Shown piece by piece: positions 1-64,000 of a stretch of DNA of 64,000 nt (positions within the stretch are counted from its first letter, which is position 1; every line of letters starts with the position of its first letter). The notes below the pieces were generated by a model. That model worked only from the letters and a program-made list of their open reading frames with translations. It made no database searches and was not told where the DNA came from. A program made the position numbers and the translations under genes. The stretch is from Prevotella sp. (GTDB taxonomy: Bacteria > Bacteroidota > Bacteroidia > Bacteroidales > Bacteroidaceae), in assembly GCA_030539375.1 (NCBI GenBank), contig JAUNSB010000001.1:49375-113374 (forward strand), given 5' to 3'.

Positions 1-1311
1 GCCCATGGGCGAGAGCAACAGCTCGCCGAAAGTGAGGATGAGATAAACGGAGATGAGCAGGTTGGGAGAAACGTCTGCCACGTGCATTGCAACAGGTGTT
101 CCGTCGGGACCTATCTCAGACTGAGGAATTGGCAGGTCGAACGAGAAGAACATGAGCAGGGCAAACGCAGCGGCAGCCACAATCATACCGTAGGCTATCT
201 TGCGGGGTGCCGACGGCTCCTTGCCCTTGGCGGCAAGACTGCCGAAGATTGCCATTGACACAGGGGTGAGCGCAACGACATAGAATGGATTGAACTGCTG
301 GAAGATTGGGGCAGACACCTCAACCTCGCCGGTGAGCTGCTGATATTTCCAAACAAGAATGCCCACGGCAGCCACAATCACGGCAGCCGAGATGCTCTTT
401 GCCTTTGTGGTCTTACTTTGGAACAGTGAGAAACCGGCATACACTATGAATATCACGAGCACGAGATTCCACACATCGAACGCCATGCCCTGCACGCCTG
501 AAGAGGAGCGAGCTGTGAACTCATCAGCAAAATAGGTAAGCGACAGACCGTTCTGATGGAATGCCATCCAGAAGAATATCACCACGGCAAACACAAGGCA
601 GAGAGCTATGATGCGCTGACCTGTCTCTTCCTTCGACAGCTCCTCCACAGCCGCATCGCCCTTTACGGCATCCTTTTTGCCTCCCTCGGTGTGCTTGAAC
701 GTGCTGCGGAACGCATAGTAGATGGCAATGGAGAGAATAAGCGAGGCGCATGCCACGGCAAACGAGAAATGATAGGCGTCATTGGACGAATAGCCTAATG
801 ACACCTCGGCATACTCCTTGATCTTGACAGCCATCGTCGGGGCAAACAGCGCACCGATGTTGATTGCCATATAGAAGATGGAGAAGCCCGAATCGCGCTT
901 TGAGGCATACTTGGGGTCATCGTAGAGATTACCCACCATCACCTGCAGGTTGCCCTTGAAGAGTCCCGTGCCGAAACCTATGAGCAACAGCGCCGCCAGC
1001 ATCACCGACAATGCCACGGTGTCGCCGCCAAGCGGCACCGACAGCAGCAGATAGCCGCCAAACATGATGATGATACCCGTGGTAACCATCTTACCGAAGC
1101 CGAACTTGTCGGCAAGCATACCGCCAAAAAGCGGAAAGAAATAAACAAGCATTAGAAACGAACTGTAGATAATGCCGGCCATGGCAGCCGACAATCCATA
1201 GTTAGCCCTTAAAAACAATGCGAAGACGGCAAGCATGGTGTAATAGCCGAAACGCTCGCCTGTGTTGGCAAGAGCCAACGCATAAAGACCTTTTGGTTGT
1301 CCTTCAAACAT
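1..1311 (-). CDS. POT/PTR2-family proton-dependent oligopeptide transporter (C-terminus runs off the left window edge)
   Basis: Absent from the ORF track because no stop lies in the window. My reverse-strand translation from ATG 1311-1309 gives MFEGQPKGLYALALANTGERFGYYTMLAVFALFL..., with the ExxERFxYY signature (GERFGYY). Hydrophobic helices continue in frame to position 1. Confidence 0.8.
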   Translation of the reverse strand, partial: MFEGQPKGLYALALANTGERFGYYTMLAVFALFLRANYGLSAAMAGIIYSSFLMLVYFFPLFGGMLADKFGFGKMVTTGIIIMFGGYLLLSVPLGGDTVALSVMLAALLLIGFGTGLFKGNLQVMVGNLYDDPKYASKRDSGFSIFYMAINIGALFAPTMAVKIKEYAEVSLGYSSNDAYHFSFAVACASLILSIAIYYAFRSTFKHTEGGKKDAVKGDAAVEELSKEETGQRIIALCLVFAVVIFFWMAFHQNGLSLTYFADEFTARSSSGVQGMAFDVWNLVLVIFIVYAGFSLFQSKTTKAKSISAAVIVAAVGILVWKYQQLTGEVEVSAPIFQQFNPFYVVALTPVSMAIFGSLAAKGKEPSAPRKIAYGMIVAAAAFALLMFFSFDLPIPQSEIGPDGTPVAMHVADVSPNLLISVYLILTFGELLLSPMG

Positions 1312-1356
1312 AATTGATTCTTTTTGTTTTGTGATTATTTTTGATTATTTGATTCT

Positions 1357-1995
1357 TCACTCTTCATTCTCTTCATCATAAATCCTGTCGAACCAGCTGC
1401 GCAACAGCCGCTCATCAGCTATCAGCTGACGCAGCGTGTTGAGCTGCCTTTCATTCTCCGAGCCCTGAATCCACAGCTTGATATATCCGTTCACCGAATA
1501 TTTTTCCGCCACGTGCTTCTTCATCCGCAGCCATTGCCCCTCGCGGTCAAGCCCGGGATAGTTGGAAAGTCCGAACTGCACCGTGCGCCTTATCACCGTC
1601 TCGGGCTCAAGACAGCGGTCGGCCTCAGCCACAATCTTGCCGTAGATGCTGCGCGGCTGGCGGCTGGCGCTGGCACGGTGATCCTCCACCGCCTCCTTCA
1701 TTATCTTTATCTGCTCATCGGAAAACCAGCGGCGCAGACGGCTGTCAGCCTGAAGAATCTTGCCACTTGTGAGATGATGTACGGCACGCGGTCCCGACAG
1801 TCCCAAGTCGTGATAGGCGGCAACGACATACACCATGTTGATGTCGGCACCCGTGGAGCGCACCAAGTCAATGGAACGGCGTATCACCGCCATCACATGA
1901 CTCAATCCGTGCGCCTTGTCGAAGTTGGCGTACTGCGGCAGAATGTTTTGCTCCACAAACTCTACCAAATCAAGACTTGCCGTGTTCTTTATCAT
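1357..1995 (-). CDS. HD-domain metal-dependent phosphohydrolase
   Basis: ORF 1357..2019. H..HD motifs are present (AHGLSHVMAV, AAYHDLG). I moved the start to the internal Met (MIKNTASL) because a minus-strand TAAATTTG -7 box at 2017-2024 overlaps the upstream ATG. Confidence 0.65.
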   Translation of the reverse strand: MIKNTASLDLVEFVEQNILPQYANFDKAHGLSHVMAVIRRSIDLVRSTGADINMVYVVAAYHDLGLSGPRAVHHLTSGKILQADSRLRRWFSDEQIKIMKEAVEDHRASASRQPRSIYGKIVAEADRCLEPETVIRRTVQFGLSNYPGLDREGQWLRMKKHVAEKYSVNGYIKLWIQGSENERQLNTLRQLIADERLLRSWFDRIYDEENEE

Positions 1996-2016
1996 AAAAA
2001 AACGAAAATATTTTTG

Positions 2017-2024
2017 CAAATTTA
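2017..2024 (-). promoter_or_regulatory. Bacteroidetes -7 promoter box (TAAATTTG) for the HD-domain gene
   Basis: The reverse complement of caaattta matches TAnnTTTG. It sits inside the palindrome ATTTGCAAAT, which also gives a plus-strand TATTTTTG at 2009-2016. Confidence 0.45.
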
Positions 2025-2036
2025 CGAAAAATATAT

Positions 2037-2044
2037 TATTTTTG
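2037..2044 (+). promoter_or_regulatory. -7 promoter box (TATTTTTG) upstream of menA
   Basis: Matches TAnnTTTG about 95 nt upstream of the menA ATG. An alternative copy lies at 2009-2016. Confidence 0.4.
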
Positions 2045-2137
2045 CAAATCCTTTAGCGGAAAAACGCTTTTTAAGATACAAAAAGCCTGCAAAACGGCAT
2101 CCGGCAACGGCAAAAAAGCACAAAAGGAAACAAAAAC

Positions 2138-3064
2138 ATGGCAATAATGACAAAAGAGACAGACATAAAGACAAACTCGGCAAAGGCGTGGCTATTGGCT
2201 GCCCGCCCCAAGACTCTGAGCGGCGCGGCTGTGCCGGTGATGATAGGACTGGCATTGGCATACACCGATGCAAACACTTACTATGCACAAGGCACATTCA
2301 AGTGGATTCCAGCCATTCTGTGCGTGCTCTTCGCCTTCGTGATGCAGATAAACGCCAACTTCATCAACGACTTCTTCGACTATCTGAAGGGAACCGACGA
2401 CATTGAGACGAGACTCGGACCGAAGCGTGCCTGTGCCCAGGGATGGATTACCCTCGACGCCATGAAGCGTGCCATTGCCGCCACCACCTGTGCGGCATGC
2501 GCCGTGGGACTGCCGCTGATATACTACGGCGGTCTGGAGATGATTCTCGTGGGAGTGCTCTGCGTGGTGTTCTGCTTTCTCTACACCACCCACCTCAGCT
2601 ATATGGGACTTGGCGACGTGCTGGTCATAGTGTTCTTCGGCATCATTCCTGTGTGCATACCTTATTATATAGAGCTTCACACGGTGACATGGCAGGCAAT
2701 TGCAGGCTCGCTGGCTTGCGGCATGGTGATAGACGCACTGCTGATAATAAACAACTACCGCGACCGTGACACCGACCGCGAGGCAGGCAAGATGACAATC
2801 ATCGTAAGGCTCGGCGCAAAATGGGGGCGCAGGCTATACCTGCTGACAGGCGTGGGCGCAACACTGCTCAACCTCGTATACTGGCAGAACGGCCATATCC
2901 TGGCATTCATCCTGCCGCTTATTTATCTGCCGCTGCACATCGCCACCTATTATAATATAAAAAGGATAAACAGCGGCAGAGCGCTCAACACCTGCCTCGG
3001 CGAGACAGCCCGCAACATTCTGATTTACGGGCTGATGGTAAGCATCGGTCTGCTGCTGGTGTAA
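2138..3064 (+). CDS. menA: 1,4-dihydroxy-2-naphthoate polyprenyltransferase (UbiA superfamily)
   Basis: 308 aa, multi-pass membrane protein. It has the UbiA-type Asp-rich motif NDFFDYLKGTDD and a second motif NNYRDRDTDREAGK, and a MenA-like N-terminus (WLLAARPKTL). Confidence 0.8.
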   Translation: MAIMTKETDIKTNSAKAWLLAARPKTLSGAAVPVMIGLALAYTDANTYYAQGTFKWIPAILCVLFAFVMQINANFINDFFDYLKGTDDIETRLGPKRACAQGWITLDAMKRAIAATTCAACAVGLPLIYYGGLEMILVGVLCVVFCFLYTTHLSYMGLGDVLVIVFFGIIPVCIPYYIELHTVTWQAIAGSLACGMVIDALLIINNYRDRDTDREAGKMTIIVRLGAKWGRRLYLLTGVGATLLNLVYWQNGHILAFILPLIYLPLHIATYYNIKRINSGRALNTCLGETARNILIYGLMVSIGLLLV

Positions 3065-3085
3065 GCCATCAGCGAAGATAAAAAA

Positions 3086-3241
3086 CTATCCCCGCAGATA
3101 ATAATAGTAAATGTAGGCAAAAATGGCTACCAGCACCAGCGTAACGATGGTGCGGAACAGGCAGCTCACAAATCTCTTGATGAGGATAACGCCAATGACT
3201 ATCGCAGCAACAAGAGCAAGATAATATCCTAAATTTCCCAT
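3086..3241 (-). CDS. small two-helix membrane protein, unknown function
   Basis: ORF 3086..3304, trimmed to the internal Met (MGNLGYYLALVAAIVIGVIL...) so that it no longer overlaps the rluA-type gene. Support is hydrophobic composition only. Confidence 0.35.
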   Translation of the reverse strand: MGNLGYYLALVAAIVIGVILIKRFVSCLFRTIVTLVLVAIFAYIYYYYLRG

Positions 3242-3257
3242 AGTCTTCTTTTTTACT

Positions 3258-4157
3258 TTAATGTTTAAACAGCATCCTGAACTGCGACGGCACAGGAGTC
3301 TCAAACTCCATCGGCTCTCCTGTCACAGGATGATGGAAGCACAGCAGGAAAGCGTGCAGGCACAGACGGTGAAGCGGATCATCACCGTTACCATATTTCA
3401 CATCACCGCAAACGGGGTGCCCCATGTCGGCAGAGTGAACGCGAATCTGGTTCTTGCGTCCAGTCTCCAGCTTAAACTCCACAAGCGAGTGCTCCGTGGT
3501 GCGGTTATGAGTGAAATAATGGGTGACGGCATACTTGCCGCCATTGTCCACGGGCGATGAGTAGGTGACATACGCCTTGTTGTCCTTCAGCCAGTTGGCT
3601 ATTGTTCCCTCGTCGTTCTCCATCTCGCCGCTCAGCACGGCAATATAACGGCGGTCGTACACAATGTCGTGCCAGTTGCGCTCAAGAATCTGCTCCGTCT
3701 CCATATCCTTGGCATAAATCATCAGCCCACTGGTGTCGCGGTCCAGTCGGTGCACCACATGGGCACGGCATTTCTGACGGCTCTTGTGGAAGTAGTCGTC
3801 GAGCACACTCTTCACGTTCAGCGACGAATGTCCTGCCGCCATCGACAGTATGCCGATGTTTTTCTCCACCACTACCAGCCAGCGGTCTTCATACACAATC
3901 TTCACATAACGGCTCTTCAGCCCCTCATTGTTTTTCTTAGTCATGCTCACCGCCACCACCATGCCGGGACGCAGGGCAAAGTCAAACTGTGTCACACACT
4001 TGCCATCAACCTTGATGCCCCTACCCTGCAGCGTTGCCTTGATTTTCGAGCGGCTCTGTCCCGCCTCCTCAATAAGAAATTCGAGCAACTGCACATCCCT
4101 GTCGACAGTGATGTAACGATAATCGCCCTTGTTACCCCTATAACCTGTATTTCGCAT
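3258..4157 (-). CDS. RluA-family 23S rRNA pseudouridine synthase with N-terminal S4 domain
   Basis: 299 aa. Catalytic motif HRLDRDTSGLMIYAK, C-terminal KNQIRVH motif, and an S4-like N-terminus (RLLEFLIEE...KIKATLQGRGIKVDG). Confidence 0.85.
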   Translation of the reverse strand: MRNTGYRGNKGDYRYITVDRDVQLLEFLIEEAGQSRSKIKATLQGRGIKVDGKCVTQFDFALRPGMVVAVSMTKKNNEGLKSRYVKIVYEDRWLVVVEKNIGILSMAAGHSSLNVKSVLDDYFHKSRQKCRAHVVHRLDRDTSGLMIYAKDMETEQILERNWHDIVYDRRYIAVLSGEMENDEGTIANWLKDNKAYVTYSSPVDNGGKYAVTHYFTHNRTTEHSLVEFKLETGRKNQIRVHSADMGHPVCGDVKYGNGDDPLHRLCLHAFLLCFHHPVTGEPMEFETPVPSQFRMLFKH

Positions 4158-4200
4158 ATTTCAGTTTGTTGTGTCTGTAAATTTTTCCGCACCACGGATA

Positions 4201-5268
4201 TTATTCCTTACGCTGTTTCTCCATAGCGTCCGACCATGCCTGCAAGCGCTTATATTCCTTTTTTGTCAGCCGCATAAACGACCCGTGCTGTGGTGCCCCC
4301 ACTCCCTGAATGTCCTGAGGGTCACTGAAGTTGCGCATAAATTTGTCAGCCTTGCAGATGCGGTAGTGCTTGGGGTTCGACGAATACTCAATGTAGCCTA
4401 TGCGCCATGTGTCGTCGCCTGCAAGCTGGAACGCCGACACTCCCTCACACTTCTTTTTGCCCTCAAAGTAAATATAGTCGTCAGCCACAGGCTCCCCCCA
4501 CGGTCCTGTGAGCGATTTTGCAGTTGCAGTGAACAATCCCGGCTGTCCGCCCTCCTTCTTTATCATCATGTGATACAGCCCGTCCGCCGGCAAGTAGTTT
4601 ATGTCGGCATCAATGGTGGCATATCCCCAGTCAAAGAGCAGTTGCGGTTTGGTGAGGGTGGTGAATGTCTCGTCGGCATACGAGTAGTACATTCTGTCAT
4701 ACTTCTCCTCAGCCCTGTTCCACAGCGAGTAGTAGATGAAATATCCGCCCTGACGGCCGTCAGCCCAGCGGTAGTCTGGGTCCCAGAATATCTGCGGTGC
4801 CCATACACGGTTAACAGTGCTCCAGTCCTTATACACATCAGGTGATTCCGGGTCGCTGAAGATTCCGGCTCCCTTACGGAAGTCGAAAGTCACCGACTTC
4901 CAGTTTATCAGGTCATCGCTCCGCAACAGGTCTATGCCGTAGTTGTCCCATTTCTTGCTCTTAGCCACACACATGTCGGTGGTCACCATAAGATAGCCCT
5001 TGCCGTCGTGGGTGCGGCAGATATAGGCATCGCGTGTGCCGCCCTCAATCCTTGCATGCTCCTGCGGCGAGAATACCGGGTCACCGTTAATCAGGTCGTT
5101 GAAATGCAGACCGTCGCGACTCAGCGCATACGCGGTCCACTCCCCTCTCCCGCTCATGTGGCAGTACAAATAACCATAGTCACCCTTTTGCAGATTCTGT
5201 GCCGGCGCGGCAATCGACATCATGCCAGCCATAACAGCCAGTCTCCATCTCCTTATGCTCTTTTTCAT
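4201..5268 (-). CDS. secreted five-bladed beta-propeller glycoside hydrolase (GH43-superfamily-like)
   Basis: Signal peptide MKKSIRRWRLAVMAGMMSIAAPAQ. GH43-like motifs are RDAYICRTHDGKGYLMV, VWAPQIFWDPD and CEGVSAFQL. The start is set at MKKS because a -7 box at 5297-5304 lies inside the longer ORF. Confidence 0.6.
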   Translation of the reverse strand: MKKSIRRWRLAVMAGMMSIAAPAQNLQKGDYGYLYCHMSGRGEWTAYALSRDGLHFNDLINGDPVFSPQEHARIEGGTRDAYICRTHDGKGYLMVTTDMCVAKSKKWDNYGIDLLRSDDLINWKSVTFDFRKGAGIFSDPESPDVYKDWSTVNRVWAPQIFWDPDYRWADGRQGGYFIYYSLWNRAEEKYDRMYYSYADETFTTLTKPQLLFDWGYATIDADINYLPADGLYHMMIKKEGGQPGLFTATAKSLTGPWGEPVADDYIYFEGKKKCEGVSAFQLAGDDTWRIGYIEYSSNPKHYRICKADKFMRNFSDPQDIQGVGAPQHGSFMRLTKKEYKRLQAWSDAMEKQRKE

Positions 5269-5296
5269 TCGTTTTCTGTATTTAGTTTTTATTCTG

Positions 5297-5304
5297 CAAA
5301 AGTA
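5297..5304 (-). promoter_or_regulatory. -7 promoter box (TACTTTTG) for the GH43-like gene
   Basis: The reverse complement of caaaagta matches TAnnTTTG, about 29 nt upstream of ATG 5268. Confidence 0.45.
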
Positions 5305-5349
5305 CAAAAAAAAATCGTAGCAGCCAAAAAGTTGGAGAATAAAGTTAAC

Positions 5350-5592
5350 CTACACTCTTATTTTCTTCACTACAACCTTACCGTTATGCTTTACCTCTAC
5401 CAGCACAATACCGTCGGCAGCGACAGTAAACTGCTCCACTGATGAAGATGCAACTCGACTGGTTACAGTCGCGCCAGATACAGAATATATTGTGATTACG
5501 TCATCTTGTGACAAGCCTTCTACTCTTACCATATTCCGCTTTGGACTAAAAATACGCAATACGTTATCGGTCTTGTCATTCAGCATGCGGTT
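5350..5592 (-). other. T9SS (Por) C-terminal sorting domain of the giant protein
   Basis: The last ~80 aa are RIFSPKRNMVRVEGLSQDDVITIYSVSGATVTSRVASSSVEQFTVAADGIVLVEVKHNGKVVVKKIRV. This is the typical type-A CTD pattern, ending in a K/R-rich beta strand. Confidence 0.6.
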
Positions 5593-8500
5593 GAAGCTTA
5601 CGGTGAAGCGTCCTTCCACATCACCAGCCTCTGCTATAGAGAAGTCATACTGACCTTCCAGAAGATCCACCGTCTTGCCAGTCTCGTTGTCTTTCAGCAC
5701 TACCGTCTCGTAGTCATCCACGTTGCAGTCTCCGGGGATGGCGAAGGTGTACATGCCAGCCTCGGGCAATGACACACCAACACTCACTTCTCCTTCTTTG
5801 TTCACTGCCGAGAGCAACGAGTAGCGGCCGCCACCCTGCCGGGCATAAATCTGCGGTCTGCCTGCCGACATCCACTTCACACCATCACCGTTTATGTCAA
5901 AGTCCGACCGTGACTCACCTACAGGCACAGCCTTCAGTTGCAGCCTGTCTTCCTGACCGTCTCCACCACTACGGGTATTGGCATGTGAAAGAGCCACTGC
6001 CATATCCTTACTTCCCAGATATGCCGTACCCGACTTCGTGTTGCCTGCCGTCGGAATCTCCACCTCAATGGTCTCTCTCTCCTTCAGAGTGGCAGTCTGT
6101 GTAAAGACAGCATCACCGGCAGGAATATAGCCTTCAGCATTATCGTCTATAGTATTGAGCGTGGTGTAAGCGCCGTTATGATAACCATACATCACCCTTC
6201 CATACTTCATATCACTGTAGTTCATGGCGCAGAGGTATGGCGAGCCGAAGAGGTTCCAGCTCATGTTCTCCTTATGTGTGAACCTGTTTCCACCTGACGA
6301 AGAAGAAGTCCATGGCTCATTGAAGTTATTCTTCAGCAACTCGATGCTCTTACCCGCATCCACATTCTCCACATAGCAGTTGCCAAAGAAGCGCACCTTG
6401 CTGCCTGCCATGCCTTCCAACAGCCAGCCTGTGGTAATCGGAGTCCTATAGGTGTTATAGTTTGTGCCCGTCCATGCGCCGTCTGTTCCACTATACTGAT
6501 AGCTATAGCCCGCACGTGTGGCGGCATCGTAGAGACTGAGCATAGCCGTGCCTTCCGTCCTTGTCACCTCAAACGGCATCACAGCCATGTCTGTACCCGA
6601 GGCACCTATGTTTCTCTCCACGGCAAAGTGTGTCAGACCTACAGCCTTGTTGTTGGCACGCAATCCTGCATGATGCTCCAGCAGCAGGAAACCGGGATTG
6701 AAAGGTGTGGCATCAGTATAATTCTTTGTAATCAGCAGCTCGGCACCGCCATCATACACACTGCCGTCATTGCCGGTCCCATCGGTATGGCGCACATACA
6801 CCACCGACTTGCCGTGAGGATAGTCATCTTCCGTAACCACATTGTCCGCTGTCATTTCCTTTGTAATGTTCCATGTCTCAAAGCAACCGTTGTCCACAGT
6901 GTTGCGGATACGTTTGTTGCCTGCGATGTCACGGCTATGACCTACCATCGTGATATAGTCAATAATGTCGGTTGTTCCTGCGTCAATATCTGCGGATGTC
7001 TCCATCAGCTGATATTCCCAGTCATCTGTGGTGACATATCTGTTGTCACCCGCAGCGCCCGTGCGGTTGTTGTCGTTACTCGTGGCAGTTTCTATTTCAC
7101 CCGTGGCAGTCACATTGACAGTCTTCACACCGCTCACACTTCCCTTCACCAAAGTATTATAGAGAATGCCGTCAGCTGCGCCGATAACATCTTTGGTTAC
7201 CACAGAAGTAGACAATATACCTTTATTAATAACAGGAGAAACATTCACCTCAAAGCCATCCACGACACTGTTATCACCTGATATGACCAGTCCGCCGTTC
7301 AGTTCCGAACGGCTGTCCCTTTCCAATAAGCCAACACGTTTGTCCAACAAATCCGTCACAATCTCGTCCGTTTCGGTATCGGTGGTAGCCTCATCATTCA
7401 TGCCTCCATACACCTTTACACCCTGATATTTCACCTGCAATGTCTCTGTGTCTTTCAGAGTATGATGCGCAAAGACGTATGCATTTGTTTTATCCTTATT
7501 AGCATTGACATACATTCCAGCCAAATCCACAGCATCCTGTAAATCATCAATGGCATTGTCCCAATCCTTGCCAGACTTATCACTGTTCAGCAATCCGGGT
7601 TTTACATATATAATAGGACGCAGATCTGACTCAAACTCATATGCGCCTATATCTATATTACCTACCACACGCACCACATTGTTGAGATCTTTCTCCGCAC
7701 TCATGTCCGCAACACCAGCCTTAGTCTTATATGTAGCCTCATTACCCATATTCAGCAAAGTGAAGTTAGGCCGGATACGATAATCTCTGTCTTCCAGCTT
7801 TGCATTATCCGGGTCACGGAAACGGGGACCGTCATTCAGGTCATCATTCACCGTACCCGCAATAAACACCTTATTATAATATATATTATCCTTTTCTGTA
7901 ACATTGTCAGCAATCATGTGCTGCGTTGTATTATTCCATGAGGTAGAATTATACACATTCAGCAGACTCTTGCTCATATCCGTACCATTCTGGGCAAATG
8001 TAGTATTTACCAGAGTGATATTATTTCCCTCTACACTTCCCACATTCAGACCATTTTTCTTATTGTCGGCAAATAGCGTATTGACCAACAGAACTTTTCC
8101 CGTATTCTTATCAAACAGTAAGCCGTCATCGTCACATGCCCTGATTGCCACATTCCTCAATGTCAATGGAGCAGAGTTTGAGGAGACATAGATACCGCAT
8201 CCCGTATTATTGATAAACGTGATACCAGAGAGGAATACATTCTTATCAGAAGATATATCCAACAGTTTTTGAGCCTTTATGTCCGGGTAATTATGTATCA
8301 CCGTAGGCGCACTGAAATCCTGTGTCTCCCGCACCTTGTTTTCTATTGTAGTACCTGTGCAAGAACCATATATCTCAAGGTTTGTCCATTCCAAACCATT
8401 TTTATCACCCGTATGCAAGGCGTATGTCGAGCCAAGAGCCACTAACGGATCCACATATTCTCCTGCCTTCACAAAAACACGTCTTGTTTTATTATTGTTT

Positions 8501-11500
8501 GAAGTTGGATTGGAAGCACCGATAATGGCACCACGCAAGTCGTCGGTGGCATTCATCCAGTTCTGACCATTTCCCAAACCTTTATTGAATACGTCAACAT
8601 AGATGGCGTCCATAGTAGAGAAGTCCTGCCTGTACTGATACTCATACAGACCGATATCTATAGGACGGCTATCCGCTGTCCCGTCCTCTTTAAGAGGACC
8701 GGAATAGCGAAGATAATCGGCATTCCCCATGTAGTCACTGATATATTCTTTGGCATACAGCTTAAACCAGTCTCTATAAGCCTGCGCATCACCAACGTAT
8801 GTTGCATCCTGCGTATAGTCACTTCCATCAGGCGCCACCTTACCGCTACCCGTATCTGTCAGTGGTGACTGTGCTATCGGGTTCCAGTTGCTTACCGGAT
8901 TATAGTTCGCCGCACCCACTTGCATGTTGGGATTAGCAAAGCGCGGTCCCGACAAATCCATATTGTCTGACACTAACTTAAAATTATGCCACGTATTGCC
9001 TGCGGCAAACAAGTCATTATAGTCGATGTCACTTGCAGAATAGGTTATATCCACAGCCCCGGGGATTGTGCTGTCTCTGCCACTGTCAGACTTATTGTTC
9101 CACAACAGGGTGTTGACCATCTTCACTTTTTTATTTGCATCAGAGCTGATGACAGGTCCCGTTGCGGTCTTGTTGCTCACAATGGTGTTGTTCATCAAGT
9201 CAACAGAGCCTCCAGCCACATGTATTGCACCACCTGTTCCCACCGAAGTGTTGTTTACAAAGATGGTATTCACGGCACGGAAAGTACCTATAGGCTCTGT
9301 AGCTGCCCCGATAACAGCCATATACACACCTCCACCTGCCGCATTTCCACTCTTGTCATCTACAGTGCTGCACCCGGCAAAAGCAGAGTTAATAGAAGTA
9401 AGGTTGCCGTTGCGCACATAGATACCGCCGCCACGCACAGCCTCATTGTCCATAAAGCGGCAGTTCACAATCTTATAATCCACACCATTGCTGTATAGTC
9501 CAGCTCCACAGCCTACCTCAGAGTTATCATCTCCACCTGTCTCACTATACAAAAAGTCTTTCGTCTTGCCATTCATCACGGTCAGACCGTCAAGTGTCAC
9601 GCTTTGCGTTTCAGGATCACCAGTACTTGTGCCCCTGTCACTATACAGTACATGGTAGGTGTTCTGCTCATTTCCCTCCATATCAATAGCTCCCGACAAG
9701 ATTGTTCCATGAGCCATTTCCCATGGCTCCAGAATATTATTGCCGTTATAGTCGGAATATTCACGCTTGTCAAGTATGTCCTTCTTTATTTCTTCCGCTT
9801 CATAACCGGTGATATCAACAAACGAAAGTGTCCCGTCAACTCCAGCAGGACTGTAACTTCCGCCATCCTCATGTGAGCAATACGTCTCATAACCAGAGAA
9901 CCCTCCATATATCTTCACGTTATATGGAACGCTAAACGAGTTCTGCCTTTGATCTGTCACACCACCAGATACAGTATGAGCATCAGCACGCCTTCTTCTT
10001 GGCTTATAGGTTCCACTGGCAACGAATATCTCAAACTCAGCCTCCTTAGCTCCCGGCACATTATTCTCACGCACGGTCCTGATATATTCCAGAGCATCGC
10101 CCAGCCAGGAGAATGGCGTATAGAATGATTGTCCGATATATGTACCGTCGCCCATAATCACATTCAAGCCTCTTGATACAAACAAACGCTTTACCAGCTT
10201 TTTGTCTTGAACCTTCGCATCTATCACAGCGTATGCGCCACAATCTACAGATATATTTTTATCGTCCGGATAATCTACTCTCTGTACTCCTCTCATGTCG
10301 TATGCAGCCACACCCAGCAAAGCCTCCAACTGCTGCTGGAAATAGGTGGTCATACCATGACTGATAAGCAGCGAATAGGGCTTCGGAGTATAGTCATCGT
10401 CATCATTGAAATAAGTTGTCTTGTCGTTTATCATAGACATATTGAAGAAGTTGCCTGGCAACTCCACAGCCTCCACATAACATTTATTGAAAGGATACCA
10501 TTCTTCAATCTCCGACGTTCCATCTGCTTTCTTATACACCTGTTCAAACAACTCAGCCTTTGTTGGATTGAGGTCTGCCGAGACATTCTTGTTACTGCCG
10601 GCATTGTTGCCGAATATCACAGAATTGGCAAACATGGCTGCTCCCTTCTCGCTATACACACCGCCAGCCAACTGCGCCTCGTTATCGGCAATAGTATTGG
10701 AGATGAGGTATGCAGGATAGCCTGTCGTCAGACCTTTTGCGGAGACATAAATGCCGCCTCCCTCCTTTTCTGCCGTATTATGGAGAATGGCACAGCCACT
10801 CACTGTTCCTCCTGGCAGCACATATAGTCCGCCACCATACATGGCAGTGTTATTCTGTACCACACAGTTTCTCACATGTGCCCATGCCGGCACAATGGCA
10901 CCACCGCCCTGCGTATTGGGATTACCCTCACCTGCCAAAGAGGTGGCGGCACCACCTTCCAGATACACACCGTCAATAATGGTCTTGACATCTGCGCCTG
11001 TCCAGTCTTGAGGTTTCTCCATAAAGGTAACAGCATGGTAACCGTTTATATCCTGTGTCGTCGTAGCCGTAGCTTTCTTAATTGGACTCAACACCGTAGG
11101 GAACTTCATAACGTCACGTATCACATTGCCGTTATCGTCTTTCTTTCTGTCTGCACTGTCATTCCAGTCCGCTGCCTGGTCATTAAATCCACCCATCAAG
11201 GTAACACCGTATGGCACAGAATAGCTATAACTCTGTGGATCTTTTTCGTCTGCCAACTTCGTGGCATGATAGGGAGTGCTTTCTGCATTGGTGTTCGCAT
11301 AGCCAGCCACCTTTACAATTACGGCATCCACCTTATCTACTTCACCTTTTGCAGACTTTCTTGCATATTCTCCAGCTGCATCCAATACTGTCTGTAGTTT
11401 TGTGGCACAGGCTGCATTGGCAAGGCTGCTTCCGCTCATGTCACCCGTCTCATTACCATTCTGTGTAACATAATACACCGCCATTTTTCTATTAGAATCG

Positions 11501-14500
11501 TCTGCTGCAATTACGATTTCAGGTGTAGTGCCCGCAATGTTCTCAAACTCGTATGCACCTATATCTACTCTACAGTCTTTAATACGGTCGGTGTAATCTG
11601 CATCGTATGATGGCAAAGTAACCTCATTACCATTTAAATCCTTGCCAAGTACATCTGTTCCCTTATTAATAGCAGGAGATGTTTTATGCAAAGAATAATC
11701 TCCTACTGACTGATCTTGAAATAGCTGCGCACCTGGATAGTCATCCATATAATAGATGTTTTTAATCCCAGCATATTTATTAATTCCGTCTTTATGTGCG
11801 TCACTGTTTTTCAGCAGACAATCTGTTATCTTTATTGCATCAGCTTGAGTTTCAAAATCCAATTCTTTTGTGTCTCCATATGTCGGATTATTCGTTGGTG
11901 TATTGCCATAAACAATCGTATTATAAATCTCCAATAATCCCGAATAACCGAACTGTGCAAAATAATTCCCGGAATAAACCGTGCTCGCACCGACATTTCC
12001 CGTAATAGTATTATTATAGAATTTTGCGACCTCAAAAAATATCGCAGTACCTCTTGGGTCATTACATTTTGCTGACAATTTATTTCCAGAGAACAACGTA
12101 TTGAATACAATTCCACTTCTTAGATATAAAGCACTGCCATAAACATATTGTCCTGATTCTCCTACTATATCGTTTTCTGAGAATATACTATTCTCTATTA
12201 TACCGTCATTTTGGAAACATCCGCCACCACGAGTACTCCAGCTTGCTGTATTCACATTATTCCTAATAATACAATTCTTAATATGCCCATTATAACGAAG
12301 TGCTAAACCTGCACCTCCATCACGTTGATGGCGAATCCTTACCCTTCCATTTTGAATAATAAGTCCATCCCAAGAAGTATCATAGACAAAACCATGAGCA
12401 ATATTATTTTTCAACTCCATGTGAGCTATGTCACTACCACCTACCTTACTATCATAAACATAATATGGGAATGGTTGAGTAAGCACCCTGCTACCTTCAT
12501 ATGCATCTTTATAACCATTAAGGTCATGAGTTATATCATAATACGTTGATTCTGCCCCATATTCACCATTTATACCAATCTCTTTAATATCAGCATAATC
12601 ACTATTTGACGGATTAGTAAATACAAGCTTCAAAAAACGTGCATTGACAGTTTTTCCTAAATTAATTGTTTTAGTTTTTGTATTGTTATTATCTGATGAT
12701 GCGTATGAATCAGAAGCAATTAATTTTGCATCTATATCATCCAGCGTTTCAGACAAATAAACTTTTACCGTAAATCCATATCGACGATGTTTAAGATTTA
12801 CCGTCTTAATATTCAAGATTTCCCCTAAGTCAATTGTGATATGGTGAGGATTTTTCGTTTGCGTACCATTACCTGAGTTATATATTGTATGCCACAATGT
12901 ATTTTCGTTACCATCTATAGCGTTAGCAGCCATACCATTTTCACCACCAGTTTCTTCCGAAGAAAAATCAACAACTTTCCATCCCTTTGATTTTTCTGAT
13001 ATATAGTCCCCGGTATCAGTTAGATATTGTCCCCAATTATTAAAATCGGAGCTATTTACTTCTTCTGTTGTATTTGTTTCAATTATAGTCTCATAAGTAC
13101 GTGGTTGGCGCTCATACGTTCCAGGATTTCCTGTAGAGGGGAAACCGCCGAACACATCTACACCATCTCTCATAAAGAAGCCTTCACGACGCAAATATTC
13201 TCCTTCTGCTACCCACACCTGCACCCTGTTTGCATCTACAATAGAAGACACTTGTAAGGTGGAAGATTTCCATCCTGAGCCTGGTGTTTCCGTCTTATAT
13301 ACACTTTTTCCTGTATATTCTATCGAATTATCCGCATTTCGTTTTAATGACCTATAATAAGCCTCATCAACAGCCCACTGCAAACCTGTCAAGAATTTAT
13401 TTTCCTTGTACAACTCAGCATCATACCCTTGGAATCCATGATTATTTCTATACGATGTACAATTTCCGTTTATCGCCTCACTCCATGACGAGCCGTCACC
13501 ACCAGGTTCTGTGGTGTTACCGTAATCACGTACATAGATTACCGTTCCTTTCTTCGGCAGTTCCGCCTCATAGGCTCCAAGGTCGGACACACCACCTAAG
13601 TCACGGTCATTAAGAGTGGTGATATCCTGTGTGTTTTCTGACGATGTGCCCGTTGCCTTGTTTATGATAACAGAAACATCATTGGAACTGGTCAACGGAC
13701 GGAAGACAGTATAACCGCCAAGATAAGTGTCGAAACCTAACTTGGCACCCACATCATTGGTGGGGTTGGCAAAGTTGAGTTGACCTTTTTGTCCTTCACC
13801 CATACCTCCAACTGTTGCCACATCTAAGGTGTTGCCTGAAGTATTGCCGGCGGCAAAGGAGCTGCTGCCTGAGACTTTTGCAACACCAACGTTATTGACA
13901 ATGGTGACATGCTCCATGGTCAGGTCGTCTGCCACAATGAGAGGATTGGTTTGTGTGGAACAAGTATTGTTGTTCACCACACAGTTACGCATAATGACCG
14001 TTGTTGTGGAGGGTGCATAGATGGCGGCACCCGTAACGGCAGTGTTGTCCTCAAAGGTGCAGTTAAGCAACGTTACCTTTGCATTGTCGTATGCCAGCAG
14101 CCCTGCGCCATGCGGCATGACAACATCTGGAGCGACATAGCCGTTGACAATGTGCACACCGTCCAGCTCTATGTCAGCACCTTCCTCTACAGTAACTACA
14201 TGATAGAAACCATTTTCCAGGGCTTCTCCGTCTGGATTACCGTTCAACACCGACCTATGCTCTATCGGGGCACGCCTAACATTATTGCCATCCCTATAAT
14301 AGCCGCCCACGAGGCGAAGCTTCGCACCACTCGCAGTCTTCTTAAATATAATGGTGGCACTACGGTCGTCTTCATCTGTATAGGCATAACGGGGCCACAG
14401 GTCACCCTCCATAACCCTTACCTCCAGCGTCCTGCCGCCAACTTCAGCCTTAGGAAGATCGGCAAGATAATTGATGGCATTATTGATGGAGCGATAGGGA

Positions 14501-17289
14501 TGGTCCCAGTCACGACCATCGTCATACGTGCTTGCATGACCATAAGCCACATATACAATCAGCTTGTTCTGGTCGGTCGTCGCATCATACCGTATATCTA
14601 TATTATCACCACGGAAGGCACCAATTGTAGGCTTTTCGGCAAAAAGTCTTCCCTCTACATCCAGCTCAGGAACCAGCTGCACCTCATTTGGGAACTGCGG
14701 CAGAGGCATACCTGCCGACCAAAGAGAGCTTCCCTTCATTGGCTTCCAATAATAATCGATGTTTGTCCAAGTCTGCTGTACTCCATAAGTTTTTTTCAAT
14801 ACATCATTTGAAGTCATGACACCCCCTGAGGAGAATGCAGGACCGTTCAGGGTCTCATTAGATTCCTTTTGATTTTTCTCCAATATGCGGACAGTTCCCT
14901 CCTGTGTGATATAGTTCCAGATGGCATTGTCGGCACCCGATATGGCATTATATAAAAAACGCACCTTGGCGTTAGTAGGATTTTTAGCATATACTGGCAC
15001 ATCCGCAGGCTCACCCGTACTGCCAAAACGGTTGTTCCACAACACTGAGTTGACAAGCAGCGCATACTCGTTGATATACACGCCACCCGTCTGTGAAGTA
15101 TTTGTATAAGCGGCATCTACAGACTTCGGACAGTAGTTGTTGGCAATGGTGTTATGCAGCAGCACACCTCCAAGGTTGCAATACACAGCACCGTTGTTGC
15201 GGGCAGTGTTGTTGGTGATGACATTGGTAGATGCCGTCACGGCTGTGGGCTTGTCGGCAATGGCATTCAGATAAATGCCAGCACCGTTGTCACCATAGTT
15301 GTTTGCCAGCATACAACGGTGTATCAGTCCGTCATGCTCCACATAGGCTGCACCGCCATCGTCGCCAGCATTATTGTTATAGACAAGTGATGTGCGCAGT
15401 CTGGCGCCATCTGCCATATAGACACCTCCACCATGACGCATAGCCGCATTCTCCTTGATGATACAGTTCTCCACCATGATATTCTGCCCCTTCATGTATA
15501 TGCCGCCGCCACGGTCTGTAAGGAAGTCGGTCTCTCCATTACCACCCTGGGCATTGCCACCCCTAACGGTAAAGCCTTCCAGTCTGGTAAGGGTGGAAAA
15601 TTCCTTTTCTGCGCCGCCATCGGGCAAGAAGGGAGCAAACCACACCACATGACGTGAGTCGCTGGAAACTGACAGTTCGTTATTGCCCCATGTCACTGAG
15701 CCTATATAGCTGGCTCCCTGCAGCGTGGTCTCGTGAATAAAGTCCCAAGGCATGCCGCCATCTTTCTTCTTACGTTCGGTCTTGTCTTTCTCTGTTCCCG
15801 CAAAACCTCCATATACACTTACGCCGTCTCTCATGCGGAAGGTAGCAGTATAGGGCAGGCTCGACACAAGTGGCACCTTAGGCGAATAAGTACCCTCGGC
15901 TACCCACACTTCTCCTCCTCCGCTCTCTGCCAGCTCGTCTATCATTGCCTGCAGGTCATTGGAGGCATCGCTCCAAGATGCTCCACGCCCCATTCCGTCT
16001 ATACTAACATAACGTATGCGGCTGCCCGACACAGGCTCATACTCATAGGCGCCAATGTCTATCTTATCATTATACACGCGGGGCTCGTCGTTCATATCCA
16101 CACTGCCATAACGACTGGCATCGTAGAGACTGTTGTCACCACTGTCCACAAGAATGGTGACACCGTTCGGTTCCCAGTCCCAATAAGGATAGAGGTCATC
16201 CTCAAGCAACTTGAAGTCAGCATCATAACCTCGTCTCAATGAAGGCAATACAAAATCTGGACCTTCCGTGTCCCTGTTCCTGATACTGAGATAGATGTTG
16301 CCTTTCTGCTTGTCCTCATCTGTGGCACGGGAGAAGGCGGAATGATAAAAATCAGGCTTGGTGTCCTCACTTGTCGTGAAGATGGTGTTTCCCCAGATAA
16401 CGGTGTTATAGACCGGCATGCCAGGACCGTCTATGCCGGAGCCACTGTTGCGGGTGACGCTGCAGCTTACAATCTTTGCCTTTTCAGAGTTATCTGTTTT
16501 TGCCGTTGCCCTGACACCACCATTGACATTGTTGAATATCACACTGTTCACCACCGTAGCCGCACCGGCTATATACAATCCTCCACCATTGTTGGCAAGT
16601 ACGTTTTGTGAGCCTGCCACATTATTAAATACGGCACAATGGTCTATCAGATTCTCGCCCAAGGCTGTTGTCTGCACATTACTGTCCACATAGATGCCGG
16701 CACCTTCGGCTGCACGGTTTTCCACTAAGCAACATTGCTCTATGTGAAAGGCACCGCCCTGACTGTTGTCACCAGTTACAAAGATACCACCTCCTTTTTC
16801 TGTGAAACTGCTGGCATTATCCTGCGGCAAGTTGTTGCTGAGCGACAGACCGTTCACTATGGTTGGCAGAGTGTTGTTGTTGCCCGACTTCGCAGGATCG
16901 AGATCCATGGTAAGCACATGGTCTATGTGAGAATTAACCTCACGGCTGATTAAAGAACGGTATCTTAGCCTATATTGTTTCTTTCCCTGATACTCACGCT
17001 GACCGATGCCGGTCTCATTACCCTTGAAGCCGCCATATACCTTTACGCCCGACTTCACAGTGAGACCTGCCGTAATATGATAAGCCTTAGTGACATCATC
17101 AGAGCCTTGTATCCATATTTCATCTCCAGATTTAGCTTTACTGAACGCGTCTGCCAAGGTTGTGACTGTCCGCCAGCCATCGGTGACTGGTTGCCCGTCG
17201 TACGTCACATAATAGACAGTAGCCTTTGCCGCCAAATGAGTTGACAGCAATAGAAAAACAATCAATATATTGCGTAAGTGTCTCAGCAT
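5350..17289 (-). CDS. giant (3,979 aa) secreted multi-module parallel beta-helix protein: Pmp-like GGAI/FxxN repeats, one F5/8 type C (discoidin) domain, T9SS C-terminal sorting domain
   Basis: A single uninterrupted 11.9-kb ORF. N-terminal signal peptide MLRHLRNILIVFLLLSTHLAAKA. There are dozens of GGGIY/GAAIY/GGAIH and F.NN/F.DN repeats. Eight module ends resemble DIGAYE. Discoidin signature NAIDGNENTLWHT. The C-terminus (...VITIYSVSGATVTSRV...LVEVKHNGKVVVKKIRV) resembles a Por secretion tail. Confidence 0.85.
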   Translation of the reverse strand: MLRHLRNILIVFLLLSTHLAAKATVYYVTYDGQPVTDGWRTVTTLADAFSKAKSGDEIWIQGSDDVTKAYHITAGLTVKSGVKVYGGFKGNETGIGQREYQGKKQYRLRYRSLISREVNSHIDHVLTMDLDPAKSGNNNTLPTIVNGLSLSNNLPQDNASSFTEKGGGIFVTGDNSQGGAFHIEQCCLVENRAAEGAGIYVDSNVQTTALGENLIDHCAVFNNVAGSQNVLANNGGGLYIAGAATVVNSVIFNNVNGGVRATAKTDNSEKAKIVSCSVTRNSGSGIDGPGMPVYNTVIWGNTIFTTSEDTKPDFYHSAFSRATDEDKQKGNIYLSIRNRDTEGPDFVLPSLRRGYDADFKLLEDDLYPYWDWEPNGVTILVDSGDNSLYDASRYGSVDMNDEPRVYNDKIDIGAYEYEPVSGSRIRYVSIDGMGRGASWSDASNDLQAMIDELAESGGGEVWVAEGTYSPKVPLVSSLPYTATFRMRDGVSVYGGFAGTEKDKTERKKKDGGMPWDFIHETTLQGASYIGSVTWGNNELSVSSDSRHVVWFAPFLPDGGAEKEFSTLTRLEGFTVRGGNAQGGNGETDFLTDRGGGIYMKGQNIMVENCIIKENAAMRHGGGVYMADGARLRTSLVYNNNAGDDGGAAYVEHDGLIHRCMLANNYGDNGAGIYLNAIADKPTAVTASTNVITNNTARNNGAVYCNLGGVLLHNTIANNYCPKSVDAAYTNTSQTGGVYINEYALLVNSVLWNNRFGSTGEPADVPVYAKNPTNAKVRFLYNAISGADNAIWNYITQEGTVRILEKNQKESNETLNGPAFSSGGVMTSNDVLKKTYGVQQTWTNIDYYWKPMKGSSLWSAGMPLPQFPNEVQLVPELDVEGRLFAEKPTIGAFRGDNIDIRYDATTDQNKLIVYVAYGHASTYDDGRDWDHPYRSINNAINYLADLPKAEVGGRTLEVRVMEGDLWPRYAYTDEDDRSATIIFKKTASGAKLRLVGGYYRDGNNVRRAPIEHRSVLNGNPDGEALENGFYHVVTVEEGADIELDGVHIVNGYVAPDVVMPHGAGLLAYDNAKVTLLNCTFEDNTAVTGAAIYAPSTTTVIMRNCVVNNNTCSTQTNPLIVADDLTMEHVTIVNNVGVAKVSGSSSFAAGNTSGNTLDVATVGGMGEGQKGQLNFANPTNDVGAKLGFDTYLGGYTVFRPLTSSNDVSVIINKATGTSSENTQDITTLNDRDLGGVSDLGAYEAELPKKGTVIYVRDYGNTTEPGGDGSSWSEAINGNCTSYRNNHGFQGYDAELYKENKFLTGLQWAVDEAYYRSLKRNADNSIEYTGKSVYKTETPGSGWKSSTLQVSSIVDANRVQVWVAEGEYLRREGFFMRDGVDVFGGFPSTGNPGTYERQPRTYETIIETNTTEEVNSSDFNNWGQYLTDTGDYISEKSKGWKVVDFSSEETGGENGMAANAIDGNENTLWHTIYNSGNGTQTKNPHHITIDLGEILNIKTVNLKHRRYGFTVKVYLSETLDDIDAKLIASDSYASSDNNNTKTKTINLGKTVNARFLKLVFTNPSNSDYADIKEIGINGEYGAESTYYDITHDLNGYKDAYEGSRVLTQPFPYYVYDSKVGGSDIAHMELKNNIAHGFVYDTSWDGLIIQNGRVRIRHQRDGGAGLALRYNGHIKNCIIRNNVNTASWSTRGGGCFQNDGIIENSIFSENDIVGESGQYVYGSALYLRSGIVFNTLFSGNKLSAKCNDPRGTAIFFEVAKFYNNTITGNVGASTVYSGNYFAQFGYSGLLEIYNTIVYGNTPTNNPTYGDTKELDFETQADAIKITDCLLKNSDAHKDGINKYAGIKNIYYMDDYPGAQLFQDQSVGDYSLHKTSPAINKGTDVLGKDLNGNEVTLPSYDADYTDRIKDCRVDIGAYEFENIAGTTPEIVIAADDSNRKMAVYYVTQNGNETGDMSGSSLANAACATKLQTVLDAAGEYARKSAKGEVDKVDAVIVKVAGYANTNAESTPYHATKLADEKDPQSYSYSVPYGVTLMGGFNDQAADWNDSADRKKDDNGNVIRDVMKFPTVLSPIKKATATTTQDINGYHAVTFMEKPQDWTGADVKTIIDGVYLEGGAATSLAGEGNPNTQGGGAIVPAWAHVRNCVVQNNTAMYGGGLYVLPGGTVSGCAILHNTAEKEGGGIYVSAKGLTTGYPAYLISNTIADNEAQLAGGVYSEKGAAMFANSVIFGNNAGSNKNVSADLNPTKAELFEQVYKKADGTSEIEEWYPFNKCYVEAVELPGNFFNMSMINDKTTYFNDDDDYTPKPYSLLISHGMTTYFQQQLEALLGVAAYDMRGVQRVDYPDDKNISVDCGAYAVIDAKVQDKKLVKRLFVSRGLNVIMGDGTYIGQSFYTPFSWLGDALEYIRTVRENNVPGAKEAEFEIFVASGTYKPRRRRADAHTVSGGVTDQRQNSFSVPYNVKIYGGFSGYETYCSHEDGGSYSPAGVDGTLSFVDITGYEAEEIKKDILDKREYSDYNGNNILEPWEMAHGTILSGAIDMEGNEQNTYHVLYSDRGTSTGDPETQSVTLDGLTVMNGKTKDFLYSETGGDDNSEVGCGAGLYSNGVDYKIVNCRFMDNEAVRGGGIYVRNGNLTSINSAFAGCSTVDDKSGNAAGGGVYMAVIGAATEPIGTFRAVNTIFVNNTSVGTGGAIHVAGGSVDLMNNTIVSNKTATGPVISSDANKKVKMVNTLLWNNKSDSGRDSTIPGAVDITYSASDIDYNDLFAAGNTWHNFKLVSDNMDLSGPRFANPNMQVGAANYNPVSNWNPIAQSPLTDTGSGKVAPDGSDYTQDATYVGDAQAYRDWFKLYAKEYISDYMGNADYLRYSGPLKEDGTADSRPIDIGLYEYQYRQDFSTMDAIYVDVFNKGLGNGQNWMNATDDLRGAIIGASNPTSNNNKTRRVFVKAGEYVDPLVALGSTYALHTGDKNGLEWTNLEIYGSCTGTTIENKVRETQDFSAPTVIHNYPDIKAQKLLDISSDKNVFLSGITFINNTGCGIYVSSNSAPLTLRNVAIRACDDDGLLFDKNTGKVLLVNTLFADNKKNGLNVGSVEGNNITLVNTTFAQNGTDMSKSLLNVYNSTSWNNTTQHMIADNVTEKDNIYYNKVFIAGTVNDDLNDGPRFRDPDNAKLEDRDYRIRPNFTLLNMGNEATYKTKAGVADMSAEKDLNNVVRVVGNIDIGAYEFESDLRPIIYVKPGLLNSDKSGKDWDNAIDDLQDAVDLAGMYVNANKDKTNAYVFAHHTLKDTETLQVKYQGVKVYGGMNDEATTDTETDEIVTDLLDKRVGLLERDSRSELNGGLVISGDNSVVDGFEVNVSPVINKGILSTSVVTKDVIGAADGILYNTLVKGSVSGVKTVNVTATGEIETATSNDNNRTGAAGDNRYVTTDDWEYQLMETSADIDAGTTDIIDYITMVGHSRDIAGNKRIRNTVDNGCFETWNITKEMTADNVVTEDDYPHGKSVVYVRHTDGTGNDGSVYDGGAELLITKNYTDATPFNPGFLLLEHHAGLRANNKAVGLTHFAVERNIGASGTDMAVMPFEVTRTEGTAMLSLYDAATRAGYSYQYSGTDGAWTGTNYNTYRTPITTGWLLEGMAGSKVRFFGNCYVENVDAGKSIELLKNNFNEPWTSSSSGGNRFTHKENMSWNLFGSPYLCAMNYSDMKYGRVMYGYHNGAYTTLNTIDDNAEGYIPAGDAVFTQTATLKERETIEVEIPTAGNTKSGTAYLGSKDMAVALSHANTRSGGDGQEDRLQLKAVPVGESRSDFDINGDGVKWMSAGRPQIYARQGGGRYSLLSAVNKEGEVSVGVSLPEAGMYTFAIPGDCNVDDYETVVLKDNETGKTVDLLEGQYDFSIAEAGDVEGRFTVSFNRMLNDKTDNVLRIFSPKRNMVRVEGLSQDDVITIYSVSGATVTSRVASSSVEQFTVAADGIVLVEVKHNGKVVVKKIRV
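12562..12990 (-). other. F5/8 type C (discoidin/lectin-like) domain inserted in module 4 of the giant protein
   Basis: KGWKVVDFSSEETGGENGMAANAIDGNENTLWHT...ITIDLGEILNIKTVNLKHR...ARFLKLVFTNPSNSDYADIKEIGINGEY. Coordinates were mapped by locating the codons on the minus strand. Confidence 0.65.
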
Positions 17290-17303
17290 ATTATTTTTTA
17301 TCC

Positions 17304-18362
17304 TTAATTATTCAGTGTTATAGTAGTTGCTCCCGTCACCCCACGGATAGTGGTGTTCACCTTATACCATGTGGATTTTTGTATTTTGTCAGGAAACTGG
17401 AAGGTGTAAGAATCCTGTCTCACGGCACCGTCCTTTGTGGCAGAAAGATTAAATTTCACATGAGGGGTTCCTTTACTTGGGAATACATAGTGATACACAC
17501 GCCCGTTGCGCTTGCTGACAGCTGATGTGTTCACGAATAGGGACTGTCCTGCAAAAGTCTCAGTCCCTGTATATAATTCAGGGAAAAGACACCCCTTGCC
17601 TTTGCCTGCTGCTGCCTCTTCAGATGTATTATAAAAGGTGAAGTTCTCAACCTTCACATCTGTATATCCTTGTGTGTAGGCATCCTGCGCGTCCCACTGT
17701 ATGTCTATCTTCGTGGCTAAGCGGGTGAGGCGCATGGAGGGAATGGGCTTCAGTTCTCCATTGTCTGCATCCTTGCTTATCTCATATTCCGCCAGATTGC
17801 CACTTTGGTCGTCCTGATAATATCCCGTGGCAACACTCAGGAACTTCTCTGTCTGGCTTGCATCTCCCGAGGCATAGTCGTTGGAGATGAGCAAAGCTTT
17901 AACTGCCTCATCCGTGGTACACCCTTGAATGGCAGCCTTAGGACTGTTGACAGCATCGCTGCTATAAGTCACGCCGTAGATATGCACCTTACCTTTCTGT
18001 ACATACAACCTGAGCTGTCTGTAAGTGGTGCCCGTATATACAGGCAAACGCTCAAAGTCATCCTTGGTCAGGATTTTCACAACAACGGGAAGATTGCCGG
18101 TGTCAGTCTCATCCTCCAACTCCGTATAAGCTATGATGACAGCCAGCTCGTCCCAGTACTCGCCTTCACTTACTGCCTCGCCCGGGTCCCCCACTGCCCT
18201 TGTGCCACTGCCTTGCGGAGCTGCAATGAGAAGCGTAATTGTCTCTGCCGGCTCTTCATTTATAGAGCCGGCATCATCGTGGCTGCATGAAAGAAGTGAC
18301 ATCAAGCACACCACCATTATTATATATATGTGTTGTTTGCTCTTTAACATTTTCTTCTTCAT
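17304..18362 (-). CDS. fimbrillin-like accessory lipoprotein (type V pilus minor/tip subunit candidate)
   Basis: Lipoprotein signal MKKKMLKSKQHIYIIMVVCLMSLLSC. Pilin-like motif SMRLTRLATKIDIQW. Its stop lies 15 nt upstream of the giant gene start. The start was trimmed from 18398. Confidence 0.5.
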   Translation of the reverse strand: MKKKMLKSKQHIYIIMVVCLMSLLSCSHDDAGSINEEPAETITLLIAAPQGSGTRAVGDPGEAVSEGEYWDELAVIIAYTELEDETDTGNLPVVVKILTKDDFERLPVYTGTTYRQLRLYVQKGKVHIYGVTYSSDAVNSPKAAIQGCTTDEAVKALLISNDYASGDASQTEKFLSVATGYYQDDQSGNLAEYEISKDADNGELKPIPSMRLTRLATKIDIQWDAQDAYTQGYTDVKVENFTFYNTSEEAAAGKGKGCLFPELYTGTETFAGQSLFVNTSAVSKRNGRVYHYVFPSKGTPHVKFNLSATKDGAVRQDSYTFQFPDKIQKSTWYKVNTTIRGVTGATTITLNN

Positions 18363-18471
18363 AGACTTCGTCGATTCTTCACTCTTCACTGACTTCATCG
18401 ATTCTCGGCTGCACCTCGGGATAGCTCAAGCAAGCTTGGCTCTCCACTCGGCTTGCACGAGAATTCTTCAT

Positions 18472-19458
18472 TTATATCTCTATCTCATAGTCACCGCCGG
18501 GTTTCCAGTCGAGTGTTACGCTTACACCCACCTCAGGTGCCTCGGTAGTAACACTCCCGTCAGGATTGAGATTTACCTTTATTATCTTTAGTTGGGCAGC
18601 CTTCAAAGGCTCTCTGACATACAGTTTTGTCTCCGTTATCTTTCCGTTGACGGTCACATACACATGATAGCTCCAGATACCATCAGCCTCACCCGCTCTT
18701 AAACGCATACTGTCAAGAGAAGGAAATCCCGCTGTATGCAGACAGGTGTGCCCCCCCTCATCCATACGGGTGGTGCGCACAGCTGTTGTACGTTCATGGT
18801 GATACACACTGTCGTTTACGGAGAAGTCATTGGCAAGTCCAACCACATACGCCTTAATGTCATCCACGACTACGCCATTGCGGTTGATGACCAATGCCGT
18901 AGCACTGTTCTGCATATACAGGGGAACGGTGAAGGTGTAGTTCTCTGACTTTACGGGCATGTCCTTGCGGGCAGTGAACAGTCCGTGACTGTGCCCGTCG
19001 ATGGTGTCATTTGGCACATTGGCTATATTTACCTGCTGGTCTGTATCCTGTCCGGAGAGGGTGAGAACCGGGTTGGCAGCCACATTTGCCCATGCCAAAT
19101 GACGATAGTCAGCTGCCTTAAGATAGATGGTGAACGAGGCATTTGCGGCATTTATCTGATGTGCCTCATGATGTGCCTGTCCATTATTAGCATAGAAATT
19201 GATGTCCAGATCGCGAGCAACATCAGAGAAAATGTCTGCCAAGGCTTGTTCCAACCTCCGTGCCATCGCCTGCTCCTCGGGTACCGACAGCTCTGAGTCT
19301 ATCTCCGTCTGCATATTGGTATACAGCCGCACCTGATACTTGACGGTATAGTCTGTGCCACAGTCCGACATATCCTCATCAATGCAGGAGCTCAATGCCA
19401 ATGGAAATACCATTGCCACCGCTATCCGCCACATATTATAATGTAATGTCCTCATCAT
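18472..19458 (-). CDS. FimB/Mfa2-family fimbrial anchor subunit
   Basis: 328 aa. Lipobox LALSSC followed by IDEDMSDCGTDYTVKYQVRLY, a typical Mfa2/FimB N-terminus. It lies directly downstream of the Mfa1-like gene. Confidence 0.6.
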   Translation of the reverse strand: MMRTLHYNMWRIAVAMVFPLALSSCIDEDMSDCGTDYTVKYQVRLYTNMQTEIDSELSVPEEQAMARRLEQALADIFSDVARDLDINFYANNGQAHHEAHQINAANASFTIYLKAADYRHLAWANVAANPVLTLSGQDTDQQVNIANVPNDTIDGHSHGLFTARKDMPVKSENYTFTVPLYMQNSATALVINRNGVVVDDIKAYVVGLANDFSVNDSVYHHERTTAVRTTRMDEGGHTCLHTAGFPSLDSMRLRAGEADGIWSYHVYVTVNGKITETKLYVREPLKAAQLKIIKVNLNPDGSVTTEAPEVGVSVTLDWKPGGDYEIEI

Positions 19459-19669
19459 CGTTCAGTTTTTTCTCCCTCAGCCCTTCGGAAGATTAACGGT
19501 TATCCTCGGGCTCTAATTGAGGGCTTTGTTGACGACAGCCCTACGAAAGACTGCCGCCATGTTTTTGTCGTCTTAGAAAGTATGTTAAGATACTTTGCCG
19601 TTTATCCTAAGATACTTTGCCAAGTAAGTTAACATGCTCGGAAAATCCGGCTTCCTGAGAATACTTTGT

Positions 19670-21478
19670 TTACTCAATTTCTACATCAAAGGTAATACCC
19701 TTCTTCCACTCCAAATCTACAGAAAGACCGAATTCCAAGTTAGTGGCACGGAGGTCAGGAATCACGTTATAGGCATTCTCCAAAGAAGTGATAGTAACCT
19801 TTGCTGTGGTCTTATAGTCAGACTTAAAGACATCAGTAACAGCATTAGGATTATATTCAGTATTATTCTTATATGAGGTAGGGTCAAGCTTACCCAAAAG
19901 ATAGAACTTACTTCCCTTATAGACAATCTGATTATTATGTCCAACAAACTCTACATCAGAGTTATTCTCAAGCTCAATGGCAAACTGAACAATATTTGGA
20001 CTTTCTTTGGTATTTGGCAGTGCCAAAGTATAGTTGCAAATTTCAGCATCACCGTTCACATAATTTGCATAATACTTTGGGGTTTCATCAATATTTAACT
20101 CTACCTTATCATAAATTGTTTTTCCGAAAGTAGCAGTGGCAGAAGGCGCAAACTTATAATCCACCTTATCAGGCTGACCGCCGACAAGAATTGCCGTAAT
20201 AGGGAAGGTTTTGGCACCTACTGTTATCGTACGCTGTACATCGTCGACTTTCTTGTCTGACAAAGTCGTCGCACCAGTCTTAACTGCCAATGCAAGATTA
20301 CCCACACCATAATTGATATTGTCCTTCATTGCTATAGAACGGGTAGTGGCAAGCACCGCATCTTTCCATTCGGTGGCTGTAAAACCGTTTGACCAGTCTG
20401 TTGTTGTTGTTGGCCAATTAGCCACAGAGTTATCAGAAGCCTTAAGTGGTGTGTTCGCATAATAATACAACGATGCAGGATAGGTTACATTTGCGACATT
20501 TATGTTATTATCTGCACCAGGAGTGCCTATGATTTGACCTGTGGTAACATAAAGAAATTTACCACTGGCATCTTTATCATAATTAACAGCCACCGCACCA
20601 TCAGGCAAATTCAGATTTTTAGGGAAACTCAGAGTTGTTGACAATGTATAACCACTTGTGGCATCACCTAAAACAGTAAATATACTGCCATTTGTAATTG
20701 CTGCCATAATCTTAGCTGCAACATCATCGTCTGTAGTTTTCAACTTAGACGCAGCATTATACAGACTCTCTAAAGCTGCCTTTATGCTGGAGGCAGAACC
20801 AGCCTTCATCTTCACAAAGTCATCATACAATTTTTTTAATTGCGAATCGTCAGCAGAAGCATCCCACCCCTCAACACTTTCAACACCATTCAAGACACTC
20901 AGCAAAGCTACAGCCTGTTCATTGTCAGAAGGCACAGTACTAGCTGGAAGGACATCCTTCAAAGCGAAAGTGATATCACTCACACTTGTAGCACCATCAA
21001 ACGTTGTTGTCAAATTGCCATTGGCAAAGTCAGTTGCAGCCTCTATTGCTGCCTGACCATAGAACAGGAAATGATTGGTGCCTACAGGTATTGTGACATC
21101 GCTGTAAATCTTGCTGGAACGATTCTTGTCATCTGTGCCATAAATATCACTTGTCGTAAGAGGGGCCAGTGTGATTACAGATGCGATATCCTCTGTGCCC
21201 GCCATATCAATACCAGCCAAGGTGAAAGGATACAGACGTATATTCTTCATTCCCAAGAAGCCTGTCCCGTCTGCCTGAGTATTGTCACCCGTCATACGGG
21301 TTTTTACCTGTGCAGCACGCGGTATGTTGATTGCAAACTGCGTCTTCACACTCTCCCCATCGAATGACGGATTCACGTTAACCACTTCCTCATCAGATGA
21401 ACAAGCTGAGAAAGCCATTGCGCCAGCAAGCAGCACCGCCACTCCATAGGCAAAATTCATGTTAGTAAACTTTTTCAT
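19670..21478 (-). CDS. Mfa1-like major fimbrial (type V pilus stalk) subunit
   Basis: 602 aa. Lipobox AFSACSSD. The N-terminal propeptide-like segment TQFAINIPRAAQVKTR ends in Arg, a candidate Arg-protease maturation site. The size and position fit an Mfa1-type stalk pilin. Confidence 0.6.
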   Translation of the reverse strand: MKKFTNMNFAYGVAVLLAGAMAFSACSSDEEVVNVNPSFDGESVKTQFAINIPRAAQVKTRMTGDNTQADGTGFLGMKNIRLYPFTLAGIDMAGTEDIASVITLAPLTTSDIYGTDDKNRSSKIYSDVTIPVGTNHFLFYGQAAIEAATDFANGNLTTTFDGATSVSDITFALKDVLPASTVPSDNEQAVALLSVLNGVESVEGWDASADDSQLKKLYDDFVKMKAGSASSIKAALESLYNAASKLKTTDDDVAAKIMAAITNGSIFTVLGDATSGYTLSTTLSFPKNLNLPDGAVAVNYDKDASGKFLYVTTGQIIGTPGADNNINVANVTYPASLYYYANTPLKASDNSVANWPTTTTDWSNGFTATEWKDAVLATTRSIAMKDNINYGVGNLALAVKTGATTLSDKKVDDVQRTITVGAKTFPITAILVGGQPDKVDYKFAPSATATFGKTIYDKVELNIDETPKYYANYVNGDAEICNYTLALPNTKESPNIVQFAIELENNSDVEFVGHNNQIVYKGSKFYLLGKLDPTSYKNNTEYNPNAVTDVFKSDYKTTAKVTITSLENAYNVIPDLRATNLEFGLSVDLEWKKGITFDVEIE

Positions 21479-21490
21479 GTCAAAACAATT

Positions 21491-22834
21491 TTATTGATTA
21501 ATATTTCTTTTCCTTATCTGTTCAATGTTACGGCGTGCGTTCTCATTACCCTCATCTGCAGCACGCTGCATATACTCCATACCTTTCTGCTCATTGCCTG
21601 TCATATAATAAGCCACTCCGAGCGGACTATGCGAACGCTTGTCACATGACACAGGTTCGAGCAATGTGAGCGCCTCAGCATATTTTCCTTCCTTCATCAA
21701 GTCTACAGCCTTGTTGATGATCTTGGCTGTGGTGTCGGGCACATAGTCATAGTATATGCGCACATAGCCGGAGTTACGCTGGTCTTTCAGTATATACTCC
21801 TTCAGATATGCGTATGCCTTGCCCTTGTCGAGTGCCTTTATCATACGCTCCTTCCTGTCGGGAGAGTTTCTGGAGTCAATAATATCGAGCAGTCTCTCAC
21901 GCCATTCAAAATCTGTATCACTGATTTGGTCGCGCAGCTCTGTCCACGCCTCACCGCCGTTTACCGCCTCATACATGCTGTCGGGAGTGCGTACCTTCTG
22001 TTGCATATACTTCTTCAATGCCTCGGCGCGGTTGGCAGACAATGCGGAGTTACGCTGCTGCGGACCTTCCACTGACGCCAGTCCTATAATCTGTATTATC
22101 TTTACCGACGATGTGGTGTCTGCCATTATCGCCTTGGTGATGTATTCTATCCGGTCGAGCGTCTGGGCATTGTCACGGAAATCGTGCAGCAACGTTGACT
22201 TTGCCACAGGAAAATGAACGTAGAGCGCGCCTTCCTCCTTGCGGAGGATGCGTGTGTCGTCATAAGGCAGGTACTTGCTTATGTGCTGCAGCACGGGATT
22301 ATTCTTCTGTAGCTCGCCAGCCTTGCCTGTGTTGTCCTCCACATACTCCAGCTGCGGCATGAACGGCGGGATATAGACGAAATGTCCGATACTGTCATGA
22401 GGCATGTCCACCACATTGCAGCATCCCTCCATCTCTTTCTTAGCAGCCATCTCTATGCGTCCAGTCCACAGCCATGGATAGCGGTCACGGCTGAGCGTCA
22501 GCTCACGCTGTTGTGTGGCGTTTAGCGGAAGCCCGGAAGCCGTGGTCTGCGGCACACTGTCGTAGAACCGGCTGCGCTCCATATATCTCATGTTTCTCTT
22601 TCCACGGAACACTATCGGGTCGAGAAACAGCGAGTCACCCTTTGCGTTGCAGAGGAAAGGCGTGAGACACAGGGCATAGTCGCTGCCCACAGTCTGGTCT
22701 CCGGCAAGCACGTATGTGATTTTCATTGTCGAGTCATCAGCCATGAAGCCGGTAAGCCGGCTTTCAATGGCTGCCTGGGCAAAGGCGGTGAATGCCGCCG
22801 CAAATATAATTGCCATAATCAGTAATCTTTTCAT
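21491..22834 (-). CDS. DUF3868-like protein with OmpA-like and TPR-like C-terminal parts
   Basis: 447 aa with a signal peptide. The middle region IIQIIGLASVEGPQQRNSALSANRAEALKKYM resembles an OmpA C-like peptidoglycan-binding motif. The C-terminus is TPR-like (GKYAEALTLLEP...YYMTGNEQKGMEYMQRAADEGNENA). The gene sits between the DUF3575-like and pilin genes, as it does in many Bacteroidales loci. Confidence 0.5.
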   Translation of the reverse strand: MKRLLIMAIIFAAAFTAFAQAAIESRLTGFMADDSTMKITYVLAGDQTVGSDYALCLTPFLCNAKGDSLFLDPIVFRGKRNMRYMERSRFYDSVPQTTASGLPLNATQQRELTLSRDRYPWLWTGRIEMAAKKEMEGCCNVVDMPHDSIGHFVYIPPFMPQLEYVEDNTGKAGELQKNNPVLQHISKYLPYDDTRILRKEEGALYVHFPVAKSTLLHDFRDNAQTLDRIEYITKAIMADTTSSVKIIQIIGLASVEGPQQRNSALSANRAEALKKYMQQKVRTPDSMYEAVNGGEAWTELRDQISDTDFEWRERLLDIIDSRNSPDRKERMIKALDKGKAYAYLKEYILKDQRNSGYVRIYYDYVPDTTAKIINKAVDLMKEGKYAEALTLLEPVSCDKRSHSPLGVAYYMTGNEQKGMEYMQRAADEGNENARRNIEQIRKRNINQ

Positions 22835-22844
22835 CCTTACACCT

Positions 22845-23444
22845 TTATTTTATATTATATATAAACGATATTGCAAGCTTGGTGGGCATGAACATGCCTT
22901 TCGTCTCGTCGGCAAGTTTGCTGCCGCATTTAAAGCACCTGTATTTAGAGTATCTCGTTATGCCATAGCCGATGCCTATCTCCGCCTCTATGCTCCATCT
23001 CTTTGACGGAAGCATCCAGCTGTAGCCGTAAGCTATGCCTACTGCGCCGAGATCGCCCTGAAAACGGTTGTCCTTAAGCTCGGGAAACAGTCCGAAAGGA
23101 ACGTCTATTCCTCCAACATTGAAATGCGAGTAAACAAGATGTGCGCCGAAAAAATGTCCGGCAAAGGCATGACAGAGCCAGTAGCGCGCCTCGGGCTGCA
23201 CGGCAATGTGGCGGAGCTTCTTGTTCTCTGAGAATGTAAAGGGATTATATCCGAGTGAGAGGTCCACAGTCCATCTGTCGGCAACCTTCTTCTCAACAGC
23301 TGCGTTAACCGATGTCGTAGCCCAATAAAGGGTGTTGGTCTTCACAGCCACATTCTGTGCCACTACCGGTGTCATATACAACATCAGCAAAATAGTCATA
23401 GTCGCAGCCATGCAAAAACCTAAAAAACTATTACAACGTCTCAT
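22845..23444 (-). CDS. DUF3575-like small outer-membrane beta-barrel protein
   Basis: NVAVKTNTLYWATTSVNAAVEKKVADRWTVDLSLGYNPFTF...RHIAVQPEARYW shows an alternating beta-strand pattern and a C-terminal aromatic-rich end. The start was moved to MRRCNSF (alternative Met at 23453) because a -7 box at 23468-23475 lies downstream of the 23480 ATG. Confidence 0.55.
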   Translation of the reverse strand: MRRCNSFLGFCMAATMTILLMLYMTPVVAQNVAVKTNTLYWATTSVNAAVEKKVADRWTVDLSLGYNPFTFSENKKLRHIAVQPEARYWLCHAFAGHFFGAHLVYSHFNVGGIDVPFGLFPELKDNRFQGDLGAVGIAYGYSWMLPSKRWSIEAEIGIGYGITRYSKYRCFKCGSKLADETKGMFMPTKLAISFIYNIK

Positions 23445-23467
23445 ATATAACATATTTAAAATTTCTA

Positions 23468-23475
23468 CAAAATTA
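23468..23475 (-). promoter_or_regulatory. -7 promoter box (TAATTTTG) of the pilus operon
   Basis: The reverse complement of caaaatta matches TAnnTTTG, 15-24 nt upstream of the candidate start codons of the first operon gene. Confidence 0.5.
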
Positions 23476-24120
23476 GTCATTATATTCCATTCCTACAAAC
23501 TTACACACTGGACAACCATGCAAAATTGGTCTTTGTCCATTAATCTGTCCATTTCAGAATGACCGAATATGGCCTTTCTTCCATAAAATCCAACCGTTGC
23601 ATCCCCCAACAGGCAGAAACGGTAACATTGTCTTATTGTCTTTCACCTGCCATTGTCCACCGTTTTTCATACGTCAACAGTTACCCCGTCATAACATTTC
23701 GAATGCAAAAATACAAAAAAAATTCTGCATTGAGCAATCCCCCCCCACATTAACCATAATTAACCCGATAAAATCATATATTTTTACAATTAAGTTATTT
23801 CCATTCCCGTAATACGTCTTTTTCTGCCATTATACATTTTATATTCATTCTACGATTTACAATGCAAAATTACGTATAACAAAACAGAAAAACAAATACG
23901 TTTTTCCATTTTGAACCATTTGAGACTACATTTTTACTATTTGAGACAAAAAAAAATGAAAATTACCAATAAAATAATATTTCTGTGGCGATACCCCCAA
24001 AGAACATATGTTCGATGATTGAAGAACAAATGAGGCGTTTCCAAGATATAAAACACATCACAAATCGTACCAAGTTATATTTTTACGTCACATATATAAT
24101 AAATTCTCAGAAAAAAACTG

Positions 24121-24128
24121 TAACTTTG
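24121..24128 (+). promoter_or_regulatory. -7 promoter box (TAACTTTG) for the ACT/UPF0210 pair
   Basis: Exact TAnnTTTG match 35 nt upstream of ATG 24163. Confidence 0.55.
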
Positions 24129-24162
24129 CAACCAAATAGTAAAACATAACAAAAACGAGACA

Positions 24163-24435
24163 ATGAACAAGGCTATTATTACTGTGGTGGGCAAGGACAC
24201 CGTGGGCATTATCGCAAAAGTTTGCACTTATCTGGCAGAGAACAAAATAAACATTCTCGACATCTCGCAGACTATCGTGCAGGGGTATTTCAACATGATG
24301 ATGATTGTTGACATGAGCAAGGTTGACAGCACTTTCGAGACCGTCAGCGGCAGTCTGATGAAGATTGGCGAGGGCATGGGCGTGGAGATAAAATGCCAGC
24401 GCACTGAGATTTTCGACAAGATGCACCGCATCTGA
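24163..24435 (+). CDS. ACT-domain protein (UPF0237 type)
   Basis: 90 aa, [37 protein letters not shown]... A stand-alone ACT fold of the kind that always pairs with a UPF0210 gene. Confidence 0.8.
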
Positions 24436-24464
24436 GCATACACCTTATTATATATATAGGAGAT

Positions 24465-25829
24465 ATGATAAATATTGCTGAGGTCAGAGAGACCAACATG
24501 ATGATAGAGCAGGAGAACCTCGACGTGCGCACAATCACGATGGGCATCAACCTGCTGGGCTGCGCTGACAGCAGTCTGGAAAAGACGTGCAACAACATTT
24601 TTGACAAGATAACATCGCTGGCGGGAAACCTTGTGAAGACAGGCGAGGACATTTCGCGCGAGTTTGGCATTCCCATTGTCAACAAGCGAGTGAGCATCAC
24701 CCCCATCTCGTTGGTGGGAAGTGCCTGCTGCAAGACTCCCGACGACTATGTGGAGATAGCACGCACGCTCGACCGTGCCGCCAAAGCCATTGGCATAAAC
24801 TTTCTGGGCGGCTACAGCGCCGTGGTGTCGAAGGGAATGACGCAGAGCGACGAGCTGCTTATACGCTCCATACCCAAGGCACTGGCGCAGACCGACTTTA
24901 TATGCTCGTCGGTGAACGTGGGCAGCACAAAGACCGGCATAAATATGGATGCCGTGAGGCTGATGGGCGAGATTGTGCGCGAGACAGCCATAGAGACAAA
25001 GGAGCGCGACTCGATAGGCTGCGCCAAGCTGGTGGTGCTGTGCAACGCGCCCGACGACAATCCGTTTATGGCTGGTGCTTTCCATGGAGTGACTGAGGCT
25101 GATGCCATAATCAACGTTGGCGTGAGCGGTCCCGGAGTGGTGAAACACGTGTTGCAGAACATCCACGGCGAGAGTTTCGAGGTGCTTTGCGAAACCATCA
25201 AGAAGACTGCGTTTAAGATTACACGCGTGGGGCAGCTGGTGGCTCAGGAAGCTTCGGCAAGGCTCGGAGTGCCGTTTGGCATCATCGACCTGTCGCTGGC
25301 ACCTACGCCAGCCATTGGCGACTCGGTGGCAGACATTCTGTGTGAAATAGGATTGGAGCACGCCGGAGCACCGGGAACAACTGCTGCTCTGGCTTTGCTC
25401 AACGACCAGGTGAAAAAAGGCGGTGTGATGGCATCGTCGTACGTGGGCGGACTGAGCGGAGCGTTCATTCCTGTGAGCGAGGACCAGGGTATGATAAATG
25501 CCGTGGAGGCAGGAGCGCTGACAATAGAGAAGCTTGAGGCAATGACCTGCGTATGCTCGGTGGGGCTCGACATGATTGCCATCCCTGGCGACACACCATG
25601 CACCACAATAGCTGGCATCATTGCCGACGAGAGCGCAATAGGAATGATAAACCAGAAGACCACGGCTGTGCGCATCATACCGGTGATAGGCAAGGGCGTG
25701 GGCGACAGGGTGGAGTTTGGAGGTTTGCTGGGCTATGCGCCGATAATGCCGGTAAACAAGTTCAGCTGCGCCGATTTCGTTAACCGCAAGGGAAGAATCC
25801 CCGCACCTATACATTCGTTTAAGAATTAG
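24465..25829 (+). CDS. UPF0210 (DUF711, PFL-like) family protein
   Basis: 454 aa. The N-terminus [25 protein letters not shown] and conserved blocks FLGGYSA and [11 protein letters not shown] are typical of UPF0210. Confidence 0.8.
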
Positions 25830-25843
25830 GAAAAACTGATGAT

Positions 25844-27487
25844 ATGCTGAAAAAGATTTCTATTTTGAGTTTGCTGTTGTCGGCGGCAGCCGGAGCAATG
25901 GCATGCACTAACCTGATTGTGGGCAAGAAGGCGAGTGCGGACGGAAGTGTGATGTGTACATATTCGTGCGATGACTACGGAATGTTCATCAAGCTGCAGA
26001 CTTACCCTGCGGGTAAGCATGCAAAGGGTGAGATGCGCAAAATCTACAACTGGGAGAACGGCAAGTATATGGGTGAGATTCCCGAGGCTGCTGAGACCTA
26101 TAATGTGGTGGGCAACATCAACGAGTATCAGGTGACGATAGGAGAGACAACCTTCGGAGGACGTGAGGAGATGTGCGACACAACAGGACTGCTCGACTAC
26201 GGCTCGATGATTGCGCTGGCGCTGCAGCGGTCGAAGACGGCAAGAGAGGCGATAGGGGTGCTCACCACCCTGGCGGAGACCTACGGATATAACAGTGAGG
26301 GCGAGACCTTCACCATCTGCGACCCCAACGAGGCGTGGATAATGGACATGATGGGCTGCGGTCCTGGCAGCAAGCAGTGTGTGTGGGTGGCGCTCCGTGT
26401 GCCCGACGACTGCATCTGCGCCCATGCCAACCAGAGCCGCATCACCACCTTCAACCAAAAGGACAAGAAGAACGTGATGTGCTCGAAGAACGTGGTGAGC
26501 TATGCCCGCAAGATGGGATGGTATAGCGGCAAGGATGCCGACTTCTCGTTTAACGCCGCATACGCCGCTCCCGACTTCTCGGGGCGCAGGGCGTGCGAGG
26601 CGCGTGTGTGGAGCTATTTCAACATGTATGGCGACGGCATGGACAAGTATGTTGACTATGCGGCAGGTGTTAAGAAGGATGCCGAGCCGATGCCCCTGTG
26701 GATTGTGCCAAACAAAAAACTGTCGGTGGCTGACGTTGAGCGTGCCATGCGCGACCATTACGAGGGAACACCGTTTGCCCTCGACGGCGACATGGGCGGC
26801 GGTATATGGGAGATGCCCTACCGTCCGACACCGCTTTTCTACAAGGATGGCGACAAGTCGTACTTCAACGAGCGTCCGATAAGCACTCAGCAGACGGGCT
26901 CGGTGTATGTTGCCCAGATGCGCTCGTGGCTGCCCAATGAGATAGGCGGCATCCTGTGGTATGGCAATGACGACGGCAACATGGTGGCGTTCACGCCTGT
27001 TTATTGCTGTGTGGAAAAGGCTCCACGCTGTTACAACACTCCGGGAGCCGACGGCACACACTTCTCGATGGACAATGCCTACTGGGTGTGCAACTGGGTG
27101 AGCAACATGGTGTATCCTCGTTACAGCCAGATGTTTGGCGACCTGAAGTTTGTGCGCGACTCGCTCGACAATTCTTATTTCAAGAATCAGAAAGCCGTGG
27201 AGGATGAGGCTATGGCTCTCTATAAGGAGTCGCCAGCCAAGGCAAAGGCTTATCTCAGCAAATACTCGCATGACAGGGCTGAGGAGATGCTGGCGGCATG
27301 GCGCAACCTCGCCACCTATCTCATAGTGAAGCACAACGACATGACCGTGCGTCCTGAGACCAGCCGCGGAGTGTTCAAGATGACAAAGGAGGGACTGCCA
27401 GTGAGGGTTACCCGTCCAGGTTATCCTGCCAGCTATAAGAAGAAACTGATAGAGACCAGCGGCAATAAGTTTGCCGTGCCGGAATAA
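25844..27487 (+). CDS. peptidase family C69 dipeptidase (secreted)
   Basis: A signal peptide is followed by the nucleophile Cys motif ACTNLIVGKKASADGSVM. The 547-aa length is typical. Confidence 0.8.
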   Translation: MLKKISILSLLLSAAAGAMACTNLIVGKKASADGSVMCTYSCDDYGMFIKLQTYPAGKHAKGEMRKIYNWENGKYMGEIPEAAETYNVVGNINEYQVTIGETTFGGREEMCDTTGLLDYGSMIALALQRSKTAREAIGVLTTLAETYGYNSEGETFTICDPNEAWIMDMMGCGPGSKQCVWVALRVPDDCICAHANQSRITTFNQKDKKNVMCSKNVVSYARKMGWYSGKDADFSFNAAYAAPDFSGRRACEARVWSYFNMYGDGMDKYVDYAAGVKKDAEPMPLWIVPNKKLSVADVERAMRDHYEGTPFALDGDMGGGIWEMPYRPTPLFYKDGDKSYFNERPISTQQTGSVYVAQMRSWLPNEIGGILWYGNDDGNMVAFTPVYCCVEKAPRCYNTPGADGTHFSMDNAYWVCNWVSNMVYPRYSQMFGDLKFVRDSLDNSYFKNQKAVEDEAMALYKESPAKAKAYLSKYSHDRAEEMLAAWRNLATYLIVKHNDMTVRPETSRGVFKMTKEGLPVRVTRPGYPASYKKKLIETSGNKFAVPE

Positions 27488-27491
27488 AATT

Positions 27492-28241
27492 TTATCTTCG
27501 GAACTCACTAAGCGTGACGGCTGTGGCGATAGCGACATTAAGGCTTTCGGCATGGTCGTCACTTTTTGTGAATGAGGGTATGAGCAGCTTGCGGGTCACG
27601 AGTGCCCTCACGGGCTCGGATATTCCGTTGCCCTCGTTGCCCATCACTATTACGCCGTTGGCGGTGAGCTTCTGACTATAGATGTTGCTGCCGTCGAGCA
27701 GGGTGCCGTAGACAGGCACGCCGTCTGCCGCAATGGCAGTGAGCGTCTGCACAAGGTCACAGTAGACAATATTCACCCGTGCTATGCTGCCCATGGTCGC
27801 CTGCACCACCTTGGGACTGAATGCATCGGCGGTGTTCTGGCTGCACAGGATGGTGTTGATGCCAAACCAGTCGGCAATGCGTATTATCGTGCCGAGGTTG
27901 CCGGGGTCCTGAACTCCGTCGAGGGCAAGAATGATATTATTTTGGGCATCAGTGGCATGAGAGGGAGCAGGCAGGGGAAACAGTGCCAGGACCTCCTGCG
28001 GATGCTGCTGGAAGGAAATCTGTCTCAGCTCACCCTCGCTCACACATACGGTATGGATGCCGTCGTAAGAATTTCTGTCAAGCCATTCCTGTGTGGCAAA
28101 AATCATTTTCGGCTGCATTCGCCGCATCAGGTCACCCACCGTTTTGGGACCTTCTGCCACAAAGAGGCTGTTTTGTGTTCTGTACTTCTTTTGCTCCAGA
28201 GAATGTATCAGTTTCAGTTGATTTTTGCTTATCATGCTCAA
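27492..28241 (-). CDS. TrmH/SpoU-family RNA 2'-O-methyltransferase
   Basis: 249 aa. SpoU motifs are LDGVQDPGNLGTIIRIADWFG, VMGNEGNGIS and SLNVAIATAV. Confidence 0.8.
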   Translation of the reverse strand: MSMISKNQLKLIHSLEQKKYRTQNSLFVAEGPKTVGDLMRRMQPKMIFATQEWLDRNSYDGIHTVCVSEGELRQISFQQHPQEVLALFPLPAPSHATDAQNNIILALDGVQDPGNLGTIIRIADWFGINTILCSQNTADAFSPKVVQATMGSIARVNIVYCDLVQTLTAIAADGVPVYGTLLDGSNIYSQKLTANGVIVMGNEGNGISEPVRALVTRKLLIPSFTKSDDHAESLNVAIATAVTLSEFRR

Positions 28242-28281
28242 TTTATTGTGTCTAAAATGTTGAAAAAATCCGTTTCTTTTG

Positions 28282-28289
28282 CAAAGTTA
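28282..28289 (-). promoter_or_regulatory. -7 promoter box (TAACTTTG) for the TrmH-family gene
   Basis: The reverse complement of caaagtta, about 40 nt upstream of ATG 28241. Divergent with the 28302 box. Confidence 0.5.
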
Positions 28290-28301
28290 CAGATTTTTTC
28301 T

Positions 28302-28309
28302 TAACTTTG
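28302..28309 (+). promoter_or_regulatory. -7 promoter box (TAACTTTG) for the BamA/TamA-like gene
   Basis: Exact TAnnTTTG match 23 nt upstream of ATG 28332. Confidence 0.5.
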
Positions 28310-28331
28310 CACATTATTTCTCAGATTTTTC

Positions 28332-30557
28332 ATGCGTAGCATAACATATATTCTCATATTTGCAGTATTGGTGCTGTTAGAGGCATGTTCACCGTCAAAG
28401 TATGTGGCTGACGGCGACATGCTGCTCGACGACATCAAAATAGAGGTCGACGGCAACTATCCTGACATAAATGTCGGGCAGCTGAAGTCGTATGTTCACC
28501 AGCGTGGCAACTCGCGCTGGTTTGGCGCATTTAAAATACCGCTCTCCACCTATTCGCTCTCTGGGCGCGACAGCGCCGTGTGGATAAACCGTGTGCTTAG
28601 GCGCATGGGCGAGGAACCTGTGATATACGACTCGCTGAAAACCATGCGCAGCTGCATGGACCTTCGTACAGCCCTTCAGAACCAGGGCTATCTGCATGCC
28701 ACAGTGGATGCCGACACCGTGACGTTAGGAACCAAGAAGACCCGGGTGAAATACACGCTTCATCCAGGAGGTCCTTTTTATATAAAAGGTGTGAGCTACG
28801 ACATACGTGACTCGGTGGTAGCCCGGACGCTGGCGCAAAAAGGCGTGACAGAGAACAGACTGACAGACGGAATGCGATTCAATGTGAACAGGTTGAACGA
28901 TGAGCGTAAGCATATCACCGACATATTGTTGAACAATGGCTATTACAAGTTCAACAAGGACTTTATCAGCTACACTGCCGATACGCTGAGGGGTGACAGC
29001 AGCATTAACCTTACGCTTCACCTTATGCCCTACCGCACACATGCGGTGGCGGACACGCTGCATCCTTTCTACCGTATAGGCAAAATAAGATACATACCCG
29101 GCGTCACTGTCGACGGCAATGCCGATGACAAGATGCACCTGCGCCTGAGAGTGTTGCGCAACAACACCAGTCTGCGCGAGGGGATGCCATATTCCTCAAA
29201 TGACCTGCAGAATACATACAACAACTTCGGCAGACTGTCGGCTGTGAGATACACGAACATCGATTTTAAGGAGTGTCCTGGCAATATTCTCGACTGTAAC
29301 ATTCAGGTAAGCACCAACAAACCTCATACAATCAGTTTTGAACCTGAAGGCACCAATACTGCCGGCGACCTGGGAGCCGCCGCATCGCTGACATATCAGA
29401 ACAGCAACCTGTTCAGGGGAAGTGAACTGCTGAGCGTGCAGGTGCGTGGAGCCTACGAGGCGATACACGGACTGGAGGGCTACAGCAACTCCGACTTCGT
29501 GGAGTATGGAGTGGAGGCACGCCTGTCGTTCCCACGATTTTTGTTGCCATTTGCCAGCACCCATTTCCTGCAGCGTTCCGACATGAGCACCCAACTCTCG
29601 GTGATGTACGATAACCAGGAACGTCCCGAATACCACCGTCGTGTGCTTAATGCCGCACTGAAATACAAGTGGGCAAACGCCGGTCACCACGACCGTTATC
29701 AGGTGGACCTCATTGACATGAGTTATGTGTATATGCCGTGGATTTCGGAGACATTCCGCAAGGATTATCTTGAGGACAATAACAACCGCAACGCCATTCT
29801 GCGCTATAACTACGAGAACATGCTTATCATGAAGCTGGGACTGGGCTATATATATAATAATGGTACGCGCGCGATAAAGCTCAACCTTGAATCGGCGGGC
29901 AATCTGCTCGGAGCATTTGCAAAACTGGCAAACACATCGAAGAACGAATTAGGGCAGTATCGCGTGATGAACATCGCCTTTGCCCAATATGCCAAGGCGG
30001 ACATTGACTACACCCGCAACATCAGGCTTGACTACAACAGCCAGCTTGTGCTTCATGCCGCCTTGGGCATTGCCTATCCCTACGGCAACAGCAAGGTGCT
30101 GCCTTTTGAGAAACGTTACTTCTCGGGAGGTGCCAACAGCGTACGTGGATGGAGTGTGCGCTCACTTGGTCCTGGAAAGTTCCGGGGCACCGACGGAAAT
30201 ATCGACTTTATCAACCAGACCGGCGACCTGAAGCTCGACCTCAACATGGAGTATCGCGCCCATCTGTTCTGGAAGTTCAACGGTGCCGTGTTCATTGATG
30301 CCGGCAATATCTGGACACTGCGCAATTACGAGGAGCAGCCCGGCGGACAGTTCAAGATTGATGAGTTCTGGAAGCAGATAGCGGTGGGCTACGGAGCCGG
30401 AGTGCGCCTGAACTTCGACTATTTCATTGTGCGTTTCGACTTTGGAATGAAGGCAGTCAATCCTGCCTATGAAAATCATCGCGACCACTATCCTATAGTG
30501 CATCCGCGCCTCAGCCGTGACCTCACTTTCCACTTTGCTATAGGCTATCCATTCTGA
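28332..30557 (+). CDS. BamA/TamA-family outer-membrane protein (surface antigen D15 barrel)
   Basis: 741 aa with a signal/lipobox LLEAC. The C-terminal Omp85 barrel motifs are RYFSGGANSVRGW, FIDAGNIW and GAGVRLNFDYFIVRFDFG. Confidence 0.75.
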   Translation: MRSITYILIFAVLVLLEACSPSKYVADGDMLLDDIKIEVDGNYPDINVGQLKSYVHQRGNSRWFGAFKIPLSTYSLSGRDSAVWINRVLRRMGEEPVIYDSLKTMRSCMDLRTALQNQGYLHATVDADTVTLGTKKTRVKYTLHPGGPFYIKGVSYDIRDSVVARTLAQKGVTENRLTDGMRFNVNRLNDERKHITDILLNNGYYKFNKDFISYTADTLRGDSSINLTLHLMPYRTHAVADTLHPFYRIGKIRYIPGVTVDGNADDKMHLRLRVLRNNTSLREGMPYSSNDLQNTYNNFGRLSAVRYTNIDFKECPGNILDCNIQVSTNKPHTISFEPEGTNTAGDLGAAASLTYQNSNLFRGSELLSVQVRGAYEAIHGLEGYSNSDFVEYGVEARLSFPRFLLPFASTHFLQRSDMSTQLSVMYDNQERPEYHRRVLNAALKYKWANAGHHDRYQVDLIDMSYVYMPWISETFRKDYLEDNNNRNAILRYNYENMLIMKLGLGYIYNNGTRAIKLNLESAGNLLGAFAKLANTSKNELGQYRVMNIAFAQYAKADIDYTRNIRLDYNSQLVLHAALGIAYPYGNSKVLPFEKRYFSGGANSVRGWSVRSLGPGKFRGTDGNIDFINQTGDLKLDLNMEYRAHLFWKFNGAVFIDAGNIWTLRNYEEQPGGQFKIDEFWKQIAVGYGAGVRLNFDYFIVRFDFGMKAVNPAYENHRDHYPIVHPRLSRDLTFHFAIGYPF

Positions 30558-30993
30558 CAAGCCATTTTTTGCCGTGCTTAACCATGACGAACGACACCTT
30601 CATCCCGCTGTTCACTATAGGCTGTTCATCAATCATTTTTGCCAAAACATAGTTGTTGGCGGTAAGCTCCACCGTGGCTGTGGTGTCACTGGTCATTGTG
30701 ATGTTGTCCACACTCACCGTTGCCGCCTTGTCCTGATTTCTGATTGCCTCCACCACAGCGGTGTCTACATTGCTTGCCACCAGCTCTATCCATTTGCGGC
30801 TGTCATCAGTGACCATGGCGGCAGCCTCTTTCAGCTCGTAATTGAAAAAATGATTGCCAAACTCCTCGGCTGTCACCTCTATCTCTCTATCCTTAGAAGA
30901 GTAAAGGGTGCATGAACTTACGGCCGCTGTCATGGCAGTAAACGCAAAAAATGCTGTAACCGATTTGCGAAAAACACAAAAATACATCTTCAT
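30538..30993 (-). CDS. small lipoprotein, unknown function
   Basis: Start set at MKMYFCVFRKSVTAFFAFTAMTAAVSSC (lipobox). Its 3' end overlaps the convergent BamA-like gene by 20 nt. Confidence 0.45.
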   Translation of the reverse strand: MKMYFCVFRKSVTAFFAFTAMTAAVSSCTLYSSKDREIEVTAEEFGNHFFNYELKEAAAMVTDDSRKWIELVASNVDTAVVEAIRNQDKAATVSVDNITMTSDTTATVELTANNYVLAKMIDEQPIVNSGMKVSFVMVKHGKKWLVRMDSL

Positions 30994-31060
30994 CAATTTA
31001 AAATTATTGAAATTTTCCACAAAGATAATGATTTTATTTTGTATTTCTCGTTTTTTTTGC

Positions 31061-31068
31061 TAATTTTG
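31061..31068 (+). promoter_or_regulatory. -7 promoter box (TAATTTTG) for the MBL-fold hydrolase gene
   Basis: Exact TAnnTTTG match. It lies inside the ORF-track N-terminal extension, which supports the start at 31087. Confidence 0.5.
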
Positions 31069-31086
31069 CAGAAAATAATAACCAAA

Positions 31087-31905
31087 ATGCTGAAATTTAT
31101 CTCATTCGGCAGTGGAAGTAGCGGTAACTGCTATTATTTGAGTACTGCTACCGATGCTATTTTAATTGACACGGGTGTTGGAATACGCCTGCTGAAAAAG
31201 CATGCAAGGGAGTATGGCGTAAACCTGTCGCTTGTGAGCAATATTCTTATCACTCACGACCATGCCGACCATATCAAGGCTGTGGGGGTGGTGAGCCACG
31301 AGTGTCATCTGCCTGTGTGGACCACGGACAAGATACATCATGGCATAAACCGCAACTATTGTGTACCTAAAAAGGTGGATGCCGCGCTTGTGCGCAATAT
31401 CGAGAAGGAGCGCACATATCAGGTTGGCGAGTTCAGTGTGACCGCATTCGATGTGCCTCATGACTCCACCGAATGTGTGGGCTACTGTATTGAAGCGGAG
31501 GATGAAACCGTGTGCATAATCACCGATGTAGGTACTATCACTGACACCATAAAAGGCTATATAAGCCGTGCCAACCGCCTTGTGATAGAGGCAAATTACG
31601 ACCGCGAGATGCTTGTGAACGGCAAGTATCCGAATTTTCTCAAGAAACGCATAATGAGCAATGTGGGGCACACCAGCAACGACGAGTGTGCAGAGGCGCT
31701 GGTGGAGAATCTCACAGACAGGATAAAAACCGTGTGCCTGTGTCATCTCAGCGAGGAGAACAATCATCCCGAACTGGCGCGCAAGTCAGTGGAGACAGTC
31801 ATGCGTGCCCACGGCATCATACCTGACAAGGATTTTGACCTTATGGTGCTCAGACGCACGCTGCCAACAATGATTTTTGAAACAAATGACAACGAAGATG
31901 ACTGA
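31087..31905 (+). CDS. MBL-fold metallo-hydrolase
   Basis: MLKFISFGSGSSGNCYYL... followed by the HxHxDH motif (ITHDHADHIK). Confidence 0.8.
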   Translation: MLKFISFGSGSSGNCYYLSTATDAILIDTGVGIRLLKKHAREYGVNLSLVSNILITHDHADHIKAVGVVSHECHLPVWTTDKIHHGINRNYCVPKKVDAALVRNIEKERTYQVGEFSVTAFDVPHDSTECVGYCIEAEDETVCIITDVGTITDTIKGYISRANRLVIEANYDREMLVNGKYPNFLKKRIMSNVGHTSNDECAEALVENLTDRIKTVCLCHLSEENNHPELARKSVETVMRAHGIIPDKDFDLMVLRRTLPTMIFETNDNEDD

Positions 31906-33214
31906 GACAATACTCAATAAACTCGGCATAGAGGCTCTCAATGACATGCAACAGTCGGCTTTTGCTGCAATTACCGAAAACAGTGGCGACGTGATAATTC
32001 TCTCGCCTACGGGCAGCGGCAAGACTCTTGCATATCTTCTGCCTTTGGTGCAAGGGCTCGACCCCAATGGCGGTGTGCAGGCTCTTGTGGTTACGCCTGG
32101 CCGTGAGCTGGCGCTGCAATCGTCTACCGTGATGAAGAATATGGGCAGCGGACTGCGCTCCACGGCATGCTACGGCGGGCGCACAGCCATGGAGGAGCAC
32201 AAGACTCTGCGCGAGGTCAAGCCGCATGTGGTGTTTGGCACTCCGGGCAGGCTCAACGACCATCTTGGCAAGAACAATATCAATCCCTATGGCATACGCT
32301 TTCTTATAATCGACGAGTTTGACAAATGTCTTGAAATGGGATTCTTCGATGAGATGTCGCGTCTGGTGAAACAACTTCCGGGAGTGCGCCGGCGCATACT
32401 TTTGTCTGCCACAGATACTGAGGACATTCCGCATTTTATAAGAATGCACGATGCTGTACGGCTTGATTTCACTGATGACACCGAGCAGGTGAGCGGACGT
32501 GTCACTATATATAAGGTGCAAAGTCCGGTAAAGGATAAGCTCGACACCCTCAGCCGTCTGCTCCGTAGTCAGGGCGACAGCAGCAGTATAGTGTTCCTTA
32601 ACTATCGTGACGCAGTGGAGCGCACCGCCGACTATCTGCGTAAATGTGGTTTCGCCGTGAGTGCCTTTCATGGAGGCATGGATCAGAAGCTGCGCGAGGA
32701 TGCGCTCTATAAGTTCAGCAACGGCTCGGCAAACGTGTGTGTCAGCACCGACCTTGCCTCCCGTGGTCTTGACATTCCCGACATTGACAACATCATCCAC
32801 TATCATCTGCCTCAGACCGAGGATGACTATATCCACCGTGTGGGACGTACCGCCCGTTGGGAGGCAAACGGCAAGGCATATTTCGTGCTTGGTCCCGGGG
32901 AGCATGTTCCAGAGTTTGTAAAGGCTGACCTTGAAACTTTTGTCATCGACGACGACAACCTGCCGCCTCCGTCAGAGCCGCGTATGACTACCGTTTATAT
33001 AGGCAAGGGCAAGAAGGACAAGATCAGCAAGGGCGACATTGTGGGATTTCTCTGCAAGAAGGGCGGACTGCAGTCGGGCGAGATTGGGCGCATCGACGTG
33101 ATGGACCGCTATGCCTACGCTGCTGTCAGCCGTAAGCGTGTCAACGCCTTGCTTGCCAGTCTGCGTGGTGAGAAGATAAAAGGGGTGAAGACAATAGTGG
33201 AATTGGTGAAATAG
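31877..33214 (+). CDS. DEAD-box ATP-dependent RNA helicase with DbpA-like C-terminal RNA-binding domain
   Basis: Motifs SPTGSGKT, TPGRL, IDEFD (DEAD variant), SAT and HRVGRTAR. C-terminal KGDIVGFL...IGRIDV resembles a DbpA domain. The exact start is ambiguous (Met at 31877, 31886 or 31898). Confidence 0.8.
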   Translation: MKQMTTKMTETILNKLGIEALNDMQQSAFAAITENSGDVIILSPTGSGKTLAYLLPLVQGLDPNGGVQALVVTPGRELALQSSTVMKNMGSGLRSTACYGGRTAMEEHKTLREVKPHVVFGTPGRLNDHLGKNNINPYGIRFLIIDEFDKCLEMGFFDEMSRLVKQLPGVRRRILLSATDTEDIPHFIRMHDAVRLDFTDDTEQVSGRVTIYKVQSPVKDKLDTLSRLLRSQGDSSSIVFLNYRDAVERTADYLRKCGFAVSAFHGGMDQKLREDALYKFSNGSANVCVSTDLASRGLDIPDIDNIIHYHLPQTEDDYIHRVGRTARWEANGKAYFVLGPGEHVPEFVKADLETFVIDDDNLPPPSEPRMTTVYIGKGKKDKISKGDIVGFLCKKGGLQSGEIGRIDVMDRYAYAAVSRKRVNALLASLRGEKIKGVKTIVELVK

Positions 33215-33310
33215 TAACATTTCTGCATTGTGCAGATTGCAAAATGATAGATAGTAGCCCTAATTTTATGAATTGTTGCTAAAATATTTGGCAGTTTAAG
33301 ATAAAAAGTG

Positions 33311-33318
33311 TAAATTTG
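33311..33318 (+). promoter_or_regulatory. -7 promoter box (TAAATTTG) for serC-serA
   Basis: Exact TAnnTTTG match about 80 nt upstream of ATG 33398. Confidence 0.5.
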
Positions 33319-33397
33319 CAGCGCAATTTATAAACGTGACATAAAAATTAAGCGTGAATAATAAGAAACGAAATAAATAATCAAAACAAAATTAACT

Positions 33398-34465
33398 ATG
33401 AAGAAGTATAATTTTAATGCAGGTCCTTCGATGCTTCCTCGTGAAGTGATTGAGAACACCGCAAAGCAGTGTCTGGACTTCCAGGATTCAGGTCTCTCAT
33501 TGATGGAGATTAGTCATCGTGCCAAGAATTTCCAGCCCGTTGTTGACGAGGCAGAGGCTCTCGTGAAAGAGCTCCTCCAGGTGCCAGAGGGTTATTCGGT
33601 ATTGTTCCTTGGAGGTGGCGCCTCGTTGGAATTCTGTATGATACCATATAACTTCCTGATCAAGAAGGCTGGTTATCTGAACACTGGTGTATGGGCAAAG
33701 AAGGCAATGAAAGAGGCTAAGCTCTTCGGTGAGGTGGTAGAGGTGGCTTCTTCAGCTGACGCCAACTACACCTTTATCCCGAAGGATTGGACATGCCCGT
33801 CAGATATCGACTACCTGCACATCACAACCAACAATACCATCTATGGTACTGAAATCCGTAAGGACCTTGACGTGAATGTGCCCATCATCGCCGACATGTC
33901 ATCAGACATCATGAGCCGTCCTGTTGATGTAAGCAAGTATGACTGCATCTACGGTGGTGCCCAGAAGAACCTCTCTATGGCAGGTGTAACATTCGTAATT
34001 GTGAAGAACGACGCTCTCGGAAAGGCTCCACGCGAGATTCCTACAATGCTCGACTACCGCACACACGTTGAGAAGGGCTCCATGTTCAACACTCCACCTG
34101 TAGTTCCAATCTACTGCATGCTCGAGAACCTCCGTTGGATCAAGAAGAACGGTGGTGTTGAGGCTATGGCAAAGAGGGCAGAGGAGAGAGCTGCCATCGT
34201 CTATGGTGAGATCGACCGCAACAAGCTGTTCCACGGTACTGTTGAGACTGAGGACCGCTCGCTGATGAACATCTGCTTCGTGATGAACGACGAGTATAAG
34301 GAACTGGAGAAGCCGTTCTTTGATTTTGCCACTTCAAAGGGTATGGTGGGCATCAAGGGGCACCGCTCTGTTGGCGGTTTCCGTGCAAGCTGCTACAATG
34401 CCCAGACCATCGAGGGTGTTGAGGCTCTCGTTGCCTGCATGAAGGAGTTTGAGGCAATGAACTGA
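33398..34465 (+). CDS. serC: 3-phosphoserine/phosphohydroxythreonine aminotransferase
   Basis: 355 aa. N-terminus [14 protein letters not shown], and a PLP-Lys region [18 protein letters not shown]. Confidence 0.9.
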
Positions 34466-34487
34466 TAATAAGTAATAAAAAGAAATT

Positions 34488-35405
34488 ATGAAAGTTTTAG
34501 TAGCTACAGAGAAACCTTTTGCAGCCGCCGCTGTGGAGGGAATAAAGAAAGAGGTTGAGGCTGCAGGCAATGAGCTTGTGCTGCTTGAGAAATATACGGA
34601 GAAACAGCAGCTTCTCGATGCTGTTGCCGATGCCGATGCGCTTATCGTGCGCAGCGACAAGGTGACTGCCGAGGTGCTCGATGCTGCAAAGCAGCTGAAG
34701 ATTGTGGTGCGTGCCGGTGCCGGTTACGACAATATCGACTGCGAGGCTGCAAAGGCAAAGGGCGTTGTGGCTGAGAATACTCCTGGTCAGAACTCCAATG
34801 CTGTGGCAGAGCTTGTGTTCGGTATGCTTGTTGCCGCCGTGCGCAACTTCTACAACGGCAAGGCAGGCACTGAGCTTTATGGCAAGAAGCTGGGTATCCT
34901 CGCCTTCGGTAATGTTGGCCGCAATGTTGCCCGTATCGCCAAGGGTTTTGGCATGGACGTTTATGCTTACGATGCTTTCTGTCCTGCCGACGTTATCGAG
35001 GCTGCCGGTGTTCACGCCGTGGCAAATCAGGACGCTCTCTTCGAGACCTGCGATGTGGTTTCACTCCACATCCCGGCTACTCCCGAGACAAAGCAGAGCA
35101 TCAACAAGGCTCTCGTAGGCAAGATGAAGAAGGGCGGCATCCTCGTGAACACAGCCCGCAAGGAAGTTATCAACGAGCCTGAGCTTATCAGTCTCATGGC
35201 CGAGCGTGCCGACCTGAAGTTCGTCACCGACATCATGCCTGATGCCAACGATGAGTTTGCCAAGTTCGAGGGCCGCTACTTCACCACACCTAAGAAGATG
35301 GGTGCGCAGACTGCCGAGGCTAACATCAACGCCGGCATTGCCGCCGCCAAGCAGATCAACGCCTTCTTCAAGGACGGCTGCACAAAGTTCCAGGTGAACA
35401 AGTAA
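34488..35405 (+). CDS. serA: D-3-phosphoglycerate dehydrogenase-type 2-hydroxyacid dehydrogenase (short form)
   Basis: 305 aa. NAD-binding GILAFGNVGRNVARIA, catalytic-region motifs LVNTARKEVI and TPH-equivalent. Directly downstream of serC. Confidence 0.7.
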   Translation: MKVLVATEKPFAAAAVEGIKKEVEAAGNELVLLEKYTEKQQLLDAVADADALIVRSDKVTAEVLDAAKQLKIVVRAGAGYDNIDCEAAKAKGVVAENTPGQNSNAVAELVFGMLVAAVRNFYNGKAGTELYGKKLGILAFGNVGRNVARIAKGFGMDVYAYDAFCPADVIEAAGVHAVANQDALFETCDVVSLHIPATPETKQSINKALVGKMKKGGILVNTARKEVINEPELISLMAERADLKFVTDIMPDANDEFAKFEGRYFTTPKKMGAQTAEANINAGIAAAKQINAFFKDGCTKFQVNK

Positions 35406-35431
35406 AGAATGTGTTTTAAATGAATTGATTT

Positions 35432-35480
35432 TTCCGTCATAGCAGGTGTGGCTTTGAGCTGCACTGTTATGACGGATCTT
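35432..35480 (+). terminator. hairpin terminator between convergent serA and hipA
   Basis: 9-bp stem TCCGTCATA (35432-40) / TATGACGGA (35467-75), an inner GCAG/CTGC pairing, and a T-rich tail TCTTTTAT. Confidence 0.5.
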
Positions 35481-36728
35481 TTATCTTATTGTTTTTAGAA
35501 ATCCATCAATTTCTTTAATGTATGCTTCGTTGATACTATTGGCAGAAGCAAAATCAGAAAAATGATGAACTGTATATTCAACATCGTTGAGTATGGAAGT
35601 TGCATTTTTTACGCACATCTCCTCACCAAATGCAAGAATGTCACTGCTGGTTATATCCCTGTCTTTCCCGCATAATGTCAGTTCGTGACGATGATACAGT
35701 GATGACCCGTGAACATCTACTGTGAAGTTCAGGTCGTATGCAGGTGCAAAATGCCATTGACCGTCTTTTTTCATGAGGAATGAGAAATTCTTGTTATGGT
35801 CATCCATATTTGCAGCCAAAATATTGAATGCAGCAAGCCGGAATATCTCACAGACTTCACAGTCTGGAATATTCAGCATACGCGCAGCTTTCATAAGCTC
35901 CTCATAACTGTCAGCCTCAGGATACATTGCAGCCAATGTCTGGATATGTATTTTTTCTTTTCCCTCACGGTCAAACCGCTCAGTCAGGAAATGCCGGTGT
36001 CCGTCTATTGTTACAAGTTTCGACGGCATCATCTTTATACCACACGATACAGCCATGTCGTAATATGTTTTTTCCATCTGTGAGTAAGGGAAACGCCCGT
36101 TTCTGTCAAACTTTAATATATAATATTTGTAGTTGCCGTCTAAAGGTATCTGCCCTGATTTTATAGTGCCGTCATCCTCATTTATTGCTATTATTGCCTT
36201 TGGCTGCATGCCACCGGCTGATGTGCCGACAAGATAAAGGCTTTGCATGCTGGCTGCTGAAATATGTTCCTGAACTTTTGTTCTCTCATTGAGAATGTCA
36301 TCTGCAATTTTATACAGACTCGACAGCTCAACCTCAATAGGCTTGTCCCATTCTTCAAGGCATGGCTCAAACTCCAATGCACCCATAGCACGTTTGCCCA
36401 TAAATGCCAGTGCATCTACAGGAGTGAAATGCACATTAGGCATATTCTCTTTGCTCCATCTTGCCATAAGTGTCTCTCCCCATCTGTCAGGAAGTGAGTC
36501 GGCAAGAAATTCCGGTAATCCCTTATATATTTTTTTGTTGGTGTTACCCTTGTATATTCCGCCTTGCCTTAGATATGGATTTGAGATAGATGCAGTTAAT
36601 GGCGCAATATCGTATTTCTTCGCTGCAAAGGAAGGGGAAAAGCTGAACAAAGCCCTGCGTCCTTTTTTATCCCACGCGAGTCTTCCCACATCATTGCCCC
36701 ACAGCTTTACTTTCAATATGTTGTCCAT
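35481..36728 (-). CDS. hipA: HipA-family type II toxin (Ser/Thr kinase)
   Basis: 415 aa. HipA N-terminal coupling region (MDNILKVKLWGNDVGRLAWD), catalytic loop NMDDHNKNFSFLM, and SAGGMQPKA nucleotide-binding motif. Confidence 0.85.
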   Translation of the reverse strand: MDNILKVKLWGNDVGRLAWDKKGRRALFSFSPSFAAKKYDIAPLTASISNPYLRQGGIYKGNTNKKIYKGLPEFLADSLPDRWGETLMARWSKENMPNVHFTPVDALAFMGKRAMGALEFEPCLEEWDKPIEVELSSLYKIADDILNERTKVQEHISAASMQSLYLVGTSAGGMQPKAIIAINEDDGTIKSGQIPLDGNYKYYILKFDRNGRFPYSQMEKTYYDMAVSCGIKMMPSKLVTIDGHRHFLTERFDREGKEKIHIQTLAAMYPEADSYEELMKAARMLNIPDCEVCEIFRLAAFNILAANMDDHNKNFSFLMKKDGQWHFAPAYDLNFTVDVHGSSLYHRHELTLCGKDRDITSSDILAFGEEMCVKNATSILNDVEYTVHHFSDFASANSINEAYIKEIDGFLKTIR

Positions 36729-36745
36729 AATTGTCGTTTCTTTTT

Positions 36746-37063
36746 TTAATGCTTAACTCTTTGCCTTTGCTTTCCCTTTAGTATTTTCTGAATCTCCTCC
36801 ATTTCAAAGGGTGATACAGGCAGTTCGGGCAACACTGCCTCTATCTGTTCGAGAATACCTATTGCCCTCATCAGTCTCAACAGTGAGTCAAGAGTAATAT
36901 TTTTAGCCTTGCCGTTTTCAAAATTTTTCACTGTGGCAATGCCCACACCGGCATTTACTGCCAATTCCTGTTGCGTTAGATTGGCGGCAATGCGATAGCG
37001 TTTGCAGTTCAGTCCCATTCTGGATATGATTTGCGCATTAGTGTCTCCATATATCACATTCAT
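36746..37063 (-). CDS. hipB: XRE-family HTH antitoxin (HipB-like)
   Basis: 105 aa. HTH LTQQELAVNAGVGIATVKNFENG. Its stop is 17 nt upstream of the hipA start. Confidence 0.75.
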   Translation of the reverse strand: MNVIYGDTNAQIISRMGLNCKRYRIAANLTQQELAVNAGVGIATVKNFENGKAKNITLDSLLRLMRAIGILEQIEAVLPELPVSPFEMEEIQKILKGKQRQRVKH

Positions 37064-37067
37064 GGTG

Positions 37068-37075
37068 CAAAGGTA
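37068..37075 (-). promoter_or_regulatory. -7 promoter box (TACCTTTG) abutting the hipB start codon
   Basis: The reverse complement of caaaggta. The box ends only 4 nt before ATG 37063, which implies a leaderless or near-leaderless hipB mRNA. Confidence 0.35.
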
Positions 37076-37102
37076 TAAAATATTAGCCGTAAATGCAAGA
37101 TT

Positions 37103-37134
37103 CTATAGTTAATATACTATAAATTATACTATAG
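37103..37134. promoter_or_regulatory. operator-like repeats upstream of hipBA
   Basis: TATAGT (37104-09) is inverted relative to two copies of ATACTATA (37114-21, 37126-33). The copies are spaced 12 bp apart and lie just upstream of the -7 box. Confidence 0.35.
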
Positions 37135-37312
37135 CCATTCTTCTGACCTAAAATAACAGAACAATTTGATGGAAATCGCCACATTATAGCTTTTAAACAT
37201 TTCTTTTCATAAAATATGATTTTGCGATGCAATGTTTTCTCCGATGTTGCATTATACAGGTGAACGAGAAAAAAGAAACATGTATAACCAATAAAAAAGG
37301 AGAAAAGGAATT

Positions 37313-38059
37313 ATGAAAAGAATGAAACTTACAGCTTATGTGCTGGGACTTTTGACTGCAGGATTCACTTTGCAGTCGTGCGACAATGATGATGACGACA
37401 ACTGGGAGCTGCGCCGCCCTACGGCATTAGTGACTGTGCGTCCTCAGGCTGATGGGAAATTTACGCTTCAGCTCGACAATAACACAACGCTGTTCCCGTC
37501 GAACATGGACAAGTCGCCATACGGCGACAAGGAGGTGCGCGCTCTGGTGAACTACACCGAGGAGTACGGCGACAACGTTTCGCCTACTGACAATCGGGTA
37601 CGCTCGGTGCACATCAACTGGATTGACAGCATAAGGACCAAGATGCCCGTGCCCACGCTCGGCGAGGAGAATGACGCCAAGTATGGCAAGGACCCGATAG
37701 AGATTGTCCGTGACTGGGTGACGGTGGCTGAGGACGGCTATCTCACACTCCGCATCCGCACCACATGGGGAGTGGTAAACACTCCGCACTACATCAACCT
37801 GCTCACAGGCGTTAACCCTGAGAATCCTTACGAGCTGGAGCTCCGCCACGATGCCCGTGGCGATGTGGGAGGCTACTTTGCCGATGCGCTGATAGCCTTC
37901 AACCTGAACGACCTGCCGCGCACCGACGACAAGAACGTGAAGATAAAGCTCAACTGGCAGTCGTTCTCCGGCAAGAAGTCGATAGAGTTTGAGCTCTATC
38001 TCCGTCCGCAGGAGGAGAAAGAATATCCAGTGATGGAGCACAACAAGCTTGTGAAATAA
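37313..38059 (+). CDS. NigD-like lipoprotein
   Basis: 248 aa. Lipobox TLQSCDNDDDD followed by RPTALVTVRPQADGKFTLQLDNNTTLFPSNM, a typical NigD1/NigD2 N-terminal domain. Confidence 0.65.
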   Translation: MKRMKLTAYVLGLLTAGFTLQSCDNDDDDNWELRRPTALVTVRPQADGKFTLQLDNNTTLFPSNMDKSPYGDKEVRALVNYTEEYGDNVSPTDNRVRSVHINWIDSIRTKMPVPTLGEENDAKYGKDPIEIVRDWVTVAEDGYLTLRIRTTWGVVNTPHYINLLTGVNPENPYELELRHDARGDVGGYFADALIAFNLNDLPRTDDKNVKIKLNWQSFSGKKSIEFELYLRPQEEKEYPVMEHNKLVK

Positions 38060-38074
38060 GAATTTATTTACGAC

Positions 38075-38129
38075 TATAAGTTTTAGCCGCACAGCTATAA
38101 GTTTTAGCTGTGCGGCTAAAACTTATAGC
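38075..38129 (+). terminator. perfect 22-bp inverted repeat hairpin downstream of the NigD-like gene
   Basis: CTATAAGTTTTAGCCGCACAGC (38075-96), an 11-nt loop, then GCTGTGCGGCTAAAACTTATAG (38108-29). There is no clean T-tract, so it may act as a stabiliser or terminator. Confidence 0.5.
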
Positions 38130-38412
38130 TACAAAACTAAAACTTGTATTTATAAATAATATCACTAATAAAATTTTTTTATTGTTGTCCGGAAGAATTT
38201 TCTGTCTATATTTTTAGACAAAATATGCTTACTGTTGTGTGACACATTTTGCAATTGTAATTATGTGTCTGGACTTTGGGCATGTAAGCATGGCAAATGT
38301 CTCTTTTTAATCTTTCTGCCGCAGAGGTCGGCATATCCGTCTATTTCTGAATTATGACATGGCGGACTCTGAAAAATATGTAGTATTGTTTGGCGGTTAC
38401 GGATAAAAGTGT

Positions 38413-38420
38413 TAACTTTG
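38413..38420 (+). promoter_or_regulatory. -7 promoter box (TAACTTTG) for the PUL regulator
   Basis: Exact TAnnTTTG match inside the ORF-track N-terminal extension, which supports the start at 38471 (MMRVAGQ). Confidence 0.45.
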
Positions 38421-38470
38421 CAGCCGAAACAAAAGATTTAAAAACTGCTGAATTAATTAAAGACATAATT

Positions 38471-41239
38471 ATGATGAGAGTGGCAGGTCAGAGACAATGG
38501 CGTTTCCGGTTTACTTGTTTTATTCTTACGCTGATGCTTGCTGCCGGCGCCTGCATGGCGTCTGTCTCCTGTCTGTGTCATACCATTACAGCCGAGGAGG
38601 GGCTGACCAGCAATTCGGTTCTTTCGGTGTTAAAGGACAAGACGGGCTTTATCTGGGTAGGCACGGAGAAAGGACTTTTGCGTTTTGACGGAAATAATAT
38701 AGTGGGCTATCCCGTCACTGCCGACGACGAGATTGTGGCAATGGACGAGATGGACGACGCACGGCTGCTTTACGGCACAGTGTCGCAGTTGAAGTCGTTC
38801 AACCGCTACGACAACACCGTGAAAACATACGATATTCCCTCCTCATACGTAAGGGCGGTGAAAACCGTTTCTTCCCGGGCGGCTCTTGTGGGCACCGACA
38901 ACGGGCTGTTTCTGCTCAACGGCGGAAAGATTGAGAAACTGATGCTGGAGACCGGTCTGTCGCTGAGCAACGAGATTACCGGGGTGAAGTCAGGCGGCAG
39001 GGGCATCTATTGGATTACCACTGCCGACGGGCTTGTGCGCTTTGACCTGAACAGGCGTACAAACAGGATATTCCGCCTGCCGGGCACCGGTGCCAAGACC
39101 AACTATTTCACCTGCCTGTCAATCTGTGGCGACAGGATTTTTCTCGGGACATTCAACAACGGCCTGTTCTCGTTCGACCTTAAAACGTGTACGTTTGCAA
39201 ACATCCCCGGATTTGAGCACAATCTTATACAGACAGTCTCCGCCCATCGTGATGCAGTATATATCGGCACCAATGGCAGGGGGCTGAAAATACTTGACCG
39301 GAAAACCTCGCACATAACCTCGCTGACTATAGACAAGAACCGCAACAACAGCCTGCACTCAAACACCATCACCTCGTTTCTCTACGACAGCGGAGTGCTG
39401 TGGATAGGCACACAGTTTGGAGGACTCAGCTATACGCCGAGGTCGGAGGACATGTTTAAAATCTACCGCCACGGCACGTTTAACTCAGCCGACTACCGCG
39501 TCACCTCGTTCTTCTTTTTCGAAGACGGCTCGAAGCTTGTGGGCACCCGCGACGGCTTGTTCTATTTAGGGAAAGGCGACAACGGGCAGGTGACACATTA
39601 CACGATAAACAAGGAACAGTCGGGACTCCGTTCTGACATTATAACATATATAGGCAGGACAAACGGCAAGATTCTGGTGTGCACATACGGAGGCGGAATA
39701 GTGGAATTTGACAAGCCCGGCCTGAGGCTGCGCGATATTTCCAGCAACGATATGTTCAGATTTGGCTGTGTATTCCAGTTTGAGCCCGACAGCGCCGGGA
39801 ATATATGGGTAGCCACTCAAGAAGGACTTTATCATGCCACTGCCGACGGCAGGATACTGAGCCACCTGAACCATCTGAACTCCCCGCTGCCCACCTCGAT
39901 CGTGAGGCGTGTCAAGTTCGACACAAAGGGCAGGCTGTGGGTTGGCACCAAGTTCGGTCTGTGTCTCCTCGACACCGTCACCGGCAAAATCTCTGTTGAC
40001 ATGCTCGACCGCCCCAAGCGCGACCACATCCATAACCTTTATCTTTCAAATAGCGGGCTGATGTTTGTATGCGGTGCAGGAGGACTGTCGATAGTAGGTC
40101 CTGAGCTCAAGACGCTCCGTCATTTCGACAAGTCAGGCTGGCTTAACGGCAGCTGGCCAGTAAGCGTGGCTGAGGGATGGAAACAGGGACAATACTGGAT
40201 AACCACGGAGAAAGAAATCATCAGCTACACGATGAAGGACACCGTGATTCAGCGTTTCTTGAAACAGGACGGCCTGCCCTCGCTGTCGTTCAACTACAAC
40301 AGCAGGATTGCTGCCGACGGCATAATCTATTTTGCCAATGAGGGGGGACTGGTGTGTTCAGACCTCCGCATGCCACGGCGCAGACTGAAGTCGCTGCCAG
40401 GCAAGCCCATCGTTGTGTCGTGTGCTTTCAACGACACGGTGGTGGATATACTGCGCATTCATGAAAGCCATACTTTCGTTATTCCCCACGATGCCGGCAC
40501 TGTGACTTTTAATGTCTCAAACATGAATTACACGCTGCCCTATTCCGACATTTACGAATACATGCTTGAGGGATATGACAGCGGATGGCGGCGGCTGGCG
40601 GGCAGCAACGTGATAACCTACAGGAATCTGCCTGCCGGCAACTATGAGCTGAAGTTGAGAAATCCCGACAACGGGCAGATGTCGGAGGTCAGGGTTGTCG
40701 TGGAGCGCTCTTATCTCAGCATTGCCGCCATTGCCTCTGCCGTGACAGCAGTGTTGGTGCTTGCCCTTTATTTCCTGAATCAAATCAGGGTGCTGCGCAT
40801 CCGTCTGCACCGTGAGCGCAAAATATTTGCCTCCACAACCAAAGGCGCCAAGGCGGAACAGGAGACGGGACTGCCGGCTCCCGATCCCGTGTTTGACAGA
40901 CTGCTCGACCACATGGACACCGTGAAGCCCTACCTCAATCCACGTCTCAACATAAAGGATGTTGCGGCAAGCCTTGGCGTTGCCGATATAGAACTGTCGA
41001 AATCGCTTCATAATTGCATGGATGTGAATTGGGCAACGTTTGTCAACACCTATCGTGTGAACGAGGTGAAGAAGCGCATTGAAAACGGCGAGCTCTCAGT
41101 GCTCACGCTTCAGGCACTGGCTGAGAAATGCGGCTTTGGAAGCAAGGCAACTTTCCACAGGGTGTTCAAGAATCTTAACGGCATCACACCTCTTGAATAT
41201 TGCGAGAGCTTAGGCATAAAAGTCACAGATAAAAACTGA
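38471..41239 (+). CDS. transmembrane one-component regulator: periplasmic two-component-regulator-propeller repeats + Y_Y_Y domain, one TM helix, cytoplasmic AraC-type HTH
   Basis: Propeller repeats (GLTSNSVLSVLKDKTGFIWVGTEKGLLRFD and others). YYY region YEYMLEGYDSGWRRL...NLPAGNYELKLR. TM helix YLSIAAIASAVTAVLVLALYFL. AraC HTH LNIKDVAASLGV...GFGSKATFHRVFKNLNGITPLEY. I recognise no HisKA, HATPase or receiver motifs. Confidence 0.75.
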   Translation: MMRVAGQRQWRFRFTCFILTLMLAAGACMASVSCLCHTITAEEGLTSNSVLSVLKDKTGFIWVGTEKGLLRFDGNNIVGYPVTADDEIVAMDEMDDARLLYGTVSQLKSFNRYDNTVKTYDIPSSYVRAVKTVSSRAALVGTDNGLFLLNGGKIEKLMLETGLSLSNEITGVKSGGRGIYWITTADGLVRFDLNRRTNRIFRLPGTGAKTNYFTCLSICGDRIFLGTFNNGLFSFDLKTCTFANIPGFEHNLIQTVSAHRDAVYIGTNGRGLKILDRKTSHITSLTIDKNRNNSLHSNTITSFLYDSGVLWIGTQFGGLSYTPRSEDMFKIYRHGTFNSADYRVTSFFFFEDGSKLVGTRDGLFYLGKGDNGQVTHYTINKEQSGLRSDIITYIGRTNGKILVCTYGGGIVEFDKPGLRLRDISSNDMFRFGCVFQFEPDSAGNIWVATQEGLYHATADGRILSHLNHLNSPLPTSIVRRVKFDTKGRLWVGTKFGLCLLDTVTGKISVDMLDRPKRDHIHNLYLSNSGLMFVCGAGGLSIVGPELKTLRHFDKSGWLNGSWPVSVAEGWKQGQYWITTEKEIISYTMKDTVIQRFLKQDGLPSLSFNYNSRIAADGIIYFANEGGLVCSDLRMPRRRLKSLPGKPIVVSCAFNDTVVDILRIHESHTFVIPHDAGTVTFNVSNMNYTLPYSDIYEYMLEGYDSGWRRLAGSNVITYRNLPAGNYELKLRNPDNGQMSEVRVVVERSYLSIAAIASAVTAVLVLALYFLNQIRVLRIRLHRERKIFASTTKGAKAEQETGLPAPDPVFDRLLDHMDTVKPYLNPRLNIKDVAASLGVADIELSKSLHNCMDVNWATFVNTYRVNEVKKRIENGELSVLTLQALAEKCGFGSKATFHRVFKNLNGITPLEYCESLGIKVTDKN

Positions 41240-41248
41240 TTATTACCA

Positions 41249-41275
41249 GTCTCAAAAAAAATGAGACACTTTTGT
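41249..41275 (+). terminator. weak hairpin after the regulator gene
   Basis: GTCTC, an A-rich loop, GAGAC, then CTTTTGTTACTTTTG. The stem is only 5 bp. Confidence 0.25.
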
Positions 41276-41385
41276 TACTTTTGTATATATTTGCTAATTA
41301 GTGCTTTATGTGTAATTGATACCTGTCTCTATTTTATTGGGGCAATCTTGTGTAAAATGGTGTTGGCAGGACTGTTTCTTTTATA

Positions 41386-41393
41386 TAATTTTG
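41386..41393 (+). promoter_or_regulatory. -7 promoter box (TAATTTTG) for the susC-like operon
   Basis: Exact TAnnTTTG match. The ORF-track start (41411) lies too close, so the MKHRLSKW start at 41492 is preferred. Confidence 0.5.
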
Positions 41394-41491
41394 CACCGTG
41401 AAACAAAAAAATGGGCTGTCTCCGGGCGGTTCTGATGTTTCCAGACAGGCAATTATATGTAAAAGTATTAAATAACAAAAAAACTAACATT

Positions 41492-44400
41492 ATGAAACAT
41501 CGATTAAGCAAATGGGCATCACAGATGCCGATTCTGTTGTTTCCCCTGGGAGCGGCATTGTGTGTGCCTGCCGTAGTTACGGCGGCTCCGGCAAGCGCTG
41601 TCCAGGACAAGTCGGAAGTTGTTTCCGGTGAGGTGCTCGATGCCTCGGGAGAACCTTTGATTGGGGCAAGCGTGCTTGTGAAAGAGACCAAGCAGGGCGT
41701 AGTGACCGATTTGGACGGAAAGTTCCGGATTACTGCGTCGAAGGGCTCAACATTGGTTGTGAGCTACATCGGCTGCAAGACAAAGGAAGTGAGAGTTACA
41801 GGTCCTTCGCTTGTCATAACGCTCGACGACGACAACTCCGTGCTCGGAGAAGTCGTAGTGGTGGGTTACGGCACCCAGAAAAAGGAAACCCTCACAGGAG
41901 CGGTGACAGTTGTGGGCGAGAAGTCGCTTGCCAACAAGGGTACACTTTCAAGCCCTGTGCAGGCACTTCAGGGACAGGTGCCCGGCGTTGTCATCACCCG
42001 TGGCAGTTCGGCTCCGGGCGATGAGTCGTGGAACATGTCGCTCCGCGGTGCCGTGTCGAAGAACTCCACTCCTCCGCTGGTAATCATCGACGGCGTTGAG
42101 TATGAGAGCGTCAACGAGCTTCGCCTTCTCAATCCGTCGGATATTGAGTCGATAAACTTCCTTAAAGATGCCGCCGCCTCAATCTATGGAAGCAAGGCAG
42201 CAGGCGGCGTGGTGCTGGTGACCACAAAGAACGCCAAGGAGGCAGGCCGTGTGAAGGTAGAATACAGTGGCTCGTATACATTCAAGAACATTGGTCTCTC
42301 GGCAGAGCTCATGAGTCTCGACCAGTGGGCTGACGCTGTTGTGGCTGCACGCACCAACGACGGCTACGGCTCTGACGATACCTGGATAAAGTATGCCAAG
42401 ATGGCAAAGCAGTACCGCAACAAATACATTGACCTCAGACATTCTGTGGACCCGATCGGGCTTGGCGACATTGACGACCTCGTGTTCTTCGACACCGACT
42501 GGCAGGATATCATGTGGGGCAACTCATGGTCTACGCAGCATGAGCTGTCGGTATCGGGAGGCACGGAGAAGAATCTCTACCGCCTGTCGGGAGGATATAT
42601 GTATGATGACTCAAACCTGAAATGGGGCAACAACCACAACCAGCGTGTGAACTTCCGCCTGAACAACACCTTCAAGCTCAGCGACAAGCTGACACTCCAG
42701 TCGGTGATTGGCTATAACCGTCAGGACCAGGTGGCGCCCACGCAGATTGGAAGTGCGCTGAACACCAATTCACAACAGCCAGGATTCCCCGCATCGACCA
42801 TCGACGGCAAGCCTTACGGATGGGGAGGCAGCAAATGGGCAACTCCCAACTGGCTGTGCGAGCTTGGCGGCGACAACTGGCTTAAAGTGTCGGCAATAAA
42901 CATCAGCGAGACTCTGCGCTATGAGATTATCCCCGGTCTTACAGCCAACGCTGTGGTGGGCTACAACACTTCGAGCGCTACACGCGATGTAAAGTCGGAG
43001 GCAATCGACTTCTATAACTATGCAGGCGACAAGAAACTGTGGCAGAAGCCAACACAGAGCGACAGCTATTATGAAAGCTCGTTTGGCAACACCGATTTCT
43101 ATTCGCTGCAGGGTTATCTTAACTGGAGTCACACTTTCAAGAAGGACCATAGTCTGGCATTGATGGGCGGCTGGCAGTATAACTACAAGACTTATAAGTA
43201 TGCCAAGACAAAAGTAAAGGATATACAGTCGTCGATGGATATTCCAAACGGTTCGGGCGAGGTTACAATCCCTGAGGCTCACAACTGGGAAGAGGCAATA
43301 ATGTCATACTACGGCCGTCTAAACTATGGATTCCAAAGCAAGTATCTCATTGAGGGACAGTTCCGCTACGACGGCAGTTCAAAGTTCCAGGCTGATAACC
43401 GTTGGGCATTCTTCTGGGGCGTATCGGCAGGATGGCGTATTGATCAGGAGAAATTCATGGAGGGCACACGCAATTGGCTTTCCAACCTGAAGCTCCGCGC
43501 ATCGTATGGCAATGTGGGCAACCAAAGCGGCATTGACCGTTATTCAGGACAGATGCTCTATAAATTCACCCAAACGGGAAAAGTGATGATTGGAGGACAG
43601 ATGGTGAGCACCATCGACACTAACGGCAAATTGATAAGCCTTGACCGCTCGTGGGAGCGCGTACACAACTATAACGTGGGTCTTGACTTCGGACTATTCG
43701 ACAACAAATTGTCGGGTACAGTGGAAACATTTTGGAAAAAGACAAACAACATGCTTATCGACGTGACCTATCCGCACATTCTTGGAGATGCCGCACCCAC
43801 AGCCAACCTCGGAAAATTCAAGGCATGGGGCTATGAGGGCAGTGTGAGCTGGAACGATAAGATCGGCGATGTGTCATATCATATAGGCGGAACATTCACA
43901 TACGTTGACAATGAGCTTGTCGACAATGGCGGCAGCGGTGCGCTGAAGAATGGCGTACGCTCAGACCGTGAGGGCTATCCGCTCAATTCTGTATTTGGCT
44001 TGCGCTATTGCGGAAAGATTCAGACAGAGGAGCAGCTCCGCCGCTATAAGGAACGTTATGCCAGCAATTCGAGTGTGGGCAATATCGGTCTGCTGCGTCT
44101 CGGTGACAATATGTTCCAGGATGTCAATGATGACGGGAAGCTTGACGCAAACGACTATGTGTATCTTGGCACTGACGACCCGAAGATACAGTTCTCGTTC
44201 AATCTCGGAGCTGAATGGAAGGGATTCGACGTAAACTTCATATTCCAGGGAGCAGCCAAGCGCACGGTATGGAGAACCGACGGCAACAACAATCCTGACA
44301 TCTGGCGCATACCTCAGCGTGCCGTGTACATGAACCAGAGCAACCACTGGATAGGCGATGTTTGGAGTCTCGACAATCCCGGCGGCAACTATCCGTCGCT

Positions 44401-44692
44401 TACCAACCAGAGCGACATCAACACCTATAACTATCAGTGCTCGTCGTGGTCGGTGGAGGACGGCAGCTATCTGCGTCTCAAAAATGTCACAGTTGGCTAC
44501 ACTCTGCCTAAGAGCTTGATTGCAAAGACAAAAGTTATCTCTAATCTCCGCATCTATGCCACCGGTACCGACCTGTGGGAGATAAGTCATATCAAAGACG
44601 GCTGGGATCCGGAGGCTGCACGCACGATAACTGCCGCACGCCGCTATCCGTTCCTGCGTACATGGACAATAGGCGCCAACATTACATTCTAA
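41492..44692 (+). CDS. SusC/RagA-family TonB-dependent outer-membrane transporter
   Basis: Signal peptide, carboxypeptidase-regulatory-like domain (VVSGEVLDASGEPLIGASVLVKETKQGVVTDLDGKFRI), plug (VVVGYGTQKKETLTGAV) and a C-terminal barrel ending ...TWTIGANITF. Confidence 0.9.
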   Translation: MKHRLSKWASQMPILLFPLGAALCVPAVVTAAPASAVQDKSEVVSGEVLDASGEPLIGASVLVKETKQGVVTDLDGKFRITASKGSTLVVSYIGCKTKEVRVTGPSLVITLDDDNSVLGEVVVVGYGTQKKETLTGAVTVVGEKSLANKGTLSSPVQALQGQVPGVVITRGSSAPGDESWNMSLRGAVSKNSTPPLVIIDGVEYESVNELRLLNPSDIESINFLKDAAASIYGSKAAGGVVLVTTKNAKEAGRVKVEYSGSYTFKNIGLSAELMSLDQWADAVVAARTNDGYGSDDTWIKYAKMAKQYRNKYIDLRHSVDPIGLGDIDDLVFFDTDWQDIMWGNSWSTQHELSVSGGTEKNLYRLSGGYMYDDSNLKWGNNHNQRVNFRLNNTFKLSDKLTLQSVIGYNRQDQVAPTQIGSALNTNSQQPGFPASTIDGKPYGWGGSKWATPNWLCELGGDNWLKVSAINISETLRYEIIPGLTANAVVGYNTSSATRDVKSEAIDFYNYAGDKKLWQKPTQSDSYYESSFGNTDFYSLQGYLNWSHTFKKDHSLALMGGWQYNYKTYKYAKTKVKDIQSSMDIPNGSGEVTIPEAHNWEEAIMSYYGRLNYGFQSKYLIEGQFRYDGSSKFQADNRWAFFWGVSAGWRIDQEKFMEGTRNWLSNLKLRASYGNVGNQSGIDRYSGQMLYKFTQTGKVMIGGQMVSTIDTNGKLISLDRSWERVHNYNVGLDFGLFDNKLSGTVETFWKKTNNMLIDVTYPHILGDAAPTANLGKFKAWGYEGSVSWNDKIGDVSYHIGGTFTYVDNELVDNGGSGALKNGVRSDREGYPLNSVFGLRYCGKIQTEEQLRRYKERYASNSSVGNIGLLRLGDNMFQDVNDDGKLDANDYVYLGTDDPKIQFSFNLGAEWKGFDVNFIFQGAAKRTVWRTDGNNNPDIWRIPQRAVYMNQSNHWIGDVWSLDNPGGNYPSLTNQSDINTYNYQCSSWSVEDGSYLRLKNVTVGYTLPKSLIAKTKVISNLRIYATGTDLWEISHIKDGWDPEAARTITAARRYPFLRTWTIGANITF

Positions 44693-44713
44693 CCTTTAAA
44701 ATATAGAACAACG

Positions 44714-46453
44714 ATGAAAAGATTTTTCAAATATATTGCTGTGGCAATCCTTTCTTCAGGTATCTCCTCCTGTCTGGATTTTGACCCCAAAGAGCAACTT
44801 GCCGACGGCAACCTGTGGGGAAAGCCAGGCGACTTTGAAGCTGCCGCCAACCTGTTTTATGAATGGACTCCAGGCTTCGGACTGGCATTCAACGACTATA
44901 TCCATTCCGACCAGCGCAGCGACTTAATAATAGACAAGAGTGCAAAGAACGTCTACAGCAACGGTACAAACACCGTGCCTGCCTCTGACGGCGACTACAC
45001 TAACGGTTACAAGCACATCTACCGCTGCAACCTGTTGTTGAAACACTCGGAGAACTATTCCAATCCCGATGAAATCCGCCAGTCGGTGGGTGAAGCATAT
45101 TTCTTCCGTGCATGGAGCTATTTCCAGTTGGTGCAGAAGTATGGTGACGTAATAATTGTAAAAACTCCAATTGACGTAAATGATCCCGCAATGAACGCCA
45201 AGCGCGATTCGCGCAGCGATGTGGTTGACTTTATTGTGGACGACCTGAACAGGGCTGCCGAATATCTTAAGCCTACATCAGAGGTGGCAGAAGGCCGCGT
45301 GGGCAGCGAGGGTGCGCAGGCATTCCTCAGCCGTGTAGCCCTATATGAAGGAACGTGGCAGAAATTCCGCGGCAACGAGAGCCGTGGTGTTGAGCTTTGC
45401 GGCATAGCTGCCGATGCCGCGAGGAGCGTCATAGACTCAAGGCAGTTTGAACTGTTTGCACCCGAGGCTCTCGGTGACAGTGCACAGAAATATATGTTCA
45501 TTCTTGAGGATGTGAAGTGCAACCCTGCCGGACTGACCAAGAGCAGCAACCGTGAGTATATATTCAAGCGCTGCTATGACCAGACGCTCAACCCCAACGG
45601 AAAGAATCTTACCAAAGCCATATTGTGTAACGCACAGCTTGTGTCAGCCAAGTTTGCAAATATGTATCTCTGCTCCGACGGTCTGCCTATCGAGAAGTCT
45701 CCAAACTTCAAGGGCTATGAGACTATCAAGAGCGAATGGGAAAACCGCGACAACCGCATGCGCTATACTTTGTGCCGTCCGGGCGACTTCTTCTGGAGTA
45801 ACAATAATCCGCGTATCGACTGGAGCGGCAGCAAGGAAGAGATAGCTGTGTCTCAAACCGTAAGCGTTAATCCTGCAGCAATCTCTACAGGACTCATTCC
45901 TAATGGCGGTACAGGCTATTATCCGCAGAAAATGGCTACTGAGCGTCAGGTTGAAGACCGTTATGAAAGCTATGACTGGCCTATCATTCGCTATGCCGAG
46001 GTGCTTCTCAACTATGCCGAGGCTGTGTTTGAGCGCGACGGAGCCATCTCTGACCGCGACCTTGACATCTCGCTCAATCTCACACGTCAGCGTGTAAACA
46101 AGAAAATGCCAAAGCTGTCGAACAGTTTCGTTACAGCCAACGGCTTGAGCATGCGTGAGGAGATACGCCGTGAGCGCACCATAGAGCTGTTTCAGGAAGG
46201 TTTCCGCATTGACGACCTCAAACGCTGGAAGACGGCTGAGGTGGAAATGCCAATGGATTTCCTCGGTATCAGGTGGATAGGCGAGTGGCGCAGCAAGTGG
46301 GGCAACATGTCGCTTCCGGTAAATGCCACCGGCAACATCATCTATGAGTCGGGCCGCAAATGGGAGGAGAAAAATTATCTTTATCCTCTGCCGGTGGACG
46401 AGCTTCAGCTGAATCCTAATCTTGGGCAGAACCCGGGATGGGCTGGAATTTAA
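44714..46453 (+). CDS. SusD/RagB-family nutrient-binding lipoprotein
   Basis: Lipobox SSGISSC. TPR-like SusD core (AYFFRAWSYFQLVQKYGDVIIV, RYAEVLLNYAEA, ERTIELFQEGFRIDDLKRW). Immediately downstream of the susC-like gene. Confidence 0.9.
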   Translation: MKRFFKYIAVAILSSGISSCLDFDPKEQLADGNLWGKPGDFEAAANLFYEWTPGFGLAFNDYIHSDQRSDLIIDKSAKNVYSNGTNTVPASDGDYTNGYKHIYRCNLLLKHSENYSNPDEIRQSVGEAYFFRAWSYFQLVQKYGDVIIVKTPIDVNDPAMNAKRDSRSDVVDFIVDDLNRAAEYLKPTSEVAEGRVGSEGAQAFLSRVALYEGTWQKFRGNESRGVELCGIAADAARSVIDSRQFELFAPEALGDSAQKYMFILEDVKCNPAGLTKSSNREYIFKRCYDQTLNPNGKNLTKAILCNAQLVSAKFANMYLCSDGLPIEKSPNFKGYETIKSEWENRDNRMRYTLCRPGDFFWSNNNPRIDWSGSKEEIAVSQTVSVNPAAISTGLIPNGGTGYYPQKMATERQVEDRYESYDWPIIRYAEVLLNYAEAVFERDGAISDRDLDISLNLTRQRVNKKMPKLSNSFVTANGLSMREEIRRERTIELFQEGFRIDDLKRWKTAEVEMPMDFLGIRWIGEWRSKWGNMSLPVNATGNIIYESGRKWEEKNYLYPLPVDELQLNPNLGQNPGWAGI

Positions 46454-46482
46454 AAATATAAAACCATAAAAAAGAAACAGTA

Positions 46483-47904
46483 ATGAAAACCATACATAAA
46501 TATCGTGTTTTAGCTTTAGGGGTGAGTCTCTTCTCCATCGGAGCAATGATGACTTCCTGCAGTGACGACAAGGAACTGACTCTTGACGGTGAAGAAGCCC
46601 GTCTGGTGAGCGAGATAACTTTTAAGGTGAGCGAGACCCTCCCACTGGCGATAGGGCAGGACTCAACTTTGGTGTACACCGTAGGTCCTGAGACAGCCGA
46701 CGACATGACCATAGTGTTCAAATCGTCTGATGAAAGTGTGGCAACAGTAGGTCAGGACGGTACAATCCATGGCGTAGGGCTTGGCGAAGCCGTGGTTACA
46801 GCCACTCCTCCAATCGGTTTCGGTGCCATTGCGTCTGTTGTGGTGAAAGTTGTTCCCGAAATCATAAAGGCAACGGAAATAAATGTAATCAATACTACTC
46901 CTGCCGGTGAGGACGGGGTATTCTATGAGACAGACGAACTGCAGCTCAAGGCAGAGATTCTTCCCGCCGACCATACCTATTCGTATGTTACATGGCATTC
47001 TTCCAACGCCGAAGTGGCATCGGTCGACGAGAACGGTCTTGTGAAATGTCTTGCTCCCGGCAAGACGGTCATTACAGTGACTGCCCACGACAAGAGCGGT
47101 GTGAAAGGAACATTTGAGCTTGATGTCAAGCCGTATATAGCAGCCACTGCCGTAAACATCACTCCTCTCACCGAGCCTGTCTGCCTCAGCCGCGGAGCAG
47201 TGGCGCTCAATGTTACATACACACCGGCAAATGCAACTGCCGGTTCGGTAGAGTGGACATCTTCAGATGAGAGTGTGCTCACCGTTAAGCGTGGAGTGGT
47301 TACTCCTACAGGCTTCGGTACCGCAACCGTTATGGCACGCTGTCTGGATAACGGTGAGACAGCAACCACACAGGTGACCGTTGAGCCAGGCTGGCTGATA
47401 TTCGACGCACAGAACAAGTGGAACGGATGGATTCCGTCAAACAACCAGGCTGCCGATGAGCGCGGTGACAAGACATGGCGCATCTATTTCCCCGATGCAG
47501 GCTCAGGCAAATGGCGCCGCGACATAAAGGTTGACTGTAGTGCAAGCAAGCCGTTTAAACTGGGACTCGGCAAGTATCCTGTGATGGCTGTACGCATCAA
47601 CAAGCAAAAGGGCGGCAATGCGACACTCGACATGGTGGAAACTACACTTGGAGGTGGCGGCAACCCAAATCCCAAGGATGGTATAACACTCTCTGACGGC
47701 ACACAGCTCCTTATATATAATATAGGTGCAAAATATTCTGGAGCCGATTTGACATCATTTAGAGTATTCCAGATAAAGATGGCAGACATACCTAACGGCA
47801 ACGTTGACCGCAATGCCATGTACTATGACATATACTGGATACGTACATTCAAGTCAGAGGATGACGCGAAGGCTTTTGCCGAACAAGAAATAGCTAATCA
47901 ATAA
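46483..47904 (+). CDS. surface lipoprotein with three Big_2 (bacterial Ig-like) domains and a C-terminal beta-sandwich domain (SGBP candidate)
   Basis: Lipobox MMTSCSDD. There are three repeats of the Big_2 pattern (SSDESVATVGQDGTIHGVGLGEAVVTAT, SSNAEVASVDENGLVKCLAPGKTVITVTA, SSDESVLTVKRGVVTPTGFGTATVMA). The position after susD is typical of surface glycan-binding proteins. Confidence 0.65.
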   Translation: MKTIHKYRVLALGVSLFSIGAMMTSCSDDKELTLDGEEARLVSEITFKVSETLPLAIGQDSTLVYTVGPETADDMTIVFKSSDESVATVGQDGTIHGVGLGEAVVTATPPIGFGAIASVVVKVVPEIIKATEINVINTTPAGEDGVFYETDELQLKAEILPADHTYSYVTWHSSNAEVASVDENGLVKCLAPGKTVITVTAHDKSGVKGTFELDVKPYIAATAVNITPLTEPVCLSRGAVALNVTYTPANATAGSVEWTSSDESVLTVKRGVVTPTGFGTATVMARCLDNGETATTQVTVEPGWLIFDAQNKWNGWIPSNNQAADERGDKTWRIYFPDAGSGKWRRDIKVDCSASKPFKLGLGKYPVMAVRINKQKGGNATLDMVETTLGGGGNPNPKDGITLSDGTQLLIYNIGAKYSGADLTSFRVFQIKMADIPNGNVDRNAMYYDIYWIRTFKSEDDAKAFAEQEIANQ

Positions 47905-47925
47905 ACATTTATCAACGATTGTATT

Positions 47926-49308
47926 ATGAACAGATTCTTTTTGAATATTATGATGCTAACCTCAGTACTCGGAGCAGTCTCATGCTCCGAGATTGAGGAC
48001 GGTGTCAGCGACATAGACTCCTGGGACATTCCTGAGGTGTACGAACCGCAGACCTACAAGTTCACTCATCCGTGTCTGCTCCACTCTTCTGCCGACATTA
48101 ATTATGTGAAATCGCATCTCACCGCAAGTCCTTGGAGCGACGGTTATCAGAAACTCCTCTCAAGTGGCTATTCAAACGTGGGCTATAAGGCTTCGCCCGT
48201 GGAATATCTGGCGCGTCTTGACGCAAATAACTGGGGCAAGCTGAATGACCGATGGCAGAATGCCGGCATCGCCGACAAGTGGTATGAGGGCATACACAAC
48301 AACTACACCAACTTCTTCAAGGATTGTGCTGCCGCCTATCAGCTTGGTCTGAAATGGCAGTTGGCTGGCGATGCAGCTGCGGCACAGTCGGCAATCGGCA
48401 TTATCAACGCATGGGCAACGAAGAACAAGGGAATCCTCACCAACAAAAATGGTGAGCTGATAGATCCCAATGAGAATCTTATAATGTTCCAGGTACACCA
48501 GATAGCCAATGCCATGGAGCTTGTGCGCGACTACAACAGCTGGGGCACTTCTCCTGAATTTACTGCAGCGGTGAACTGGCTCAAGACTGCGTTCTATCCT
48601 CTCTGCTCTAAGTTCCTGAAGGAGCAGAACGGCCAGCATTACTGGATGAACTGGGATATGGCTCAGATGACAGCTATCCTGTCAATAGGAATTTTGGCAG
48701 AGGATCAGAATATGGTAAACGAGGCGATACTCTATTTCAAGCAGGGAGTAGGTCCGGGCAATATCAACGGTAAGGCAATAGTAAAAGTGTTCGACGACCC
48801 TTCCGGTTCTGGCGAGAAGCTGGCTCAGGGCAATGAGTCAGGCCGTGACCAGGGACACAACACCCTCTGTGCTGCCATGCTTGGCGCATTCTGCCAGACA
48901 GCATATAACATTGGCGAGGATCTCTTCTCGTTCAAAGATGGCAGAGCAATTGCCTTTGCACAGTATGTGGCAAAATATAATCTTGTGAAGAAAGAGGCTG
49001 GTGACAATTACAATACGGCAAACCTCGCTGCCGATATGTTTGTATATCCTGAGTCGTCACTGCCGTTTGCCGAATACACTTACGGCGATAAAGGCACTAT
49101 GAAGAAAATATCTTCGGAACAGCGCGGCAATGTACGTCCGGGCTGGGACATCTGGGCAGGCTATTGCAAGGCTCATGGCATAAAAGGCAAGTATGTGACG
49201 GAGATGGCTGAGCGCTGGACTCCTGATGGCGGTGGCGGTCACTATGGACCTAATTCCGGCGGATTCGATCAGCTTGGCTTCTCTACCTTAATGCACCATA
49301 GAGAATAA
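47926..49308 (+). CDS. alginate-lyase-fold (alpha/alpha toroid) polysaccharide lyase-like lipoprotein, family unassigned
   Basis: Lipobox GAVSCSE. N-terminal HPCLLHSSADINYVKSHL, and helical repeats with INAWATKNKG, NWDMAQM and GNESGRDQGHN, which resemble the alginate_lyase Pfam fold. Confidence 0.5.
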   Translation: MNRFFLNIMMLTSVLGAVSCSEIEDGVSDIDSWDIPEVYEPQTYKFTHPCLLHSSADINYVKSHLTASPWSDGYQKLLSSGYSNVGYKASPVEYLARLDANNWGKLNDRWQNAGIADKWYEGIHNNYTNFFKDCAAAYQLGLKWQLAGDAAAAQSAIGIINAWATKNKGILTNKNGELIDPNENLIMFQVHQIANAMELVRDYNSWGTSPEFTAAVNWLKTAFYPLCSKFLKEQNGQHYWMNWDMAQMTAILSIGILAEDQNMVNEAILYFKQGVGPGNINGKAIVKVFDDPSGSGEKLAQGNESGRDQGHNTLCAAMLGAFCQTAYNIGEDLFSFKDGRAIAFAQYVAKYNLVKKEAGDNYNTANLAADMFVYPESSLPFAEYTYGDKGTMKKISSEQRGNVRPGWDIWAGYCKAHGIKGKYVTEMAERWTPDGGGGHYGPNSGGFDQLGFSTLMHHRE

Positions 49309-49358
49309 TCATTATGCTGAAAAAGTTTAAATATTAAGGTAAAAAGACTGTGAAGTGA

Positions 49359-49413
49359 AAGAGTGTGATGCCGTTCGGCATCGCTGATGACATGCGGCGT
49401 TGCACTCTTTTCA
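49359..49413 (+). terminator. compound hairpin + T-run inside the PUL (terminator/attenuator or processing site)
   Basis: Outer stem AAGAGTG (49359-65) / CACTCTT (49403-09), inner stem GATGCC-gttc-GGCATC, then TTTTC. It lies in the 148-nt gap between the lyase-like and GH28-like genes. Confidence 0.35.
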
Positions 49414-49455
49414 AAAATAACGACCAATGTAATAACAGCCAATGACGTAAAAACA

Positions 49456-50895
49456 ATGAAACATTTTTTCACCATATTCCTGTTGACTGCTTGTCTGAGC
49501 ACCAGCGCCCGTATTGTAACCTATCCCGCTCCAGAGGGAGTGAAGCTGAACAATACGTTCAGCGTAGAGGTGAGGCAAGATGGCACAGACTGGCAGTCTG
49601 TTGCCGTGTATAATGTAATTGCCGACGAGGTTGTTGGAGCCAGGCATAAGGTAAAAAACACCTCGATGGCATATTTCGATTTTTCCGGCTGTGTGGACGT
49701 GAGGGTTATCTCCTCAGTAAAGGTTAATACGGCAGCAGTCCGTCCGTTGAGCTATGGCATATCTCCGGCGACAAGCGGCGACACACTTATGTTCAAGGTG
49801 GAGCGTCCGTGCCAAATGTCGGTTGAAGTGAACGGCGACCGTTTCAACAACCTTCAGCTCTTTGCCAACCCCATTGATGATTCTGCTCCGAAGAATATCA
49901 GGAAATTTCTCAAGAACAAGAAAAACATCTACTTTGCGCCTGGCTATCACCGGTTTGACACCCTGCAGGTGATGAGCGGCAGCGAAGTCTACATAGCAGG
50001 CGGTGCCTTTCTCGACGGTGTCATTGAGGTTGACGGTGTTCGTGATGTCAGACTGCATGGCAGGGGCATGATATATCCCAGCCGCAAGATGGGAGTGAGG
50101 ATAAGCCGTAGCCGCAACGTGTATGTTGAGGGACTGTTCACAACGCAGTGTGCCGTTGGCGGTTGCGATTCGGTGACCGTAGACAATGTAAAGGTGATGA
50201 GCTATTACGGATGGGGCGACGGTTTCAATGTGTTTGCTTCCAACAACGTTCGTTACCGTAATATATTTGCCCGCACGTCTGATGACTGCACCACCATTTA
50301 TGCCACACGAAAGGGATATGCCGGCGGATGCCGTAACATAACCACGGAGAATGCCGTGCTGTGGGCTGACGTTGCCCATCCGTTTATGATAGGGCTTCAC
50401 GGCAGTGCAAAGGAGCTTGGCACTGATGCGCCTGCCGATACCATCAGCAACATTGTGTACCGTAATATTGACATTCTCGACATGAATGAGCCGCAGATAG
50501 ACTATCAGGGAGTTTTTGCCATAGTGGCTGGCGACAACAACGTGGTGAGCAATGTCACCTTCGACAATATCCGTGTGGAGGACTTCCGCCGTGGCAAGCT
50601 TTTTGATATACGCATTGCATTCAACAAAAAATACTGTGCGGCTCCGGGGCAGTGCATAGAGAACATAACATTCAATGACATTTCATATAACGGCAGTCAT
50701 TCAGAGCTGTCACTCATTGCAGGATATGATGAAAGCAGGAAAGTCAGGGGACTGCATTTCAATAATCTCAAAATCAACGGCAAGTGCTATTGGGATGAGA
50801 TGCCGGAACGCCCCAAATGGTACAAGACCGGCGACCTTGCCCGAATCTTTATCGGCGAGCATGTGGAAGATGTCACATTTACTGTAACCAAATAA
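49456..50895 (+). CDS. right-handed beta-helix glycoside hydrolase (GH28-superfamily-like) with N-terminal beta-sandwich
   Basis: Start at MKHFFTIFLLTACLSTSA. GH28-like catalytic-region pattern YGWGDGFNVF, RTSDDCTTIY and HPFMIGLHGS (compare NTDG, DDC, G-HG). PbH1-like periodicity is present. Confidence 0.5.
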   Translation: MKHFFTIFLLTACLSTSARIVTYPAPEGVKLNNTFSVEVRQDGTDWQSVAVYNVIADEVVGARHKVKNTSMAYFDFSGCVDVRVISSVKVNTAAVRPLSYGISPATSGDTLMFKVERPCQMSVEVNGDRFNNLQLFANPIDDSAPKNIRKFLKNKKNIYFAPGYHRFDTLQVMSGSEVYIAGGAFLDGVIEVDGVRDVRLHGRGMIYPSRKMGVRISRSRNVYVEGLFTTQCAVGGCDSVTVDNVKVMSYYGWGDGFNVFASNNVRYRNIFARTSDDCTTIYATRKGYAGGCRNITTENAVLWADVAHPFMIGLHGSAKELGTDAPADTISNIVYRNIDILDMNEPQIDYQGVFAIVAGDNNVVSNVTFDNIRVEDFRRGKLFDIRIAFNKKYCAAPGQCIENITFNDISYNGSHSELSLIAGYDESRKVRGLHFNNLKINGKCYWDEMPERPKWYKTGDLARIFIGEHVEDVTFTVTK

Positions 50896-50909
50896 AAAAC
50901 GTATAATCA

Positions 50910-53180
50910 ATGAAGAAACTTTTAATTACTGCAGCCATAGCCTCATGCCAGCTCTGGGGCAATGCAGCCATCAAGCACCCGTCGCTGCTCTTCACCAATG
51001 CAAAGGTGGAGCAGGCACGCCGTATGATGGCAACAGATTCCTTGCAGTCGGCATCATGGCGTCACATAGAGAAAACTGCCAATGAACTGCTCAACCGAAA
51101 CGACATAATGAAGATGGAGTATCTGGCTCTGGCGTATCAGATGACCGGCGACAGGAAGTACAGCGACAAGCTGCGCTCCATGCTCCTTAATATCTCGGAG
51201 ATAAAGTCGTGGGCTGATGCTGAGATGATGCAGCGCAGTCCACAGTGGCGCAGTGAACTGCAGATGGCACACCGCGCATATCAGATAGCCGTGGCATACG
51301 ATGCAATATACGCCACCCTCTCACAGTCCGACCGCAGCAAGATAGCCAAAGGCGTGTACCGTCTGGCTGTGGAGCCGTTGCTTGGCGACTGGCTTCTGGA
51401 GCCTTCACGCATACACTCGCTTAACTCAATGGGGCACAACTGGTGGACCTCGTGCGTGTGTATGGGCGGACTCCTTGCTCTTGCCATTTCCAACGAGATG
51501 CCGCAGGCTTACAGTGGCGCGCAGCGGGTGGCTGAGGCTTTGCCCGAATGGTTTGACTTTGCCGGTGATGCCCTGCAAGGCAAGTCGAGGACATTCGACA
51601 GGGGAGGCGGAATGTATGAGAGCATCAACTACGCCAGTTTTGGAATAACAGAGGCATTGCTCTTCCGCATGGCATGGCTTAACGCTCACCCCGGCACAAA
51701 ACTTGAGGATATACGGCAGATGGCGCTGCTTCCCGAATTTTTTGCTTCGGTGGCATATCCGCGCGACGGCATGCTCTACAGCATCAACTTTGGCGACAGC
51801 CACAAGAATGTCACAGGTGAGAGCTCCATGTTCCTTGCCTACGAGATGGGAGTAAAAAGCCCCGTTACACTATGGTATGCCACACAGATAGAGCAGGGAC
51901 AGCACCGCGAGGGATTCCCGCGCATATTTCCCATGGGATTTCTCTATACCCCTAATCTCAGTAAGGCTTCATCGCAGCCGGGACTGCCGACATCGAAGAT
52001 CTGGAATGACTTCGGATGGGCAACGATGCGCGACTCATGGTCAAAGAACTCCACAATGCTGGCAGTGAAGAGCGGAACAACCTGGAACCATTCGCATGCC
52101 GACGCCAATTCTATGATTCTCTTCCATAAGGGAGTGGACATAATCAAGGATGCCGGCAACTGCAGTTACGGGAAACAGGAATACCGCAACTATTTCTTCC
52201 AGTCGGAAGCCCACAACGTGGTCAGGTTCGACGGCAAGGGACAGCCCCGCTATCAGCAGTATCACGGCACGCTGCTTCCCGGTTCGCTCCATTATCTGCT
52301 CGACGGCAACGGCGTGAAATATGTCCTTGCCGACGGCACAGGTCCGATGGCGCAGCTCCTCGACAGAAATCTGCGCAGTTTCCTGTGGATGGATAATGTG
52401 ATATATGTAGTTGACGACCTTCATTCACATGATGTCGGCAGCTTTGAATGGCTGTGGCATCCTGGAGGCGAGACTAAGAAAAAGGAAGGTGACATCATTG
52501 TGACCAAAGACAAGTCGTCGGTGGTGATTCGTCCGCTCTATCCGCAGCCGCTTGCTCCAAGCAACTTTGTACATGATTACCCGGAAATGCTGTGGTGGGA
52601 GGAAATAGAGGCTCCCGACGAGACTCTGAAAAACACTGAGAAATACTGGTCGCTGCATCTTCCTGCCAAAACCGACCGCGTGAAGGCGCTTACTGCAATT
52701 ATTCTCAAGGACTCGGTCAACCAAACCGTTCTTCCATTGACAAAGAAGACCGAGGGTAAGGACTGGATAGGACTGAGGATAACCAGCGGCGACAATGTCA
52801 CTGAACTGTATATCAATCAGCTTGCCGACGGGCGTTTAATGCACCTCAACTCATGGATTGATGCCGACGGTTGGAGCACCGATGCCTATATGTTTGCTGT
52901 GACATACAAGAAGGGTGGCAACCGTGCCAATCCCGACCGTATATTCATCAATCACGGCAGTTCGCTGCGCCGTGGCGGAGAAGTATATTTCTCGTCTCTC
53001 TCAAAACTCAATGCCGTTTACAACCCTTCTTCCAGGAATATGCGGATTGAGGTCAACGGACAACCGCGCATTAACTTCAGTGTGAAGGCTTCTCCGTCGG
53101 GTCTCAAGGTGAATGGCTCTGATTATAAGATAAAGAAAAACAATGGAATGGTTTCTATAAGAATACAGCATGAAGATTAA
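50910..53180 (+). CDS. heparinase II/III-family polysaccharide lyase-like protein
   Basis: 756 aa. N-terminal alpha-toroid (IKHPSLLFTNAKVEQARRMM...). The C-terminal heparinase II/III block is TWNHSHADANSMILFHKGVDIIKDAGNCSYG. Confidence 0.65.
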   Translation: MKKLLITAAIASCQLWGNAAIKHPSLLFTNAKVEQARRMMATDSLQSASWRHIEKTANELLNRNDIMKMEYLALAYQMTGDRKYSDKLRSMLLNISEIKSWADAEMMQRSPQWRSELQMAHRAYQIAVAYDAIYATLSQSDRSKIAKGVYRLAVEPLLGDWLLEPSRIHSLNSMGHNWWTSCVCMGGLLALAISNEMPQAYSGAQRVAEALPEWFDFAGDALQGKSRTFDRGGGMYESINYASFGITEALLFRMAWLNAHPGTKLEDIRQMALLPEFFASVAYPRDGMLYSINFGDSHKNVTGESSMFLAYEMGVKSPVTLWYATQIEQGQHREGFPRIFPMGFLYTPNLSKASSQPGLPTSKIWNDFGWATMRDSWSKNSTMLAVKSGTTWNHSHADANSMILFHKGVDIIKDAGNCSYGKQEYRNYFFQSEAHNVVRFDGKGQPRYQQYHGTLLPGSLHYLLDGNGVKYVLADGTGPMAQLLDRNLRSFLWMDNVIYVVDDLHSHDVGSFEWLWHPGGETKKKEGDIIVTKDKSSVVIRPLYPQPLAPSNFVHDYPEMLWWEEIEAPDETLKNTEKYWSLHLPAKTDRVKALTAIILKDSVNQTVLPLTKKTEGKDWIGLRITSGDNVTELYINQLADGRLMHLNSWIDADGWSTDAYMFAVTYKKGGNRANPDRIFINHGSSLRRGGEVYFSSLSKLNAVYNPSSRNMRIEVNGQPRINFSVKASPSGLKVNGSDYKIKKNNGMVSIRIQHED

Positions 53181-53412
53181 GAGTTTTATCATTGTATTGA
53201 CTGTGTCGGGGGCTTGTTCTGCCGTGAGTGCCCAGTCGCTCTATCCCGGACAGCATAAGGCAAAAGCAGTTGCAGGCATGCATCAGCCCACACCCGTGGA
53301 GTGTTTCGACCTCAGCGAGGTGAGGCTGTTGCCGGGCAGGGTGCGCCAGAACCTTGAGCGCGACCCGGCATGTGGTGTACTGGAATATAGCCCCTGCAAA
53401 ATAAAGACATAA
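53170..53412 (+). pseudogene. 80-codon remnant: signal peptide plus the first ~50 aa of a larger secreted enzyme (resembles N-termini of GH127/DUF1680-type proteins)
   Basis: MKIKSFIIVLTVSGACSAVSAQ then ...VECFDLSEVRLLPGRVRQNLERD, then an early stop. It overlaps the upstream gene stop by 11 nt, as a translationally coupled gene would, and is followed 23 nt later by a new gene with its own signal peptide. Confidence 0.4.
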
Positions 53413-53434
53413 CATAAGAATAAGACGACAGGCA

Positions 53435-54730
53435 ATGAAAAAAATAATATATATTGTCATAATGACAGTCTTTGCCATAGGTGCAGGGGCTGCACGTTAC
53501 CAGTGGAAGGCAACTGCCCATGGCATAGTGTCGGGAGAGAACGGACATGAGCCTGAAGGGTTTCTGTGGATTCCGGAAAAGTGCAATACTGTGAAAGCCC
53601 TCATCTTTGCTTTTCAGAACATGAATGAGGAGACGCTTTTCTCTTCTGAGAAATTCCGTGATGACATGAAGCGGATGAATGTGGGAGTGCTGTGGATTGC
53701 GCCCGGATTTGGACAGGAATGGGATGTAAACTCGGGGATTGTCGAACCTTTCTTCGGTCTTGTCGACTCTCTTGCAGAGAAAAGCGGACACCGTGAGCTG
53801 ACATCTGTGCCGCTGATTCCGTTCGGACATTCGGCGCAGGCTACAATGCCTTGGAACTTTGCGGCATGGAATCCCGCCCGCACTCTATGTGTCATTTCAT
53901 ATCACGGTGATGCTCCACGCACCAACCTGTGCGGCTATGGACGCTCAAACTTAGAGTGGGGGCGCACGCGGAATATCGACGGCATACCCGCACTGATGGT
54001 CATGGGCGAATATGAATGGTGGGACGCGCGGCTTCGTCCGGCACTTGCATTCAGAATGATGTATCCCAAAAGCTGCATATCATTTCTCGGCGATGCCGGA
54101 CGCGGACACTTCGACCTCAGCGACAGGACAATAGAGTATATCGATAAGTTTATAGAGAAGTCCATTCAACACCGTTGTGGTGATAACGGTCTTGTGAAAG
54201 TGAATCCAGCCGACGGATGGTTGGCGCAGACGTGGAAACCGTCGCAGACGGAACGTGCCATGGCTGCACCTGTGGCTGAATATAAAGGCTGCCGCCATGA
54301 GGCTTTCTGGTATTTCGACCGCGAGATGGCTCTCCTTACGGAGCAGCGCTATGCAGAGACCAAGGGAAAGGTGCCATGCTGGATAAACTTCACCGGTGCA
54401 GACGGGAAATTCATGTATTATAATCCTGCTGGACATTGTAAGGTGAGCGCAAGGATAAAGGCTGACAAGAATGGTGTGTTTACGCTTTCAGCATCTTTCT
54501 GTGACAGCACACGGACGATGCGCGACACCTCACGTCCCGACAATATTATTAGAATAAGGTATGTCAGTGGTCCTGCCGTGGAGACAGGACGTAACACTTT
54601 CCGAATTGACCGCAGCCATACAACGTGGAACAATCCGCGCCGGCGTGGCAAGATAACTCTGTGTGCCGAAGCTCCGGGCGATGACCAGTTTAAGGAAACA
54701 GTACAGGAAATAGAAATAACCATAGATTAA
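53435..54730 (+). CDS. secreted hypothetical protein, alpha/beta-hydrolase-like N-terminal domain plus C-terminal beta-sandwich
   Basis: 431 aa with a signal peptide. Alternating beta/alpha pattern (ALIFAFQNM, GVLWIAPGFG) and a nucleophile-elbow-like IPFGHSAQA. I recognise no named family. Confidence 0.4.
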   Translation: MKKIIYIVIMTVFAIGAGAARYQWKATAHGIVSGENGHEPEGFLWIPEKCNTVKALIFAFQNMNEETLFSSEKFRDDMKRMNVGVLWIAPGFGQEWDVNSGIVEPFFGLVDSLAEKSGHRELTSVPLIPFGHSAQATMPWNFAAWNPARTLCVISYHGDAPRTNLCGYGRSNLEWGRTRNIDGIPALMVMGEYEWWDARLRPALAFRMMYPKSCISFLGDAGRGHFDLSDRTIEYIDKFIEKSIQHRCGDNGLVKVNPADGWLAQTWKPSQTERAMAAPVAEYKGCRHEAFWYFDREMALLTEQRYAETKGKVPCWINFTGADGKFMYYNPAGHCKVSARIKADKNGVFTLSASFCDSTRTMRDTSRPDNIIRIRYVSGPAVETGRNTFRIDRSHTTWNNPRRRGKITLCAEAPGDDQFKETVQEIEITID

Positions 54731-54742
54731 GTATAAAAAATT

Positions 54743-56620
54743 ATGAGAACATTTGCATTTATATCATTGTTTTTCGCAGGCTTCATCGGAGCTGTTGCAC
54801 AGCAGACTGTGTTGTCGCTTGAATCACCCGACGGAAGGAATAAGGTGATATTCCAAAAAACTGGTGATAAACTTCAATATGAGATGAAGACAGACGGTGA
54901 GAGCGTTATCCTCCCCTCACGCGCGGGGCTCGAGCTCGACAACCGCACATGGGAGATGGCTCTCGGCAAGCGCACGCTCCAGCAGCCGGCAAGCTGGATG
55001 GACCTGCTTGTGGCAGACAGCGTGTCATATCACAAGCCTGTGGACACCACATGGCAGCCTCTCTACGGCGAGCGTTCCGAAATACGCGACCGCTATACCT
55101 CTGCCACGCTCCATCTTAGCCGGCATGATGAGAGCCGTTACCGCCTTGACGTGGAGGTGAGGGCTTACGATGAAGGTGTGGCGTTCCGCTACTTCTTCCC
55201 CGAGCATCCCGATGCCGTATTCCATAAGGTGACGGCTGACCTCACCGACTACGCTCTTCCGCAGGGCACCATGGCGTGGAGCGAGCAGTGGGCACAGGCG
55301 TTCTTCGACTATACGCCGGTTGACAGCCTGCACTATGCCGTGGAGCGTCCCCTTACTCTTGAGCTGCCGTCGGGCAAATGGGTAGCCTTGCTGGATGCTG
55401 ACGTTGACGACTGGTGTCTCACCAAATTCAAAGCCCGCAAGGGACATCCCGGCACTCTTGAATCTGTTATGTATTCACCTGTGGATGTTGTGACATACGC
55501 CGCAACACCGTGGAAGCTCATCATGGTGGCAGATACGCCGGGCAGGCTCATCGAGAATAATTATATGGTGGACAATCTCAACCCGGCTCCCAAGGACGGC
55601 TCTGACTTCTCATGGGTTAGGCCTGGCAAGATTATGCGCTGCACTAAACTCACCACCGAGGCTGGCATGAAGGTCATCGACTTCTGTGCAGAGCACAATA
55701 TTCCTTATATGCTCTACGACTGGAAATGGTATGAGCCATGCACCAGCCACGACGGTGACGCCACGCAGGTGATTGGTGCAATCGACATGAAGCGTGTGAT
55801 TGACTACGGCAGGGAAAAGGGCGTCGGCGTGTGGCTTTATGTCAACCAGCATGCCCTCGGCAAGCAGATGGACGAGTTGTTCCCGCTCCTCAGTAAATGG
55901 GGTGTGGCAGGAGTTAAGTCGGGCTTTGTGCAGTATGCCTCACACCGTTGGGCAACATGGCTCCACGACATGGTACGCAAGGCTGCCGACAACCGTCTGA
56001 TGATGAACATCCATGATGAGTTCCGCCCGTCGGGATTCTCACGCACTTATCCCAACCTGCTTACTCAGGAAGGCATTTGCGGCAATGAGGAATGGCCCGA
56101 TGCCACTCACAACGTCACTCTGCCGTTCACCCGCATGCTCTGCGGCGCAGCCGACTACACCATCTGCTATTTTGACAAGCGCCTGAGAAACACCCACGCC
56201 CATCAGCTGGCTGCATCGCTTGTGTATTATAGTCCGCTGCTGACCATATTCTGGTACGACACCCCCGACCTCTACCATGGTGAGCCGGAGATTGAGTGGT
56301 TTGAGAGACTGGAGACATCGTTCGACGAATCGAGAGTGCTTGAGGGCTTTCCTGGTAAGAACATCGTAATGGCACGCCGTAAGGGCGACACATGGTGGGT
56401 GGCTGCCATGACCAACAATGATGCCCGCAGGCAGACCGTCGACTTCTCTTTCCTCGAAAAGGGCAAGAAGTATATAGCGCATATCTATGAGGACAATCCT
56501 AAGGTGCGGACGGCAACAAAGGTGGAATGCTCCACCCGCAGGGTCAAGTACGGCGATGTGCTCAGTTTCCAGTTGCAGGGCAAAGGCGGAGTGGCTATAT
56601 GGCTTGAGCCGGCTAAGTGA
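54743..56620 (+). CDS. glycoside hydrolase family 97 (alpha-glucosidase/alpha-galactosidase type)
   Basis: 625 aa. GH97 blocks: N-terminal beta-sandwich (LSLESPDGRNKVIF), YMLYDWKWY, GVAGVKSGFVQY, MMNIHDEFRPSGFSRTYPNLLTQEGICGNEEW. Confidence 0.8.
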   Translation: MRTFAFISLFFAGFIGAVAQQTVLSLESPDGRNKVIFQKTGDKLQYEMKTDGESVILPSRAGLELDNRTWEMALGKRTLQQPASWMDLLVADSVSYHKPVDTTWQPLYGERSEIRDRYTSATLHLSRHDESRYRLDVEVRAYDEGVAFRYFFPEHPDAVFHKVTADLTDYALPQGTMAWSEQWAQAFFDYTPVDSLHYAVERPLTLELPSGKWVALLDADVDDWCLTKFKARKGHPGTLESVMYSPVDVVTYAATPWKLIMVADTPGRLIENNYMVDNLNPAPKDGSDFSWVRPGKIMRCTKLTTEAGMKVIDFCAEHNIPYMLYDWKWYEPCTSHDGDATQVIGAIDMKRVIDYGREKGVGVWLYVNQHALGKQMDELFPLLSKWGVAGVKSGFVQYASHRWATWLHDMVRKAADNRLMMNIHDEFRPSGFSRTYPNLLTQEGICGNEEWPDATHNVTLPFTRMLCGAADYTICYFDKRLRNTHAHQLAASLVYYSPLLTIFWYDTPDLYHGEPEIEWFERLETSFDESRVLEGFPGKNIVMARRKGDTWWVAAMTNNDARRQTVDFSFLEKGKKYIAHIYEDNPKVRTATKVECSTRRVKYGDVLSFQLQGKGGVAIWLEPAK

Positions 56621-56659
56621 TTTTTTTTAACGTAGAATATAATATTAAGGTAACAGATA

Positions 56660-57877
56660 ATGATGAAAAGTAAGATATTTACAGTTTTTGCCATGACAGC
56701 CATGGGCTTTGCCTTGGTGTCGTGTCATGATGCCAAGGATGATATAAATGCGGAGGAACAGCTGCAGTGGTGCCACGGCAAGGTGTTGCAGTCGCTCGCA
56801 TCGCTGGGAGCTGACTCCGGCTCTGCCGACTACAGTATGCAGCCGCGTAATATTGAGGGCAACGCCACGCAGTGGCATTGCCGCAAGTCATGCCCTGAGG
56901 AGTGGTGCTCAGGTTTTTGGCCCGGAATCCTCTGGATGGACTATTCCGCAACGAAAGATGAGAAGGTAAAGAGACAGGCGGAACTGTACACTGCCTCTGT
57001 GGGCAGGATTCTTGAGCAGCCTGTATTCGACCATGACCTCGGTTTCCTTATCTTCTGCAGTTACGGGAAAGGGTATGCCGCTACAGGCAATCCTGAATAT
57101 AAGAAGGTGATTCTTGCCGCAGCCGATTCGCTGGCAACTCTCTTCAATCCCAATGTGGGCACCATTCTCGCATGGCCGCGCCACATCAAAGACTTCGGAG
57201 GCCACAACACCATCATGGACACGATGATGAATCTTGAGATGCTGTTTTGGGCTGCCAAGAACGGCGGAGACAGCACACTTTATGATATGGCTGTGCGCCA
57301 TGCCGAGACTACCATGAACAATCATTTCCGTCCCGACGGTACCTGCTATCATGTGGCTGTGTACAATCAGAAGAGCGGTAACTTCATACGCGGATGCACC
57401 CACCAGGGATACAGCGACAGCAGTGTGTGGGCGCGCGGACAGGCGTGGGCGGTCTACGGATATACCGTAGTCTATCGTGAGACCAAGGACAAACGGTTCC
57501 TGAAGTTTGCCGAAAAAGTTACTGACGCCTATCTCTCGCGGCTTCCTGAGGACTATGTGCCATATTGGGACTTCGACGACCCGAAGATTCCTAATGTCTC
57601 GCGTGATGCCTCGGCTGCCTGTGTGGTGGCATCGGCACTTATCGAACTGAGCGGCTATGTGGGAGGTGAGAAGGGTGACCGCTATCTTGCGGCAGCCAAG
57701 AAGATGCTTGCGTCACTCTCCTCCGGCAGTTACAGAACAGGCGATTCCAATCCAAGCTTCCTTCTTCACTCCACAGGGCACCGTCCGGCAGGAACGGAGA
57801 TCGACGCTTCCATCATCTATGCGGATTATTATTATATAGAGGCATTGCTGAGACTGGCGGCTTTGCAGAAAAATTAA
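56660..57877 (+). CDS. glycoside hydrolase family 88 (unsaturated glucuronyl hydrolase)
   Basis: 405 aa lipoprotein (LVSC). GH88 blocks WCSGFWPGILWMDY, HDLGFLIFCSYG, DTMMNLEMLFWA and RGQAWAVYGY. Confidence 0.8.
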   Translation: MMKSKIFTVFAMTAMGFALVSCHDAKDDINAEEQLQWCHGKVLQSLASLGADSGSADYSMQPRNIEGNATQWHCRKSCPEEWCSGFWPGILWMDYSATKDEKVKRQAELYTASVGRILEQPVFDHDLGFLIFCSYGKGYAATGNPEYKKVILAAADSLATLFNPNVGTILAWPRHIKDFGGHNTIMDTMMNLEMLFWAAKNGGDSTLYDMAVRHAETTMNNHFRPDGTCYHVAVYNQKSGNFIRGCTHQGYSDSSVWARGQAWAVYGYTVVYRETKDKRFLKFAEKVTDAYLSRLPEDYVPYWDFDDPKIPNVSRDASAACVVASALIELSGYVGGEKGDRYLAAAKKMLASLSSGSYRTGDSNPSFLLHSTGHRPAGTEIDASIIYADYYYIEALLRLAALQKN

Positions 57878-57897
57878 CAGATACAGAAAAGATATAT

Positions 57898-58692
57898 ATG
57901 GTAAGTTTTTCATTAGAGGGTAAGGTGGCACTTGTCACAGGAGCAGCCTACGGCATAGGGCTCGCAATAGCCAAGGCATACGCCGAGGCTGGCGCAAAAA
58001 TCGTGTTCAACTGCTCGCGTCAGGAGACTGTCGACCGCGGACTGGCTGCATACCGCGAACTTGGCATTGATGCGAAGGGCTATGTGTGTGACGTTACTGA
58101 CGAGGCAGATGTCAGGGCAATGGTGGCTGACATAGAGAGCACCGTGGGCACAATAGATATTCTTGTTAACAACGCAGGCATTATCAAGCGCATTCCAATG
58201 GAGGAGATGGCAGCCGAGGATTTCCGTAAGGTGATAGATATTGACCTTGTGGGACCGTTTATCTGCTCAAAGGCTGTGATTCCGGGGATGATTAGGAAAG
58301 GGCATGGCAAAATCATCAACATCTGTTCGATGATGAGCGAGCTTGGCAGGGAAACGGTAAGCTCATACGCCGCGGCCAAGGGTGGGCTTAAAATGCTGAC
58401 GCGCAACATCTGTGCGGAATACGGCGGGCACAACATTCAGTGCAACGGTATCGGACCGGGGTATGTTGCCACTGAGCAGACTGCGCCGTTGCGTGAGCGT
58501 CAGCCTGACGGCAGCCGTCATCCTTTCGACAGTTTCATCATCGCCAAGACACCGGCGGCACGCTGGGGTGTTCCTGAGGATTTTGAGGGACCGGCTGTCT
58601 TTCTTGCATCCGACGCCTCAAACTTTGTCAACGGACATATATTATATGTGGATGGAGGCATCTTGGCATATCTTGGCAAACAGCCGCAATAG
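57898..58692 (+). CDS. SDR-family oxidoreductase, gluconate 5-dehydrogenase / KduD-like
   Basis: 264 aa. TGAAYGIG cofactor motif, NNAG, and catalytic S...YAAAK. The context next to GH88 fits 2-keto-3-deoxy-uronate metabolism. Confidence 0.7.
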   Translation: MVSFSLEGKVALVTGAAYGIGLAIAKAYAEAGAKIVFNCSRQETVDRGLAAYRELGIDAKGYVCDVTDEADVRAMVADIESTVGTIDILVNNAGIIKRIPMEEMAAEDFRKVIDIDLVGPFICSKAVIPGMIRKGHGKIINICSMMSELGRETVSSYAAAKGGLKMLTRNICAEYGGHNIQCNGIGPGYVATEQTAPLRERQPDGSRHPFDSFIIAKTPAARWGVPEDFEGPAVFLASDASNFVNGHILYVDGGILAYLGKQPQ

Positions 58693-58749
58693 GCTTGAAA
58701 GCATTACGTTAGTTTATTTTCTGCATTAGTACTGTGAAGGTACTGCACG

Positions 58750-58808
58750 TGCCACCCCACTGTCTTAAATGTCGGTAAATACAGGCATTCTGCAGGGTGG
58801 CATTTTTT
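58750..58808 (+). terminator. intrinsic terminator at the end of the PUL
   Basis: 8-bp stem TGCCACCC (58750-57) / GGGTGGCA (58795-802), a structured loop, then TTTTTT (58803-08). Confidence 0.55.
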
Positions 58809-58988
58809 GCCTAAACATAGACACATATCACCTGCTTTTTACGCTTTTGCCCCCAAAATACCACCTGCTTTTTACAAAAGTCTGTTAAATATGCTTGGTT
58901 TACAGATATTTGTAGTATTTTTACAAAAAGTTTGAGAATTTTGCAGCAACTATGCCATAGAAAGTAAAAAAGAGTTAAATATATGCCG

Positions 58989-59020
58989 TGCAAACAATTT
59001 TGTTTGCAAAATGTTTGCAC
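58989..59020. promoter_or_regulatory. operator-like palindrome TGCAAACAA-tt-TTGTTTGCA plus a third half-site
   Basis: 9-bp inverted repeat with a 2-nt spacer at 58989-59008, and an extra TGTTTGCA at 59013-20. It overlaps the -33 region of the 59038 promoter box. Confidence 0.35.
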
Positions 59021-59037
59021 AATTAAAATAGAAGTAT

Positions 59038-59045
59038 TATTTTTG
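59038..59045 (+). promoter_or_regulatory. -7 promoter box (TATTTTTG)
   Basis: Exact TAnnTTTG match about 100 nt upstream of a GNRA-loop terminator and 125 nt upstream of the NYN fragment ATG. Confidence 0.35.
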
Positions 59046-59051
59046 CAATAG

Positions 59052-59161
59052 GAAATCCCCTCGCATGACGAATGCTTGGGTTAGTTGCTCAAAAGCAGCT
59101 TAATTATCACATTCGGGTGAGACATACCGAAGTTTAAGTCCCCGAAAGGGGGCTTTATTTT
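59052..59161 (+). ncRNA. candidate ~110-nt small RNA or structured leader (promoter box to terminator)
   Basis: Bounded by the -7 box at 59038-45 and the terminator at 59138-61. It has no ORF and no resemblance to any RNA family I recognise. Confidence 0.2.
59138..59161 (+). terminator. intrinsic terminator with GNRA tetraloop
   Basis: GTCCCC-gaaa-GGGGGC followed by TTTATTTTA. Confidence 0.5.
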
Positions 59162-59169
59162 ATACCCCT

Positions 59170-59361
59170 ATGGAAAAGAAGAAAGTTATTGTTTATGTTG
59201 ATGGCTATAATTTCTATTATGGTCTACGAAACGGAAAGAACGCATGGAGACGAGCCTATTGGCTTGATGTTGTTAAGGCACGCTTTATGCAGTCTATGTT
59301 ACCAAATCAAGTGACTTTGTCCAATGGACACACCGTACAACGCCCTTCTAATTGGTGGTAA
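59170..59361 (+). pseudogene. fragment of a NYN-domain (LabA-like) gene
   Basis: MEKKKVIVYVDGYNFYYGLRNGKNAWRRAYWLDVVKA matches the conserved NYN N-terminus (IDGxNxYYG...WLD). After about 36 aa the similarity is lost, and the ORF stops at 63 aa. Confidence 0.4.
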
Positions 59362-59402
59362 TACTCGCATGAAGGTGTGTCGACACACCTTCATGCGAGT
59401 AT
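59361..59402. terminator. perfect 42-bp palindrome between convergent ORFs (bidirectional terminator or recombination site)
   Basis: ATACTCGCATGAAGGTGTGTC|GACACACCTTCATGCGAGTAT. It has no loop, and the centre is GTCGAC. Confidence 0.5.
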
Positions 59403-59435
59403 AATATTGTTTTTAGGAGTAAATATAGTTGACAC

Positions 59436-60032
59436 TCAGATGATTATATACATCTTCGTGTGAGCCGTGGAAATATCCGTGAGCAAACCTTGGGCGCAGA
59501 GGGCGGCAAGGTCCTTGCGGGCGGTGTAGTCGGTGGTGCCGGTGTACAGGCGGTAGAGGGAGACGGTGACGGGCAGCTGCGAGAGAGGTTTGGAGAGATT
59601 CTCGCTGTCCTTTATCATCTGCGCAAGAAACACACGCCACCTGACGGTGGTGGTGGAGACGGTGCGGTTGATGTCCTTCACCTGATGGATGCTCTGCCGC
59701 GACACCTTGCGCCGCACGTTCTTGGAGACCTTGAACCGCACGCCCTTTACCTTCACGTCCTGAGTGCGCACATCGTCGAAGTCCTTCGCCTCGGGCTTGC
59801 TGATGCCGAGACGGAGGGAGAAGGTGCCGAGACTGTCGATGCTCACGGTGCAGCCCTCGGCAAGGCGCTCGCCGATGATGTGGAAGGCATCGTCGATGAC
59901 ACTCGGCGCTATTGAGCCGTAGCGCTCGCGGAGCTTGTCCTCAAGATGCTTGGTGGTGAAGGCTTGGGAGTCCACCTGCTGGGGATAGACGTTGCCTGTA
60001 AGCCGTGACTTTAGAAACTTAAAATGTATCAT
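59436..60032 (-). CDS. Bacteroidetes HU-like DNA-binding protein with extra C-terminal domain
   Basis: 198 aa. HU-like core SVIDDAFHIIGERLAEGCTVSIDSLGTFSLRLG...VKGVRFKVSK. The C-terminal ~70 aa look wHTH-like. The gene is visibly more GC-rich than its surroundings. Confidence 0.55.
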   Translation of the reverse strand: MIHFKFLKSRLTGNVYPQQVDSQAFTTKHLEDKLRERYGSIAPSVIDDAFHIIGERLAEGCTVSIDSLGTFSLRLGISKPEAKDFDDVRTQDVKVKGVRFKVSKNVRRKVSRQSIHQVKDINRTVSTTTVRWRVFLAQMIKDSENLSKPLSQLPVTVSLYRLYTGTTDYTARKDLAALCAQGLLTDISTAHTKMYIII

Positions 60033-60044
60033 GGATGTTATGTT

Positions 60045-60108
60045 TTTTGACGGGTAAATGGTGAAAATAGTTTTGTTGACGGGTGAGATTTATTTTGACG
60101 GCGGGTGA
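60045..60108. repeat. three direct repeats TTGACGG(N0-7)GGTGA upstream of the HU-like gene
   Basis: TTTTGACGGGTAAATGGTGA (60045-64), TTGTTGACGGGTGA (60073-86) and TTTTGACGGCGGGTGA (60093-108). Confidence 0.5.
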
Positions 60109-60155
60109 AAGCCCGTTTGGCAGCTGGCAAAAGACTGTCGGGCAGCAGGCGCAAC

Positions 60156-61901
60156 CTATGCCGATGGCTTTACCTTACTGTATAAACCGTTCTTTATTCT
60201 TGTCACACATCTGAAACGCGTCAGGAAAATGCCTATCATGTTCTCGGCAGTGCGGCGCGGCATGTTGAACTGTTTGGTATATGCCAGCACGTCCTTGGTG
60301 GTGAACTCATCGTCCATGGCATCGAACACCTTGCGCTGTATGTCGCTCATGGCAGTCATGCGGTTTTCCTCTTGGCGGGACTCGTCGTGGCGCAGCAGCG
60401 TGGCATATACCATTGCCGTGTGCGATATGAGGATGTTCACTATTTCGATTGCAGTGTTGAAGTCGCGGTCGTCGCACTCCACACTCTCCACGCTGTCCCA
60501 CTTCACTGCCTCTTCGTCCACTGAGCGCAACACTGTGAGAATCATGGCTATGCGGAAGCATACCAGACCGAGACGGCGCACGCTTGCCACCATGTCGTCG
60601 CCTATCTGATTTGCCTGTTCCGACTGCAGTTCCTTGAAAAAACTGTTGAGGCGGCGCTTCTGCGCAGCAGTGAGCCGGAATGTTACTGGATGTTCCTTTC
60701 TATCCCTCATCTGATGGTATACAGGGAGGTACCGCCTGCCCAGATCGCGGATTACATCGTCGATAATCACGTCGTCGTTGCTGAACACATCGTGCCACTC
60801 TGTCCTGCGCTCAATCATATAGAAGATGAAGCGCGAGAAGAGTCCGTTCTCGGCATCGGGCACAAGGTTCACCACCTGTTGCGGAGTGCCTGTGAGCAGC
60901 ACCGCCCACCGCGGTTCCTGAATGTCCACATGCTCATTGTCCTTGCGGCGGTTGTACACTATCGGCTCATGGTGGAAGGCGGCACGCAGTCCGGTGGAAT
61001 AGTCGCCGTAGTCGCTGCGCATGGTGGTTGCCATCACGTCGCCCTCGGTCTCGAAGGTCAGTCCCTCGCCCCCGTTGTCGTTTAATGCCTGATAGGTGGC
61101 AGTAGATGATGAGTTGGCAGGAATGAACAGCGAGCGGTAGGGCGGCTCCTGCGGATGGTCGGCGGGATTTGCCTTGCGCCCGAGAGCCTGATACTCTGCC
61201 ATCTTCACCTTATAGTCGGACATCTCGCGGCGGTTGGCGGCACGGATTTCCGACTGTATCGGCTCCAAGAACTTCAGGCATGCGGTAAGCCTGCCCTTCG
61301 ACGATGCAGGCGGTGCCACGATGCAGCCATAAAGTGGAGCATACACGCGGCGGCGGTCGTAAACTCCGCATATTCCAGGCATGGCTCCCGACACGGCTAC
61401 AAGCATTCCGAGAGTCATCATGTCGGCCTCATGTCTGGTGTCGCAGCATTCCACAAGCCGCTGTACTATCGGCGGAAGGTCATCGTGAGCAATTCTGTCA
61501 ATAAAAATTCCAGTTTCCACCATTTCCACCATTTCCACCAACCTTGCGGAAACTACATTTTCGGTATCTTTCGCTATGCTGATTTCGGCATCCTTCGCCA
61601 TCTGGAAAAGAGTGGCTACGGTGACTCCTCCGGCTCGTCCCGAGTCCCTGAGACAGGCGTCATACTGGCGGTTGCACTCCTCTTCATTATACTGCGCGTT
61701 CATTGCGCTAAGCCGGTGATACATCTCACGACCAGCCTCACCTCTGCCGTCGGCAAGGGCAAAGCCAAGCCTAAGCCAGTTGTCATAGCCTGCGGTGATG
61801 TCGCGTCCGTTAGTAACGATACGGTCTACAACTGTTTCTACGTCTATTCCGACGCCAGCCCACAGTTGGGGGCAAAATTTTTTCTCTTTCATATTTATCA
61901 T
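60156..61901 (-). CDS. PriCT-like N-terminal domain + DUF3987 (helicase-like) protein
   Basis: 581 aa. The N-terminus DITAGYDNWLRLGFALADGRGEAGREMYHRLSAMN...VTVATLFQMAKDA is primase C-terminal-like. The central region YAPLYGCIVAPPASSKGRL...TFETEGDV is typical of DUF3987 proteins of Bacteroidales mobile elements. Confidence 0.6.
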   Translation of the reverse strand: MINMKEKKFCPQLWAGVGIDVETVVDRIVTNGRDITAGYDNWLRLGFALADGRGEAGREMYHRLSAMNAQYNEEECNRQYDACLRDSGRAGGVTVATLFQMAKDAEISIAKDTENVVSARLVEMVEMVETGIFIDRIAHDDLPPIVQRLVECCDTRHEADMMTLGMLVAVSGAMPGICGVYDRRRVYAPLYGCIVAPPASSKGRLTACLKFLEPIQSEIRAANRREMSDYKVKMAEYQALGRKANPADHPQEPPYRSLFIPANSSSTATYQALNDNGGEGLTFETEGDVMATTMRSDYGDYSTGLRAAFHHEPIVYNRRKDNEHVDIQEPRWAVLLTGTPQQVVNLVPDAENGLFSRFIFYMIERRTEWHDVFSNDDVIIDDVIRDLGRRYLPVYHQMRDRKEHPVTFRLTAAQKRRLNSFFKELQSEQANQIGDDMVASVRRLGLVCFRIAMILTVLRSVDEEAVKWDSVESVECDDRDFNTAIEIVNILISHTAMVYATLLRHDESRQEENRMTAMSDIQRKVFDAMDDEFTTKDVLAYTKQFNMPRRTAENMIGIFLTRFRCVTRIKNGLYSKVKPSA

Positions 61902-61934
61902 TTTTTAATTTAGTAACTGTTGATGTTTGTCTTT

Positions 61935-62088
61935 TTGAACAGTAATGGTCAGAAATGAACCAGTAATGTTCATAAATAATAATGTTTGCTAAAGCAAATA
62001 ATTGCCAAAAATTTATGTTCATTAATGGCATCCCCACAAAAAATATTTTTTGAACATTGCTGGTTCATTTCTGGACATTACTGTTCAA
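61935..62088. repeat. 38-bp imperfect inverted repeats flanking a 78-bp AT-rich spacer
   Basis: Left arm 61935-61972 is TTGAACAGTAATGGTCAGAAATGAACCAGTAATGTTCA. Right arm 62051-62088 is TGAACATTGCTGGTTCATTTCTGGACATTACTGTTCAA, i.e. 35 of 38 positions complementary. The spacer contains the palindrome TTTGCTaaAGCAAA. Confidence 0.7.
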
Positions 62089-62641
62089 GATAACATTCCG
62101 GGTCATGGGGAAGGAAGCAGCCCCTCGACTCGTTGGCACACTTGGCATCGGCTTCAAGGTGATAGCGAGCCGAGAGATAGTTGCCTACAGAGCGGAACCA
62201 CTCGCGGTGCGGAGCTTCGGCGGTGTCGATCTCCACCACCCACTTCACGCCGTTGCCCGAGGGCGATGTGAAGAGCAGACGGGTGGCAAGCAGCGGGTCG
62301 GCAATGAGCACACGCTTCAATGCACTGACATCATCCACGTGGTCGAAGTCGAGACAGAGCAGCTGCGAATGGCTCACCATGTCGGCATCGCTGCAGCGGC
62401 TGAACACTCCCGAGAAGGTCACATAGTCGAAAGCACCAGCCTTGTACTTCTTTGCCTCTGCGGCATCCTCAATAGAGCGCAGGCGGAGGGTTCTCTCCCG
62501 TGCCTGCTCTCCTCTCACATAATTGTAGACATCCTCCAGACACATGGTCCGCTCGGGTGTCTTGTTCCATACCGGGGAATGGAAAAAGCTGAATACATTT
62601 TCATTCATACACATTTTATATTTTAAATATTGTACATACAA
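62078..62641 (-). CDS. BT4734/VirE-N-terminal-like (primase-polymerase-like) protein
   Basis: 187 aa (or 176 aa from MNENVF at 62608). Sequence AFDYVTFSGVFSRCSDADMVSHSQLLCLDFDHVDD...LLFTSPSGNGVKWVVEI...CFLPHDPECY fits the BT4734-like family seen next to DUF3987 genes. Confidence 0.55.
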   Translation of the reverse strand: MYVQYLKYKMCMNENVFSFFHSPVWNKTPERTMCLEDVYNYVRGEQARERTLRLRSIEDAAEAKKYKAGAFDYVTFSGVFSRCSDADMVSHSQLLCLDFDHVDDVSALKRVLIADPLLATRLLFTSPSGNGVKWVVEIDTAEAPHREWFRSVGNYLSARYHLEADAKCANESRGCFLPHDPECYLEQ

Positions 62642-62680
62642 AACAATTGCAGCAGAACCCCATTGTTGGAATTCCGCTGC

Positions 62681-62688
62681 AAAGATAC
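62681..62688 (-). promoter_or_regulatory. -7 promoter box (TATCTTTG) upstream of the primase-like gene
   Basis: The reverse complement of caaagata matches TAnnTTTG, 40 nt upstream of ATG 62641. Confidence 0.35.
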
Positions 62689-62735
62689 AAAATGAGATTT
62701 GTGGAATGCAATAGCTTTCCCCGGTTTCCCTACCC

Positions 62736-63821
62736 CTATTCCCCGGTGTTTTTATAAGATTTTAAGATTTCGGAATAATCTTTTGAGGGTGTTTCGCCCT
62801 TTTGCGCCGTTTTCGATGTCTTTACGGTTATCCTGAATGGCGATTCGAGCACCTTCAGTATTCCGTTCACCTCGGCGCAGGCATCACTGTGGTCGGAAGC
62901 CCTGAGATAGGGATTCTGTTCCGACAGCATTTTCTGAATGCTCTTGTGGTTGGCAATGTGCAGGAGGTTTGACATGAGAATCGATGCTGCCGTCTTGTTC
63001 CTTGTAATGTCAATTCCCGCCCGTCTCATAAATACCTGCAGAAGTTTCAACTGCAGTTTTCTCTTATAGAATCGCCCGTCTCCATCTGTCTCCCCTTCTT
63101 CACCGCGCGCCTCGCTGTTGCTCTTGGCATCTTTCAGCTCGTCCTCCAGGTCCACTATGCGCATCTTCAGCTGACTAATCTCCGCGAGAGCCTCCACAAG
63201 CTGCTGTCTGATGTTCTCCTCAGGCACATTCTCTAATCTTTCGAGCTGTGCCGCGGTCTCATCGTGAGGAGGCAGCACCTCAATGAGTTTCTTCAGATGC
63301 CCCACGCCTCCGTCCTCCTGTATCATGGGTGCAAAGCGGCTGTGCAGTGCAGGAAGCACATATTTGGAATAATCGGAAATGTCCCTATACCTATAATATA
63401 TAACGACATACATGACGAGTGCCAAAAACATATTTGAGGACTTCTTCCCCATTCCGCTGATTTCAAAATCATCGTCACCGCCCAACACGTCTGTAAATCC
63501 CATATAAAGCTTATCCGCCATTTCATATATCTTCATCTTGGGATTCTTTGCATTCACAAGCTCATGCAGTTTCCCCTTGATGCAGTGAAAGAAAATAAAG
63601 ATGTGAAAATTCTCGCCGTCAGTCACCCCTTCTGTCTCGTCCGTGCCGTCATTCGGAAGCTGTGTTATCAGGTCTTTCGCGTATAGTTTGACTGCCTCGA
63701 TAACAATCCGGCAATACTTCAGCTTATACACCACTTCGTTGAACAGCATTGAAAACTCGTCGGGAGTGACTATGCCGAAGTCGGTAAACATATCACTGAG
63801 TTCTATTCTTTCTTCTTCCAT
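62736..63821 (-). CDS. hypothetical protein with central acidic coiled coil
   Basis: ORF 62736..63881, trimmed to MEEERIELSD. The central region AAQLERLENVPEENIRQQLVEALAEISQLKMRIVDLEDELKDAKSNSEARGEEGETDGD is a predicted coiled coil. No recognisable family. Confidence 0.45.
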   Translation of the reverse strand: MEEERIELSDMFTDFGIVTPDEFSMLFNEVVYKLKYCRIVIEAVKLYAKDLITQLPNDGTDETEGVTDGENFHIFIFFHCIKGKLHELVNAKNPKMKIYEMADKLYMGFTDVLGGDDDFEISGMGKKSSNMFLALVMYVVIYYRYRDISDYSKYVLPALHSRFAPMIQEDGGVGHLKKLIEVLPPHDETAAQLERLENVPEENIRQQLVEALAEISQLKMRIVDLEDELKDAKSNSEARGEEGETDGDGRFYKRKLQLKLLQVFMRRAGIDITRNKTAASILMSNLLHIANHKSIQKMLSEQNPYLRASDHSDACAEVNGILKVLESPFRITVKTSKTAQKGETPSKDYSEILKSYKNTGE

Positions 63822-64000
63822 AAAACTATGTTTGTAAATTATTATCATTCTTTTCCGCTGCGTTTCCACCACCACCACCATCTTTGCGGAAGTTGCGGAA
63901 CTGGTGGAAACTCCAATTGTGCCTTATTCCCTTTGTGTTCCTAATTTTGCCCCTATCCAGTTAATCTGCAGATGTTTACATGGTGTTTGTAGCACTTCGT

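Follow-up and report, generated by a model that had tools for sequence, protein, structure and literature searches.

A 64-kb stretch of DNA from a gut Prevotella sp. (64,000 nucleotides, referred to here as the window) contains six closely packed minus-strand genes (5350–23480). We read them, at evenly balanced confidence, as a type V (Mfa-like) pilus operon that is conserved in Prevotellaceae and ends in the gene for a giant surface protein, with one export route for the pilins and another for this protein. That the pilin genes and the giant gene form a functional unit is very probable, because their synteny is kept in all 34 of the genomes recovered and in distant relatives. Our literature search found no paper describing this operon.

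Operon Layout and Promoters

An ORF check gave the gene order A-B-C-D-E-F, with every ORF of the minus-strand operon found at the coordinates and in the order proposed in a preliminary description of the window; the gap between E and F, given there as 15 nt, measures 14 nt (17290–17303). All features below lie on the minus strand. The −7 box TAATTTTG reported at 23468–75 is real and belongs to a full TTTG-N20-TAATTTTG match to the Bacteroidetes −33/−7 consensus (candidate promoter P1, 23468–23499), which leaves 24 nt before the likely gene A start codon and is kept in the upstream region of locus L008 (82% identical). The window has 10 copies of this composite where 0.64 would be expected, and every occurrence lies just upstream of genes. 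A second candidate promoter with the same motif (P2, 23865–23896) is located ∼420 nt upstream of gene A, within a ∼600-nt non-coding stretch that is also kept in L008.

Consensus promoters lie just ahead of A and just past F. The one past F (5297–5328) precedes the next downstream gene (start at 5268), GH43-like by Pfam match; this predicted promoter marks the end of the operon. A pattern scan for TTTG-N19–21-TAnnTTTG found no such promoter inside the operon, between 5350 and 23444. The longest gap, the 211-nt spacer between C and D (19459–19669), holds an imperfect hairpin lacking a U-tract, with no minus-strand terminator-like site and no full consensus promoter. A promoter upstream of A would drive all six genes.

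The first gene, described earlier as DUF3575-like, is indeed a DUF3575 gene (A, 22845–23480; PF12099, E = 1.2e-70), and its product carries a Sec signal peptide and is presumed to be an outer-membrane beta-barrel. The TAATTTTG box falls within the longest gene A ORF, yet upstream of ATG 23444, which is likely the true start (giving 199 aa), as the ATG farther upstream does not keep the frame in L008. Gene B (21491–22834) encodes a 447-aa secreted protein with a Sec-type signal peptide lacking a Cys, a weak OmpA match at aa 235–285 (25.0 bits against a cut-off of 27.2, E = 2.5e-5), and a TPR-like C-terminus (TPR_2, weak); of its earlier label, “DUF3868-like/OmpA-like,” the first half found no match and the second survives as this sub-threshold hit. 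B is missing from most S. copri-clade loci, and in two loci (L033 and L042) A is fused to a B-type OmpA-like region. A and B may represent a split OmpA-type protein, barrel and peptidoglycan-binding part, that would support the base of the structure.

Pilin Genes

The presence of a type V pilus gene set is supported by an Mfa2 anchor (D), a pilin-fold stalk candidate (C), and the lipoboxes and conserved Arg sites of its pilins, lipoboxes being found in C, D, and E. Gene D (18472–19458; lipoprotein Cys34) was correctly described as Mfa2-like: it is an Mfa2/FimB-type anchor pilin that matches PF08842 above the cut-off (33.8 versus 21.2 bits), and its lipobox is kept in all orthologues. Gene C (19670–21478) encodes a 602-aa lipoprotein (lipobox Cys26) that begins with a strand, followed by a loop bearing the conserved Arg61, carries a helical insert at aa ∼187–265, and has a flexible C-terminal strand. 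C is a candidate for the Mfa1-like stalk pilin proposed earlier, on the basis of its predicted fold and of its homologues, 4 of 36 of which match NF038041, the NCBIfam Mfa1 family; C itself has no Pfam or PDB sequence match. When the AF2 model of C (pLDDT 77, pTM 0.79) was compared with the PDB by Foldseek, the nine best matches were all Bacteroidales type V pilins, including 4gpv (E = 3.5e-5, probability 1.0) and Mfa1 (5nf3, E = 3e-3).

Gene E (17304–18398), whose start is likely M13 or M17 (near 18350–18362), encodes a pilin-like lipoprotein, in keeping with its previous description as a third fimbrillin-like lipoprotein. Its NCBIfam matches (FimD_tip, 4.2e-9; Mfa1_fam, 9e-8) are both far below cut-offs, and it has no PDB sequence match; hhalign aligns it with the N-terminus of the C family at 92% probability, a match confined to the N-terminal region. 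The invariant residues of E are R51 and D55-P56-G57, and C and E have in common a lipobox-strand-Arg N-terminus. A conserved Arg after the N-terminal strand is a hallmark of protease-primed strand exchange. We regard E as a candidate pilin of the tip or adaptor kind, the giant gene being its partner.

Architecture of the Giant Protein

Gene F (5350–17289) encodes 3,979 aa with a Sec-type signal peptide lacking a lipobox Cys, followed by about eight divergent beta-helix modules and a C-terminal sorting domain (CTD). A Beta_helix match above the cut-off (29.5 versus 25.9 bits) is accompanied by choice-of-anchor-Q motifs, and the proposed count of about eight modules is reasonable, given seven module ends of the D-x-G-A/L-Y/F type and an additional module. 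The “Pmp-repeat” label did not hold, since Chlam_PMP/POMP repeats score 14–18 bits against a cut-off of 20.6. The predicted discoidin domain was recovered as an F5/8 type C match (aa 1443–1570, 12580–12963; PF00754, E = 1.3e-12). It sits in a segment (aa ∼1396–1634) that is missing from most orthologues by tblastn and blastp, and the surrounding DNA forms a low-GC tract (11450–13100), which suggests recent recombination, located inside the gene and not at its edges.

The homologues of F are collinear, span 3,600–5,100 aa, and all have a hydrophobic, signal-peptide-like N-terminus as judged by eye. Its conserved C-terminal unit (aa 3220–3979, 5353–7632; homologues 43–55% identical) consists of the last beta-helix module, an Ig/FN3-like beta-sandwich region, and the CTD, and a search with this unit returned 302 cluster representatives at E<1e-30. 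In its AF2 model (pLDDT 72.7), Foldseek matched beta-sandwich arrays and found no pilin fold, pilin-like domain, or donor strand in these 760 residues. In one lineage an 881-aa C-terminal remnant of F stands alone.

T9SS Sorting Domain and Predicted Export

The CTD of F (aa ∼3890–3979, 5353–5622) contains a KxxxK motif and ends in GKVVVKKIRV. The preliminary description proposed a Por-type tail, which in the window copy itself falls below the curated cut-offs (TIGR04183, 20.5–20.8 versus 23; PF18962, 15.3 versus 27) and at the family level belongs clearly to the type A sorting domains: TIGR04183 is matched by 23 of 40 diverse giant homologues (best, 2.6e-11), the F family profile matches residues 959–1112 of the 1,114-residue T9SS substrate RemZ (E = 3.1e-7) and weakly RemA, and the C-terminal model of F matches the mirolase CTD (8qb1) with a probability of 1.00 and a TM-score of 0.61 by Foldseek. 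Both export signatures proposed for the operon are present, as lipoprotein signals on C, D, and E and as a Sec signal with a T9SS type A CTD on F, and we judge F likely to be T9SS cargo. Type A CTD cargo is normally found on A-LPS, not on pili.

No T9SS core genes lie within the 64-kb window. Paraprevotella, where the operon also occurs (L010), has been described as having a functional T9SS (PMC9477747). Within S. copri, TXSscan is reported to detect a T9SS in some clades only (PMC11514259), whereas the operon is present in 11 of 11 S. copri-labelled genomes recovered.

Conservation of the Pilin-Giant Pairing

A survey of the synteny of giant CTD genes with pilin genes recovered the order A-(B)-C-D-E-F in 34 of 34 GTDB species-level genomes, at 33–90% identity, with hosts in Prevotella, Segatella copri, Xylanibacter, Paraprevotella, and Mediterranea. 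Two distant giants, 4,631 and 5,642 aa long, have the same surrounding architecture. The gene next upstream of the giant always encodes an E-type pilin with the R-x-x-GDPG signature; this holds in L042–L045 as well, although L045 has Mfa_like_1 proteins as its other pilins and L043 has C paralogues, three in number. Most S. copri-clade loci, as well as the window, L008, L028, and L030, have an E–F gap of 13–15 nt; in roughly half of loci it is 100–1,500 nt, leaving room there for an independent promoter.

Comparison with Known Systems

The operon resembles P. gingivalis mfa1-mfa2-mfa3-mfa4-mfa5 in its stalk, Mfa2-type anchor, and accessory pilin(s) followed by a last protein that is not a pilin and bears both a Sec signal and a T9SS CTD, and in its lipoprotein pilins with Arg processing sites (PMC8512630, PMC7835359, PMC13655056). 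The analogy with Mfa5 drawn earlier agrees with the published CTD and porU dependence of that protein, whose C-terminal half, like that of F, is conserved (PMC8512630, PMC7835359). F differs from Mfa5 in lacking a vWA/MIDAS domain, the vWA domain being the proposed means by which Mfa5 is kept on the pilus. No similarity between F and the solved part of Mfa5 was detected, and F, over three times the size, consists of beta-helix modules with a discoidin domain. The P. gingivalis operon further differs in having two accessory pilins (Mfa3 and Mfa4) where there is one here (E); DUF3575 and OmpA-like genes open the present operon and are unlisted for mfa in the papers cited, and C is divergent, with its helical insert and no Pfam match.

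Bacteroides/Phocaeicola type V pilus operons (anchor, stalk, and tip lipoprotein pilins) share the lipobox and conserved Arg, a DUF3575 gene being associated with Mfa-like fimbrilin genes (PMC10434189); they have DUF3575/DUF3868 neighbors such as BT4233-BT4234, and DUF3868 was undetected here. They encode their adhesive component at the operon end (bioRxiv 2024.11.15.621889), where it is a lipoprotein tip pilin, in contrast to the non-lipoprotein CTD protein of ∼4,000 aa described here. Flavobacterium RemA and RemZ (PDB 8gl6/8gl8) resemble F in their Sec signal, long repetitive extracellular passenger, and C-terminal beta-sandwich sorting domain of ∼80–100 aa, although their passenger domains are unrelated to its own. 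We know of no large T9SS type A cargo adhesin, such as RemA or RemZ, that is encoded in a pilus operon. Like chlamydial Pmp and other beta-helix adhesins, F has short GGxI/GGAx-type motifs, of which it holds 10 copies, and a predicted parallel beta-helix; unlike Pmp, it has neither PMP repeats above threshold nor an autotransporter barrel, and its predicted export is by CTD/T9SS instead of type V secretion.

Discussion

Physical attachment of F to the pilus, for which the tip was one site suggested earlier, is a tentative proposal to which we give slightly less than an even chance. We counted against our reading of the operon as a whole that F lacks a pilin-like or vWA domain, that the window CTD is below cut-offs, that no T9SS core gene lies in the window, that roughly half the loci have long E–F gaps, that a T9SS is reported for some S. 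copri clades only, that type A cargo is normally A-LPS-anchored, and that the assignment of E as a pilin rests on weak HMM and N-terminal matches. It is possible, if rather unlikely, that F is co-regulated with the pilus and separate from it, its CTD being removed by PorU and the protein attached covalently to anionic LPS at the cell surface, where it would form its own long adhesive fiber or coat while C, D, and E make a second adhesin simultaneously. The type A CTD signature, a C-terminal unit without a pilin-like domain, E–F spacing of up to 1.5 kb in some species, and the model in which type A cargo of P. gingivalis and Paraprevotella is anchored to A-LPS (PMC9477747) all speak for separation, which however leaves unexplained both the constant E-type neighbor amid differing pilin sets and the survival of the pairing at 30–35% identity; Mfa5, moreover, is a CTD protein able to end up in a pilus.

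It is improbable that there is no long pilus at all, with D, E, possibly C, and the OmpA-like A/B pair forming a short outer-membrane platform that tethers F, much as SprB and other large T9SS adhesins are held by outer-membrane partners of their own; the Ig-like tail of F might then act in docking, with or without a role in T9SS targeting. A platform would suit the resemblance of A/B to a split OmpA-type anchor (fused in L033 and L042), the E–F pair as the most invariant element, the operon in S. copri clades reported without a T9SS, and the lone 881-aa remnant. It fits poorly with the polymerizing-stalk size, fold matches (including Mfa1), and Arg loop of C, the three C paralogues of L043, the bona fide Mfa2-family anchor D, and the type A sorting domain matched in 23 of 40 homologues. 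Chance or recent juxtaposition without functional meaning is effectively refuted by the synteny survey, in which all 34 species-level genomes and also distant relatives keep the order; the 14-nt E–F gap without a consensus promoter also opposes it, and all that favors it is the low-GC discoidin segment, which is internal to F.

In the pilus-attached arrangement, the pilins would take the lipoprotein route to the cell surface and polymerize there on anchor D. F would pass the outer membrane through the T9SS with removal of its CTD, and its conserved C-terminal unit may dock on the pilus via E as a dedicated adaptor pilin, so that the beta-helix modules and discoidin lectin domain would point outward as an adhesin, a scheme of the type already proposed for Mfa5. 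The operon most likely parallels the case of P. gingivalis Mfa5, an accessory pilus protein delivered by the T9SS, with an unrelated and far larger passenger. With the pilus-giant pairing seen in dozens of Prevotellaceae species, it suggests a giant adhesin, so far unstudied, that is linked to the pilus.

Organization and Transcription Signals of the Pilus Gene Cluster

Six consecutive genes had been claimed for this region in a preliminary description, and six minus-strand ORFs (A to F; 211, 447, 602, 328, 364, and 3,979 codons) are found at 5350-23480. The intergenic gaps from A-B to E-F measure 10, 12, 211, 73, and 14 nt, so that the tight spacing of E and F holds, at 14 nt rather than the 15 nt first given. 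The longest ORF for A (22845-23480) is probably over-extended, its likely start being ATG 23444, because in L008, an orthologous locus from another genome, the ATG that corresponds to the upstream one is not in frame. For E, gene-caller output together with the signal peptide favors M13 or M17 over 18398 as the start.

The Bacteroidetes promoter consensus is TTTG-N19-21-TAnnTTTG. We used this pattern in place of a sigma-70/terminator scan, which is uninformative for Bacteroidetes, and found 10 matches in the window versus 0.64 expected (∼15-fold), each just 5′ of a gene (for example, at 2013-2048, 28278-28309, 31038-31068, 33287-33318, 38389-38420, and 59014-59045), which provides a useful promoter map of the window. 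The -7 box previously noted at 23468-75 proved to be part of a full consensus match (23468-23499) upstream of A, and a second match lies farther upstream at 23865-23896. The ∼600 nt upstream of A share 82% identity with L008, both promoter motifs included. As anticipated for an operon without an independent internal promoter, no consensus match occurs between 5350 and 23444, and the next one (5297-5328) lies directly past the F stop codon. Since consensus matches are present before A and after F, with none inside, the predicted signals fit a single transcription unit spanning A to F.

A perfect 12-nt inverted repeat (23932-23943 and 24133-24144) surrounds 189 nt upstream of the operon. We considered an invertible promoter at this site and rejected it as unlikely: the repeat is not kept in L008, chance alone would produce ∼0.3 repeats of this kind, and the neighborhood contains no recombinase gene. 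A DUF711 gene (within 24162-25829, plus strand; E = 1.6e-193) diverges from the operon upstream region and is preceded, within the same interval and on the same strand, by a small ORF that we take, from reading by eye, to be ACT-domain-like; a 528-aa minus-strand ORF at 24228-25814 overlaps the DUF711 region and was dismissed as spurious. Elsewhere, the window carries a HipA-family kinase gene (35481-36728, minus strand) and a plus-strand polysaccharide utilisation locus (38471-58692) that encodes a hybrid two-component/AraC regulator, a SusC/SusD pair, a Big_2 protein, and alginate-lyase-like, GH28, heparinase II/III-like, GH97, GH88, and SDR enzymes. A minus-strand cluster of HU-HIG, DUF3987/PriCT_2 primase-like, and coiled-coil genes (59436-63881) suggests a mobile element at the 3′ end of the window.

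Genes A and B

A matches DUF3575, as proposed, over nearly the entire profile (PF12099, positions 3-177 of 177; E = 1.2e-70, 236.8 bits versus a gathering threshold of 21.1). The DUF3868 assignment of B did not hold, as no such Pfam match is present at E≤0.01; B instead shows a weak OmpA-like match restricted to profile positions 19-72 of 98 (PF00691, 25.0 bits versus a cut-off of 27.2). The signal peptides of A, B, and F are of the ordinary type. In S. copri 1A8_2 (L033:5465-7003) and in a distant relative (L042:3884-5500), one ORF joins A to the OmpA-like portion of B, and the L042 fusion retains DUF3575 and a faint OmpA match. On account of these fusions, A and B may work as a pair, an OmpA-type barrel plus a peptidoglycan-binding protein split between two genes.

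C, D, and E Are Pilin-Like Lipoproteins

The lipoboxes of C (..AFSAC26), D (..LSSC34), and E (..LLSC38) are kept in orthologues from 34 genomes. D matches Mfa2 (PF08842, 33.8 bits versus a cut-off of 21.2), confirming its identification as an Mfa2-like anchor. C found no match in Pfam and NCBIfam scans, and sequence searches of the PDB with C and E, as single sequences and as profiles, returned nothing. A structure model of C was built from 36 homologues (pLDDT 77, pTM 0.79), and its nine best Foldseek matches in the PDB are exclusively Bacteroidales type V pilins, with the Mfa1 structures 5nf3 and 5nf2 among them; the match to 4gpv has an E-value of 3.5e-5 and a probability of 1.0. The modest TM-scores (0.28/0.46) are due to a helical insert at residues ∼187-265. 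Moreover, 4/36 C homologues match the NCBIfam Mfa1 family NF038041. Together with the type V pilin fold of the model, these matches support the proposed role of C as an Mfa1-like stalk pilin.

In the C model, an N-terminal strand (residues 43-51) leads into a low-confidence or disordered loop (residues 55-72) that holds Arg61, invariant across the C family, and the C-terminal strand lies beyond a flexible linker. In the E family, Arg51 and Asp55-Pro56-Gly57 are invariant, and the N-termini of the two families align with a probability of 92%. Thus, an N-terminal strand and a conserved Arg site, the putative cleavage site, appear to be present in both C and E; lipobox, strand, and Arg together make up the layout expected of pilins primed by proteolysis. 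E, described as a fimbrillin-like lipoprotein, has the lipobox of a lipoprotein and is a candidate pilin; pilin families are matched far below their curated cut-offs (FimD_tip, 35.7 bits versus 170, E = 4e-9; Mfa1_fam, 31.8 bits versus 130, E = 9e-8; both NCBIfam), and neither Pfam nor the PDB gave a sequence match to E.

Modular Architecture of the Giant Protein F

F begins with the signal peptide MLRHLRNILIVFLLLSTHLAAKA, which lacks a lipobox. Hydrophobic, signal-peptide-like N-termini were seen by eye in all F orthologues inspected, as well as in every one of the 45 best-ranking among 96 full-length homologues. Pfam and NCBIfam scans, which were also run on 500-aa pieces of F, located the expected discoidin domain (F5/8 type C, residues 1443-1570) and choice-of-anchor-Q motifs, and Beta_helix scored above threshold in the pieces. 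The Pmp-repeat label applies only loosely, the PMP models remaining sub-threshold (PF02415, 14-18.3 bits versus 20.6; TIGR01376, 10-14 bits versus 15). The eight modules described earlier agree with motif positions, which give ∼8, with a D-x-G-A/L-Y/F-type motif (for example, DIGAYE) closing seven of them. Self-BLAST of F detected no internal repeats at E = 1e-3 because the modules are too divergent, and their boundaries accordingly rest on the motifs. A VWA domain was found in neither the whole-protein nor the chunked scans. The tract at 11450-13100 (residues ∼1396-1946), which spans the discoidin domain and the remainder of module 4, is low in GC (0.30-0.39 versus ∼0.47 for the rest of F).

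The C-Terminus of F Resembles a T9SS Sorting Domain

The tail of F in the window falls below the cut-offs of sorting-domain models (TIGR04183, 20.5-20.8 bits versus 23; PF18962, 15.3 versus 27) and of DUF6383 (19.8 versus 23.7). Because this copy is marginal, the question of a C-terminal sorting domain (CTD) was tested at the family level, where the claim found its support. Among 16 non-redundant C-termini of close homologues, TIGR04183 matches five (best 6.4e-6) and PF18962 two; among 40 diverse full-length giants, TIGR04183 matches 23 tails at E≤0.01 (best 2.6e-11), and some further tails match T9SS-dependent protein families. A profile of the close-homologue tails weakly recovers sorting domains in the PDB, namely those of RemA, NucA, RgpB, and another gingipain. 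The profile of the last ∼800 residues matches residues 959-1112 of the 1,114 of RemZ (E = 3.1e-7), a T9SS substrate of Flavobacterium that was caught in the translocon.

The AlphaFold model of residues 3220-3979 (pLDDT 72.7) resembles the CTD of mirolase (8qb1; probability 1.00, TM 0.61) and also matches PorZ. Its other structural matches are Ig/FN3-like arrays, and no pilin fold was among the matches of this unit. The tail ends with a KxxxK motif, which has been cited as a signature (PMC9477747). From the family profiles and the predicted fold, we conclude that F has a type A CTD.

The E-F Pair Is the Invariant Core of a Widespread Locus

Aligned E homologues served as the query in a scan that covered each GTDB species with one genome. 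The 34 loci obtained belong to Prevotella, Segatella copri, Xylanibacter rarus, Paraprevotella, Mediterranea, and related MAGs. The synteny sought across other genomes was observed in 34/34 loci as far as the contigs reach: tblastn located C, D, and E, followed by the giant gene, in unchanged order at 33-90% identity. A is present wherever the contig extends far enough upstream. B is lacking in the majority of S. copri-clade loci, and in one locus it is fused to A. Most F orthologues stay open for more than 3,000 codons, up to where the retrieved DNA stops. E and F are separated by 13-15 nt in the window, in L008, L028, and L030, and in the majority of S. copri-clade loci; in other species the distance is 100-1,500 nt.

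More distant contexts vary around the same pair. L044 encodes DUF3575, B-like, C-like, Mfa2, and E-like proteins followed by a giant of 4,631 aa; L042 has the DUF3575-OmpA fusion, C-like, Mfa2, and E-like genes and a 5,642-aa giant with an LRR domain; L043 has three C paralogues, Mfa2-like and E-like genes, and a 4,750-aa giant; and L045 has three Mfa_like_1 genes, an E-like gene, and a 5,125-aa giant. In all four, a pilin with the R-x-x-GDPG motif lies directly 5′ of the giant gene, which marks the E-F pair as the invariant core.

An exhaustive profile search with the F C-terminal unit (residues 3220-3979) recovered 302 cluster representatives at E<1e-30, none bearing a functional name. The members are mostly 3,600-5,100 aa long, with the conserved unit at the extreme C-terminus. 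A search with the last 760 residues had yielded fragments of <1,300 aa without signal peptides; the small-protein family that these seemed to represent was discarded in view of the exhaustive result. The giants are collinear with F nearly end to end, except at residues ∼1396-1634. Most orthologues lack this discoidin-bearing segment, which points to lineage-specific insertion, or recombination, within the giant gene.

Several giant genes are interrupted. In L005, L006, and L007, three independent assemblies of a syntenic orthologue, TAG replaces the Tyr codon of a conserved DIGLYE-Y-QY motif (∼9974-9976) and splits the giant into 2,751 and 1,067 aa; an intact allele exists in P0017. Premature stops also occur in the giant genes of L012, L016, and L026. 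On 15 contigs, represented by L002-L004 (L002:10001-12646), an 881-aa copy of the C-terminal unit alone, without a signal peptide, has a MatE gene on one side and a CNNM gene on the other, with pilus genes absent from the vicinity, and probably represents what a deletion left behind.

Discussion

The best-supported reading of these data is an Mfa-like pilus with a component that would be delivered to its terminus by the T9SS. The concept of a T9SS-exported pilus accessory protein is known from Mfa5, the product of the last gene of the P. gingivalis mfa operon, for which the CTD, porU dependence, and a conserved C-terminal half have been published (PMC8512630, PMC7835359). F would share this route and differs in other respects: it is >3 times larger, no counterpart of the vWA/MIDAS of Mfa5 was found in it, and the profile of its C-terminal unit, the part compared, has no match to the solved part of Mfa5 (6tnj/6to1). 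The Mfa5 operon also has two accessory pilins, versus one (E) in the window. In contrast to chlamydial Pmp proteins and autotransporters, F has sub-threshold PMP repeats and ends in a CTD, not a barrel. The operon and the giant family are broad in Prevotellaceae, and our literature search returned no description of either, or of a function for DUF3575.

How F would be held at the cell surface is where the readings diverge. Because the adjacency of E and F is invariant, we propose that F may dock on the pilus through E. The main rival is that F is anchored to A-LPS in the ordinary way, independently of the pilus, and the lack of a pilin fold in its C-terminal unit favors this explanation. Both readings involve the predicted CTD. 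T9SS core genes (porK/L/M/N, sprA/sov, porU, and porV) are absent from the ∼36 genes of the 64-kb window; the T9SS is documented in Paraprevotella (PMC9477747) and reported in only some S. copri clades (PMC11514259). The lack of T9SS genes in the window and their reportedly patchy occurrence in S. copri form the most important caveat on T9SS delivery.

A broader proposal, which we advance tentatively as a serious possibility, is that these loci may define an unrecognised class of Prevotellaceae type V pilus, including that of the Segatella copri complex, in which a dedicated R-x-x-GDPG adaptor pilin captures, as the distal element, a beta-helix fibre of ∼4,000 aa that the T9SS delivers separately. 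If so, the two-pathway assembly of the Mfa5 style would be a general modular principle with swappable passengers (beta-helix, LRR, discoidin, and vWA).

The locus bears on how non-pilin proteins are joined to type V pili, a question that Mfa5 also raises. In the operon position of Mfa5, the window has another T9SS-tailed protein, apparently unrelated to Mfa5 and far larger. The operon is kept in dozens of species that are dominant in many human and animal guts, and the Segatella copri complex is abundant in the human gut. If F is borne on the pilus, Prevotella and Segatella would prove to have a major adhesin that is as yet uncharacterised, E and the C-terminal unit of F would constitute a conserved and testable adaptor-cargo pair, and the T9SS status of these commensals would be tied to how their pili function. 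Were F anchored apart from the pilus, a family of ∼4,000-aa proteins with >300 cluster representatives at 50% identity would still merit annotation.
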